In this document: one piece after another, positions 1 through 62,565 of the stretch
Numbering within the stretch: position 1 is the stretch's first letter
Layout of the letters: each line of letters opens with the position of its first letter
Source of the DNA: Proteromonas lacertae
Taxonomy: Eukaryota
Direction: 5' to 3'
Assembly: GCA_002245135.1 (NCBI GenBank)
Contig: NGBS01000622.1
Location: 1 to 62,565, forward strand
Length of the DNA stretch: 62,565 nucleotides
The notes under the pieces: generated by a model
Told to the model about the DNA's origin: nothing
The model's input: the letters and a program-made list of their open reading frames with translations, nothing else
The model's database searches: none
Program-made: the position numbers and the translations under genes

Positions 1-2765
1 ATGTTTTGATATATCATCAGATGTCATTACTTCAACATTTTTATTAGTAACATCAACTATACATCCCTTCACTTTGTTATTCTTACCAATTGATTCTTTC
101 TTAGCTAATGCACTAGTTCTAGCATCTGAAAATCTATTAGATTGTTGTTCTACAGATATTGTCATATTTTGATTAAATACAGACATATAATGATTACTCA
201 TTGAATTGTTCGATTGTTGTGGATATATTCTATTACTAGCGATCTTTTAAATCTGTTACTATTATTATTCTTTAAACTAGCAACTCTGTCAATTAACATT
301 CTATCATTATTTGGATGTAATAATTGGATTTTATATTTTACAACTGTTTTTCCTTCATATGGCAATAGATCAAAATCACTCAACCATTCTGCTATTGATT
401 CTGCAGTTTGACTATAGGCAGTTTGTAAATATGAAGGTATAATATTATTTTGGATATAATTCTCAACAAAATATAAGCTGGTCTAAATATGGCATATGTT
501 GTTGGATTTAATGTCATATTCTTATCTAATTCATCTTTTATTTTTTCATCTATTTCAATCTTTTTAATTCCATTTTTATCAAAATAGGTTGAATAAATAC
601 TTTGTATTGGTAATGTTGTTGTTGAATCTACTATCTTTTGACTAAACATTTTATTCATAGTATCAAAAAAATGTAGGTAAGAGTCTTCCTTGATACTTTT
701 CATATATAATTCAATATATAACTTATAAAACGATCACCTAACATACTTGAAATGATAATATATTTTCTGATCTTTATTCATTAATAACAATGAAACAGAA
801 CATACTAAAAATAAGAAAATGTAAATAAAGAATGGAATATAAACGAACAAAAACCTATCTTTCATTGTAGATTCACCATTTACCATGTATATAATACTAA
901 ATGTAGTATATATAATTCCATAGAGAATATTAAACAAAGATCCAATTTTCATTGATCTTGTTGTTGATTCATTTCCAAACATTAACGAATAAATTGAACC
1001 AAAAACAATATAAAACATTAACGAAAAGTGGATAACAGATGGGATAATTCTTTTATATGATTCATTGTCATTATCTACCAGAAAACAGTTACTATAAGAA
1101 TAAACTGTTATATTATCATAATTGACATGATGAGTCTGATAAAATGGAGTTGATAAAACAATTAATAAGATTTGACATAGCAATAATGGTATGAAATACG
1201 ATATAATTGTATTTTTTCCATTTATTATAGGATATAATTCCTTTACATGTACTTTTCTATATATATAAATATAAATAAAACATATATATATTTATACTTT
1301 AATATTATATTTGACTAAGCATGCTAGTATATAGAATATAATGACTTCACCAATATTTGTACCATACATATATCCATAACATCCTTGTTTAGAAGAACTA
1401 AAAAATCCAAATATAAATGTAATAGAATATAACAACAATCCAATGAAATTGAAAATAATAAATTGACTGAATAAATATCTGATATGTAATGAGAAATATA
1501 TTCATAAATAATGACAATGTAATCATTGAAAATATGATGAATAGATATAAGATAATTGTTAATGTTGTTATTGTTGAATTATTACTCAGATTATCACATT
1601 CTATTTCTATTTTATTATTATTGTTATTATTATTATTACATATATCTGGATAAGAAGGTATAACTTTAATAATTCTTTTGAAATCATTACATGATTCATT
1701 TGGTATAAATTTACTGTATTTTGCTTGACAAACTATTTCAATATAATAATGATAATATATATATTTATACTTGATTCTGTAATATTATAACAATGTATTA
1801 ATCTTCATTATCACCATTATTACTCTTTATTCTAAAACAATATTTCTTATCAAAGCTGTAATTATCTTTAATATTAATATAAATATCATATTTCACTGTA
1901 TTATAACTACTTAATATCATATCTTTACTTACAGAATTGAAAATAATATTTGAATAGTGAATATTGTATATTATGTTGTTGTTGTTATTGCTTTGAATTT
2001 CAATTGATGAGATAATATGAGTTGAATTGTGTGGTTTTAATGGAGATACAATCAAATACCAAGATGGTTCTAAATTATCACCACTTGATATAACTGATTT
2101 AGGTGATTTTGAGTGAATTTTGCTAATATCTGTGATTTGTTTATATATCATAACGTTTTTATTTTCAATTTGACTTGTGAATAGGATTTTATTGTTATAA
2201 GCAGATATTTCTTTAGATGTGTCAAATTTTTTAATTCTATTCCTCTTTTATCATCACAACCCATTGATTCGTCAAATGTACTTTCGTCTATATACAGTAT
2301 AATATATCAATTAATATACATATCAATTTACAAGGTGATTCTATCTTAATGCCATAAATATCGTCAGTTGAATATAGTTTAATAAGACTAATTCTAAAAA
2401 TGTAATAAATGAAATATTATACGTTTTATAAAATGAGTTTATTACATCTAACTCTATTTGCTTCTCTTCAATTCTGCAATTTGAAGCATCAAGAAGTTTA
2501 ACAGTAAAATTTGACAATTTTATTATTGATTCATCCTTTTTACATGACTTTATCTCAACAATATTTGTGTTAGTCTCTTTAAATAAATACATCACGTCAT
2601 TGATATATTTCAGTTCTTTTATACTACTGTCATAATAGCCAGCACCTTTGTTGGTATTTGGAGTGTTGTAACTCCCTTCAGCTAACGATACAGAGAAAAA
2701 GATCTACAGGGTTAAATGAATGATATATCTACATACATAATTATAAACAACACAAATAAACACAT
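1..2765 (-). CDS. Multi-exon receptor-like protein: signal peptide, extracellular region, multi-pass (7TM-like) block and cytoplasmic RGS domain; 3' end probably runs off the window
   Basis: Joining exons over short GT..AG introns gives the N-terminus MCLFVLFIIMY|IFFSVSLAEG. ORF 734..1183 has several hydrophobic helices. ORF 392..703 reads YMKSIKEDSYLHFF...IYSTYFDKNGIKKIEIDEKIKDELDKN...P...IFRPAY, which matches the RGS pattern. Several apparent frameshifts. Confidence 0.6.
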
Positions 2766-3097
2766 AACTTATAACACATTTTAATTACAAATTAAAAAAT
2801 ATAGAGAAAAACGATTTAAAATCGGCTTGATTAAAAATGGGCTTGTGTTTCAGTTTCAAAAATTTAAAAAATTTTTGTAATCAGCAATTCACTGTAAAAC
2901 ATCAATTATTATCAATTCATATATTTATTTTATTTGAATATAACTCAGTATTATATAATCAAACTATTCCAGTGGATAATTCAAAATATAAAATCCCAAT
3001 AGACAGTATTTATATTAATAGATAATATATTAACATATGTTATATCTACATTGTTAATAATAAATATTATTATTATATATATGTATAATAAAAGAAA

Positions 3098-3656
3098 TTA
3101 TAACTTATCATCTTCATCCTCACTAGGCTGGTTAATTGTACATTGACAAAATGGACAATAAGTTAAAGACTGTTCTTCTTTTCTCAAGACGTAGTAGCAA
3201 GACTCACATATTTTACCATACTTTTTGAATCTAATACCACAAGCATTACATAATGACTAAAGACAGAATATAAATATATAGTTAATATACCACGTCCTGA
3301 TTGAAAAATTGCAATTTGTGCCAACGAGGAGTCTTTCGTACAGAACAGGAAATACAAATCTAATTAAAATCATTATAAAATGAGTATACAAGTCCCTTCT
3401 TCTTCTTGTCATAGGAGTATACAGGTCTGTGTTTGTGTTGTACTATCTCATTGACAGTATCTGGTGAGGGAGGGCTAGATTTCTTAATTTCTTTTTCTTC
3501 AGTCTCAGGAGTCAACAGCACCAATTTTAATATATGTTTTATAGGTTCAGAAGGCATAATACTCCTATTACATATTACAAATAAATAAGATTACCTCTTT
3601 GGAGTAGTTTTTCTTCTTTTGTTTGAGATATTAGTGCATTCACTTGGTTGTTTCAT
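3098..3656 (-). CDS. GATA-type zinc-finger protein
   Basis: Splicing three short introns gives ICISCSVRKTPRWHKLQFFNQDVSLCNACGIRFKK (C-x2-C-x20-CNAC), followed by CESC...CPFC. The start codon is uncertain. Confidence 0.8.
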
Positions 3657-4018
3657 TAGTCTATAGCAAATAAATATAATGATCTTTATTAGATATGAAA
3701 TTTCGAGTTTTAGTTTCGATGGAAAAAGAAACAGCAGCTGGTTTAATACAAGAACGGTAGATACAATAGATAAAAATATAAGAACTATAAATACCTTAGG
3801 ATCGATGAAAAATAAGCTCTGAATTATATTAAAAAATAAGGATAATTTTTGTAAGTTGAAAAACTATTGATAAACAGTGAAACGAATAAATCAATTGGAA
3901 TTTTGAAATTTTTGAAACCGCAAATTTAATGATCAGATCATGGACATGTTCATAAAAATATATTCGTTATTCATTTTCATTTTCGCGCCAATTCATAATA
4001 TAATTTCATTTCTAAGAA

Positions 4019-5565
4019 ATGACTTCGCTGCTAGACTCCGAAGAATTAGCAGGTTTATCAGAAGAGCAGAAGGTATATTTATTCAATCGAATTACATAGA
4101 TAATGATACAATCAACTTTAAAAGGCCTTCAAGCAGAGTTTCAATGTTTTGCGCAAAAACATATTGAAGATCAGGTATTATTGTTTTTATTTATAAACAG
4201 ATTGAAACAATTAAAAATACATATCCTGACATACCGGACGAGGTTGCAAAAATAGCTATTAAATTATCCGAAGGGGATGAATTCAAGGCATTAGAACGGT
4301 TAGGAAATGAAAAGGATTTCAGAGAACAGTGTGAAGAGAAATATAAAGGAGAAAAGGTAGAACAAGAAAGCCAGCAACCTCCACAAATAACCAGAGCTCG
4401 AGTACCAGTACTAAAAGATGAAGAATATGTCTCAAATGAACAAAGTGATGATGATGATTATGATTGTCCAGCTTATCACATGCGAAGAAAGAAAGCAAAA
4501 AAGCCTCAAGATAAAACCAATGAGGCAGACTATGAATATGATTCAGATAATAGTGCACACAAGAAACGAAGGACAGTTCCAAGATTGACATTAAATGAAG
4601 CTTTATCAAAGTTAGAAGAATTAGATAGTACTCATCGAGTATTTGAACATAAAGATAATATGTTTTCACAACAAAATGCTGATGACAAAACTAATTCTTC
4701 GTCTTCTTCACCAGTAAGTGAAAAGAATGTAGATTCTGCAGAAGTTAAAAGTGAGAATACAGAAGAATCAGCTGTTACTAATATTCAACCAAAGAAAGGT
4801 GGAAAAAAGAAGATCAATTTACCAAAAACTGTGAAACGTTATAATAGTCAAGAATTAAGACAGTTGGGATGGAGTGATGCTAGAATTAGAGCGTATAACA
4901 ACAAAGATAAGAATCCAAATGCATATTATTATAGATTCAATGATCCAGGCATTCCACAAGCAACAGGACCATGGACAGAAGAAGAGAAACGAACATTTAT
5001 GAACAATATCAAACAGAGAGGTGTTAATTATGAATGGGGAACTTTCTCAATGAATATACCAGGAAGAGTAGGATATCAATGCAGTAACTATTATAGAGCA
5101 TTAATACAGAAAGGAGAGATAGAGGATAAGAATTATTACTTTGAAAATGGTAAATTGAAATTCAAATTTCATTCTCAAGAAAAAGATAAAGATGGTGAAG
5201 CTGGAACTCCAAAGCCAAAGAAAAACAGGCAGAGAAGAAGAACCACTAGAGCTGGAGATACAGAACTATATCTTAGTGAAGAAGATGAAAATGATGATAA
5301 AAATGAGAATATAGATACAAATGAAAATATAAACCTTTTACCTGATATGATTGATCCTGTTACTTGTACAGCTATGGTACAACCTGCAATTTCACCATAC
5401 GGACATGTCATGGATTATCAGTCTTGGTTGAAAGTATTAATGAAAGAACCGAAGAATATTTGTCCTTTCACTAAGAAAAAATTGACTCATAGGATGCTTG
5501 TAAAATTGACAATTGATAATATTGAAGATTACAGAAGTAAAATAATTAAAGACAATAAACTGTAA
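4019..5565 (+). CDS. Myb/SANT-domain protein with N-terminal CUE/UBA-like region and C-terminal U-box-like domain
   Basis: ATG at 4019 and two short introns. IKNTYPDIPDEVAKIAIKLSEGDEFKALERL is CUE/UBA-like, GPWTEEEKRTF...WGTFSMNIPGRVGYQCSNYY is Myb, and DPVTCTAMVQPAISPYGHVMD...CPFTKKKL is U-box-like. Confidence 0.8.
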
Positions 5566-5673
5566 TAAGTTTATTGATTTAATATTTTATAAATCATAAC
5601 ATCGTCTTTTTTATATTAAGTGTTTGTTCTATTCTAACATGAGAATATCATTCAGAAATTAAGAAAAAATAAA

Positions 5674-6678
5674 ATGAGTGTAATTCAATGTCAAAATGAC
5701 ATTGGATGTGTAATTAAAGAATATCATGCTAACAACAATATTAATAGGTTCAGTAGTGTATGTCTTTGATAAAGACACATATAATAAAGTATATTATCGA
5801 ATATATTGGTATATAGGTATATAATTTAGGTAGTTTTGGTAGAGGTAGTTATTCAAAAGGCAAACCAGAATATATACCATCTTGTGATGAATATTTGATT
5901 GTATGGTTATTATTTTAATCAATAGCTGTCACATGAAGAAACAATCCATCTTCTTACTCAAAATTTAATTCAAGTTTGCTATAAAAACAATGATATTGTA
6001 TCATTCATCGATTTGTGGAAGTTATTTTCTTCTAATTATGTAAATAACCAAATCCCATTTATTTTAAGATATGCAGTTTATAATCACTTGAAGAAAATGA
6101 AATTGTATAATAATATATTTGAAGTATTGTTATATTTACTAGATATCCAAAAACTGGATTAGCTACAGGTTGTGGTTATCTCATATACAATGAATCTCCG
6201 GAAGTACAACATTCTGCTTATTTATTATTCATTAATTATAAAAATTCATTATCTTATGAAGAAATACAGAATTTAATTAGAATCAGTACAAACATAGGTA
6301 AAGCAGTGATTATAGCAAATATTGAGATAAAAGATGAGAATATATTCAATGAAATGATTAATAAAATAACAGATATAACATCATTGCAACAAGTAGTTGA
6401 TTTAATAGAGATTAATTTAAACTATTTGAGAGTATTTTTTGTTATTTGTTAATATTTATTGAATAGAGATGTATTTTAAAGGATTTAATAGCTAACTGAT
6501 GAGAAAAGCAATAAGTTCTCCACTGGAAGTAGATATTGTAAGTAAATCTATGAACAGAACAATCGGTACAGCCAAATGTATATTAAAAGATAATATTATT
6601 ATCATCATTATTTATAGAAAGACAGTTCCTGATACTTCATTCAATAATCAAATTCTTAATCTTAATAGAATAGAATAG
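5674..6678 (+). CDS. SEN2: tRNA-splicing endonuclease Sen2-like subunit (multi-exon, missed by the ORF track)
   Basis: Spliced translation contains GSFGRGSYSK, EYLI|LSHEETIHL, FILRYAVYNHLK and YPKTGLATGCGYLIYNESPEVQHSAY, matching the tRNA intron endonuclease pattern. Ends are approximate. Confidence 0.65.
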
Positions 6679-6821
6679 AATATAATAATTTAGTTTAAAT
6701 AAGTTTATTATTAGTATATCATGATATGTATATTTTTTGTACGAAATAACATTCATACATTAATTCCAATTAAAAAAACACGTGTTTTTAAAAATTCTGT
6801 TAAATTCTTTAGTTTATTATC

Positions 6822-8469
6822 ATGTCAAATTTAAGGCCATTCTTGGCTATTTTAGGTGGGTTTTTAATACATTTAACATTGGGAGCAGTATATTCATGGG
6901 GTAATCTCAGTTTATATGTTATTTCATATATCAGAAATAATGGATCTCCTGTATTATTCATTCTTTTTATATTTATATAGTCGATTGGTAAAAATATATC
7001 TGTTTGGCCATTCGCTATGTCATTATTTGGACAAGTATTCTAATTTCATAATTTATAAACATAGTCAGCATTTATGCCTTTGGGAGGTTTAATGGAGAGA
7101 AGATTTGGTGCTAAAATTACTATGGCTATAGGATGTACTTTGCTATGTGCTAGTTTATTTGTTACTTCTCTTGTTTGTTACAATTTCGTTGGTTTAATAT
7201 TGATATATGGTTTGTTAGCAGGATCTGGTTCTGGAATAGCATATTCTAGTCCAATGTCTGTTTGTATGAAATGGTTACCTAAATACAAAGGTTTGATAAA
7301 TGGAATAATCGTAGGTGGTTTTGGTTTAGGATCCTTTGTCTTTAGTCAAATTCAGTTGGCAATAATAAACCCAAATAAAGAATCACCAAGTGATGTATAG
7401 TTTATCTATATATCATGTGAATAGGATGGATACTATTCAAAAGAGCAAGTGAAAAATGTCCCAAAATTGTTTTTAGTGACAGGTGGAATTTATGTTTGTT
7501 TAGAATTACTTGGTTGGTTAATGATAAGTTTACCAGATAAAGAAACCAGTGAAAAAATCGAAATGTCACTGAATCAATCAAATTCAAAAGAGAATGTAAA
7601 TAAAGAAAACAAAGAAAAAGTGATTAATTCAATTGATATTCTTTCAATCAAAAGTGAAGAAGAAAAATCAGTAGAAAATGAACTTCCAATATCAAATCCA
7701 CTTTCATTACACTCTTCAACAATCAAAAGTAATAATTCATCTCCAACAAATTCTCCTGTTGTTGATGATGAAAGAGAAATAACAATAAATATAAAAGAAA
7801 AACCAAATGATGAGATAAATAAAGAAGAAGTAAAAGATCATGTTTATACAGTTAAAGAAGCAATAAAATCATATAAGTTTTGGATAATTTGGTTAATGTT
7901 TATGGGAAATGGTGTAGCTGTAAGTATAATGTCTTCCTATTGGAAAGTTCAAGGAGTTGATAGAGTAACAAGTGATGATACATTTTTAACATGGACTGGT
8001 TCAATTAGTTCCATATTTAATGCAGGTGGAAGAATAGTGTGGGGTGAATTAGGTGATATAATTGGTCAAAGATTGACTTGTAGTATATTGGGTATAGTAT
8101 GTGGAATATTACAATTTTCATTTTATTATATAAGAAACAAAGTGTTATATTCAATATATGTATGTTTGAGTTTCTTCTGTTTTGGTGGATTCTTTGGAAT
8201 GTATCCTACAATGACAGCTATTGCTTTTAAAAGAAAGAATTTCAGTATTATTTATGGATTGATATTCACTTCTCAAAGTATGATTATTTAGATATTTATA
8301 TATTTGAATAGTTGTTTCAAATCTATTTTCAGCTATTTTTTCTCAAATTTTATTAGATAGTATTGGATTATTGGGAATATTTATAATGGTTGGTGGCTTT
8401 GTTTCATTTTCTTTGATTTTAGTTTTATTTTATCCATCACAAGCAAAGAATGTGAAAAATGGAAAATAA
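6822..8469 (+). CDS. MFS transporter, oxalate:formate antiporter/monocarboxylate-type
   Basis: GGFLIHLTLGAVYSWG, GGLMERRFGAK, GSGIAYSSPM..CMKWLP..KGLINGIIVGGFGLG, GGRIVWGELGD; about 12 TM helices; four short introns. Confidence 0.85.
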
Positions 8470-8572
8470 ACTACGCATTATTTAATAATAAATTATTTGT
8501 TTTGATTATTTTTTATTAAAAATAATAACAATAACAATACAATAATGTGTATAATATTATATGTAATTTATT

Positions 8573-11111
8573 CTAATTGGAATTAGATATTGCTTGTCTT
8601 CTTTGTTGAGCTTTCAACACTATTTCTTCATTCTTCTTTTCAGCAGCTTTGTTTGTACTTGTCGAAATCTTTCCATTGTTTTGATCAATTATTAAAGGTC
8701 TTGTCCAAGCATCTCCAGCTTTAGGTTTTTGATTCTTAAAATCTCTAAAACATTCTACCCATCTCTTCGCTGTTTCTACACTATTTTCACCTTCTACTTT
8801 CATCACAATCTTTCTCTCTTTATCACCTGCTTCAAATGCTTTGATTGAAGAATCTCGAACTTTCAATATCAATGTAAATTCACTACTTCCATCTTTATAT
8901 TCAATTCCATTATAACAATCTAATGGAATACTTTGTTTCTCATCAATATATACTTTACCATAATAACTAGGAACCATCGAATCATAGATTCTCAATACAG
9001 CTGGTTCAAAATATAATACACAATATCTTCGCTGCCATTTTCCAACTACTCGATCTCGACCACTCTTTAATAAATAACCTTCCATTATTACTTCATAACT
9101 AAATGGTTTATAAATATCATCATCACTTATCTCATTTTCTTGTTTGATCTTTTCAATTGGAATTACTGTCTCCATTATCTTTTCACTCTTTTCTAAATCT
9201 TTCTTGTTTGTTTTACTTCCACCACTACTTGATAATGATACTACTAATATTGCTACGATTATTCCGATTATTAATACAGCTCCAATACATATTATTAATA
9301 TCACCCACCAATATTCTTCTGCCCAAGGCTTGGAATCGTTGCTAGATGGAGGTGTATCTACTGATTCAGATGAGAAATAATCATCAGCTTTTCTAATATC
9401 TAATTCAATTGCTTTTTCAGTTACTTTTTTTACAGCATCTCTTACATTTGGTAACGAAACTAACTGCTGTAATTTTTCACCTAGATGAATTGTTAATAAT
9501 TCAACTGGAACTTCTAACGTATCTGGTTTTGAATTATCATTACTTGGTCCTATTATTGATAAAAGCACATTACCAAATTGAATTGGATCAATTTCTCCAT
9601 CATCGAATAGTGTATCCCATTCAAAATCTTCACCTAGTATTCTATTACTTTCACCTTGACTGTTGTTATAATTCTCTACATATGTAAACTCTTTCTTAAT
9701 CATATTACCTCTACTACCATCATCTTTGTATTTATATGGACCTCCAATAAAAATAGCATTTATCATATCATCAAACTCTGCTTTTAAGTCATCATATTCT
9801 TTATCACTACCTCCTTCAAATTTATAAGTTACTTTTATTTTTGTGCAGTATTCTTTTTCTTCAGTTCTTCCTCCACAACATAATCCTTGAGGATCAAAAT
9901 TATACTTTTCATTACATACTCTTGAGTAATAGTATTTATATCTCCTTCACCTGATATATTAACTTTTATTGGATATATACCTGTTTTGTCTTGGTTATTA
10001 TAGTTGATATATAAATCATTCCATGTAAATACAGATTTAAATTCTTTTGGTTGAACTTTTGTTTTAATATCACCTTCTGTGATGTTATATCCTTCTTCTT
10101 TTATATCATCAATTTTCATTCTTTTAGTATTCAAAAATTCTTTTAAATCTTCTTCTGTATAACCTGTGATTGATGGATATTCTAATCCTATGACAATCTT
10201 AAATGATTCTGATTCTTTGACAGTTTTTGGTACTCTTGATAACAAGTTACTAATGCCATTTGGTTTATAATCTACAACTTCTACTGTAAAGGATGTTGAA
10301 CCATTTTTATACCCTTCAGCACTGCAATTGATGTAACAAGTAGTAGTTTTTAACTCTGCACTTGTTTTGACTGTAAAATTACCTTCTTCTGTATGGCTAA
10401 TTATATCATCAGTAGTATTACAATCAAACCCGAAATATGTAATTTCATTATCATCATTTGCTTTTATTTTTAATGGATTTATATTCTTTTCAACTCCACT
10501 TTTAATGAATATATATGAATCTCTTTCATATGGACATTTAAGTTCAGTTTCTTGTGTAGTTGGTGTTGATCCTGTAGCTGTGGCTTCTAATGTTGTTGTA
10601 CTTTCTGGTGTTGTTGATGGATGAGTTGTTTCTGGTTCATCTCCTTTATCAGTACCTGTATCTCCATCATCTCCACCAGATGTTGTTGTTGTTGCTTCTG
10701 GAGTTGTCTTTCCAGTATCATTTGGTTCAGTTGTTGCTCCAGTAGATTCGGTTGTTGGAGCTGTAGATCCTGTTGTAGCTGGTGTTGTTGTTACATCAGC
10801 TGTTGAACTAGTACTTCCTGAAGGTTCATCATCTGATCCTGTACCATCCAATTCTCTTTCTTCATCAATATTAATACGTTTCTTAACAATTAAATCTTCA
10901 CCTTCATTTGAATTACTATGTAAAAGTAGAGATGCGTGTTTATACTCAACTATTTTTGAGGAAGGTCCATGATTCACTACTTTTAAAGGATTTTTATTCT
11001 GATCTTTTCTTAGATCACTAAAGCCACTTACGCAAACGAAGATTAGCGCAAATATGCATACTATGATATAAATAATGTATTTATACTATAGTAAATGTTT
11101 AATTTACTCAT
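8573..11111 (-). CDS. Type I membrane protein: signal peptide, Thr-rich mucin-like stalk, single TM helix, cytoplasmic PH domain
   Basis: Spliced N-terminus MSKLNIYYICIFALIFVCVSG; T/P/E-rich tract; TM WWVILIICIGAVLIIGIIVAILVV; PH motifs MEGYLLKSG...KWQRRYCVL...AKRWVECF. ORFs 9835..10977 and 8573..9766 join by a frameshift near 9905. Confidence 0.75.
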
Positions 11112-11459
11112 TATTAAGCGCAATAGAGAATGAAATTTGTTACAACTCAACTGCTATGCAATGATTGGTTTAATTTTATGAAACGGTCAATAATGTGAAT
11201 GATGAATCAGTTATTCTTTGATCCAACTTTTTTAAACTCACAGTTTATAAGAACTAGAAAGAGTATGAAATGAAAAATATGAAAGTGCGATATAATAGCA
11301 ATTATTTAAACAGTTTTTCTGTTTGTTAAGCTTTTGTTAATTATTTTTTATTAAATTCTCTTTCCATCATCCTATTATGTTTATATACAAAAAAATAAGC
11401 ACAGTGAAGAAAATAAACATTTAAGAACTATAATTCGATTTGTATATTTTTTTACCAAA

Positions 11460-12917
11460 TTAATACTTCCCTTCTTTCTGTATCTGTTCAATTTTGGCAT
11501 CATAGAGATTTAACATTGTAGTTATCCACTCTTGCAAAGCACCAATACAACGACTATACTGGTTCACATCATTCACATCAATATTCTTAACAGCATTTCT
11601 TATATTTTCTAAAATTGGAGCATCATAAGCAGTCATATGTTCTTCAATATCAAATCTTGAAAATTCAATAACCAAAGAATAACCATAGAAATTCTTAAGA
11701 TAATTCCACTGACTCATTTCAGTTATATTCATATCAAACTCTTCTTCATTAATATGATCTGTCAAGTATAAACCACACATTAATATCTTTAATGGACCAG
11801 GTCTAGGCATCTTATCATACCTTCTAATCTCAGCAAATTGTGATCTCAATGATAAAATAGTTTTTACAGCATATCTCACTCTTCTTTTTAAAGTACTCAT
11901 TCTTCTAGCTAAATCATCACTTGGACTATCTTCATCCATCGGAAATTCACCATCAAACGACTATATTTTTAGTAATATAATACAAAATATATATACAAAT
12001 GAAGCACTATTTCTTCTAGAAGTCTTCAATAATTGCATTTGATAATCTGCAGTTTGATCAGACAAATCTTCAATCTTTTGTCTTGTTTCATTAATTTCTT
12101 TTTCCTTTTTCGCATTTTCAGTTTCTATATCTTTTGCTCTTACTCTCAGCGATGTAATTTTTTGACCAATTAATCTCACTTTCTCATTTCTATCTCTCAA
12201 CTCCTTTTGAAGTTCTTTTTCCATATTATCCTTCTCTCTCAAGTTCTGACGGAATTCTTCTAATTGTTTCTTTAAGACTTTATTATCTTTTGAAGCTTCA
12301 CTTAATTGATTATCTTTCTTCATTATTTGTTCTTTTAAATTAAGTATACGACTTTTATCATTACGAAGGAAGTTCAATTTTGATTCTAAATCTTCGTTTT
12401 TCTTTCTAAAATCGTTGATTTTCTCTTGTAACAACTTTACTCTTTCTTTTTGAGCTGCAATTTCTCTCTCTTTGTGATGAGTTCTACAATAATTCCATTT
12501 CTTTATTAATTCATCTAATTGACCTTTTAAACGAGTTATTGTTTTAATATCTACCAATATTTCTCTTTGTAACTGTGACTTTTCTGCATTTAAGGATTTA
12601 ATCACTATTTTGTTTTCTTTTAATGCATCATTTAATGATTTCATATCATCTTGTTGATTTTCTATTATTTGTACTTTCTCACTAAGAGCTAAAGCGTTTT
12701 CTTTACGTTTCACTTCCATTTCTTTCTTATATTGCGCTATTGTCTCATTCACTTGCTCTAGTTCATTTATTACTATATCTTTCTGTGATCTTCCATCCTG
12801 AAAAGCTTCATGTTTCGATTCATTCTCTTTTCTTATCTTATCAATTTCTTCTTGGAGTATGCCGGTCTTTTTAATTTCTTCGTTATATTTATATTCGAAT
12901 GTGTCCTGATTAGACAT
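11460..12917 (-). CDS. Coiled-coil protein with C-terminal dynein-MTBD-like domain (family member 1)
   Basis: ORFs 11961..12917 and 11460..11939 join in frame over a 36-nt GT..AG intron (11961-11996). Heptad rod, WNYCRTHH motif, and C-terminal AEIRRYDKMP...WNYLKNF...RFD...YSRCIGALQEW. Confidence 0.8.
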
Positions 12918-13033
12918 CCTACAGCAAAATATAAAAAAAAATCTGTTAGTCCTGAAACGACTCTAATTTTAGAATTTATTCCAAAAATAAAAAATTAATA
13001 TATATAAAGATTAGACATATATAGACTATATTC

Positions 13034-14569
13034 TTATTCATCATCATCGTCAGTTTTTAATTTCAAAGGTGAATGATAATCAGGACCAAAACGAGAAACA
13101 GGTTTAGCAATCATTGGTCTTTCTTTACCTTCTCTTTCTAACTGTTCTACCTTCGCATCATACAACATAAGCATAGTCTGCATCCACTCTTGTAAAGCAC
13201 CAATACAACGACTGTACTGATTAACATCATCAATATCAATATGAGCCATAGCTGTTCTAATATTCTCTATAATCGGAATATCATAGTCACTTAAATGTTC
13301 TTCAATATCAAATCTTGAAAATTCAATAACCAAAGAATAACCATAGAAATTCTTAAGATAATTCCATTGTACTATCTCTGTGATTTCCATTCCAAATTCT
13401 TCTGAGCTAATATGATCTGTCAAGTATAAACCACACATTAATATCTTCAAAGGTCCAACTCTAGGCATCTTATCATACCTTCTAATCTCAGCAAATTGTG
13501 ATCTCAATGATAATATTGTTTTTACTGCATATCTTACTCTTCGCTTTAAAGTGCTCATTCTTCTATAGAAATCATCTTCTTGTTCTTCTTCATTCTCTAT
13601 ATCTGCACCTTCAAATGAGAAACTGTTACTACCTCCTGCACCATTACTTGTACTTCCTCGTCTTGATGTTGGTGGTTTTGGAATTTGATCTTTTACATCT
13701 TCCAGTCTCTTGTTTTCTTCGTCTAATTTAGAAGTTTGCTCTGCTAATAATCGATCTTTTTCATCTCTTTCTTGCTCTAATTCTTTTAATTTGTCTTTTA
13801 ATCCTACAATACGTTTACCAATTGATTCTATTCTTTCGCCTTTATCTCTTATTTCTTTTTGAAGATCAGATTGGAATAAATCCTTTAATCTGATATTTTC
13901 TCTCACTGAATTTAATTGATTTCTTAATTGTTGGTTCTGTTTATTTATATCACTGTAAGCACCTTCTTTGGCTCTTAATTGATTCTTTAAATCTAATAAT
14001 TCAGGATCTTCATTTTGAACTCTATCACATTCACGTTTTATATCATCATGTTGATCTTGTAAATTTTCTAATTCTTCTTCTAAACCTGCTACTTCTGCTC
14101 TCTGTGCAGCTATTTCTTGTTCATTATGGTGAGTTAAACAATACTTCCATTTTTTGAGGTATTCTTCTATTTGTTGCTTTAAACGATCAATTTCTTTTTG
14201 ATGTACACGGATTTCTTGGAGTAATTTCTCTTTTTCGGATTTAAACTTCTTGATTGTGGTCTTATCCTCTTTAGCTCTTGCTGTTAATTCTGAAATTTCA
14301 TTTGCTTGTTTTTCTATTGTTTGTTCTTTATTGGCCATGTTCACTTCGAAATCTTCTAATTCTTTCTCACATTGTTGAATATATTCATTATGTTTATTGA
14401 TTCTATTTTCTTTTGTTTTTCTAAGCTCTTCCCTTGAGGATTGATTGCCATCAACAATACCTTCAAACCTTTTTGAGAAATCTTTCAGCATTTTAAGCTG
14501 TTTTTCAAGTGAATTATTTACCTGAAGTGCTTCTTTATACTTCCAACCATAAATTTCATCAAAATCCAT
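13034..14569 (-). CDS. Coiled-coil protein with C-terminal dynein-MTBD-like domain (family member 2, tandem paralog of member 1)
   Basis: Intronless 511-aa ORF; WKYCLTHH motif; C-terminal domain nearly identical to member 1. Confidence 0.85.
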   Translation of the reverse strand: MDFDEIYGWKYKEALQVNNSLEKQLKMLKDFSKRFEGIVDGNQSSREELRKTKENRINKHNEYIQQCEKELEDFEVNMANKEQTIEKQANEISELTARAKEDKTTIKKFKSEKEKLLQEIRVHQKEIDRLKQQIEEYLKKWKYCLTHHNEQEIAAQRAEVAGLEEELENLQDQHDDIKRECDRVQNEDPELLDLKNQLRAKEGAYSDINKQNQQLRNQLNSVRENIRLKDLFQSDLQKEIRDKGERIESIGKRIVGLKDKLKELEQERDEKDRLLAEQTSKLDEENKRLEDVKDQIPKPPTSRRGSTSNGAGGSNSFSFEGADIENEEEQEDDFYRRMSTLKRRVRYAVKTILSLRSQFAEIRRYDKMPRVGPLKILMCGLYLTDHISSEEFGMEITEIVQWNYLKNFYGYSLVIEFSRFDIEEHLSDYDIPIIENIRTAMAHIDIDDVNQYSRCIGALQEWMQTMLMLYDAKVEQLEREGKERPMIAKPVSRFGPDYHSPLKLKTDDDDE

Positions 14570-14590
14570 TTTCTCAACTAAAAATAAGTT

Positions 14591-14597
14591 CGGCTTG
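14591..14597. promoter_or_regulatory. CGGCTTG motif in the 48-bp divergent spacer (example of a recurring promoter-proximal motif)
   Basis: The same heptamer occurs at 2823, 30065 and 49152, each within about 60 nt of a start codon. Confidence 0.45.
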
Positions 14598-14617
14598 TTT
14601 CATTTTAATTTTGTATA

Positions 14618-15376
14618 ATGTCATTTAAAAAGGTAGGTAAATCAAAAATACACAAAGAAAGATCTCAACCTGAAGCAAGACAGCGATTGGGATTCTTGGA
14701 AAAACATAAAGACTATACAGCTCGTGCTAAAGCCTATCATGTCAAGAAACAATTTCTACAGAACTTAATGCTTAAAGCATCACTCAGAAATCCAGATGAA
14801 TTCTATTGCAAGATGATTTCAATATCAAAAGTATTTCTATAGATAAATATTGTTATTTGAATAGCAACGAAATGGAGAGACTACTGAAGAAGATAAAGAA
14901 AAAGTTAAAAAAGCAAAACTTCAAGATTATGAGTTTTTAACATCAAAGAAACAGGAGAATATGAAAAAAGCAGAAAAACTTCAATCAACTTTTCATATTT
15001 TACCAAATGCAAAGCCAAAACACACAATTTTCCTCGATGATGAAGAACAAGTACAGAATTTTGATGCTGCGAGTATTTTGACACAGAACCTGAGTTAGTA
15101 TCAAGAACATTCAACAGAATTAGAAAAGATGATTTGAAGAAGAATATATTTATTGGTAATACAGATATAGATACATTAAAACAGATTCAAATAGGTCAAA
15201 ACAAAACAAAAGAAGAATTGAATGAATATCAGACAAAAACTAAAGAAATTAAACGAATTATTGATCATGTCCAAAGCCAGAGGAATTTAATGAGAAAAGG
15301 TAAATATATCAAAGTATCAGAAGGTGAAAATGGAGAAGCACCGGTTTATAAATGGAAAAAACAAAGATCAAAATAA
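14618..15376 (+). CDS. UTP11: U3 snoRNP/SSU processome protein Utp11
   Basis: HKERSQPEARQRLGFLEKHKDYTARAKAY...RNPDEFY and C-terminal PVYKWKKQRSK; one intron near 14831-14864; apparent frameshift near 15070. Confidence 0.93.
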
Positions 15377-15438
15377 TTAAACAAAAAAATAATAATAAAA
15401 ATCGTAATTTCTTATGTTTCATAACTCTTTTAGTTTAA

Positions 15439-17505
15439 TTAATCACTGTCAGAATCACTACTACTACTATCACTATTCTTTTTCTTCTTATTATTATTTT
15501 CATCATTATCATCTTCTTCATCATCATCATTATCACTTCCTTTCTTTTTGTCAGGTATTTTATCAATATCATTCTCACTATCAGAATCATCTTTATCATC
15601 TTCACTATCACTACTCTCACTATTACTATGATCTTGTAATAAATCTAAAGGTCCATTATAATTATTCAAAATTTCTTCATCTTCTTTATCTATTGGTTTC
15701 TCACTCACTGCATTGGATTCATCTACTTTGATAGTAAATGGGATTTCTTGATCTAAACCTCTATAACATGATGGTTTTACATATAATATAAAATTATATA
15801 ATCCTGGTCTTGGTGGAGCTGGGAATCTAATATCTACTGTAAACTCTCTTTCTTGATTCTTGGCGAATTCAAATCCAATTATTACACCTATTTTCTCTTG
15901 ATGCATTGTTTTCTTCTTTATATTGTCAATCATATTGACAATAGTGCTTTGTGTTATCAATAAATATATTTTTTCTTTAATTGGTAGAGGATATGATAAT
16001 GAATAGGCTGGTCCAATTGAGTCTTCATTTTCTTCTAAATTCTTTCTAGTTATTGTGACACTACAAGTGACTAAATCCATTGGAATAATAATATCTTCAC
16101 CACCAACATTTGGATGGATTTTAACTTCATACTTTGGGAATATTTTACATGATTTGTAGATATCAATTCTTTGTTCTTCAGTTAAATATTTCAATCCTTT
16201 TTTCTCTTCACTAAAATAAATAATATAATAAATTATATAATATATACTCAGGTAAACACAAATATTCCAACAATCCTTTTACACCTTTTTTACCTTCCAC
16301 AATATGTTTTATTTCATCATCACCTAAATATGGAAATTGTTTAAATTCTGAATCCTTAGGACTTAATCCTTGCATCATACATTGATAGAATGTAATAATT
16401 GTATTAACTACTGAATATATATGATTGGCTCTACATTGTGGATGAAATACCATTCCAATCATATTCTCTAATAGTGCTGGTGCTTTTTGTAATATAAATT
16501 GTAAATCTTCCATATCATTCTCATTTAAATTAGGTAATCTGTTCATATATGCATGAATTAATATTAATGTCTTTAAACCTCTATATCCTACTGTAGATAA
16601 ATTCTCTAATTTAGATGGATCTGTATGCTGATATAAATCACCAGGTTTATGCATTTTATTCTCTTTGATCATTTGATTGTACATTTCACGAAGATGTTGT
16701 TGCTCTCCACTTCTTATTTTGATATTTTTTCCATCTACAAATTCAGAAGATAGTGAAAATAATTCAACTATTCCTCTAAATGGAGTGTTTGGAAAAAGAA
16801 ATTCACAATATAATATAAGAGTTTTATTTAATATTTCTTCTTCACCAGATACATCTTTGGTAGATTGATAACAAGAATATACCAAGCCAGGGATAATTAC
16901 CAATAAAAATATCATATAAAATAAAACGGCTAGATTCTGATTCTTTTGTTCAGATAACCATTTTGGTAAACCCATCGATATTTTGAATTCTTGTGGTCCA
17001 TCTGGATTGCCATATTTCTCCCAATTCTCTTTAGCTAATGGATCTGTTAAAGCATCATAAGCTTTTGAAATGATGATGAATTTGTTTTCATTCCCAGGAT
17101 TTTTATCTGGATGGTACAACAAACTGAGTTTACGGTATGCCTTTTTAATTTCTCTATCGGATGCTCCTGGTTCTACACCTAAGATTTCATAGGGATCAAA
17201 ACCTTTTAATTCATTTTGAGTTTGTAGGTTTGATACTGTATTCACTAATATTGCAAATATTGCAATATATATTACAAAATGTATAGAAAAGCATTTAGTA
17301 CACAAAGTGTTGGTAAATGTCTTCTTTTCAAGTATTTTTGTAGTTTTAGCCTTTCAGCTTCTGTTCTTGCATTCTCAACAACAGTATTTCTTCTTACTGC
17401 TTTGTAACATCTCCATATTACAAATAAAGTTGCTGGAATGAAATAAATCACTAGACAAGTGAATATGAAATATGAAAATGCTGAAGAATCGTATTCTAGA
17501 GCCAT
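15439..17505 (-). CDS. SEC63: ER translocon J-protein Sec63
   Basis: [11 protein letters not shown]-terminus, TM helices, J domain (FDPYEILGV...YHPDKNP...YGNPDGP), Sec63/Brl domain, SCYRGLD, acidic tail; intron near 16211-16247; frameshift near 17300. Confidence 0.93.
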
Positions 17506-17624
17506 TTAAGAAAAAAATTAGAAATGGAATAAGAAACGAATATTTTTTTATTTTATTCCCAAAATTTCATTTACATGAATAATAGCATTAAAAATATAAA
17601 AATTATAATTAAGCGATAATAATA

Positions 17625-18823
17625 CTATGACATTAACTCCTTCTCATTCATAGCTGTATCATACAAACCAATTAATCCATTTAACCAATCATATATTGCG
17701 CCAATCACTGATGAAGCAGAGTAAACTTCCTTACTATTACATTTCTGAATTTGTTCTCTTATTATACCTATCTTCTCTTTCACTTCGTCATCATCAAGCT
17801 TATCCATGATGTTATACTCAGATATTTCAACCACCAACGAATATTTAAAGAAATTTCTAATATAATTCCATTGAGCTAGTGTCAAGGAACTACTATTCAC
17901 ATCAACTTCATGATTCAATAAGTGTAAACAACATATGATGGTAATAATTGCATGGTTGTTTTGGAATAGTATCATATCTTCTAATTTCCTGAAATTGTGT
18001 TTTTCTATCCACTACAGCCTTTACAGCCTCTATTTAATTAAAAATAAAAAAAAAAATCAATACTATCCACATTCTTCTTAGCTTTTTGTAATTCATTCAC
18101 TTTATGTTTATCTGATTCCTCACCTGCTTTCCTCATTAATTCATCTGTCTGATCTGCATAATCTTGTAATTTGGCTGTCAAATCTTCAATAATTGCTTGA
18201 AGATTATCAATTGTTGAATCTTTCTCTTGATTCTCTCCTTTTAATCTTTCTATTTCTTCGTTTAATTCCTTTACTTTTCCTTCTAATGCAGAATCATGCA
18301 TTGTAGATGGTGGTGGAGGTATTTTTGATGGAGATGAAGCTGCAGATTGTGATGATCCATCTAATGATGAGTGATTTGCAACACAAAATCTTACTTTCTC
18401 TTCACAAAGTTCATACCTCTTCTGCAATGCTTCAAACTCTTTTTGGAGATTGTTATATTTTATTGTAGTTGTATTTAAATCACTTTCTAACAATTCATTC
18501 TTTTGTTGAGTTATTTTTACTTCTTCCTGCATATTACCTATATCAGCAATATATTTCTCTAATTTCAATTGGTTTTTACTCAATTCTATTTGATATTCTT
18601 TAGTCTTTGTCTCTAAATCCTTTTGATGCTTATCATTCTCTAAGATAAGGTCTGACAATTGTTTTGATAACTTCAATTCTTTATCTTGTCCAACTTTCAA
18701 TAATTCTTCTGATTTAGAATTCTTCGCTTTTAAAAAAACTATTTGTCCTTGCAATTCACCATTCTTTTGAATGGAATCACAGAACTTTACTTCATACAAG
18801 TCTTCCGTTGTGTTTAAAGGCAT
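17625..18823 (-). CDS. Coiled-coil protein with C-terminal dynein-MTBD-like domain (family member 3, divergent)
   Basis: Rod with EKVRFCVANH; intron near 18030-18063; then AVKAVVDRKTQFQEIRRYDTIP, a 1-nt frameshift, and NHAIITIICCLHLL...WNYIRNFFKYSLVVEISEYNI...SSVIGAIYDWL..LYD, homologous to members 1 and 2. Confidence 0.75.
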
Positions 18824-19024
18824 TTTCTTTATTATAAGATATTCTTAGATTTTATGAATTTTCAATGCTTTTCTTCAGAAATAAATTATTCGATCTATTA
18901 ATATGATTGATTATCTATACAAAGCCCTATTTAAATAGTGTGTCTCTAGTAAATCTATAGAGATACAGTGTATAACCGTAATAGATAAATATATAAAGAA
19001 AAGATTTTTTAATATTTTTATCAA

Positions 19025-21442
19025 ATGGCTGATGTACCTATTGATGTTTTAAGAATGTCGTATGATCAGAGCTTAGAGAAACAAAAAGCTCTGCAACAAG
19101 AACATAAGGCTATGCAAGACGAATTGACGAAGTGTAAGAATGTGTTGTCAGAATTTAAAGAAAAGGTGGATACTTATCAGCAGCAAATTAAAGAAGTTCA
19201 AGAAAGCAGTAGACAGAAACAAGGTGAGTTAGAAGAAAAACTAGCTACTTCTGGAGCTTTAATGAAAGAAAAAGATATAACCATCGAAACAGAAGGGCAA
19301 AGAAATACATTGCTCGATGAAAAGATTAGTGTATTAGAAAGAAACGCACAAATGCTTAATGAAACAATAGAAGAGAAGAATTTAATAATCCAACAGAATA
19401 AGGACGAATTAAAGCGATTAGATGATATAAATGCAGAATTTGAAGAAAAAGTTACATTTTGTATAGAAACTCACACTCCTCAAATAAAAGAGTTAGAAGA
19501 TAAAATTGCTGAATTAACAAAACAATTATCATCTGCACAGAATGATACATCTTCTAAAGAATTAATAGAATCAATGCAAAAACAAAATAATGATTTAGCT
19601 AAAGCAAAGAAAGAATTAGAATCTAAAGTGAAAGAATTAGAAGGTAATAACAAGACATTGAACAACGAATTATCAAAGTCTCAAGCTAACAATAATGAGC
19701 TAACAAATGCACAAAAAGAATTGGAAAACAAATTAAACAAAAGTGAAGAAAATAACAAAATATTAGAGAATGAATTAAAGACAATGAAAGATAATAATCA
19801 AAATATGGCACAATCAAAGAATCAATTGGATACAAAATTAAAGGAATTAGAAACTAAATCCAAGTTATTAGAAACTAAAAACAATGATTTAGAATCTAAA
19901 TTAAATCAATCAAATCAAAAAGTGAATGAATTAAAGAGCCAATATGAGGAAATTCAAAAACAATCCAAATCTAATGATAACACAATGAATGCAGAGTTGA
20001 ATAAAGTTAAGAAAGAATTAAATGATATGAAAGAGAAGTATACAAAATTAGATGATGAATTTAAAAAGAGTCAAAATGCTAATAGTCAGTTGCAAAATAC
20101 AGTTAATGTGAATAAGAACCAATTAGATGATTTGAAGAAGAAATTAGATAAATCGAATGAAGATATGGCTAAATTGAACAAAACAATTGCCAATTTGAAT
20201 ACTATTATAAAAGGAAAAGATAAAGAGATTAATGACTTAAAGAATGAATTATCAAAATTGAAAGATGAAAATATGAAGTTGAATAACAAATTGAGAGATT
20301 TAAATGGCAAATTAAAAGAATCTCAAAGCAAACCAAAAGAAGATACTAACATAGCCGTTTCATTTGCGCCAATGAAAGATAAAAAGATCGCTAAAGAATG
20401 GACTTGGTTGAATGAATTTGAAAATAACCCAGAAACTAAAGGAAAGTTACTATTATCAGAGTTAAAAGGTCATAAGAGTGGTGCTAGTAGTTGTGTTTTC
20501 TCAACAGATTGTACAATGATTGCTACAATGGCTAAAGATGGTGGCATTATTATCCACAATATTACTCATTCATCTATCTCTAATGAGTCAAGTTCTTCAC
20601 GTTATAACATCACATGTCCTGATGATTATGTTTGTGCTACAACATTTACTGGTGATGATAAGTATCTAGTATGTGGTTTAGGTGTTAGTAAATGTGTTAA
20701 TATTTACTTTATTCCACCATTTGGTAGTAGTAATAAACAACCTGAATTGTGGAAGACATTTAAAACTGATGCTAAAGAACCATTATTAGGTATTTCTGTC
20801 TATCACAGTGGTGAAAAAATGGCAATAGTAACTTGTGAAATTGGTAATACAGCTTTATTAGTGTATGATGTTAATGGTAAAGTCGTTGATAAACAAGTGA
20901 ATAGAACTCAAAAAGTGTTTTATTCAATGACATCATCACCATATTCTCGTTTTATTGGATTTTCTGGCAGTTCCAAAGATGCATTTGTATTTGAACCAAA
21001 ACATAAAGTTAATGGTGATTTTACTAACTTATCAAGAGTATTACAAGTCTTACATTCTGATAGTATTATTGGTTTAGGTATTGGTAACAAATGCGATCAA
21101 ATTATAACAATATCCAAAGATGAAACTATGAAATTATGGGCGATTGATGTGAGATATTTTAATGCTAGTTTGATCAAGAATTATCCATGCAGATTGAATG
21201 TAAGTTATGCTATGTTGAGTGAAGAGAATTTGTGTATTATATTGATATGCGAGAATGATATTTACTTCATTCATTGTGCTAATGGTGAGATTATTACAAC
21301 AATTGAGAATCCACATAACTGTAAGATTATTTTCAGTTGTATTGCTGGTAATGGACGTGCTATTGCGACAATTGGTGAGAAAGATAATGATATTAAGATT
21401 TGGATGATTCCTCGTGGAATGAAATTCACAGATAATGTATAA
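19025..21442 (+). CDS. Coiled-coil protein (same N-terminal rod family) fused to a C-terminal WD40 propeller, TBL2-like
   Basis: 805-aa ORF: about 440 aa of heptads with EKVTFCIETH, then ELKGH...FSTD...ATMAKDG, SKDETMKLWAIDVRY and IKIW WD repeats. Confidence 0.8.
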   Translation: MADVPIDVLRMSYDQSLEKQKALQQEHKAMQDELTKCKNVLSEFKEKVDTYQQQIKEVQESSRQKQGELEEKLATSGALMKEKDITIETEGQRNTLLDEKISVLERNAQMLNETIEEKNLIIQQNKDELKRLDDINAEFEEKVTFCIETHTPQIKELEDKIAELTKQLSSAQNDTSSKELIESMQKQNNDLAKAKKELESKVKELEGNNKTLNNELSKSQANNNELTNAQKELENKLNKSEENNKILENELKTMKDNNQNMAQSKNQLDTKLKELETKSKLLETKNNDLESKLNQSNQKVNELKSQYEEIQKQSKSNDNTMNAELNKVKKELNDMKEKYTKLDDEFKKSQNANSQLQNTVNVNKNQLDDLKKKLDKSNEDMAKLNKTIANLNTIIKGKDKEINDLKNELSKLKDENMKLNNKLRDLNGKLKESQSKPKEDTNIAVSFAPMKDKKIAKEWTWLNEFENNPETKGKLLLSELKGHKSGASSCVFSTDCTMIATMAKDGGIIIHNITHSSISNESSSSRYNITCPDDYVCATTFTGDDKYLVCGLGVSKCVNIYFIPPFGSSNKQPELWKTFKTDAKEPLLGISVYHSGEKMAIVTCEIGNTALLVYDVNGKVVDKQVNRTQKVFYSMTSSPYSRFIGFSGSSKDAFVFEPKHKVNGDFTNLSRVLQVLHSDSIIGLGIGNKCDQIITISKDETMKLWAIDVRYFNASLIKNYPCRLNVSYAMLSEENLCIILICENDIYFIHCANGEIITTIENPHNCKIIFSCIAGNGRAIATIGEKDNDIKIWMIPRGMKFTDNV

Positions 21443-21570
21443 AGTCTCTTAAGACAATAAGATTCATATGTTATTATACTTTTATTTTGAATATTTGTTT
21501 TGTAATGTGATATTTTAAATATTTGTCCGTTTTTTTAGAAGTTTTAAGTGTTTTTTTAAGCTGAAAACAG

Positions 21571-22439
21571 ATGGGTAGATATAGTATTATTATTCATGTT
21601 GCGTTTTTGTCATTTTTTGTATATTTTTTATGGCTTCACTTGACAAACAAATGTGACATGTCAAAGAATTTGATGGATTTGATTGATGTAGTATCAGAAG
21701 TATTAGATAAGCATCATATTATTTGTTATCTATGTTGGGGTATGTATATTTGGTTTCTATGTATTTAGGCTCTTTACTTGGTTATATTAGAAGTAACGAC
21801 CTACCACCACAAGATTATGATGTAGATATTGTAATGAATCCAAACGATTATGATAGAATTATGGCTTTGAAAGATGAATTCAAAGAAAGAGGATATACAC
21901 TCTATGGAAAGAATGATATATTGCCGTTTTTTTTTTATAAGAAGAAAATGACGATAATATCATTCAGGTTATATAATGATAAAACTCACTATTTTTTGGA
22001 ATTCTTTGAAGGATATAAAGTTCCTGCAAAAGGAGTATATATAATTATTATATTATATTGTTTATATATGTTTATATAGATTGAATATATTATGAAAAGA
22101 TATCCAAAAGTAGAAGTACCAACTAATTATCGAGTGAATGATACATATGTATGTACAGGTAGACGAGAAACTTTTAAATCAACTGAATTTTGTTTCTATT
22201 ATGATGATATATATCCATTGAGGAGAGTAAAAGCGTTTAAAGAACAATATTCGATGTTTATACCTAATAAACCACACAATATATTGAAGCAAGTTTATGG
22301 AAGTACTTATATGATTCCACAGACAAAGGGGTATAAATCTGTAGTGTGTTATACAAAGCCAAAATACACACTCTCTGTAATAACTGCAATATATTTATTG
22401 TTAAACAGTTTTTTCCTACTCTTTACAATGAGAATTTAA
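21571..22439 (+). CDS. LicD/fukutin-family nucleotidyltransferase-fold protein
   Basis: Spliced YLCWG|SLLGYIRSNDLPPQDYDVDI and IYPLRRV...IPNKPHNILKQVYG..YM.P; N- and C-terminal TM segments; two introns. Confidence 0.85.
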
Positions 22440-22543
22440 TTTATAATTTAATTTATCGTTTATAATGTTTTTTATTGTTTTTATTTTCATTTCTTTTAAA
22501 TTATTAATCTAAAAAATAACACAAAATTAAATAATTAAAACAT

Positions 22544-24372
22544 TTAAGCAGTTATTCCTCTTTTAGATCTATTTAATTGTAATTTATGTTCTATCTTCTT
22601 TTGTTCCATCCTTTCATGTCTTTCTTCCATTACTTGAGGATCAATAACACAATTAGTATTGTCATTCTCTAAATCACTATTTCTCTTATTAACATTTTCA
22701 TTATCATTATTATCATTATTATTCTTATCACTAGGTGATTCTAGTTTTGGCAATTCAACTTGTTTAGTCTTTAAACTTTGGTTATTACCTTCTTCAGCTT
22801 CATTCTCAGGATGATTAGCGTAGAAATTAACAAAATCCCATTCCACCTTACCTTTCGTAATAATTATAAATCTAGTAATCTCAGATACAACTATCATTAA
22901 TATCAATGAAGTTAACATTGCAATTAAACGGAATGGTAGTTTACCAAAATCAATTAAAGCAGGTAATTTAATAGTTGGTTCACCTCCACCAATTCTTAAG
23001 AATAAGCCAACAAAAAATGCAACAAATGAGCCATATGTATTTACACGTGGATAATATAACACTAATAACAATTGAGGGAACAATAATACAAATATAAAGT
23101 CACTACTTAATACCCATAATGAATATACATCATCTGAAATAATAGCTAAAATACAACCAACTATACAAATAACAAACACACCTATTCTAGTTACCCATAT
23201 CATCTCTCTATCACCAGCATTACGATGAAATAGAGGACGATAGATGTTATAACAGAACACAGTACTGGATGCTAATAAAGCACCATCGGCTGTAGACATT
23301 GTTGCAGCAGCAATACCACCGATTGATAAATAGGTTATTACCTTTGGAGTACAATATTGTAATATATATGATAATGCATATGATTCTTTACCATCTAATG
23401 TACCAACTTCAGGAATAGCAGCCCAGTTAACTGTAGTACCCCATACACCAATAATAGCAGCAGGTACAGCAGCTATAAAAGCACCAAAACCTGATAAATA
23501 GGATAATATCTTTGCATCTTTAACTGTACGACAAGCTAATATTCTTTGGAAATATACTTGCCATGGAATACCACCTAAGATCATTAGAATTGCACTATCT
23601 AACCATAATCCAGCATCTTCAGCAGCAATGCTTCCTTGCCATATATCTTTAGTTGCATTGGGATTACTTACTCTATCACTAGTTAAAACGAAAGGTACAG
23701 CTAAATATAAACAGAATAACATCATCGCTAATTGAATGACATCAGCAAATGCTACAGCGTATAAACCACCGATGAAGGTGTAAATTGCAGCAAATCCTCC
23801 ACTAACTATAATAGCTAATTCTGGGTCAATTCCTATGACCGTTGATAAGGCAGCACCTAATGTGGCTAAACCCATACCAATCCAGAATATATCACCTAAA
23901 ACAGTAGGTAAATATAACAATGAATTCATTACTCTTCCAAATTTATTTTTTAATGGATCCATCATTGTTACATATTCTGCTTCTCTCATTTTCTTAGCAA
24001 ATACTAAAGCACCAACGAAAAAACACACAGCATAACACCAAGGAGCTTGAGTCCATGCAAGACCAGTTCCTCTAGTTACTACACCTTGAGTTGTACCATA
24101 TAGATATCCACCACATACCCATGTAGCAATCATGGTTAAAACACCTTTGAATCCTGATAGATTTCTACCAGCTAAAACCATGTCATCAGAACTACCCGAT
24201 TTATTCAATCTGGCAGCAAATATACCTGAGAATAAGATAACTAGGTAGAAAACTGCAACTACAGCAAATCCAATAGGATCAAATTTGTGATCATCACTGC
24301 AGAGTACGCAAGCTATATAATAAAAATATTAATCATACAGATAAAGATAGACAAAGGAATAAATTTTTTCAT
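22544..24372 (-). CDS. Sodium:solute symporter, high-affinity choline transporter (SLC5A7/CHT1)-like
   Basis: TMIATWVCGGY, GLAWTQAP, YVTMMDPL, GGLYAVAFADVIQL, LGGIPWQVYFQRIL, AATMSTAD, LFPQL, LRIGGGEP. ATG at 24372 with one short intron. Confidence 0.88.
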
Positions 24373-24531
24373 GACAAAAAAGCTTGACAAACCGAATCTT
24401 CAAAATCCCATTTTTCACATTATTCAGTCAATTTGCAAAATAACAATTTTTATATACGACAGTATATTTACTAATTACTTTAACATTTGATATAAACGTC
24501 ATTACAGTTTTTTTTCGATAATTGAATCAGA

Positions 24532-25642
24532 TTATTTATTTGTTGAAAGATCAATATTACCGTCAAATAAAGGATATCTATGTACTGTCACACAACTACC
24601 TATTGATTTCATACAAGAGGAATAGTCATCTGTTTTTAAGCATCTTCCACTCCACAACATACTCAACAACCCAAAAGTGCTCTGATTGGTAATTATAAAA
24701 TATGTACTGTGAATCAGTAATAGCAACTCTCTCAATGAAGTATCATCAAACATATTTTTAAGATAATGTTTTTTCTTAGAAGATAATTTAACATTGGTGT
24801 TGTACTGAGTATTTTTAATTCTTATTTTATTTAAAATATTACTATCATCACCTAATATAATCCACTTTGTATTTGTCTTATTTATACTGTAATGAACTGC
24901 TTCTTCCTCAAACAAATTCTTTTCATTTTCTGTTAAAAATTTTCTAGAATCTTTGAAGTCACCGTTTCCTGTTCTTATGTGAATACCAACAACATTTGTG
25001 TATATGTAGAACATGTTTTTGTACTTGTTGTATATTCTAAAGTATTTATCTTTGAGATGTATAACTTTGTTTAAAATATTGTATTGCATCTCTAAATATA
25101 GCTTTCTAGGATTATTTTCATTGACATTTGATATTAACCTTCGCTCATACAATATTTGATTGTTATTTTTGTTTGAAGCTATATGAAAAGATATATCACA
25201 CCATAAATTACTAAAACAAAGGTAACTGTCATTATTTGATAGGATATCTTCAACTTCTTGGCGACTCATTTTACATAAATCGACCCTAATGCAAAAATGA
25301 AAAGAAGAATCAACAAAATTAGGGAAGGGAGTAGCGAAGTAGGAATCAAACTCATCCCACCATAATACTATCAATATTATAATAATGATTATACTTTTAG
25401 GCAGGTGATTAAACACCAAAGACATAATAATCACTTCATTGACAGATTTAATTCTATTCCCAATTCCTCCGCTCGTATATTCATAGTAGGATCGATTATG
25501 TGACTGAATGCACCAAGAATGATATTGACTAGGAATAGAACTACACATTCTTTTATAATTCAAGTATTTATTAGGAGCACAGAGGATAAGATAGTATCAC
25601 TGATATGATAAATAGTACAACATAGGTTATATATTTGTTCAT
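24532..25642 (-). CDS. GT-B fucosyltransferase-like glycosyltransferase (GT11/GT23/NodZ-like motifs)
   Basis: GGIGNRI, VGIHIRTGNGD, ILGDD and STFG motifs; N-terminal anchor MNKYITYVVLFIISVIL is joined by a frameshift. Confidence 0.7.
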
Positions 25643-26113
25643 AATAACTCTATAAAAGAACAACGCTTAACACTTTTTGAAAATGTTTGATGATGGTTTG
25701 AATCAAAAAATCTTTGTTCAAACATTTTTATTGTGGATTGTATGAGTGTAGCAATCTTGATTACAATCAAAAATGATAATTTAAGATGAATTTTGTAATG
25801 TAATAAGCTGTTTGTGCTGTGTAATTTATTTTTCAGATTAATATAATTTGTCAGTTGTCTTGGCAAATAAAAATATAAAAAGAAATTAAACGAAAGACAC
25901 GTTTGCATAGTATCAAAACAGCATATCAACCTCAAAATACTTCATTTCTTAATATCTCTAAGTTTAAACTATCGCTACACCTCTATAAAAATAGTATCAT
26001 TATAATAAAAACTATAAAGATAGAATTATCTATTTAACTAAACAGAAATCTATAAAAGCATAAAAAGCAGTTTAATTTTAAGGGGGTAAATAATTAAGAA
26101 CATTTAAAATAGG

Positions 26114-26836
26114 TTGGTTTATATACTACAAAAAATGTGTAATTACTATGTGCTAGGTATTATAATGGTTGTATTAGCGTTACCTTTACTATCATTTTTA
26201 ATTTTGTCACCCTCAAAGTGTGTATGCAAGGAAGAATTACACAAAAAAGGGATTTCAAACAGCAAAAGTCAATTTAACCAAGATATAACTATGTACTTTA
26301 AACATTTTATGAATAAAACGAATGGTGTATTCGTTGAAATAGGCGCATTTGACGGAGTGTCAATTAGTAACACCTATTTCTTTGAAAAGAACTTTAATTG
26401 GCATGGAATACTTATCGAAGGAGGTGAACGTAATTGTAAATTGTTGTTTGGCAATGCAAAAAAAAGAAGTAATTCAAGATTAGTTTGTTCTCCTATTTGT
26501 CAGTCAGAGTACATAAGCTTTAAAGAAGGAGGCACTGGAGGAATGTTAGATCACAGTAATAAACAACAGAAAAGAATAAAATGCAATACTCTTTCAAATA
26601 TCACACAATTCTTCAACATTAAACATATTGATTTCTTTTCATTAGATGTAGAAGGAAGCGAATTAGAAGTATTACAGACTTTTGACTTCAGAGTTACAGT
26701 TTCTCATTGGTTAATTGAATGGAATCATTTGAGTGATAAAATAAAGAGTGGAATACAAACGTTATTAGGTAGTCATGGTTATGTAAAATCAAATGAATAT
26801 ATTTCTGAAATTGATGTACTATTTAATCACACCTAA
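26114..26836 (+). CDS. FkbM-family (Methyltransf_21) methyltransferase with N-terminal membrane anchor
   Basis: GVFVEIGAFDG..ISNT.FFE..FNW.GILIE and IDFFSLDVEGSEL.VL; intronless; real ATG probably at about 26135. Confidence 0.88.
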   Translation: MVYILQKMCNYYVLGIIMVVLALPLLSFLILSPSKCVCKEELHKKGISNSKSQFNQDITMYFKHFMNKTNGVFVEIGAFDGVSISNTYFFEKNFNWHGILIEGGERNCKLLFGNAKKRSNSRLVCSPICQSEYISFKEGGTGGMLDHSNKQQKRIKCNTLSNITQFFNIKHIDFFSLDVEGSELEVLQTFDFRVTVSHWLIEWNHLSDKIKSGIQTLLGSHGYVKSNEYISEIDVLFNHT

Positions 26837-26927
26837 ATTGTTAATTAAATATATTTGTATGTGATAAAGGTTTAAAATATAAAATATTTAATACTTATAA
26901 ATAAAAAGACTGATATTATTACATAAA

Positions 26928-27677
26928 CTATACATAACATTCACCTTTCTGCATATAATGTCCAAAAGGATATGACATTAACAACAAATTGTAATGTTTT
27001 AAAATCAACCTTTTCTCCAATTCTGAATCTTCACGTCTATACCACTTCCAACTACTATCATATTTATTATTCATTAATATTTCTCTTTTAGCTGAAAGCC
27101 AAGCATTATGAATTGGTAAGTCTTTATCAAAATAGTAACAGCAATGTATTGCTTTACTATTTCTATTATTGTAATATTGTGAATATATAAAACTGTAATT
27201 ATAAGGTAGAATGTATTGAGTAATGTTATTAACATCGAATATATCAGTATCCAACATGGCTCGCTGTTCAACGTAAGTATGCAATGTAATATCTACATCT
27301 GGAATTGTTGTAAAGATTTTTATCACCTCCTGAATTGCATATTTTGAAAGAAAGTCGTCTATATCAAATATAGTTATTATTTCACACGTACTACAATCTA
27401 TTCCATAGTTTCTATTATCCGCTTGATTATGCCTTCCAGTACGATAAAAAAGGTTTATGGTTGTGTTGTCATTTTTACTCAGTGTGGTATTTTTATCATT
27501 TTCAGAATTACTAATTACTACAATTACTTCTTTTGGCTTCATTATCGTTCTTTCTAACATAAACAAAAACTGTTTGCTGCAAGAGTGCCAATCTTTCAGA
27601 GTAGATGCTGATATCAATGATACACATGGTAAACAATACACACTACTTATAAATAAATAGATAAAGAAGAAAAACAT
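26928..27677 (-). CDS. GT2-like (GT-A fold) glycosyltransferase
   Basis: Signal peptide; PKEVIVV, NRNYGI...EIITIFDIDD (DxD) and EDS motifs; intronless. Confidence 0.7.
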   Translation of the reverse strand: MFFFFIYLFISSVYCLPCVSLISASTLKDWHSCSKQFLFMLERTIMKPKEVIVVISNSENDKNTTLSKNDNTTINLFYRTGRHNQADNRNYGIDCSTCEIITIFDIDDFLSKYAIQEVIKIFTTIPDVDITLHTYVEQRAMLDTDIFDVNNITQYILPYNYSFIYSQYYNNRNSKAIHCCYYFDKDLPIHNAWLSAKREILMNNKYDSSWKWYRREDSELEKRLILKHYNLLLMSYPFGHYMQKGECYV

Positions 27678-27729
27678 AAAAATATACTTACTACTGTAAC
27701 GAATATATTTTTATTACTGAAAATTGTTC

Positions 27730-28904
27730 ATGAACAAGTACATGATATGTATGTTTATAGTACTAACGTCACTCTGCGTAATTTATTATTCAATACCTGT
27801 ATCTTCCACCAATAATAAAAAGCTTCTAATTTCAGTTGATGTGACTGGAGGATTGGCTAACAGACTCTTTGGTTTATCATCAAACTTTATTTTCTCTAGA
27901 CTTGGAAATTATGTACTCTCAAGTATACTTATATTTACATTATTATTGAATTAGTTTATTCTGTGGATTACTACAAGCTATATTTGGAAGATGTATCATT
28001 TTTAAATGTAGTACCAAAAGATAAGAAAGTAAAAATGTATGTTTCTTTAAATTTCTTTGAATACTGTATTTCAACCTGTGAAATGTACCACAATATAATC
28101 AAGTATAATAGTAGCATTAAAATAAGAAGTTGTCATGATATAATACCTTCTATGCTGAAATGCAATACATTTACAAAATATCTTGTTAAGAATAATTTAC
28201 TAACTGACTCGTACAATTTAGATATATATAAACAAACTGTTGAAATTAACAATTTGATATTTACAAAGTATATCCAACTAAAACAAGTAGAAACAAGTAA
28301 AGTGAAATATTTTGTATCAAAAATCAATTCCTTTTGTTCAATTGCTGTACATATTCGATATGATGATATTTGCATAACTGAGAATAAGTGTAATATAAGC
28401 AAAACAATGATAGATGGATATGTGAATATAATTAATAACATAGATATAAGAAAGAAATGTAATATATATATTGCTTCAACAAATGCGAGAATAATAAAGT
28501 CTTTGAGAAGTATTATTGGTTCAAGAGTTATAGAATATCTTCATGGAGTAAATCCAGCTCACAGTGGAATGGATTCAACAGTGAATAAAAGGAATAAAGA
28601 GATGAAAATTAGAAAGATTATTGGAGATATTTCTTTTTTGTCTAATGCAGATAGATTCCTCACAAGTAATTTAAGCACATTTTCATTGTTGATATATTAT
28701 ATTGGAGCAAAGCATAGAAATGGATCTATTAAACCAATGACAATAGTTGATTCAGTGAAAGGTAAAATAGACAAACTTCAAATATATGATCATCTTAGTC
28801 ACTTTAGAAAGAGAAATACAATATGTAAACCCTCACCATTCAACAATTTACTCGTCTATCCTTATCATTATATTAAATACAAGAGAAACAAGTATGTAGC
28901 ATGA
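27730..28904 (+). CDS. Second fucosyltransferase-like GT-B glycosyltransferase
   Basis: Type II anchor; GGLANRL, IAVHIRYDD, IYIAST and LSTFS motifs; one intron near 27923-27954. Confidence 0.72.
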
Positions 28905-28994
28905 TTGTATAATAATTTAAACTAATTCTGTTTGCATTTGATATTTTGTGTTAGTATGTAACGACATAAATAACATTTGTTTGAGCTTGATTTT

Positions 28995-29938
28995 ATGTTT
29001 TTGATTTTTGTCTGGTTAGCTAACTTTATTCTTTTATTTTATATATTTTTTAAAACTGCATATATGTTTAATCATTTAGAAAAACAGAGTAAATTGGATG
29101 CTTGTTTGGATTTTAATATTTCTCGTGTGAATAGTTACGTCATTTATAATTCGCTTATAATTCATACAATCGCATATGATGAAAGAATTCCTGGTTATAG
29201 GATATTAGGGACTGGAAAAGTGGATAATTATGTCTATTTTGATTGTTTGTTTTTCAAATCATATAAAAATGCGAAATGCACAGCGTATATTCAGAAAATT
29301 AACAGTAAAATGAAGGATGGGTTTGTCATATATGTTATAATGAAAGATATTAGTTTTAAACCTAAGTATGTGATGTTAAATGAGTATTGTTTACCTCTAC
29401 CACAACCTGTATCAATTAAAAAGCCACTTTATGATTATACACTCTGTGTTATTCCAGATACAACTGAAAAAGAAGAAAATTATAAAAGAGAATGGATTAA
29501 TCATAATAGAAGAATTGGAATTGAAAAGATTGTTATTTATAATTACCAAAATTCAGTTTTTATAAACACTAATGATAGTATGTTAGATATAATAGATGTT
29601 CAGGAGGGAAGTTCAACAGATATGATAATGAATGATTGTTTGTACAGATATAGAGCAATGTCCAAGTCAATTTTGTTTATGAAAATGAAAGAGGTGATAA
29701 TATTATTAAAAACTAATATGGAGATGAAATTGAGCAATTTTATTAAACAAAAAGATAGAGAATCATATGATATGATGTATTTGTGTAAATGTAGAACAGT
29801 AGAATAACACAAAGAATGTAGATTTTGATAAGATATCAAAACTGAAGCTAAAATGTGAAAATAAATATTCACACTCCTTCTTAATAGTAAATAACCCATT
29901 GAAATTCAATTATATAACACAGAAGGGTTATTTCGGTG
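28995..29938 (+). CDS. GT92-like glycosyltransferase, degenerate or frameshifted
   Basis: Type II anchor; REWINHNRRIGIEKIVIYN and MNDCLYRYR are GT92-like. The expected DxDE reads MKMKE, and the frame is broken near 29790. 3' end uncertain. Confidence 0.5.
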
Positions 29939-30107
29939 ATTATTGGTATTACAGTAAAACTAAAGTGAAAAAGAACATAATAGTTTTAGAAACAAATTAA
30001 CTATCGTATTATTATTTAGTTACTCTTGTTGTTGAATTTTTGTTGTAACTGAATAACAAAAACTCGGCTTGAAAACACATTATTTTTTGTTCCAAAATAG
30101 TCTTTAT

Positions 30108-31040
30108 ATGAGTACTAGGTATATAGTTGTGTTATTCATTTCCATATCAGTGCTTGCTATGATGATTTATATAAGTTTCAAAGATAACTATTTTATTCTT
30201 GAACGTAAAGATTCAAATTCATCACATCTTTTCGTGACAGCCTTCTTTTCGTTTGGGAAGAAGAAACACTCGAATAGTGATTATATTAGGTGGATGAGTA
30301 GTTTCTTTGGGGTAATTAAATCTTCACTGGTTATATTTAGCGACAAAGAATCAGCCAAGTTAGTACCTTCAAACTCAAACAAGTTTATTTTATTTGATTC
30401 AATTTACAGTATACCATGTTTAAAGAGATATGAAAATCTATATCAGAATCAGAACGACAAAGATCCAGAGCGAAAGAAGGTTAGTCATAGTTTGGAATTA
30501 TATATGGTATGGAATGCAAAAATATGTTTATTGAACATGGCAACTGAGATGTATAACAGTTCAGTTTACATTTGGATTGATATTGGTAGTTTCAGAAAAG
30601 AATATACTTACAACAACTATCCAAATATGAACGTCATTGATTATCTATCGAAACTAAACTCTATGTTCTTCTTTGTCGTGAAAAATAAAATGTTTAAAAG
30701 ACAATCTACACCAACACTTGCAATTGGCGATTTTATTGAGGGAGGCAGCTTTGGAGGTAATAAAGAATCGATAATGAGGTATAATAACATATTCTGGAAA
30801 GTTCATGATGACTTTTTGAGTAGAGGTGAGTTTATTGGTAAAGATCAAACTCTGTATAATACAATTGCAATATATTATATGAATGATGTTATTCTATTCC
30901 CTATGTATGGATATTTCAAATGTTGGAATAACAATTGGTTCAGGTATATTAATTTCTACGGTGGTGAAGGTTGCTGCTTTATTGAAAGAGAAGAATATAT
31001 CTTCTTTTGTATATTAATTAATTTACATATTCTGTTATGA
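30108..31040 (+). CDS. HtrL/YibB-like protein with type II membrane anchor
   Basis: FVTAFF, HSLELYMVWNAK, WIDIGSFR, GGSFGG and GKDQ motifs; intronless. Confidence 0.65.
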   Translation: MSTRYIVVLFISISVLAMMIYISFKDNYFILERKDSNSSHLFVTAFFSFGKKKHSNSDYIRWMSSFFGVIKSSLVIFSDKESAKLVPSNSNKFILFDSIYSIPCLKRYENLYQNQNDKDPERKKVSHSLELYMVWNAKICLLNMATEMYNSSVYIWIDIGSFRKEYTYNNYPNMNVIDYLSKLNSMFFFVVKNKMFKRQSTPTLAIGDFIEGGSFGGNKESIMRYNNIFWKVHDDFLSRGEFIGKDQTLYNTIAIYYMNDVILFPMYGYFKCWNNNWFRYINFYGGEGCCFIEREEYIFFCILINLHILL

Positions 31041-31260
31041 CATTATATGTTAATTCTTTCTTATTTTATTATTCTTTTATAATCAACTCCAAAAACCAAT
31101 TGATTTTATTTTTCAAATATGAAATTCTATCATTAACATGAATATATATAAATATATTAAAATATCATTCTATGTCATTCAAAACAGGTGATATTTCTAT
31201 ATTTCTATATATATCCGTTTCAGTTTTCTAGAAGGTTTAATCTGCATTTTTTCTTCTAAA

Positions 31261-32993
31261 ATGTATAATACAACGTATTTAATCCAAAATATAGGTTTTC
31301 ACATTCATTAAAACGTTGTGTTTTACCTGTAGCACAAAGAAATATAAGCAAAGATGTGAAATTCGGAGTAGAAGTATCTTTTTTATAGTTTTATGGTTAA
31401 TAGGCAAGAAAATTAATGTTAATAGGTGTGAATAAACTAGCAGATGCAGTAGAAACCACATTAGGCCCAAAAGGTAGAAATGATATATTGGATCAACCTT
31501 TTGGCTCACCAAAAATCACAAAGGATGGTGTAACAGTAGCTAAAGCATGCGATTTTGATGAAAGATGTGAAAATATGGGTGCTCAACTAGTAAAATCAGT
31601 AGCAAGTAAAACAAACGATGAAGCTGGTGATGGAACAACCACAGCCACTGTATTAGCAAGAGCAATGTTCAGTGAAGGATGTAAAGCAGTAGCAGCTGGT
31701 TTAAACCCAATGGAAGTAAGAAAAGGTATGAATTTAGCTGTTAATCATATATTAAATGAATTAAAGACTATGAGTAAACCAGTATCAACAAACGCAGAAA
31801 TAGCTCAAGTAGCTACAATCTCAGCTAACAATGATGAAAAAACAGGTTCAATGATAGCTAAAGCCATGGAAAAAGTAGGTAAAGAAGGTGTGATTACAAC
31901 TCAAGATGGTACTACATTACATGATGAATTAGAAGTAGTGGAAGGTATGAAATTCGATAGAGGATATATTTCACCATACTTTATTACAGATACAAAGAGA
32001 CAAGTATGTGAATATGAAAATCCATTGATTTTATTGGCTGATAAGAAATTAGATGATGCTAAAACAATATTACCTATTTTAGAAGCAGCTCATCAATCTA
32101 ATAAGCCATTAATCATTATAGCTGAAGATGTAGAAAGTGATGCTTTAACTACAATAGTATATAATAGAATAGAAGGTGGATTAAAGATCTGCTGTATAAA
32201 AGCACCAGGTTTTGGAGATAATAGAAAGAATAATCTTCAAGATATAGCTGTATTAACAAACGCTCAAGTTATCAGTGAAGAAACAGGAATGACATTAGAT
32301 AAAATTGATTTAAGTGTATGTGGTAGTTGTAAAAAGATTACTATAACAAAGGATGATACAATGATCTTAGATGGTGTTGGCAAACAAGAATTAATCGCTG
32401 AAAGAGTACAAAGTATTAAAGAACAATTGCCAAAGACTACTTCAACTTATGATAAAGATCGATTACAAGAAAGATTAGCAAAATTAGCTGGAGGTGTTGC
32501 TGTTATTAAAGTTGGTGGTGCTTCAGATACTGAAGTTAATGAGAAGAAAGATAGATTTGAAGATGCATTGAATGCTACTAAAGCTGCTGTTGCTGAAGGT
32601 ATTGTTCCAGGTGGAGGTGTTGCTTTATTATATGCATCAAAAGGATTAGAAGAATTGAAAAAATCATCAAAGAGTTACGGCCAAAAGATGGGTATTGATA
32701 TTGTAGAAAAAGCTGCTAGAGCTCCAGTTAGTGCTATATTAAAGAACGCTGGTGAAGAAGGTGCTGTGATTGTTGGTCATTTAATCGAGAAGAATGAAAA
32801 GACTAAAGGTTTTGATGCTCTTAATGGTAAATATTGTGATATGTATGAAGCTGGAATTATTGATCCAACTAAAGTGGTAAAGAGTGCTCTAGTAGATGCT
32901 TCATCTGTCTCTGGTTTAATGATTACAGCTGAAGCTATGGTATATCAGGTAAAAGAAGATGATTTACCAACTGTTCATCCAGGAGGTTATTAA
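31261..32993 (+). CDS. cpn60: Mitochondrial chaperonin 60
   Basis: TLGPKGRN, KITKDGVTVAK, AGDGTTTATVLA, GMKFDRGYISPYF, ERLAKLAGGVAVIKVGG; spliced presequence MFSHSLKRCVLPVAQRNIS; introns 31263-31294 and 31374-31403. Confidence 0.97.
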
Positions 32994-33067
32994 TTAAGAT
33001 GTTTTTCTTTTTTATTAATTTTTATTACAAAAACATTATTTATATAATAATAATAATAAATAAGGAA

Positions 33068-35022
33068 TTAAATTAGAGATTTGAGAAGATTGAAGAAGTA
33101 ATTGAACATAGATTTCTTCTTTTGAATTTTATCACATGCATAACAAAAATATAATCCAAATTTGTAATATACATGAGAACAGAATGAATAACACTGATGA
33201 AACTGAGAATTGTTCAATATTCCACTTTTCAAATCAAACAGCGTTTGCATAAGATACATAGATGCTAAAGTTGAGTCATTTTCAAATTCCAATTTCGATT
33301 GAAAATAGAAAAAATCAATAAATGGGTTAATTGAGATCCATCTTTTGTAAGATTCATCATTGATACCATATATCACATTGTTACTCAAGTCTGGACCATT
33401 GTAATCATATATTTTAATATAATTTAATGATTGAAATATAAGTTGATAAAGCAAACCAAGTATTATTCTCATATGATCTGAAAGGGATAATATTATAAAC
33501 ACCACATAATGGTTTATCCATTGTTAGAGTTGTTAAACATGTATAATACTTCTGTAGTATATTAATTGCTGTATATATGTCTTCAATATAGAATAAGTAT
33601 TTAGTAGCAAAACTTGATTTACAGTAATTGTAAATGAAGGTAATTATTTCCATATTTCTATTTGAATATTTAGATAATACTATTGGTTTAATAATAATAT
33701 CTTTATTCTGTATATAGCTAATATTGTAATTATCATTAAAACAGTAATACTTTACATTCTTATAGTACTTTATAATTTCATTGTTGACAATATGAAATTC
33801 CGTTTTATTCATATTACAATCATTGAAAAACACCGATACATCAACATTATTGTCTTTATAAACACTGTAATTGTAATTATTTGATATAGAATAATATGGT
33901 TTTACATTCATATACTTATTCAATAAACAGAAATCTCGAATAAGCAAAATTTGATAGATGTCATCATATCCACAGATTGAGTTGTTATTTTTTCTTTCAT
34001 TATCAATTTCAATTATAGATATATTTAAAACAGATTCGCACCATCCAATGCTATATATTTTATAGTTATTATCTATATTTTTTTGATATGTTTCAATATC
34101 AAATAAATAATTAACATAAATAAAAAAACTCATCTTTGGTTGATTTTCTTCATCCAAATAATGAACTGTGTGACATAATGTCTTTAGATTTGGTGCTAAC
34201 AAATATTCTTTATTAGTTTTAGTAATCCACTTGTAATAAATCGTTTTGTTTCCATAACCATATACATAATTGATATTTGAATCAATTAAATCACTTGCTT
34301 TTACTTCATTATTACTACAAATCCATCTTTCAGCTAAATATCTATCATTCTTCATCCCTATTGTTCCTATTGTGTATCTTTTTCTTTCATTATACATGCC
34401 TCTCACAGGCTTTAACGTTTTAATATAACTGCATTTTGTCCACCACATATTCCCTGAATAATGTCTATTTGGAACAATCGAATATCTTGTTCCACATACA
34501 TCAGCTCCATTCTTTAATTTCTCAATACAATCCTTGTAGTTTAATAAAAGATAATAATAACTCATTTTACGCAATGCTGTATTCCTAAATGAACTATGAA
34601 ATGATCCTTTTAAATGAATGTATAATATAAACTGATTGATGTTTTGATCAATATCGCAAAATTCTTTAATTCCATCTTCTATGTCAAATTCTGTTAAGTT
34701 TGAATTGATCATTAATGTTTCAAATCCTATGTTGTTGAATTCTTTTACAATAAAGTGGTAATTAGTGTAAAGAAACAGATTTGGTGATTCATTCAGAATA
34801 TTGGATATGTTTATAGCATACAATAAATCATGATAAATATTGGAATAATATGAACTCCATCCATTTAAGAAAATAGAAATAGTGTTGAGATTCATTAATT
34901 CTTTCAAATATATGAGGATTTAATTGAATATATTTGTAAGGCCGTATTAAATAAATAACAGATAATAAAATAAAACACAGAAATGATAAAAAAATGAGAA
35001 TAAATAAAAATAAGTTTGACAT
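33068..35022 (-). CDS. Putative glycosyltransferase-like type II membrane protein
   Basis: N-terminal TM; LYIHLKGS, HYSGNMWWTKCSYIKTL and RYLAERWI motifs; three ORFs linked by two apparent frameshifts. Family assignment is weak. Confidence 0.45.
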
Positions 35023-35087
35023 CTGTTTGATTTAATGGAACGAAGAATTCCATTGTTCCTAAGTAAAATATAACTATGAAATAATTA

Positions 35088-35994
35088 TTATACCAATATC
35101 CTTAAATATAATCTATAAATACGACTATTTTCATCTAAATTTTGGAAGATGTGAGATATTGTCACACATACTATCATATTAAATATAAAATCATATGCTA
35201 GTATGACTGAAAATAAAAATGTGATGTAAACTAATGATACCAACAGTAACCTTAAATATTTATTCTCAATTAAAGGATAAAGCGACCAAGCTGTCCAAAT
35301 TGACCAACTATACAGAATACTTGGCACTTTATAGATAAATATATTACAAATATTATCTATATGAAAGAAAACACCAAATCTCCTGAATGTATCTATAAAT
35401 CTATATCTTATATCGCATAGGCCATAAAATTAATTAAAGAAAATATACAACAAAAAAGCATTAAAAAATGATATTTTAACAGTACAATTGGTAATAAATC
35501 GAGGTGAATAATAAGGAAAAATTAAATAAACAAAAACTAATAAAACATTCATTCCTAAAAATGCATTTTTGGTTTGCTATAAGATAAGTTAATGTAATTA
35601 TACCATATATCTTAGTGGATTCTTTGTGAATAGATACAATAAAGTTGAAATGGTGAATATAGGAATGATAAACATATAGAATGTGTTTATATAGTATATT
35701 CCATTTGAAAACCCAGCAAATTTCATCTATAAAAAATATATTACATCATTATATACTTGCATATTCTCTTCATGAAATATAAGCATGTATCTTTCCACTG
35801 TAATTAGCCTATATAAATTGTTTATAGCTTTAGGTGAAATAGATGGATAATATGAGGATATTCGTGACAATATTTCACAACTAAGATATAAATAAACACT
35901 TATACAATAAAATTACCACAATATACTGAAATACTTCCACTCTTTTATTTACTCGCTTTATTTCAATAGGAATGTATACTTTTTCATCATTCAT
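35088..35994 (-). CDS. PAP2_3 (IPC synthase/AUR1-like) membrane protein with degenerate catalytic motifs
   Basis: Spliced translation: AINNLYRLITVERYMLIFHEENMQ, TM helices, FPYYSPR, IDTF, VPSILYSW and a final TM pair. The layout matches PAP2_3; frameshifts or intron ambiguity are present. Confidence 0.5.
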
Positions 35995-36077
35995 TTAGTT
36001 CATATAATTTGAAAAATAATTATTCAAATCTATTATGAAGCGAGGCTTAGTTAATTAGAAATTCAATAGATATAAAA

Positions 36078-36926
36078 ATGAAATATTTAAAACTTAATAA
36101 TAAGTTATATTCGATACGTTCTATCATTCTTTTGACATTGGCTGTTGTATCAGTCATTACACTCACCATTTTGTACATATTTTTGTTTAGAGACCCTTGG
36201 GAAGATGATAGAACACCATATACACCATTTTCACCAGTTTCATCTACTGATAGTAGAGAAACATTTCCAGATTATGAAAAAAATCCGTTTGTACCTCTAA
36301 ACGTAAGTAGATGTCAGTGGTCTTATAGAAACTTTGAGAAGAAATACGACTTTACTAAAAAGCATCAATGTGCGAAACTAATGAATATTGCTAATTCACT
36401 CAACATAACTTACTTTTTAGGTATGGGAAGTGAGTTACAAGCTTTTCGAAATGGAGGAATTATTAAAGGAGATCATGATATAGATCTTATTCTACCTGTG
36501 TGGTTAAATCAACATATATTTGACTGTTCGGAATATATTCCAATAGATAGAAAAAAGTACAGAAAAAACAGTGTGGTGATGGACCACGCTTATGAACACT
36601 GCGGCAGAAGAAAGAGACATTACCATCACAGGTTTGTTCGCTATTTAAATCAATTAAAAGGCTTAGATCCTTATACTGTAAAACTTTGTAGAGATACAAC
36701 TCAAATATGGTTTAATAACACACAGCCATTTGTAGATTTTTGGATGTTTCTATCCAATGAGTTTGTGTATGATGATATTCAAATATGTAAGTGTGAGTAT
36801 TGTGGTGTTGAAACTTACTGTATGAGAGATGCTGTAAAATATATTACAAAAAATTATGGAGCTGACTTTATGACTCCTAAGAAAATTCCCAATGATCCTC
36901 CATACACTATACCAAAACCTAACTAG
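36078..36926 (+). CDS. LicD-family protein (second copy), type II membrane
   Basis: YFLGMGSELQAFRNGGIIKGDHDIDL and C-terminal YITKNYGADFMTP; intronless. Confidence 0.8.
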   Translation: MKYLKLNNKLYSIRSIILLTLAVVSVITLTILYIFLFRDPWEDDRTPYTPFSPVSSTDSRETFPDYEKNPFVPLNVSRCQWSYRNFEKKYDFTKKHQCAKLMNIANSLNITYFLGMGSELQAFRNGGIIKGDHDIDLILPVWLNQHIFDCSEYIPIDRKKYRKNSVVMDHAYEHCGRRKRHYHHRFVRYLNQLKGLDPYTVKLCRDTTQIWFNNTQPFVDFWMFLSNEFVYDDIQICKCEYCGVETYCMRDAVKYITKNYGADFMTPKKIPNDPPYTIPKPN

Positions 36927-37409
36927 ACTTTGTCACACTCATTTATAATTTACCTTATAAACAAGGATTTATTATTTCCACAAAATTTAAATTGCTATAA
37001 TAGTGTTTTTTTACATTAAACTGTGTATATTACGTAATTTCATACAAAATGTAATTGAGAAAATATTAGAATAGGAGTGGTGAATATTTGACACGTAGAT
37101 TACAAAAAATAAAAGCTTGGTTTGAGAAAATTCTAGAAAATTCATAAATTTAGTATATTTATTTAAGCTGTTATATGTGTCAGAAATATTGTATTATTTT
37201 CAGTAATGTTATATTAATCATAAAAAAAGAATAGTCAAGAGGAATGAAATGAATTTAAAATGTAAATGTGAGATATCACACTTATTTATCAATGAGATAA
37301 TGACATAGTAGCGATTATTCAATTATTACATTTTTTTTTATATCACACTCGTTTAAAAAATAAAAAAGAAAATTCAAGCCAAACCTTTTTCACTTTTTTT
37401 AATTTTTGA

Positions 37410-38525
37410 ATGTTTTGCTTCTATTTGCTGTTTTTGTTGATAATAAATGTAGAATCAAATGATTTATTAACTGGTTATACTAAAAATCCTGAATATTATG
37501 AAATTGATGATAAAGCGTATATTACTGCTGCATTTCACAAGATTAAAGATAATTATTTGTTATTACATGGTATAACTAAATATAAAAAGCCTAAACTCTT
37601 TAATTGTAAAGTGGTTCAGAATAATCTAAATTATAGTTGCTCAACTGACTATAGTAAGTATAGAAAGATGGATGAGGAATTTTTTGATATTAAAGTAAAG
37701 TATGATAAAAGTATTACTCCTGAATATGTAATATTGAATGAAAAACTCATAAAAATTGCACCAAAATTGCATAACTATTATAAATACATTGTTTGTTCTC
37801 CAGTAATGTATAATTATACACAGGCAACCTTCTTAATTCAAAGAATGGAAAGCTTGAAATATTTTGGAGTGTCAAAAGTTGTTACATATTTCATAGATGC
37901 ATCAATAGAAGTTCAGAAAATATTAAGATATTATATAAAAACTAGGTTTTTAGTTTTATATAGATTTGATAAACATATCGAGTTTAATGTGTGGGGAGAT
38001 AGTTATTATGGTGAAGTATGGAAATTAAACCATTGTTTTCACAGATATCAAGAAAATGCTGAATATATATTCAATTCTGATCTTGATGAAATAGTTTGGC
38101 CATCTACAACAAGTAACTATAATGAGATGTTTAAACTATTACCAAAGAGTGATATATTCTATTTTATGAATAGAGTTCATATACTTCCTGAATATTATCG
38201 TGGGTTAAAAGATTATGATTTGTTTAATATATCAGATACATGCATAGGTAAAAGGAACTGGAATAGAAAATATGTAATAGCAAGTCCTTATAGATATAGC
38301 AACATAGAAGTCCATACCGCAGTTTATCATGATTGGTTTTTAAAAGAAACCAAAGTTGATACTAAATATGCATATATAAAACATGTAAAATTTCATAATA
38401 AATACTTAAAGGATAGATGCAAACAGCATATGCAAGTAGATAATGATGATAATTCAAAAAAGATAATAATAAAATCAAATAGAAAGAGAGAAATCATACT
38501 TAAATATAATGAAGGAGTAGTATGA
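37410..38525 (+). CDS. GT92-family glycosyltransferase
   Basis: Signal anchor; VCSPVMYN, KYFGVSKV, KILRYY, LNHCFHRY..AEYIFNSDLDEIVWP; intronless. Confidence 0.75.
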   Translation: MFCFYLLFLLIINVESNDLLTGYTKNPEYYEIDDKAYITAAFHKIKDNYLLLHGITKYKKPKLFNCKVVQNNLNYSCSTDYSKYRKMDEEFFDIKVKYDKSITPEYVILNEKLIKIAPKLHNYYKYIVCSPVMYNYTQATFLIQRMESLKYFGVSKVVTYFIDASIEVQKILRYYIKTRFLVLYRFDKHIEFNVWGDSYYGEVWKLNHCFHRYQENAEYIFNSDLDEIVWPSTTSNYNEMFKLLPKSDIFYFMNRVHILPEYYRGLKDYDLFNISDTCIGKRNWNRKYVIASPYRYSNIEVHTAVYHDWFLKETKVDTKYAYIKHVKFHNKYLKDRCKQHMQVDNDDNSKKIIIKSNRKREIILKYNEGVV

Positions 38526-39074
38526 AAAATAATAATTCTATTAAAGAGGTTTATATTTGTGATACTCGTTATCTTTAGAATTTACACTAAAGAATTCTAA
38601 TATAGAGTTCTAATATTAGTTTTGCTTAAAATAACTTTGTTTTTGATGTTGATCAGCATAAAAATAAAGAAATCAAAAAATTTGGACAAGCCAAACATTA
38701 TTCATTTCTTTATTTTACTTTTTCTATACTTTTTCTTTATATCATTTACTTTTACAGTTGAATCTAGTGATGTTTTAACTAGATACGTAAAATTAATGTA
38801 AAACTCTATGAAATAGAAAATGGCATATTTAAGTACATACAGTGATATATCATGTTTGGTTTAACTAATGAGACAATAATTATCTGTATATCTCATTTAT
38901 TTTGTCTAATTTCACAATACATGAGATTTAAATGGAAGATATGAAATATTATTTATCGATTCAACTCAGATCTTGACCATTCAGTTTGTATCTTATTATT
39001 TTTCTATAGCTATAATTGTTTATTTGTTCTCTTTTTATTATTATTATCTTCATCTCATTATAATCAATAGGATA

Positions 39075-42000
39075 ATGCAAAAAGTCTACAGTACAATTGC
39101 TCGTCAGAGTAGAAGATCAATCCAAGGAAGTTTAACACTCCGATGCTTTTCTACATGTTTAAAAGAACCATTTGCTCGTCATGAACAAGTATACTTCATT
39201 TTTTAATTGTAGTTTGTAAATCGTCACATTGGTCCAACAGACAGTGATATTAGTGAGATGTTAAAAACACTTAACTACAAATCATTAGACGATTTAACAG
39301 ATCATACTATACCAAAAGATATTCATCGTGAAGTATTTCATATTTATTTTATTTTCTATATAAATAGCCAATGAAATTACCAGAAGCAATGAGTGAAGCT
39401 GAAGTTTTAGACAACCTTACATCTTATGGACATAAAAACAAAGTAGAAAAGAGTTTCATTGGAATGGGTTTTCATGATGTTGAAGTTCCATCAGTTATCA
39501 TTCGTAACATATTAGAAAACCCAAATTGGTACACTTCTTACACTCCTTATCAAGCTGAAATATCTCAAGGTCGTTTAGAAGCATTATTAAACTTCCAAAC
39601 TGTAATTTGTGATATGACTGGTTTTGAAGTATGTAATGCCAGTTTATTAGATGAAGCTACATCAATGGCTGAAGCATTTAATGTTGCTTATGAACAGTGC
39701 AGAGGTAAAAGACAAAAGATATTCGTTAGTGATGATTGCCATCCTCAGAATATAGATGTAATTAAAACAAGAGCTGGTTTAAGAAATGTGACTGTTGAGA
39801 TTGGCAGTATTAAAGATTTCAAAATGACTGATGAATATTGTGGTTGTATAGTACAATATCCTAATACTTATGGTGATATATTTAATTATGATAAAGTTGT
39901 AGAGGATGTACATAAGCATAAAGGTTTAGTTATTGCTTCCACTGATTTATTAGCTTTGACATTGATTAAAACACCAGCTGAGTTGAATATGGATATTGCT
40001 GTAGGTACAAATCAAAGATTTGGTTTACCAATGGGATTTGGAGGACCACATATATCTTTTTTATTCTTTACTATTAATTTATTATTTTCTTTAATCCTTA
40101 TTCTCTTTTAAGCTGGTTTCTTTGCAACAAAGAAAGAATATTTAAGAAAAATGCCTGGTAGAATTGTAGGTGTAACCATTGATAGTAATGGTAATAAGTG
40201 TTTAAGATTAGCAATGCAAACACGTGAACAGCATATAAAGAGAGATAGAGCTACTAGTAATATTTGTACTGCTCAAGCTTTATTAGCAAATATGAGTTCA
40301 TTCTATGCTATTTATCATGGTCCAAAAGGATTAAAAGCAATTAGTGAAAGATTACATAATATGGCTTATAGTTTAAGTGAAGTATTGAAGAAGAGTGGAT
40401 ATAAAGTACCAACTAAAGTATTCTTTGATACATTTGTTGTTGAAGTATATATATATATATTTGTTTATTGTTATTATATATAGACTGGTAGTAAAATAAC
40501 AGCAGCTGAAGTATGTAAGAATGCTAGAGAAAGTGGAATATTATTAAGATTAATTGATGATAAGAGAGTTGGAATTAATATTGGTGAAAGTTGTACTGTT
40601 AGAGATTTAAATAAAATATTGAATGCTTTTAAATGTACATATAAGATTAATTCATATGAAGTTGATAATGAGTATATATATATATTATTATTATTATCTT
40701 TTTATTGAAATAGAATTCCAAGTGAATTCCAAAGAAAAACTTCTTATTTAACACATCCAATCTTCAACACATACCATTCAGAAACACAAATGATGAGATA
40801 TATGAACTATTTAGAAAGAAAAGATTTATCATTAACTTACTCAATGATTCCATTAGGTTCATGTACAATGAAATTAAACAGTGCAACTTCCATGTTACCA
40901 ATCACATGGCCTGAATTTACAAACATCCATCCATTTGCTCCAAGAGATAGTTGTGAAGGATATGTAGAAATGATTAATTCAATGAAACACTCGTTAGAAC
41001 AGATTACTGGTTTTGATGGCTGTTCATTCCAACCAAATTCAGGTGCAAATGGTGAATTTAGTGGTTTAGCTACAATATCGAGATATTTCAAAGATACAAA
41101 TCAATCAAAAAGAAAGATTTGTTTAATCCCAAGAAGTGCTCATGGTACTAATCCAGCTAGTTGTGTTCAAGCCGGATTTGTTCCTTGTGTTATTAACAAT
41201 ACACATGATGGAAGAATAGATGGTGAAGATTTAGAAAGACAGATTAAGAAAGCTGGTGATAATTTAGCATGTGCTATGATTACATTCCCAAGTACTTATG
41301 GTATATATGAAGATGGTATTAAGAAATACTTTGAATTAATTCATCAAGCTGGTGGTCAAGTATACATGGATGGTGCAAATATGAATGCTCAAGTTGGTAT
41401 AACTTGTCCAGGATTCATTGGTGCTGATGTTTGTCATTTGAATTTACACAAAACATTCGCTATTCCACATGGAGGAGGTGGTCCAGGTGTTGGTGCTATA
41501 TTATGTAGAAAGCATTTAGTTAAATATTTACCAAGTCATAGTGTTATTAAGATAGATGGTGGTAAATATGGAGCTGTAGCAAGTGGTCCATATGGAAGTG
41601 CATCAATCTTACCAATCACTTATACATACATGAATGGTTTAGGTGCAAGTGGATTAAAGAAAGTAACACAAGTTGCTATCTTAAATGCAAATTACATGGC
41701 TAAAAGATTAGAGAAATATTATCCAATTATGTTCAAAGGTCCAAATGGTTGTGTAGGACATGAGTTTATTATTGATATGAGTCAATTTAAGAAACATGGT
41801 ATTACTGAGAGTGATATTGCAAAGAGATTAATGGATTATGGCTTCCATGCACCAACAATGTCATTCCCAGTACATGAATCATTGATGGTTGAACCAACTG
41901 AAAGTGAATATAAAGAAGAGTTGGATAGATTCTGTGATGCTATGATTAGTATTAGACAAGAAATAGATGATGTTATTAATGGCAAATTAGATAAGATTGA

Positions 42001-42217
42001 TAATCCACTTCATAATGCTCCTCATACTCAACAAGTTGTGATTGATTCTAATTGGAAACATAAATATAGCAGAGAATTAGCTGCTTTCCCAAGTAAATTC
42101 ACTTTAAATAACAAATTGTGGCCTACTTGTGGAAGAGTTAATGATATCTATGGAGATAAGCATTTAGAAATTACTAGAAATGGATTAGGATCTGATGTTC
42201 CATTATGTTGGAAATAA
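39075..42217 (+). CDS. GLDC: Glycine dehydrogenase (decarboxylating), glycine cleavage system P protein, mitochondrial
   Basis: Presequence [81 protein letters not shown]; five introns. Confidence 0.97.
40052..40111 (+). other. Probable U12-type (minor) intron with AT-AA termini in GLDC
   Basis: Restoring the conserved GGPH|AGFFA needs removal of ATATCTTT...TTTTAA (60 nt). The 5' end resembles ATATCCTT, and a TCCTTAT branch-like motif lies at 40095-40101. Confidence 0.7.
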
Positions 42218-42329
42218 ATAGAATTTATTAAAACATATGAAGGAATTGACATTTGAATATTGTTTGTCTGTTATGATGGGGGGTAATAATAAACACACCA
42301 TAACTAATACATAAAAACAAGCTATAAAG

Positions 42330-43197
42330 TTGTTCAACAACAATCATATATCGTTTATCACATTATTTATATTTATATCATTCTCAGTAACCACAACAAA
42401 AGCATTACAGAGTAGTAATCATGAAAATGACGTAATTGTATATAAGGCTGTTGTATTATTGAGAGTGTCTCATCCAACAATTTCGCAGATAGAAAGATAC
42501 AAAGAATGGGAGAAAAGTTTAGAGAAATTCTATAAATTGGTAATTCTGCACTGATAATCCCAAATTGAATATTTCAGGTATCACCATTGAAGTAGTTACA
42601 GCTAGTGAAGTGTTGTCAAAATGGCCAACAATGAAAGAACAAGGTGGATTATGTTTTAACAAATATGATAAATTTTACTTGTGGTCCTCATCTCATGAGC
42701 ATATAGTATTATGGTCAAGAAAGACAAAGTTGAAATTTAAAAATTAATGGAATATAGAACAAGATGTAGGATACTCTGGTAATATTAACAGTTTTCTTAA
42801 AAAGTATGATGTATATAATGAAGATATTGTATCATTTCCTCATATCAAACAGAAATCAAGTATGTGGTGGATTAAATGTTATTCTAAAGAATACAACATA
42901 TGGAGAGGGAGAATATTTGATAAAAACTATCGTCATGTATGTAGCTTGTTTATATATCGTGTAAATAAAAGAGTATTGGATATAATGTATAATCAATTTC
43001 AATTAAGAAGACATACAATTAATGAAGCAGTAATCTATGAATTATCATATGCATTTAAATTTTCAGTAAAACAGATTTCAAAGAAAGATATTGGATATAA
43101 GTGTAAGTTTTATAAAAGAGTTGATTATTTGGAATGGGAAAGAATAAATAGCAATCCCAAAGATAGAAATAAAATATACCATGCATTAAAATTCTAA
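42330..43197 (+). pseudogene. Disrupted putative glycosyltransferase-like secreted protein
   Basis: Signal anchor and a WNIEQDVGYSGN motif; frameshift near 42550 and an in-frame TAA at 42745-42747 (KFKN*WNIEQDV). Confidence 0.4.
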
Positions 43198-43360
43198 CTA
43201 ATTAAAGACTTAAGCTTTTGCTTTGGTTAAATCAGTTAATGAAAGAATAACAATTCAAGCTTTAATCAAGCCAACGAAATTTTCTATATTTTTATTTTCC
43301 CATATTAATAAGAATATAAATTAAAGATTACATAATTTATTTCTATTTTTTAGTTATTAA

Positions 43361-44848
43361 ATGTTATCAATCCAGAATAACATTCAAGAACAAGATAGAA
43401 AAGAAGGTATTTTGTGTTTATTACTTTATAGATGATATAAAAGTACAAATAGATAGAATTATTGATGAGTATAAAAGTAAAGAAGGTAAAACTGCTCTTA
43501 ATCTGTGTGGTTGTATAATCACTTTGTTTACACTGTTTTATAGGTAATATGGGTAAAGAAGGAATTGATTATTTCAACACAAAAGTGTCTACTCTTGAAA
43601 ATATATATGGATTATGGCTTATTAATGATTGTTTGAAAGATGAAGGATTAGTCACATTAACAGAATCATTTAATAAAATGTCTATGTTAAAAGTACTTCT
43701 GTTAGGAAGTATATTTATTACTTACACTATATTGCATATAGATAACAAAATTACAGATGTTGGTTTAAAATCATTGATGAATCACATAATGATACTTTCG
43801 GAACTTATTTCCCTGGATTTAAGCAGTATAATGTCTGTGTTATAATATAATAGATAACTGATATAACAAATGATGGAGAAGATATTATGATAAATAACTT
43901 GTCAAAATGTGAAAAATTAGAGAAATTATTACTCTTTTGTATAATAATTATATCTATACTTTCTAGTGAATAATATCACCAATGAAATGGATCTTATAAA
44001 ATCAATTCAAGACAAGCACCCCAATAAGGAAATAGAAATAATAATCACTCTCACAGAAACAACAAATAATACTTTTAGAAATAGAGTAGTAATGGAAGAT
44101 GATTTTATATTACCTTCTACTCTATCTGGCACAAAACCAAATGAAAACCAAATGAAGAAACAAAACAAATGAAGAAACAAAACCATCTGAAGAAACAAAA
44201 CCATCTGAAGAAACAAAACCATCTGAAGAAACAAAACCAAATGAAGAAACAAAACCATATGAAGAAACAAAACCTAATGATGAAGATATAAAACCTAAGC
44301 TAAGTATAGTCATTCCAAAACTATCAGATATTAACAATCGCCAACCTAAAACTTATAAAATAACTCCTTCCAGTCCAGTTATTTTACATATTAAAACACA
44401 AATATTGAAACAAAATCCCATTATGATTATTCAGAGAAGAGCAATACCAAGAGGAGCAATACCAAGAGGATCAATACCAAGAGGAGGAGCAATACCAAGA
44501 GGATCAATGCCTAGAGGATCAATGCCAAGAGGAGAAATACCAAGAGGAGTAATGCCAAGAGGAGCAATACCAAGAGGAGTAATGCCAAGAGGATCAATGC
44601 CAAGAGGAGCAATACCAAGAGGAGCAATACCAAGAGGACAATCAGAGGAGCAATACCAAGAGGAGCAATACCAAGAGGATCAATACCAAGAGGAGGAGCA
44701 ATACCAAGAGGATCAATGCCTAGAGGATCAATGCCTAGAGGATCAATGCCAAGAGGAGTAATGCCAAGAGGACCAAGAGGAGCAATACCAAGAGGATCAA
44801 TACCAAGAGGAGTAATGCCAAGAGGAGCAATGCCAAGAGGAGAATAGA
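43361..44848 (+). CDS. RNI-like leucine-rich-repeat protein with low-complexity repeat tail
   Basis: Exons give LNLCG|NMGKEG, LLLG|NKITDVGLKSL, LDLS|N.ITNDG and similar repeats, with introns at equivalent LRR positions; followed by EETKPS and xxPRG repeats; frameshifts make the 3' end uncertain. Confidence 0.65.
44131..44280 (+). repeat. 18-nt coding tandem repeat (GAAGAAACAAAACCATCT; EETKPS/N)
   Basis: About seven imperfect copies visible directly. Confidence 0.85.
44441..44843 (+). repeat. 15-nt coding tandem repeat (GCAATACCAAGAGGA; (A/S/V)(I/M)PRG)
   Basis: More than 20 imperfect copies visible directly. Confidence 0.92.
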
Positions 44849-44966
44849 ATATCAACCTGAAATATAATCACATAAATTTAATTATATTTATTCATATAAT
44901 ATTAGCCAATAAAATTCTTTTGTTATATTATGTTTAAAAGAAAAAATAATAACAAAATAATAATAT

Positions 44967-47900
44967 TTAATTCTTTGTGTTTCTCTTACAAAAATCAACA
45001 TATTTTTCAACAGTAGGTAAGTCATGTTTATCCATTTTGTTAAAATACTCTAAAGCTTCTTTATATTGTTTCTATTTTCATTAATAATCAATTATATATA
45101 TTATACATTACCATAATAGCTAATTCCTATCTTTTTATGTGTATCACTCACATCTTTAGCTGTATTACAAAAAGGTACAGCTTCTTTCAAATACTTAATC
45201 GATGTTTCATAATTTTTCTATAAAAAAGACATGATAAAAAAATATACTATCAAGGAATATGCATTACCTAAATACATGTATATGTTTTTCATTGTATTAT
45301 CATCAAAACTGTATTTTAAACATGATTTATACGCTTCTATGCATTTATCATAACTTTTCTATTTGAAATAATATAAAATGAATAATAATACTAAACTGAA
45401 GTAATAAATATTTGCTATTTTATAATAAAAATTACCTTTATCATTACCAGATGCACATTTAACACCTAACTGATATGAATTTATTGCATCATCATATTCT
45501 TTCATATTGTTATAAGCATTTCCCATAAACATATACATCGATTTCTTTGTATCATTGTCTTTCTCATAATCAATCGCTATCTTATAATTCTTAATAGCTT
45601 CATCATACATTTTCTATATATTGAAATGAAAAGCACTATTATATACATTATTGTAGTAATTATCACCTACCATTTTATATATTCCAGCTTTTTCTACATC
45701 ACTTTTCATATAATTCAAAACATTTCTCAAACTCCTTTCAACTTCTGAATATAGTTTCAATGCTAAATAATCTTTCACAAGAGTATTATAAATTGTCTTT
45801 TTCATTTCCATATCATCTCTACTATTTCCAACATACTCTAATGTAGCTTTAAAGAATTTCACTGCTTCTTTATATTTCTTCTATATAAACACATTAACAA
45901 TTGAATATATACAAGATATTGATATATATCAGCGATTGCTTTATTCGCTTTTCTTATAAGATCATCTTCTGTAGCATACTCAATACTTGATTCATAATTA
46001 CTAATAGCAATATCATAATCATCATTCTTTAAATAAGATGCTCCTAAATTATAATAAGCTTTTGATAAATATAAGTTTATATCATTTCTCTCTTCATCTG
46101 TATCAGCATAATTTAAAGCATCTATATATTGTGATATAGCTTCTTCATAATTCTTCTATAGAATATTATATATAACAATTACTAAATACATCGGAACAAT
46201 GATAATCACCAAGTTTTGTACATATTTTCATTTTATCATTGTCACTAATATCTTGAACAAGAGCCAAACTATAATATTTCATTGCGAAATTGCATTGACC
46301 TTTATTCAGATAAATATCTCCTACAATCCTATTTAGAATGCCTTTATCTTCACTTTCTGTAACATATTTTAATGCCCATTGATTATATTTCAACGCATCA
46401 TCATATTGTTTCTAAAATATATTAATAATAAACTATACTTTATCAATATATATTTGTCCAATTCGTCTATATATTTCACCTTTCTCTTCACCTGTTGTAA
46501 CTCTTTTCAGACATTCATTATATGCATTAATAGCATCATCATATTTATTCTATTTATATAAAACATATTTGTTTTGATTAATACTCTTTTATTATATGAA
46601 TAACCTAAACACTTATATATTTCCCTTAAATCATCTTTGTCTAATTTATACTGTACAGCTATGTTATAATTATCAATTGCAGATTTATAATCATCCTATA
46701 GAATATACCAATATAGTAGATATATCAATACACTTTGATAAAAATATGTATTTCCAATTAACTTATATAAATTACCTATCATTTTTTTATCCTTTTCATA
46801 CTTTAATGCCAATTTGTAATTATCTATTGCAGATTGTACATGATTCTATATTAATAAACAAATAGATATGGATAATAATACCAATTTTCTATAGTTATTA
46901 CCAATTAAATAATATATTTCTGCTTTTGCTTCATCATGTAAATATTTTATTGCCCATAAGAAGTGTTTGTTTGATTCTGCATAATTATCCATTTTGAAGA
47001 AACAAATACCCATTTGCCTAAATAAATTACCTTTCTCTTCATCAGTACCATACTTTTTTGCCCATAAATAGTTATTATAAGCGTCATTATAACTATTCTA
47101 TTCACATTATATACATTACTAAAATATAAATAATACCAATCTGAAATAGAATATATCACCTGCTCTTCTATACATATCACATTTCATCCTATCATCATCT
47201 TTTATCAATTGTCGCAGATAATTTATAATTATTGGCAGCTTCTTTATATTTTCCCTATTAATAATATGGTTAAACACAATTATAATACAGTTTTTGACAT
47301 ACTATAAGCTAAACACATGTAACAATTACACTTTTCTTCATCTGATGATGCATTTTTTATTGCATCTAAATAATACTTCTCACAACCTTTGTATTCTTTC
47401 TATGCGAATAAATGAATAGAAATAGAGTGTTTAATACTTTTTTCGTATAATAAATATCAGCAATATTCTTATTTATAGAAAATTTCTTCTTTTTCTCAGT
47501 TGATAATTTCAATGCTTGTTCATAATACTTAATTGATTCATTATAATTGTTTTGAGTTTTATAAATATAACCAAGACTCTCATATAATATTCTTTTAATA
47601 TGATCATTTGTTTCATATTTCAATGATTCAATGTAATAGTTCATTGATTCTTTACTATTCTTTAATCCTCTGAAATAACAGTCAGCTATTGCTTCATTAC
47701 ATTCAGCTTTCTCTTCATTACGACTTGCAATATTCAAAGCATTCTTAAAACTCTCAATTGCCTAATAATAATAAATATAAAGTATAAATATATATGTATA
47801 AAATACATCTTTGTGGTTCTTTTCATTTTTAAGTCTAACTCCTTCATTATACATTTGATTGTAACTAGTATCTTTTTCATTATGGTTAACACGATCTCTT

Positions 47901-49108
47901 ACAGAAGATGGAAGTGAAAATACTGAATCAGATTCATCAGACATTGGTGATTCAACTACAACTTTCTTTCCTGATGCAATATGTCTTGAAAATGTTGGAG
48001 CTGGAGAATCAGTAATGGTTGGATCATTCATTTCATATAATTGAGACTCATTAATTCCACCTTTAATATTCAATGATATATGTTTTGAATTATCATTAAA
48101 TCTAACTGGTGCTGGAGTAGATGGTCCTGATGTTGGTAAAAATATAATATCATCTGAATTAGTTGATTTAAATGACGATGGAAGTTGAAATGAATCATTC
48201 AGTGTAGGAATATTTGGTATTTGTGATGGATCTATTTCTACTTTGGGAAATATATTTTTTCTTAATTCTATTTATAATTAATTAATATGTTAATATACCA
48301 TTCAATTCTTCTATTAATTGATTTATATTAATTCTCTTATTCTCATCAATTGCCAATAGTTTCTTTATCAATGGATTAACATAATCTGAGTATTTCCACT
48401 TAATATTACCATATCTACCTTGTATTATACTTTTCTTCATTTCTTCCATGGATTTACTAGTAAATGGATGTTTTCCTGATATTAAATAATACAATACACA
48501 ACCTACATTCCATAAATCACTATATTTACCTACTTTACGATCAGATAAAGATTCTGGGGTTAAATATTGTATATCTTCCACTGTCTTTTGTATTACTGAT
48601 TCTTTTCCTGAATATAAGATGTTTATAGAGTAATCATTGAGGAAGATTGTGTTTTCTTCATTAATGAAGATATTAGATGGTTTTATATTTCCATGCATCA
48701 TATCACGAGAGTGTAAATGTGACAAACATTCACATAGTTGTTCCATAATATAGTCTACTCCAATATCCTTAAAATAACTTACAGGATTAACAGATTGGAT
48801 GTTCAGATTACATTTAGGCATAACAATTATAATATGCTTATCTGTTTTAAATGCTTTTTCGTACTTCAATATCTTTGGACGCTTAATTGTTGTAATCTTG
48901 TTTATTTCCGATAAAAACTTTATAACACTTTCTGGATTAAACATACTAATAGGATAAGCTTTTAAAATTTTTATTGATTTTGTTTTATTGACAGTTACTT
49001 CATAAACTGTACTTTCCGTTTTTTCTTTTACTGTACTTTCAATCTAATGTAATAAATATAAGCTAAAAATACATTATAAAGCTTAGTAATATCAGCTATG
49101 TCTGTCAT
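44967..49108 (-). CDS. Protein kinase-like (probable pseudokinase) N-terminal domain plus a long TPR array, many introns
   Basis: Kinase fold: HLHSRDMMHGNIKPSNIF, LNDYS, YLTPE, SDLWNVGCVLYYLISGKHPF. Downstream exons are TPR helices (LGYIY...YNESIKYYEQAL; MGNAYNNMKEYDDAINSY). ATG 49108, TAA 44967. Confidence 0.75.
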
Positions 49109-49819
49109 TTTACATTACATAAATTCTAAAATGAAAATCATCTCAAACTTCCGGCTTGAATAGAAAATTACCTTTTCGGTTTATATGCATAATCGTTATT
49201 TGTAATTGTAATACACACTCATTAAATTATATATTTAGCTTATCAATGGCTATAAATTCATTATACATTTTTTAAATAAATAATATTAAGTTGCGAAAGA
49301 GAATCTTAATATCATGAAACAAATATTGTATAATTTCTACAAATTATATAGATAATATTATTGTTAATATTATTTTATGTTGTTTTTGAGAAGAATTTTT
49401 TTAACCAAAACTTTTGAATGACCAGATTAAAAAATATGTATTTTCATGTTCTATTATCATGTTACATGTTGAAAAAAATATCAATAAACTTTTATAACAA
49501 TAGATTTACGTGGTCGTATTGTTAGAAAGAATCTCACAAATCAGAGTGTATTTTTTACTATAGATTGATATTATGCTGTATAGATTAAGAAGAGTTCTGT
49601 TAAAATGCAACCATAGAATTAATCACAAGTATCTATGCTATTAACGACTAATAGTTTAATATTTTTATATTTAATGGATACTCACACCAATTATGTATCT
49701 ATTTATGAGGAAAAAATGCCTTTTTTATTTTATTCTTTTTCCAGTAACAGACTATTCCAAAAACACAATATCAGCCACAGTTTATTAATGTTGGATAATA
49801 TATCAAAATATGACAGTTA

Positions 49820-50426
49820 TTAAATGGAAGAGTCTTCAGTTGATATATCAGGCAAAAAGCTGTAGTCTATTGTGGTTGAGTGTGTTTCTCCCTTTCCATT
49901 TATATTTCCAGAGGTTTCTTCAGGTTCATACGTAAATGTTATTCTTTTTGTACGTTTTCTCGCTTCTTTGTGAAGTCTAAGTTCATCCATTAAAGAATCA
50001 GATCCAGGAAGTGGTGGATTGTTTGTTACATTTTCCTTATACTCTAGAGAATGTAGAGCTGCATCTTTTCGTTTGCATTTTGACAAGAATTCCAGGTTGT
50101 TTTTTCTCAAAAAGGGGTGATGAATGATTAACGTATACAATCCTTTTTTATATCTTCTAACCCTGATTATATTTTTTATTACTATATAAATATAAATATA
50201 TACCCCCACTTGTTACACATTTTGATGTAAGAAGCGTAAGTTTTCCAGAATCGAGGTATAATTGCTTTGTAAAATGATTGCTTGTCTCTGACTATTAGAA
50301 TATCTTGCTTCAAATGAAAAATTTCGTGTATACTTTCAAATTCCATTTAATATATTTCCTAGTAGATTCATCTGTTGTTAACATGTAGATTTTTGTAAGC
50401 AAATTCTTAGCAACTACTTGATTCAT
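49820..50426 (-). CDS. Divergent HSF-type DNA-binding protein
   Basis: Spliced LLTKIYMLTTD....IKWN, F.KAIIPRFWKT.ASYIKMCNKWG and HHPFLRKNNLEFLSKCKRK follow the HSF DNA-binding-domain layout; two introns and one apparent frameshift. Confidence 0.65.
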
Positions 50427-50789
50427 TTTACAAATGTGTATATTTCAATACTTATCGTAAAGATAACTTCAAATGGTAATTCAACTACATATAAGAAGTA
50501 CAAGTTATATTATTTATTTATTTTAATTTATTTATATGTTGGGTTAAATACAGATAGTATTTATGGAATGTTAAATGGAAAGTTACACCATTTTCTCATT
50601 ATTTTGTAAATATGAAATGCATAAACAATTTTTTATCCCATCAATTGCATATTTCAGGAAAAACAAACAACATTTCATTATTTAATCCCCAAATAAGACA
50701 ATCATATAGATAATAATATTAATAACAATTCATAACATAATACAAAACAAAAAAATGATACTTATACAACAAATTTGAGAAGATACTTT

Positions 50790-52159
50790 TTAATCAAACT
50801 TAATTTTCTTATTCAATTTTACATCTCCATCAGCATTATAACCACCAAGTGGTCTTTTTACACCTTTATTCTCACTCTTACCTTTATTATTATAATTGTT
50901 ATTTCCACTTGTATTACCACCATTATTCTCAAATTGTCTCAATGTATCTTCCACTTTCTTCTTTCCTGCTACAGCAATAGTAGCACCAGTAGATTCACCT
51001 AATGCATCTACACGGATTGACAATGCAGTTTTAGCTGCTAATATTCTAGATATTTTACCTTTAATCTTAGTAGGAGCTTGACCAATCAATGAAGCATGAT
51101 AAATCAAACCATATTTGGGTGTTTCTGATTTAGTTTTTAATGCTCTAAAGAGTGCTTTTTCTGCTCCTAAAATTTGGACTGTTGATGCTGGATATTTAGC
51201 TAAGTTTAATAGACTACCTGCATGTGCAATTAACCTAGCACCGACTAATTCACCTACCATCATTGATAGATTAGGAGCAATTGAATTCATTCTGTTTTCT
51301 AAATATTCATATAATTTAGATCTATATTCACTCATTTCAATCACTTCTACACATAGTTTCTTTATGCTGTGGAAGATCTTCGTCGTTTATATCTGTTCCC
51401 ATGGAGATAATGGCTGTACTCTTCATTTCTTCTTCTACTTCACTCTCTAATATATCACTAAAATCTATTTCATTTGCATTCTTTCTAATACCCATTTTTA
51501 AAATCACTTTTGCATATTGTAAGTTGTCTAATACTATCTTTTGCATTTCTGGGAAGTGCCAACCATACCATTCCTTGATTCTCATTGCAAATGTGTTTAT
51601 TTCTTTATCCATTTCATCTAATAGACTGATGGCTTGAATTATCATAGTATCTACTTGATCTGCACTGAACTTCAGTTTGTATCTTCCTAAACTGTGTGCT
51701 AAGCCTAAGGTCATTGCGTGGATCTGCTCTTTATTCAATTGTGGGATTAAATTGTCTAATTGTTGTCTAATACCTCTTATGATCTCCATACAAGTGTCAT
51801 TATGTTTACATTTGATCGAGAGTGTTTCTTTAATCAATCCTCCTAACTTTGAATCAATTACACCTAAAGAATCTTTCAATTCTGCTTTTACTATATTTTT
51901 CTTTAAGAACTTTTGTAAGCTTTTGTCTAATTTCCCTTCTATTAATGCTGTAGATGCTGCTAAAGCTTCAGCAATATCATCAAATTTCTTAAATGCAAGT
52001 AATTTGACACTAATAATAAATTAAATACATTCAATACCTATTTGCTGCATCTTCAGGAGTTTGGAAGTGTGTGAATACTTCAGCTGGTTCACCTAACTTT
52101 TTTTCATCAAGAACCTTGAATAAAGCATAACCACCTGGTGTTTCGTATAAGATTAACAT
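50790..52159 (-). CDS. NOP58: Box C/D snoRNP protein Nop58
   Basis: [82 protein letters not shown]; one intron; frameshift near 51350-51375. Confidence 0.93.
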
Positions 52160-52538
52160 CCTTCTATTGATATGTATATTACAATATATGTTATAATACA
52201 GCTATAACACTCAAAATGCAATACCTAAAGAGTGAATGAATTGTTATTAATCAAGACATTTTCTTGTAACTGAACATCATAAATTTAAAATCGATTTTTT
52301 GGATGATTTTTTAATATCTACATGCTAATATTCATTGTGTGAAATGTTTAGAGTATTGTAGAGTGATTTTATATTCTTTAAAAGATTGATTAATTATTGA
52401 TTTATCTTTCTATTTTTCAACTGTTTTTAGCATATCTATTCTGTAAAAGTATTATATAATTATTTTAAAACTTTATTTTATCATAATATCATCACACAAA
52501 AATAAGCCTCATATCTTTTCAACTCCAAAAAAGAAAAA

Positions 52539-55500
52539 ATGGATTTAGACACACCAGCTGAGATTTTACTCTATTCATATCAAGAAGAACTTAAAGCTCG
52601 TCAAGAACTACAAGATACAGTAGAGAATCTTAAGAGTGATAACAAGAACTTGAAATTGTTTTTCGAACATATCAAGCTAAACAACGAACAACTATTATCT
52701 CAACAATTAGACTTAAAGAATCTCAATAGCAAAATAAAGAAAGATTTAAAGTCATGTAAAGTTGAAAATCAACTATTAAAAGAGTTCAACAAAAGAGAAA
52801 AGGAAGATTTCGAGGAAAAATATCAGTTGTTACAAGAAAAAATGATTGATGTAGAAAATGAGAATAGTGTGCTTAAAATGAAGGATGAAGAAAATCAAAA
52901 TGAAATACAAAGGCTTAATGAAGAAATTGAAAGGTTAAAAAACCTGAACAACGATTTAGAAAATAGATTACGAAAATTAATAAAGCAAAATGCCAAACAG
53001 AAGGAAGATTTCAGCAAAATTCAGACATTTTTACGAAATAAGCTCGATAATCAAAAGAAAGAGTTGAATGAAGATAAAAGTAAAGCAAAGGAATTACAAA
53101 AGAAAATAGATGATAAAGATGAGACAATTGTTAGATTAATACAGGAATTAAACGATATAAAGAAAGAACTTGATCCATCTAGCACAGCTGAATTGAGAAA
53201 GAAATTAGATGAATTAAAGAAAGAAGAGAATGATATGGAAGATGATTTAAGAAGAAAGAAAGAGGAATTAATCAAATTAAAATCCTCTCCATCTGTTGAT
53301 CCAGAGAAAATCAGTTTATTAGAAGAAGATATAAAGAATATTGAATCTAAATTATCAAATATAAAAGATAAATTGAATGAGAATGAGTTGAAGTTAGAAG
53401 AATTAGAGAATAACAAACCTGAAAATGAAGAAGAGATGAAAGAATATAAAGAAAAGCAACAAGAAATCTTGAAGAATTTACAAGAGATTGAGAAAGAATT
53501 GAATGATATAAAGAATGATGATGTAAATGAAGTTAATAAATCAATAGAGAGATTAAACACAATGAATGAGATAATCGAAGATATGAATAAGAAAGAGCAA
53601 TTGCAAAATGAATTAGAAAATAATGTAAAAGAAATGGATAGTAATTTCAAACAATTAGATGAAGATGATTTCTTAGATGAATGTAAATTATATAATGGTG
53701 AAAATAGAGGTGGTGGTGATGAATCAATGAATAATGGGAATGAGAATGAAATAGAAGATCCAAAGAAACAGAGTTATTTGAATGCTTTAAATGAATTAAA
53801 TGAAGAATTAGAAAGGAAAAGACAAGAATTAGATGATTTAAGAAATGATTTAGAAAGTCTGAAAGAGAAAGAGGAAAAAGAAAATAATGAAGAGATAAAT
53901 AAATTACAGAATCATGGAAAGAGAATTAGAGAATAAAATGCAAGAGATAAAGAGCAACAATGATGAATTGAAGAATTCTTTAAATCAAATAAAGAAGGAA
54001 TTATATGTAAAAATACAGAAACAAATACCTGATAATGAAAATGAGCTGAAAGATTTAATGAAATTGAATGAAGAATTAAAGAAAGAGAATGAAGAATTGA
54101 GTTATAATGAGAATTGCAATCAAGGAATAATAGAAAGAAATCAAGAGAATTTATGTGAAAATGAGACAAAAATGAATGAATTGAAAAGTAAAATAGATGA
54201 TTTAGAGAGTAATTTAAAAGCTTTAGAAGATGAAGAAATAGAAAATATATCAGTTGAAAGTCTAAAGAATTTAGATAAAGAAAACAAAGAGAATGAAGAT
54301 GAATTGAAAGAATTGAAAGATAAAACTTACTGAGATTAAAGATTCAATTGATAATAGTAAAGAATTATTGTTGTTGAAACAGAGTATTTGTGATATGCAT
54401 GATGAATATGATGATTGTAATAGACAATGTGAAAAATTCCGAGAAAAATACAATAAATTAGCATCAAGTAAAACAATAGAAAGTGAAGAACTAACTGATA
54501 TAAATATGGAATTATGTGATATTGAAGGTGATTTAATGAAATTAGATAAAGAAATCGAAAATCAAAATCGTCGTGTTAATTCAATCAATGAAGAAGATAC
54601 TGACAAATGTAAAGAATCAATAAGAATCAATAAAGAGAATGACACATTATTAAGAGATAAATTAAAACAAGTAAAACATAAGTTAGATACATATTCAATC
54701 AATATGGCTGATGTAGAAACTGACACATTGGAATAAACTATTAGATGATACAAATGGTTATTTACAGATGAAAGAAAGAATAATAGAAATAGGAAAAGAG
54801 TTAAATGATGCCATTAAATGAAAATGAATCATTAAAAGATGAGAATGATGTATTAAAGAAAGAAGTAGAAGAAGCATCAGCTAATACTAAAAGATATAAA
54901 ATCCAATCCTGATTATTCATTAGATACAACATTATTGAATGAATATTTGAGTGAAAGAGTTGAAATATTAGAAAATGATTATAATCGAATCAATTCAATA
55001 GCTGATGAAAATGAAAAAGAGATTGAAGAATTAAAGAATAAAAATGACAATAATAATTCAAGTATGAATGAATCAATAAAAGAAATTGAAGAGAAGAATA
55101 AGAATATTCGAGAAGAATTAAAGAAAATTGAAAGTGAATTGAAAGAAGAAAGAAATTTGGCTGATAAATATGAAACTGATCCAAATGCAGGAAGTGATAT
55201 ATTAGTTGATTTACACAGTAAATTGTTGAAGACTGAGAAGAATATAAGAAACTGTGAAAGAGATTTGATGAATGGAAATGAAATTAGTAATTTTGATGAA
55301 ATGGAAACATTGAAAATTCAAGTAGAAGATTTACAGAAATCTTTAGAAAATGCCAAAGATGAGAATGATAAATTGAATTATAAAAGTTTAGAAAGAAGAT
55401 TAAAAGACTTAAAGAATGAAGAAAAGAAATTAGAAAAAGAAATAGGAAGAAATAAGAGAGATTTAAAATCAATAAGTGAAAAAGAAATAGGTAAAAGTGA

Positions 55501-58500
55501 AAATGGAATAAATGTAAATAACTCATTAAATGACATAAATGATTCTAACAACGAAATAAAAACTGAAATTAGCGAATGTGAATCAATGTTAAATGATTTA
55601 AAGAAACATGAAAATGATTATAGTAGTGATGAAAAAGATGAAAAATATGATAATATAGAGAATAAGATAAATGGTATTGAAGAAAAAATCAACAATTGTA
55701 ATGAAGATATTGAAACAATAAATGATATGATAAAATGTCTTAAAGATAGTGATAATTTAGTTGATAAACTAAAAGATAATAATAAATTATCTGATGAAAT
55801 ATCAAATGATTTAAATCGAATGTTAAATGAATATGAAGATTTTGAAGAACCAGATTTCTTAGATAGATGTAAAATGTATAGAAATGATGATGATGAAGAT
55901 GATAATGATAATGATAATGATAATAATGATAATGAAAATAAAGATGAAGAGCAGAAAAAACAAAGTTATATAAATGCAATAAACCAATTGAGTGAAGAAG
56001 TAGAAGAAAAGAAGAAAGAATTAGAATCATTAGAAAATGAGATAAATCGAAATTATAATTCTGCTAATACAACTCCAAATACAACACCAAGAAGTCCAAG
56101 AACACCCAGTGAAAATCGAAGAGCATTGCGATTAAAAGAATTAGATGAAAGAAATGATGAAATTAAGAAAGATTTGAAAGATTTAAACAATAAAAGAAAT
56201 AATTTGAATAAGAATTTAGAGTTAATGAAATCTAATCTTTACAATAAGATGTTAAGTGAAATACCTACAATAAAAGAAGATTTAAAAGAATTGAAGAAAG
56301 AAAATGAAGATGAGAAGAAATCATTAAAAGAATTTGAATATGATCCACATAATGATAATGAGTTTTCCAACAAATGTAATGAAGAGATTCGTATTAATGA
56401 AGTAGAAATAGAAGATTTAGGAAAGAGATTAGATGAAAAAGAAAATGAAATAAAGAAAACAATAAAGAATGATTTGAGTAAAATCTCAGTTGAGAATTTG
56501 AAGAATCTCAAAAATGGTTTAGATGAATTAGATGGAAAAGTGAAAGAATTGAAAGATAAATCTAAAGAATTAGAAGATAATATAGATTTAGAGAAAGAAT
56601 TAATAAAAGAAAAGAATAACTTAGAACAACTAGAAAATAAATACAAAGAAATCAATGATAAGTTAAACAAATGTAAAGATCAATATGAGAATATAAAAGA
56701 GAATGAAAATACTGATAAAGAGAAAGTAGAAGAAAGAAATAAGAAATTGAATGAAATGGAAGTTGAGTTAAATGAAATTGGTGATATGATAAATGATGAA
56801 AAGATAAAACTAGAAGAATTGAAGATTGGTGAAGATAATGTAAATTGTAAGAAAGAATTAAATGAAAGTAAAAACAATCAAAAGAAAATAAATGAAAGAT
56901 TGAATGATATTGATTCCACTTTGTGTAATATGTCAAATGAGTTTTTATTAATAGAAAATGATCCTCTAAAAATAATGGAAGAATTAGAAAAAGCCAAAAA
57001 TGCTTTGAATGAATTAAATGATGGAAATGAGATGATGAATGAAGAAGTTGATAGATTAGAAAGAAAGAATGAAGAAATAAATGATGAATTAGAGAGATAT
57101 AAAGAAAAGATTCAGTCATTAGAAAATGATTTATATAATGCAAATAATCGAATAGAAGATGATAAACAAGAAATAGAAGATTTATCAACTCAATTAGAAG
57201 AAGCAAATAAGACAATATCTGAAATAATGTTAAAACCAAATAATGATGATAGTAGTTTAGTTGGTGAATATTTGAATAATGAAATAGAGATGTTAGAAAA
57301 AGAAATGAAAAATGTGGAAAAAGAGTTAAAAATGAAAGAAAAATTATATGAAAATTATGAATTGAATGAAGAATTGTGTGAGAAAGAAGAAGTAAAAGAA
57401 TTAAAAGAGATATTATCATTTGTAAAACCATTATTAGATGAATGTAAAAAAGAAGTAGAAGAAGAAAAGGAATTAATGGATAGATATGAAACAGATACAA
57501 ATGCTGATAATTCCATATTAATAGAAATAAGTAATAAAATGAATATAACAAAGAGTCATTTAGGAGAATGTAAAGATAAATTGAATGAGAATAACATATT
57601 GCTATTAAATGAAATGGAAAGAGTGTGTAGTAGTAAAAATGAGAATAATCTGAATAATATGGATAAAATATTAGAAAAGATGAAAAGTGATTTAAAAGAA
57701 ATGAAAAATGAGTATAATGAATTTGATGAAGAAGATTTTAATGATAAATGTAAAATATATGATGATATTGAAGAAAGTGATGAAGATGTAAAGAAAATGA
57801 GTTATGCGAATAGTTGTGATAGATTGAATGAGAAAAGTGAAGAGAATCGAAGTAAATTAAAAGAAATCAATAAGAAATATGAAGGTGAAGAAAAATTGAA
57901 AGAATTAAAAGGATTAAGAGAAAAGATGATGAAATGTAATTTGAATAAGAGTTTATTGAAGAAGAATTTAGATGAAATGAAGAATGACTTATTGAATAAA
58001 CTAATACATAAATCAATAGAAGATCAACATGAATTGAAAAGAATGAGAGAAAAGAATGATGAAACAAAAGAAGTAATAATGAAGTTAAAAGATAGTAATA
58101 AAATGAATAATGAGAATTTGAGTGAGAATGAGATAATAAACAATCGAAATAAGAAAGAAATGGAAGAAATAGAAAATGAGTTGATGAAACTAGAAAAAGA
58201 ATTAGAAAAGAAGAGTAAAAATATAAAAACAAGTGATGTTGAAAGTTTAAAGAATTTAGAAAGTGAATTAAAAGAAATAGAAGAAAGAATGAATGAATTA
58301 AAGGAGAAAGAGAAAGAAATCAAACTGTCAATATCCAATGAAGAAGAAATACAAAAGATGAAGAAAGAGATGGAAGAATTAGAAAAAGAATGTAATGAAT
58401 ATACAAATGAATTAACAAGATTGAAAGAAAAAACTGAAGATTTAAAAGAAGAAGATAATAATAATAATGATAATATGAGTGATTCTAAATATGAAGAATT

Positions 58501-61500
58501 AAAAGGTAAAGAAGCTGAAATTGAAGATAAACTGAATGTAATAAAAGAAGATATTGAAAATGTAAATAATGAATTATACTCTTTGAGTGACGAAGAAGTG
58601 AATGAACAGAATGAGATAATAAAGAATGAACAAGAATCAATCAATAAAATTAGAGAAGAATTGAAAGAAGTAAATAATTTATTGAATGATTTAAAGAATG
58701 ACAATGAAATACTGGTGAAAGAAGAAGAAGATGCTTCATTGAAAAAGAATGGATTTAATGAAGAATTAGAAAATCTGAGAGAAGAATTAAATGAATTGAA
58801 TGAAAAAATGAAGAATTATGATGAATTAAATACCAAATATATAGAGAATTACCTTGATACTTTGAAAGAGGATGAAAAAGAATTGGAAGAAGAAATAAAT
58901 AAAGAGGAAGAAGAAATGAAAAAATCAAAGAATGAAGATTATATGGAAAATGAAAGTTTGCTGAAAGAAATAAAAGAAAAAGATAAAAGAATACAGAATG
59001 GTTTAAAAGAAAGTGACAAATTAGTGAATGAATTAAAGAAATGTAAAGAAGATGAAAAAGGTGATAAATATAATGAATTAGACAATAAATTAGATGAGAT
59101 AAAAGATGTATTGAGTGAATGTAAAAAAGAAATGAAAGATTTAAAGAGAGATAAAGAATTATTTAACAAAAAGAATGAAAATGAGAAGTTATTAAATGAG
59201 ATGAATGAAAATATCTCCAATTTGAATGATAGTTTTAATGAATTAGATGAAGATGACTTCTTAAACAAATGTAAATTAATCGATAAAAGTAAAAGAGAGA
59301 ATATGAATAAGAAAGAATCCTATTTAGAAGGAATAGAAGAATTAGATAATGATTTAAAGAAATATGAAAATGATATGAATGATTTAAATGAGAGAATAAT
59401 GAATGAATCAATGAACAGAGGTGATGATGATGATGAAGAAGAAGAAGGTGAAGAAGGAAATGAAGAGAGAAGAAGAAGAAATAGTGAAAAAGAAATGAAA
59501 GAAATATGTGAAAGAGAAAATGAATTAAATAAGAAGTTAAAGACAATAGAAAAGAAGAAAGATGAATTAAAGAAAGATTTAAATATGATAAAAGATAATA
59601 TAATTAACAGAATGAATAATGATATAAATGAGGATGAAAAGAAGTTGAAGTCAATGACAGAAAAGAATAAGAAATTGGAGAATAAATGCAATGAACTATT
59701 AGCTAACTATGAAATTGAAGATGAAAGTGAATTAAAGGATAAAAAAGAGAAATTACAAAGAAATGGAGAAGAAATGAAAGAATTAGAAAATCAATTAAAG
59801 AAAATTGACAATACCTTAAAATCATTAAAGAAAGACAATAATGAAGAAAATACTGAAGATATAAAGAAATTAGATAAAGAATTAGAAGAAATAGAAAATC
59901 GAATGAATGAAATCGGAGAAGAAGAGGAGATAAACAATTGGTTAAAGAATGAAGAAGAATTGTTAAAAGCCAAAGAGAATTATAAGAATTATGAAAATGA
60001 ATATAATGATTGTAAAGATCAAATAGAAAAGAATAGAATGAAATGTGATGAATTAAAAGAGTAAAGAATTGATGGATGAAAAATCAATAAAAGAATATGA
60101 AGAAAAATTAGAGAATTTAGAAAATGAGATGAAAGAAATAGAAAAAGAAATCAAAGAAGGAAAAGACTTAATAAATGAAATAGAAGAAATGGATGATGAA
60201 GAAAAGAGAAAAGAATTATTCAAAGAGAATAAAGAAAAAGAAAAGAAAATAAATGATAAATTGAATTATGTAAAGAATGAATTAGGCAATATGAATCATG
60301 AGATGTTAATAAATGAAAATGACAATAGTAAATTGATAGATGAATTGAAGATGTTGAAAGAAGAAAAGAAAGATTTAGAACAAGCAATGAATCAATTAAA
60401 TGAAGAAAGTGAAAGAAGAAATGAAGAATTTACATTTGACAAAGAAAGATTAGATAGTTTAGAGAATGAATTAAACAGAAAAATCCAAGAATTGAATCAA
60501 ACAAAAGAGAAACTAGAAGAAGCTGAGAAAGAATTAGAAGAAACAAAGAAATATTTAGATGGATATGGTTTAAAAAAAGGTGATTTAGATGAAGCAACAA
60601 TGATCGATCAAATGAATGAAAGAATTGATATATTAAATGAAGATAATGAGAAGTTGAAGAATATAAAAGAAGAATTAAAGAAGAGTATAGAATTGTGTGA
60701 TGAAAAATGAGTTATTGAATGGAAAAGAAGAGATAAAAGAATTAGATGAATTATTAAATGAAACAGAAGGATGTATAGGAGAAATAGAAGAAGAATTAAA
60801 GAAAGAAAAGAATGATATAGAAGATTATTTATTAGATACATCTGAAAATAGTCAAAACTTAGAAGAAATCCGAAAGAATATATTAGAAAGTGAAAAGAAA
60901 GGAAAAGAAATGAGAGAAAAGATATTAAACAAGTTATGTAATATAAGCCATAATAATGTATTTATAAATGAAATAAATGAGTTAAATGAAAAAGTAAAGA
61001 GAGTAAAGAGAATAGGATGAATGAACTAAATAGTTTAAAGAATGAATTAAATGAAATTGACAATGAGAATGATGAAATGGAAGAAAGATTGAAAGGATTG
61101 AAAGAGAAATTAAAAGAATTAGAAGAAAGTGAAAATCCTGATGAAAATGAGATAAATAAATATAGAAATGAGATAAATGACTTAGAAGAGAGAATATCAA
61201 ATAATAAGAAGTTAAAGAAAGAAATTGAAGAAAGAATTAAAAGAATGGAAGAAGGAGATGAAGAAATAGATGTAAATGAATTGAATGAGATTCGTAAAAG
61301 TATGAATGAATTAAAGAGAACAGTAAAGATTGTAATAATAAACTAAACAGTTTAAATGAAAATCTAAAAGACTATGTAATAAAATGGATAGTAAAAATGA
61401 GATAAAAGAATTGGGTCGATTAAAGAAATTAATAAATAAAGAAGAAGAATTAAATGAAAATTCAATATTAGAAATAATGAAAACAATAGAAGAATTAGAA

Positions 61501-62565
61501 AAGAATGAAAATGTAATAAAGCCATAGTAAAACGAATAAAAATCAATTCTTTGAAAATAAAACAAGAAATTGAAGATAATAAGAATAATGTAAAAGAATT
61601 GAACGAATTAGATTTGAATAAAAAAAGACAAGTGCAACAATGAAAGGAATGAATGATTTATCCTTAAAAACATTAAATATTCGAAATCATTTAGATACAG
61701 TTCATAAGATGTTAGATGAAGTTATATAAATGATTTAAATAATTTGAAGAAAGAAGTGATAGTATTGAAAGAGAAAAATGAAAAATTCGAAGAAATGAAA
61801 GAAAAGAAAGAAGAATTAGAGAATAATAATAAAGATATGAGTGAAGAAATAGAAGAAATGAAAAAGAGGATAAAAGAATTAGAAGAAGAGTTAGAAAAGA
61901 CAAAATTAGAAAGAGATGAATATGATAGTGGTTGGAAATGTTGTAAAGAAAATACAAAGAAATTATTGAATGAAATAAATGAATTAAAAAGTAAAGTAAG
62001 TGAATTAGAAGAAGATTGTCAAAGAAAAGAAGAAGAAAGAATTCACCAAAAAGAATTGTATGATAATTTATATAAAGAAATTCAGAAAATGAAGAAAGTA
62101 TTAAAGAAGCCTGAAGTATATGAAACTCCTGAAATCGCTGAATTAAAAAGATGTGTAGGATTGGCTCGTCAAGCTGTAATGAGTGCAAAAGCCTCTTATG
62201 CTGAGATTAGAAAATATGATCAACCACCACCACATAATCCAATGAGAATAATGGGATGTTTCTATTTATTAGGTTATTTACAAAAGCTCAATTTATTAAT
62301 GGTTTAACTTATGAAGGAACAGATATAAAAGTTCCAGAAAAAGATTCTTGGAATAGTTTAAGAACTTATATTGATTATCAATTTGTGAATTCAATGGTGA
62401 AATATGATGTATTAGATGAGAAAAATGAAGATGAGAAAGAAACAATAGAATTAATTCGACATGAACTTCGACAGTATAAAGCTGAAGAAATAAGTCAATA
62501 TTCGAAAGCTTTTACAGTTTCGTACAATTTATTAAATGCCTATTTGATTTATATGATGCAGTAAA
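52539..62565 (+). CDS. Giant (>3,000 aa) acidic coiled-coil protein ending in a dynein-MTBD-like domain (family member 5); broken by many frameshifts, probably runs to the window end
   Basis: Consecutive E/K/N/L-rich ORFs on one strand. The N-terminus DTPAEILLYSYQEEL resembles DVPIDVLRMSYDQSL of the 19025 gene. The C-terminus AEIRKYDQPPP...WNSLRTYIDYQFVNSMVKYD...EISQYSKAF is homologous to members 1-3. Confidence 0.7.

Follow-up and report, generated by a model that had tools for sequence, protein, structure and literature searches.

Coiled-coil rod genes carrying a domain homologous to the microtubule-binding tip of the dynein stalk

Four paralogous domains encoded in a DNA stretch of 62,565 nucleotides (the window) are homologous to the microtubule-binding domain (MTBD) at the tip of the dynein stalk, and the motor domain of dynein (AAA+ ring, linker and tail) is absent from the four genes that carry them (A to D), the C-terminus of D being outside the window. 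The motor-less MTBD fold as such is not new, since it is already found in solved structures of RSP2 and of a sperm spoke chain. New is an N-terminal coil common to A, B and C and to a neighbouring gene whose tip is a WD40 propeller in place of the MTBD.

Gene models and detection of the domain

11460..12917, minus strand: gene A, ~474 aa, with the shared N-terminal coil, rod, linker and MTBD-like domain
11961-11996, minus strand: 36-nt intron of gene A, needed for the 474-aa product
11469..11900, minus strand: MTBD-like domain of gene A, 83% identical to the domain of B
13034..14569, minus strand: gene B, 511 aa, a single uninterrupted ORF
13097..13618, minus strand: mini-stalk and MTBD of gene B, as modelled (CC1 at model residues 3-37, six-helix core, CC2 at 137-162)
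14090..14569, minus strand: shared N-terminal coil as in B, ~150 aa, ending in [YF]C...H
17625..18823, minus strand: gene C, ~385 aa
19025..21442, plus strand: WD40 relative of A-C, with N-terminal coil and Cys motif, rod and WD40 propeller, and no MTBD
52539..62565, plus strand: gene D, a giant coiled coil of ~3,300 codons in ~16 frame pieces
62134..62565, plus strand: MTBD-like domain of gene D, in frame pieces and incomplete at the window end

The patterns EIR[RK]YD and WN[YS][LI][RK] and a helix-6 motif occur in the same order at 4/4 loci, and the sole match to any of the three elsewhere in the window is a lone WNSLK. When the whole window is scanned with the profile in six frames, four copies appear, with E values from 1e-70 to 1e-18 (7e-6 for the H1 piece of C) and no fifth copy at E < 0.1, in agreement with the four homologous domains of common motif order described in the initial annotation. 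Its further claim, that the pattern is that of a dynein MTBD, is borne out by profiles that rank dynein first (E ~1e-6 to 1e-3). When the profile is built on window sequences alone, the top match is the yeast dynein MTBD with E = 0.011; deeper profiles reach 1.5-2.2e-6 against the PDB, where the matches below E = 0.01 are all dynein (9/9 and 8/8). The best dynein MTBD has E = 1.5e-6 with outside relatives in the profile and 7.7e-4 with lineage rows only. The proposed comparison with Pfam and the PDB thus succeeded in its second half, where profiles hit PDB dyneins, but not in its first, since single sequences gave no match to Pfam MT (PF12777) at E<=1 in the 10 pieces scanned. Single-sequence searches with the family returned nothing useful from the PDB, 0/279 candidates from a word-indexed homolog search, and a best score of 0.81, which is chance level, from the ESM Atlas, where the domain of an RSP2-type relative matches MT clusters at 0.93. 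Scans of metagenome contigs confirmed 0/98 and 0/272 stretches.

The absence of AAA+ and P-loop sequence, read from the letters at the outset, stands: no Walker A motif occurs in frame, the only two Walker-A-like strings being off the coding frame or interrupted by a stop, and no dynein Pfam family is found in the 10 pieces scanned.

Gene B is one ORF, as first drawn, and is ordered as rod (~1-310), a linker of Pro, Gly, Ser and acidic residues, MTBD-like domain and short tail. The other boundaries had to be revised. Genes A and C need introns (34 nt at 18030-18063 in C), C is broken in frame once, near 17955 and inside its MTBD-like domain, and D comprises more than one ORF, with ~15 frame changes and a convincing intron at none of them. 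Gene D contains four internal repeats and runs past the window end, and the D-like relative P0046 has ~125 more residues beyond its MTBD-like domain. From this it follows that a C-terminal place of the domain is not established for D, so that the claim of four genes ending in the domain holds for A, B and C.

The rods show heptad periodicity with a power of 23-37, as compared to ~8 for shuffles. They belong to genes of ~385 (C) to ~3,300 (D) codons, and the graded series of rod lengths suggested earlier is supported. Between A and B, identity is 73-97% in the MTBD-like domain and 17-63% in the rods, and gene conversion could be the source of part of this similarity. The N-terminal coil of ~150 residues is common to A, B, C and the WD40 gene, which is the head-to-head neighbour of C, and the Cys of its [YF]C...H motif is residue 144, 144, 147 and 146, respectively; the WD40 gene carries a propeller where A-C carry the MTBD-like tip. 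The N-terminus of D is in register with this coil when composition is left uncorrected and loses the signal upon correction; homology between the two is suggestive.

Fold, tubulin contacts and origin

The fold was modelled for B, and A, C and D are assigned by homology. The AlphaFold model of the B domain (pLDDT 92.9, pTM 0.86; a single-sequence fold with pLDDT 41 was not used) has a six-helix core between CC1 and CC2, as in the dynein MTBD fold. The likeness to dynein that Foldseek was expected to find is recovered, with mouse MTBD 6rzb as top match (TM 0.62/0.70, E 0.06); in VIA the top match is 5ayh (Z 14.2, rmsd 3.4, 149 aligned) and unrelated folds reach Z <=5.6. Over the dynein structures 6rzb, 5ayh, 3err, 6kjo and 2rr7, helix order and fold agree with Z of 11-14. 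When affinity states are compared, Z is 13.3 for low-affinity yeast, 11.0 for high-affinity yeast and 13.5 for microtubule-bound mouse. In the model CC2 stops after ~26 residues, followed by coil or protein end, and proteins A, B and C terminate soon after CC2, with no long antiparallel stalk leading back to a ring. Unlike the long stalk of dynein, that of the family measures ~26-35 residues a side, which means that its register could not be shifted by a motor.

In dynein, tubulin is contacted by K3117, E3122, R3124, R3152 (helix 3) and R3201 (helix 6), and R3201 and R3152 each have a more than 2-fold effect on affinity in yeast, according to the available text of Nishida 2020 (PMC7042235). 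The family shares with the dynein MTBD the E-I-R, W, (F/Y)D and S..G.L..W motifs together with the helix-1 contacts: equivalents of K3117, E3122 and R3124 are retained in 4/4 window members and in 6/6 helix-1-spanning fragments from the lineage (among which are two near-duplicate pairs). In RSP2-type proteins, by contrast, Q or E stands at the R3124 equivalent, so that the whole E-I-R of the family reads E-L-Q/E. Helix 3 has a basic residue at the Dictyostelium-type mid-helix position in 4/4 members, and the equivalents of R3152 and, unlike in dynein, of R3201 are missing in all four. The MTBD-like domain is net acidic, with 18 K+R versus 20 D+E in A and 17 versus 22 in B.

With one and the same family profile, RSP2-type and CLAMP-fusion proteins score 38-57 bits, as compared to 22 for the best PDB dynein. 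The closest outside relatives are RSP2-type (HH probability 98.5, E 3e-15, 146 columns), the nearest in sequence being the metagenomic P0060, P0081 and P0082 (RSP2-type) and P0058 (a CLAMP/C1a-32 fusion). The 17 matches from 1.84 billion representatives searched include no dynein heavy chain, and a homolog search limited to 327-2,000 aa, a range that excludes full dyneins by size, gave two RSP2-type proteins. RSP2-type chains of Chlamydomonas (7jtk_C/7jrj_I) and T. brucei (9e5c_2e) are motor-less and, like the family, hold a C-terminal MTBD fold on a mini-stalk; 7jtk_C matches the B model with Z 13.5 (rmsd 3.2, 152 aligned). Given these closer scores, and the motor-less copies of the fold in solved structures, the fresh excision from dynein that had been proposed is not supported. 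The most likely source is an earlier, RSP2-type family of ciliary proteins that already lacked a motor; the domain tree, being unrooted and containing no dynein rows, is no proof of which way descent ran. Searches of the literature turned up no account of a motor-less dynein MTBD in such proteins, although the 2021 radial-spoke structure papers may cover the RSP2 domain.

Tether function and its alternatives

We lean, by a little, towards the view that the genes encode lineage-specific, motor-less rods with a dynein-type tip, which would tether or cross-link microtubules over graded distances without using ATP. The long rod would be distinct from the stalk, since it is set apart from the domain by a Pro/Gly linker and has no C-terminal partner helix; a rod without such a helix would pair with a second chain, so that each dimer would present two MTBD-like tips. 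The shared N-terminal coil would tie the members to one scaffold, and the tips would grip the microtubule lattice through helices 1 and 3. Each tip would probably bind more weakly than dynein, since the helix-6 arginine is lost, and the avidity of paired tips could offset the weaker single grip. At 0.1485 nm per residue, upper bounds of the reach would be ~33-47 nm for C, A and B and ~470 nm for D.

A tether function is plausible by analogy, given the retained helix-1 contacts and a fold match to Toxoplasma 9ya2_L of intraconoidal microtubule 1 (Z 8.1, rmsd 3.2, 122 aligned), which, from its residue range, is probably ICMAP2. In the available text of PMC12819142, ICMAP2 is long and motor-less, with a small globular domain that attaches to the lattice every 8 nm, and it joins two microtubules, which separate upon loss of the protein; the domain is internal, is a dimer between protofilaments and is not termed dynein-like in that text. 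For a helical domain, a score of this size lies in the middle range, and no sequence match accompanies it.

It is also conceivable, though rather unlikely, that the fold was kept and tubulin binding lost, so that the tip would dock proteins on structural rods and be swappable with WD40. Such a loss would fit the two missing salt-bridge arginines, the acidic net charge, the modular tip implied by the WD40-tipped paralog, and the RSP2-type nearest relatives, since RSP2 and bovine sperm chain 9fqr_Xl hold the same fold inside radial spokes. The matching part of Chlamydomonas RSP2 reaches the spoke head surface and is not placed on a tubulin lattice in the available part of PMC10774353. Chain 9fqr_Xl (1,509 aa, motor-less, file label AKAP14) matches the B model in its C-terminal region (Z 11.6, rmsd 5.2) and the family profile with E = 0.064; judged by length it is probably EFCAB5, in the accessible text of PMC11779644 a protein of several domains that belongs to the stalk and bridge of RS3 and binds RGS22, as opposed to the plain rods of the family. 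What speaks against lost binding is that the helix-1 triad is whole in the family but broken in RSP2-type proteins.

It is more doubtful that the proteins bind microtubules as regular components of the flagellum, in its axoneme, basal body or root, which would make them duplicated ciliary proteins and not a separate cytoskeletal system. Every outside relative that could be annotated is a ciliary protein (Dpy-30/RSP2, CLAMP), and no named Blastocystis protein is among the 17 family matches, all unnamed, from a collection that includes Blastocystis proteomes. The host lineage is, moreover, probably flagellated, contrary to the reduced flagellar machinery assumed at first: Hsp60 is placed as sister to the sampled Blastocystis and outside them, although nesting is not rejected (AU p 0.062); GC of 27.1% agrees with flagellated Proteromonas and not with tortoise Blastocystis. 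Against a ciliary role, the window genes, unlike RSP2-type and CLAMP proteins, combine long rods with the lack of a Dpy-30 or CLAMP anchor (a Pfam search finds no Dpy-30 domain in them, and one in P0060), no ciliary match is known for their N-terminal coil, and a rod of >3,000 residues is at odds with a spoke. In further contrast to RSP2-type proteins, at least four paralogs lie within 62 kb.

That the frame breaks make C and D pseudogenes, or D several genes, so that the graded series would shrink to A and B, is very improbable, because a Nop-domain snoRNP gene of the same window, of a normally essential kind, has its Pfam domain split by a frame change as well, which indicates assembly indels (probably the cause of the breaks in D), while repeats join the pieces of D and relatives of the C and D types are present in other assemblies (P0051, P0046, P0049).

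Implications

The dynein tip is usually taken as inseparable from its motor. The family, along with RSP2, the sperm spoke protein and probably ICMAP2, suggests instead that the tip is a portable module, missed by Pfam, and that protists have redeployed it in static links of the cytoskeleton. As tips that occur in nature on short stalks and free of a motor, the domains could also serve as a test bed for the effect of stalk register, and of the helix-6 arginine, on affinity.

Opalinatan gut protists have cortical ridges and links, described in older ultrastructure work. As a speculation that we hold to be unlikely on present evidence, the family could be the basis of a microtubule-reinforced opalinatan cortex: the common N-terminal coil would polymerise into, or dock on, a single scaffold, swappable MTBD and WD40 tips on rods of ~30 to 470 nm would keep microtubules at fixed spacings, and the domain would derive from a radial-spoke protein and have kept or regained the tubulin face of dynein. 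In relatives of Blastocystis, whose cortical cytoskeleton is uncharacterised, the members of the family are candidate components of that structure.

Motor-less rods with a dynein-like tip

The coiled-coil genes A to D encode a rod, a flexible linker, a mini-stalk and a fold akin to the microtubule-binding domain (MTBD) at the stalk tip of dynein heavy chains, and they lack a motor. All four MTBD-like domains claimed in the initial annotation were found at their loci, and a profile scan of the six frames of the window found no fifth copy.

Genes of the window
11460-12917, minus: A, 474 aa after removal of a 36-nt intron
13034-14569, minus: B, intact ORF of 511 aa
17625-18823, minus: C, about 385 aa; a single intron, a single frame break
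19025-21442, plus: WD40-tipped paralog, arranged head-to-head with C, with only generic WD40 matches in Pfam and PDB
31416-32993, plus: Hsp60, mitochondrial type
39368-42217, plus: glycine cleavage P-protein
50790-52020, minus: Nop56/58-type gene, its Nop domain broken by a frame change
52539-62565, plus: D, about 3,300 codons over about 16 frame pieces, with four internal repeats, extending past the window end

Since the Nop-domain gene is likewise split mid-domain, the simplest reading of the frame breaks in the window's genes is that they are assembly indels. Within the domain, identity to B is 83% for A and about 31% for C, and the identity of D is about 20-38%, depending on the piece. The DNA of the A domain (11469-11900) and the B domain (13127-13558) is 77-91% identical over most of its length, and that of the rods about 43-69%; either strong constraint or partial gene conversion may account for the likeness of the domains.

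Elsewhere in the window, a mostly intron-poor cluster of glycan-modifying genes (24532-38525) contains FkbM methyltransferase, GT2, LicD-like and GT92 genes, together with several ORFs that resemble glycosyltransferases and have no Pfam match. Two overlapping frames at 8573-11085 (minus) may form a single membrane protein with a signal-like start, a Thr/Ser-rich stretch, a transmembrane segment and a cytosolic PH domain. Tandem pentapeptide-like repeats (RG.[IM]P) in two plus frames at 44156-44867 reflect a possible frame error or a repeat protein.

Identity and relatives of the domain

Single domain sequences had no match in Pfam or PDB searches. A profile of five window pieces ranked the yeast dynein MTBD first (E 0.011); the addition of relatives lowered E to about 2e-6, and the PDB matches with E <0.01 were dyneins in nine of nine cases and, in a second search, in eight of eight. 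The AlphaFold model of the B mini-stalk and MTBD, computed from a 21-row alignment (pLDDT 92.9), shows a six-helix core between a long helix and a helix that returns. Foldseek returned nothing at E<=0.001 for this model, and its top ranks were dynein MTBDs with probability 1.0. In a VIA comparison with 48,161 chains, 5ayh aligned over 149 residues (Z 14.2, rmsd 3.4), and the top 11 rows were dynein stalks or motor-less proteins of the RSP2, sperm-chain and 9ya2_L kind, followed by a row with Z 5.6. Profile ranking, model, Foldseek and VIA thus bear out the earlier identification as a dynein-like MTBD.

An exhaustive protein search with the domain returned 17 proteins; no dynein heavy chain is among them, and no source gives a name to any. 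Short fragments of the window's rod family (A/B-like, C-like, D-like and further types) make up ten, and the other seven are remoter relatives. One of the seven, P0060, carries a Dpy-30 motif, and its alignment runs along Chlamydomonas RSP2 (E 9e-5); another, P0058, is a CLAMP/C1a-32 fusion. A lineage-only profile scored the domain at 38-57 bits in these seven and two further RSP2-type proteins, and at 22 bits in the best PDB dynein; profile-profile comparison of the window family with the RSP2-type gave probability 98.5 over 146 columns. The model also matches the structures of RSP2 from Chlamydomonas (7jtk_C, Z 13.5) and from T. brucei (Z 9.4), of a sperm chain of 1,509 aa, probably EFCAB5 (Z 11.6), and of 9ya2_L, which belongs to an intraconoidal microtubule of Toxoplasma (Z 8.1). 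From these matches and the RSP2-type relatives it follows that MTBD folds without a motor are old and widespread. The simplest candidate origin of the domain is recruitment from an RSP2-type protein; against this counts that the solved RSP2 chains had no sequence match to the lineage profile at E<=10, whereas dyneins matched.

The N-terminal module and the host

The only additional match of an N-terminal profile of A, B and C was the N-terminus of the WD40 gene (E 1.5e-4), and these four share a [YF]C...H motif with its Cys at residues 144 (A), 144 (B), 147 (C) and 146 (WD40 gene). A single N-terminal module thus bears an MTBD in some genes and a propeller, presumably resembling TBL2, in another, a point absent from the initial annotation. 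When D is included, nine of the ten best ungapped diagonals are anchored at the start and agree with one another, though the WD40 gene and D score no higher than other coils can; after composition correction, the N-terminus of D did not match the A+B+C profile.

The window is eukaryotic, with short GT-AG introns and a GC content of 27.1%. Its Hsp60 groups with Blastocystis, yet on a long branch outside both sampled clades (44 rows, support 100/99); an 18-row tree repeated the outside position (88/98), but an AU test did not reject nesting inside Blastocystis (p 0.062). In the accessible portion of PMC12129017, GC is 27.0% for Proteromonas lacertae versus 21.5-23.1% for tortoise Blastocystis, and Table S5 gives 27 dynein-stalk, three RSP3 and two C1a-32 entries for Proteromonas; the corresponding counts for eight Blastocystis strains are 0-1, 0 and 0. 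By Hsp60, as one gene, and GC, the window reads as that of an opalinatan, which is more likely flagellated than not. The P-protein and Hsp60 genes are consistent with a mitochondrion-related organelle.

Tubulin contacts and a putative tether

Six yeast dynein residues form salt bridges to tubulin (K3117, E3122, R3124, R3152, R3159 and R3201) according to the available text of Nishida 2020 (PMC7042235). When these were mapped by HMMER alignment, the helix-1 equivalents (K3117, E3122, R3124) were kept in all four window members and in all six lineage fragments spanning them, unlike RSP2-type proteins, which have Q or E at the R3124 position. All four members also have one basic residue in helix 3 at the position used by Dictyostelium, but have lost the R3152 and R3201 equivalents, and the domain is slightly acidic. 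Helix-1 contacts kept, with R3152 and R3201 lost and an acidic charge, favour, without proving, a weaker but retained tubulin binding.

We lean, if only slightly, towards a scheme in which the rods would pair, the shared N-terminus would act as an anchor, and the tips would hold microtubules without ATP at a spacing set by rod length. Docking of the tip to something other than tubulin is an unlikely alternative, and it is less likely still that the rods are an ordinary flagellar component. That C and D are pseudogenes is very improbable.

For the tether role, the best functional precedent would be ICMAP2, provided that 9ya2_L is ICMAP2 and that its match, 122 of 162 residues in a globular domain that sits on intraconoidal microtubule 1 of Toxoplasma, is real. 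The identification is probable: 162 modelled residues of 1,678 agree with the "10%" in the accessible text of the ICMAP2 paper, and residue 1457 in 9ya2_L numbering lies beyond the length of ICMAP1. The consulted part of an earlier study (PMC10774369) reports no recognisable domain in ICMAP2, and the literature on the 9ya2_L protein, as far as accessible, does not mention a dynein-like fold. A search of the literature, within its accessible text, found nothing on this rod family or on motor-less MTBDs. The motor-less domain is already known though under-recognised; what is new is the series of rod lengths and the swappable tip.

Follow-up and report, generated by a model that had tools for sequence, protein, structure and literature searches.

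The locus examined here raises the question of why several divergent coiled-coil proteins encoded in one window (the whole analysed stretch of DNA, 62,565 nucleotides) share a segment of apparently fixed length ending in a CxxxH motif, and what such proteins might do. An earlier note had claimed that an N-terminal aromatic residue and the Cys of this motif lie 133 residues apart in four proteins, here called A-D. The residue count agrees in 4/4: Y11 and C144 in both A (WNYCRTHH) and B (WKYCLTHH), F14 and C147 in C (VRFCVANH), and Y13 and C146 in D (VTFCIETH). The spacing is also beyond chance, since the optimum of ungapped alignment among A-D, with the C-terminal motif excluded, fell at shift 0 in 6/6 pairs. 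The same distance was found in 5/6 database relatives.

By extending the comparison to eight lineages and excluding both end motifs (offsets 5-125 used), each lineage aligned best with the rest at shift 0 among 61 shifts (8/8, z 3.1-5.4), at a rod identity of 12-28% between lineages. In pairwise comparisons, shift 0 was optimal in 39/45 pairs over the whole rod and in 36, 29 and 18 of 45 pairs for its successive thirds. MAFFT introduced small compensating gaps near a stutter for B and for P0028, with a net length change of 0. These alignments argue for a rod of fixed total length; a residue-by-residue register among distant lineages is less sure. A rod profile was used to collect the relatives and biases the set towards equal lengths; the A- and C-like ones are known by their first ORF only. 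Among 13 matches from a representative library, 8 were discarded as generic coils after sequence inspection, and P0002 (49 aa, in the D cluster) was removed as unrelated. A word-index search found no relative of B, an exact look-up of window proteins matched 0/8, and the Atlas matches of the rod were only unrelated coiled-coil families (generic golgin, centrosomal and rootletin coils).

The earlier reading of the rod as 19 plain, uninterrupted heptads does not hold. One four-residue stutter, common to the family and located between offsets 46 and 67, places 209 hydrophobic residues at a/d positions, compared with 156 and 186 for single registers, and this better fit rules the uninterrupted pattern out. 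On this assignment, the hydrophobic share is 67% at a, 60% at d and 11-24% at the remaining five heptad positions, and the equality 133 = 19 x 7 is coincidental with respect to register. Judged from these comparisons, the rod is homologous across the family, constant in net length in 8 lineages and interrupted by one common stutter, and the claimed coiled coil of ~20 nm (taking 0.15 nm per residue) is supported. Behind the rod, the coil differs widely between subfamilies. In the D orthologue P0001, which is 82% identical to D in the rod, indels of +7, +2 and +1 all lie downstream of it. In the A-like subfamily, the coil past CxxxH also runs without gaps as far as roughly residue 298, with some 32% identity.

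With the stutter included, the heptad assignment puts the Cys at d and the His at a, so that both would face the core. This placement fits an inter-chain Cys2His2 zinc site in a parallel dimer, which the earlier note had proposed. CxxxH occurs at 25 of 30,193 positions in the ORFs of the window, and Cys and His are infrequent among the residues of these coils (0.6% and 1.0%). As a common feature, the motif stands for the four window proteins and for 6/8 lineages in all, and fails for the P0018 cluster and for a fifth window gene, E, in which Leu and Asn take the Cys and His positions with the register retained. Leu and Asn are typical core residues. Because E keeps the register without CxxxH, the clasp does not set rod length, and since E has Leu/Asn instead, it would be an accessory stabiliser. 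A search of the literature turned up no paper on zinc-binding coiled-coil dimers with CxxxH.

Reconstruction of the genes indicated that ORF A (11961-12917) and ORF C (18038-18823) represent first exons only. Gene A lies on the reverse strand, with exon 1 at 11997..12917 containing the rod (Y11 at 12887-12885, C144 at 12488-12486, H148 at 12476-12474) and about 150 further coil residues; its relatives are P0016, P0021 and P0028, and the called ORFs of 3 relatives stop in the same VYI read-through as the gene A ORF. A putative 36-nt GT-AG intron (11961..11996) keeps the frame and leads into exon 2 (11460..11960), which encodes a short linker and a domain resembling the microtubule-binding domain (MTBD) of dynein, 81% identical to that of B. 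The joined protein (473 aa) is collinear with B, a single reverse-strand ORF of 511 aa (13034..14569) in which the rod (Y11 at 14539-14537, C144 at 14140-14138, H148 at 14128-14126) is followed by more coil, a low-complexity linker and the MTBD-like domain at residues 334-473 (13570-13151). Gene C, on the same strand, comprises exon 1 (18064..18823; F14 at 18784-18782, C147 at 18385-18383, H151 at 18373-18371), with a Ser/Pro linker and a short coil after the rod and with P0017 and P0018 as relatives, a putative 34-nt GT-AG intron (18030..18063) whose joining aligns gap-free to A and B, and exon 2 (17625..18029) with the MTBD-like domain. Near 17960, the frame changes once within an A-run, probably through an assembly error; the Nop58 gene of this window is likewise frameshifted. 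Gene D (805 aa, forward strand, 19025..21442) lies head-to-head with C across a gap of 201 nt, and its rod (Y13 at 19061-19063, C146 at 19460-19462, H150 at 19472-19474) is followed by a long coil and a WD40 propeller. Gene E, also on the forward strand, begins with a rod of the same cap (Y14) and register (52539..53000) and ends in an MTBD-like domain (62128..62564, with a frame change near 62283); the 10 open stretches over three frames between 52539 and 62564 appear to form one giant coiled-coil gene. MTBD-like domains were thus found at the C-termini of 4/5 window genes (A, B, C and E), and a WD40 domain at that of D. The earlier note's reading did not include the MTBD-like domain.

The dynein MTBD forms the tip of the motor stalk, where ATP-driven sliding of the helices switches its affinity. 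A dynein profile was built from 21 stalk segments, those among 119 dynein-motif loci that were preceded by 400 or more open codons; 5/5 segments checked match Pfam PF12777. When this profile was compared with 227 window targets, the C and E domains ranked 1 and 2. Alignment of the domains with the profile by hhalign gave P 1.4e-5 and a score of 42.3 over 123 collinear columns, against control maxima of 21.3 (60 column shuffles) and 25.8 (60 block shuffles). When 177,635 PDB sequences were searched blind with a four-domain query, the best 3 of the 4 rows were cytoplasmic dynein MTBD constructs (E 0.007-0.008); queries of three domains or one domain returned no dynein row. None of the domains scanned matched Pfam PF12777, which is a whole-stalk model. 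The mean identity of the domains to dyneins is 13-19%, their mutual identity outside the A:B pair is 23-31%, and the four form one long branch apart from the 21 sampled dyneins. Predicted folds were poor (pLDDT 60 and 50 for two models): in Foldseek, neither model had a match at E <= 0.001, and the dynein rows had the highest TMq of 14 (0.37 and 0.34), which is not significant. VIA on these low-pLDDT models left no match clearly ahead (best Z 5.8 and 7.3), the dynein rows reaching a non-significant 4.6-4.7, and no dynein stalk row appeared among the best 50 for the second model. Using the domain as query, a word-index search found no relative, a metagenome scan produced 95 matches to the pattern, none of them a relative, and an Atlas search had a top score of 0.79. 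The profile and PDB results make it very probable that the C-terminal domain is a remote homologue of the dynein MTBD.

Six tubulin salt-bridge residues of dynein are given in PMC7042235, namely K3117, E3122 and R3124 in H1, together with R3152, R3159 and R3201. Mapped by motif spacing, the H1 contacts correspond to a K/R-x4-E-x-R motif present in 4/4 domains, and the equivalents of R3152, R3159 and R3201 are kept in 0/4, 1/4 and 0/4 domains, respectively. A basic residue in mid-H3 is found in 4/4 domains, and the R3201 column holds Lys in only 9/21 dyneins. The domains carry a net charge between -3 and +1. The domain is predicted, with reasonable likelihood, to grip microtubules. The Pfam matches listed for A-D and for the two scanned ORFs of E included no AAA motor family, and A and B are not dynein heavy chains, since both are complete and yet too short for an AAA+ motor ring. 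The "MTBD-like" motif of TTLL11, as presented in PMC12366701, is a different thing.

With regard to the oligomeric state, the net g-e' attraction of 8 homo pairs (mean 4.25-5.0) exceeded that of 27 hetero pairs (mean 1.6-2.1); across four stutter positions, p was 0.017-0.061, the pairs not being independent. Individual scores were -4 to -5 for C:D, -2 to 0 for the B homodimer, +2 to +4 for A:C and +6 to +8 for D:E, the last as favourable as the homodimers. Edge charges therefore modestly favour homodimers over hetero-oligomers. End motifs of intermediate filament (IF) proteins were found in 0/5 window proteins (for E, the first 465 residues; for C, exon 1 only), and no Filament family appeared among the Pfam matches listed. 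Weak generic matches comprised a lamin A/C fragment (E 1.4e-4 over a gapped stretch) and Rod_CreS, far below the Pfam cut-off, on D. Neither these motif and family results nor the homodimer-leaning charges and the unfavourable C:D pair support the IF-like in-register hetero-oligomer suggested earlier. Of the earlier picture as a whole, the spacing, the fixed-length rod and the core-facing Cys/His remain, the plain heptads have been given up, and the IF-like assembly is unsupported.

Taken together, we consider it somewhat probable (roughly 0.58) that these proteins are lineage-specific, parallel homodimeric, passive microtubule tethers or cross-linkers, with a rod of fixed length and, in 4/5, a motorless MTBD-like foot. 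The rods of these paralogues are homologous, with equal net length and one common stutter; two copies of one protein would zip up in parallel and in register, as the heptad pattern and edge charges suggest. Cys(d) and His(a) of both chains may then hold one Zn ion and pin the rod end, a step to which we give about even odds. The C-terminal domain would hold the tubulin dimer as the foot of dynein does, and because the stalk is reduced to short stubs and no AAA ring is present, no ATP-driven cycle of its affinity would be expected; an MTBD homologue without a motor on a dimeric rod would make the dimer a passive two-footed tether. The rod may serve as the common docking or spacing module of the family, the variable coil behind it setting the reach, and D would bear its WD40 head in place of a foot. 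A more far-reaching and rather doubtful version is a protist kit, in which a zinc-clasped 20 nm ruler docks on one scaffold or pairs across paralogues and presents feet or WD40 heads at set distances, in tethering roles that elsewhere fall to motors.

Several other explanations account for part of these observations. If the C-terminal domain derived from the dynein foot and lost microtubule binding, the proteins could be general scaffolds of centrosome or Golgi type with a protein-binding head; the three largely lost salt-bridge positions among the six of PMC7042235, the neutral to acidic domain charge, the fact that D joins this rod to an unrelated WD40 head and the generic character of the Atlas look-alikes agree with this. 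However, the H1 surface motif kept in 4/4 domains despite an identity of 23-31% (A:B aside) is hard to explain without tubulin contact, and we regard the scaffold explanation as improbable. A further proposal, which we find slightly harder to accept, is that equal-length rods pair in register across paralogues into hetero-oligomers or an IF-like polymer and that CxxxH is the clasp they have in common. The net length and stutter region common to 8 lineages, the head-to-head arrangement of C and D and the favourable D:E and A:C charges are in line with it, but homo pairs score higher on average, C:D is unfavourable, and the absence of IF end motifs and listed Filament matches also speaks against it.

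It is quite unlikely that the length reflects neither ruler nor clasp, with coils resisting indels from one inherited length and Cys/His setting the register as polar core residues or a disulfide, free of metal. The gap-free A-like coil beyond CxxxH, the Asn at the His position of E and the selection of equal lengths by the search profile are compatible with such inheritance, but the downstream coil varies widely between subfamilies and has gained a 7-residue indel in D at high identity, and two rare residues, Cys and His, have been kept together in 6/8 lineages.

If the tether reading is correct, at least four motorless MTBD copies on dimeric rods would constitute a natural experiment on uncoupled register and affinity, and the dynein MTBD would prove reusable as a microtubule-associated protein. 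A literature search with little coverage of subscription journals found no description of motorless MTBD coiled-coil proteins. The CxxxH zinc layer at d/a, if real, would provide a simple example from nature of a coiled coil pinned by metal. For the lineage of Blastocystis-like gut protists, loss of cilia genes and reduction of dyneins and kinesins have been reported (PMC12129017). Should the host belong to this group, as we tentatively infer, the family would be a candidate microtubule organiser in such a lineage.

Among known systems, IF proteins have conserved rod-end motifs and a rod of about 310 residues segmented by linkers. The family resembles IF proteins, lamins and crescentin in its long coiled-coil rod, constrained length and stutter, and differs in having no end motifs, no linker pattern and an unbroken rod of 133 residues. 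A and B each contained one stray match to the loose patterns that we take to represent the CC1 box and Spindly motif of dynein activating adaptors (BicD/Hook/Spindly type), and no match was common to the family. A precedent for the putative clasp is CM2 of Drosophila Centrosomin, a dimeric coiled coil that coordinates a Zn ion through one His and one Cys residue; as described in PMC5457487, conservation of this Cys is weaker beyond Drosophila, and in vivo Zn is helpful and not essential. In CM2, the motif is HxC at the helix start, whereas here CxxxH occupies d/a where a 133-residue rod ends, and with no sequence match seen between Centrosomin and the window family the likeness is an analogy only. 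The closest counterpart is the dynein stalk MTBD (PF12777; PDB 6kjo, 6kjn, 6kio, 6rzb and 3err), with which the domains are collinear from the end of CC1 via H1-H6 to the start of CC2 and share E-x-K/R in H1, a Trp in H3 and S...W in H6. Unlike in dynein, the H3/H6 arginines are mostly lost, there is neither an AAA ring nor a long antiparallel stalk, CC2 stops within about 25 residues of H6, and the MTBD-like domain stands at the C-terminal end of a distinct coiled-coil protein.

The spacing of 133 residues that an earlier note had counted between the first aromatic and the Cys of CxxxH in the N-terminal coiled-coil rods of four window proteins (A, B, C, and D) was confirmed by recount, each value matching, and in ungapped comparison of these rods shift 0 was best in all six pairs. 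By searching 1.84 billion proteins with a rod profile, which is biased toward equal-length rods, 13 matches were obtained, of which five (P0016, P0017, P0018, P0021, and P0028) belong to the family and the remaining eight are generic coils; a search with the WD40 part of D yielded its one orthologue, P0001. The 133 spacing is kept in nine of these ten sequences. The exception is P0018, from a cluster of nine, in which a C-like rod runs to offset ~124 (in residues along the rod) and is followed by a proline-rich linker, with CxxxH missing. This cluster (P0029-P0036) is a C-like paralogue without CxxxH, and the length of its polyproline tract differs among the nine members.

When close orthologues were counted once, eight lineages were distinguished (12-28% identity, C:P0018 apart), all of which scored best against the others at shift 0 with both end motifs left out. 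Pairwise support for shift 0 is patchy in the last third of the rod (18 of 45 pairs), and compensating gaps with a net length of 0 occur near the rod middle in B and P0028. The view that constant length reflects mere indel suppression appears quite improbable. CxxxH, previously described as common to the rods, is retained in six lineages but not in P0018 or in a fifth window protein, E, which has the N-terminal cap and register of A-D with Leu and Asn in place of Cys and His. Parallel dimers typically have such residues in their cores, with Leu at position d and Asn at position a. No single heptad register fits the whole rod, the best model placing a single stutter of four residues somewhere from offset 46 to offset 67, and thus the "19 heptads" proposed before are inexact. 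Under this model the first aromatic occupies a, Cys d, and His a; the predicted geometry, with two Cys and two His core-facing in adjacent layers of a parallel dimer, does hold.

Frame changes were found in two of the genes. C has a single one inside an A-run, and E, a predicted giant coiled-coil gene of ~3,000 codons (52539-62564, plus strand) with the family rod first and a domain like the dynein microtubule-binding domain (MTBD) last, is spread over 10 open stretches in three frames. Since the Nop58-like gene (50790-51879, minus strand) is also frameshifted, near 51345, a sign of assembly indel errors, such errors are the simplest reading for C and E, with pseudogenes as a conceivable alternative.

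The window is eukaryotic DNA with a G+C content of 27%; its introns are short and of the GT-AG type, and its stop codons are the standard ones. Its genes include cpn60, glycine cleavage P-protein, a Nop-domain gene, and several that resemble glycosyltransferase genes. These traits are reminiscent of Blastocystis-like gut stramenopiles, a tentative placement; the excerpted text of PMC12129017 describes isolates that are low in GC, use canonical stops, and have a reduced set of dyneins. A Sec63-type gene and one that we take to be Utp11-like lie between paralogues B and C (14618-17505). C and D are arranged head-to-head (18823-19025) with start codons 201 nt apart, suggesting a shared promoter. 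A cluster of glycosyltransferase-like and LicD-like ORFs (21723-22439 and 24532-38525; GT2, GT92, FkbM methyltransferase, and LicD) is adjoined by several unannotated ORFs. One protein carries a Myb-like domain and then a U-box (4480-5565, plus strand), and neighbouring ORFs (8573-10977, minus strand), which between them encode a Thr-rich stretch, a PH domain, and a segment that probably spans the membrane, are probably a single intron-split surface protein.

Reading continues through predicted introns of 36 nt in A and 34 nt in C, past which lies a domain of ~150 residues common to A, B, and C; in D, the C-terminal position is taken by a WD40 propeller. A by-eye resemblance to the dynein foot was tested with metagenome dynein stalk segments (119 loci, 21 usable; PF12777 matched in all five checked). 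Among 227 window targets, the stalk profile placed C's domain first and second the domain of E, which this search brought to light. Profile-profile comparison of the domains with the stalks scored 42.3 over 123 columns (P 1.4e-5), versus best control scores of 21.3 (60 column shuffles) and 25.8 (60 block shuffles). In an independent search, with a four-domain profile against all 177,635 PDB sequences, the top three of four rows were cytoplasmic dynein MTBD constructs (E-values 0.007-0.008). Dynein was not found with single-domain or three-domain queries, a Pfam scan did not call the domain as dynein MTBD, and two low-confidence fold models gave no significant structural match. On balance, homology to the dynein MTBD has a probability of about 90%. 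In both structural searches the domain was matched by residues ~1338-1496 of the axonemal PDB 9fqr chain Xl (Z 5.8 and 5.9, 13-15% identity), possibly a further case of a protein that is no motor but has an end resembling the MTBD.

According to the excerpted text of PMC7042235, the dynein MTBD has six salt-bridge residues, three on H1 spaced K-x4-E-x-R, and in Dictyostelium dynein mid-H3 basic residues are alternative partners. The H1 motif is present in all four domains (matching columns in 21 dyneins: Glu in 13, Lys in 19), as is a mid-H3 basic residue; of the residues on H3 and H6, equivalents of R3152 and R3201 are found in none and of R3159 in one. Microtubule binding is likely, perhaps with a weaker grip than that of dynein, and a foot no longer able to bind tubulin seems rather unlikely.

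In the most likely picture, two copies of one protein would form a parallel homodimer, whose constant ~20 nm rod could be a docking or spacing unit common to the family, its end usually pinned by zinc at a putative site. The coil behind it varies in length: A and B each have ~150 residues, C has a linker and <100, D has ~290, and E, provided that it is a single gene, has thousands. Two motorless feet would then grip a single microtubule or two of them, with no ATP-driven cycle. The g-e' charge pairs average 4.25-5.0 for homodimers (n=8) versus 1.6-2.1 for heterodimers (n=27; p 0.017-0.061), which weakly suggests like-with-like pairing on average; by pair, C:D is unfavourable, D:E favourable, and B neutral. 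Hetero-oligomer or filament assembly by the rods is unlikely. The earlier note's interpretation, a hetero-oligomer or ruler with a zinc clasp, stands in part: the ligand positions are core-facing, but edge charges lean slightly to homodimers.

Literature searches found no published description of motorless MTBD-like feet on coiled-coil rods; the component parts are already known. By analogy, the putative zinc site of the rod would have a precedent in the Centrosomin CM2 dimer, for which the excerpted text of PMC5457487 describes an accessory His/Cys zinc site within a coiled-coil dimer.
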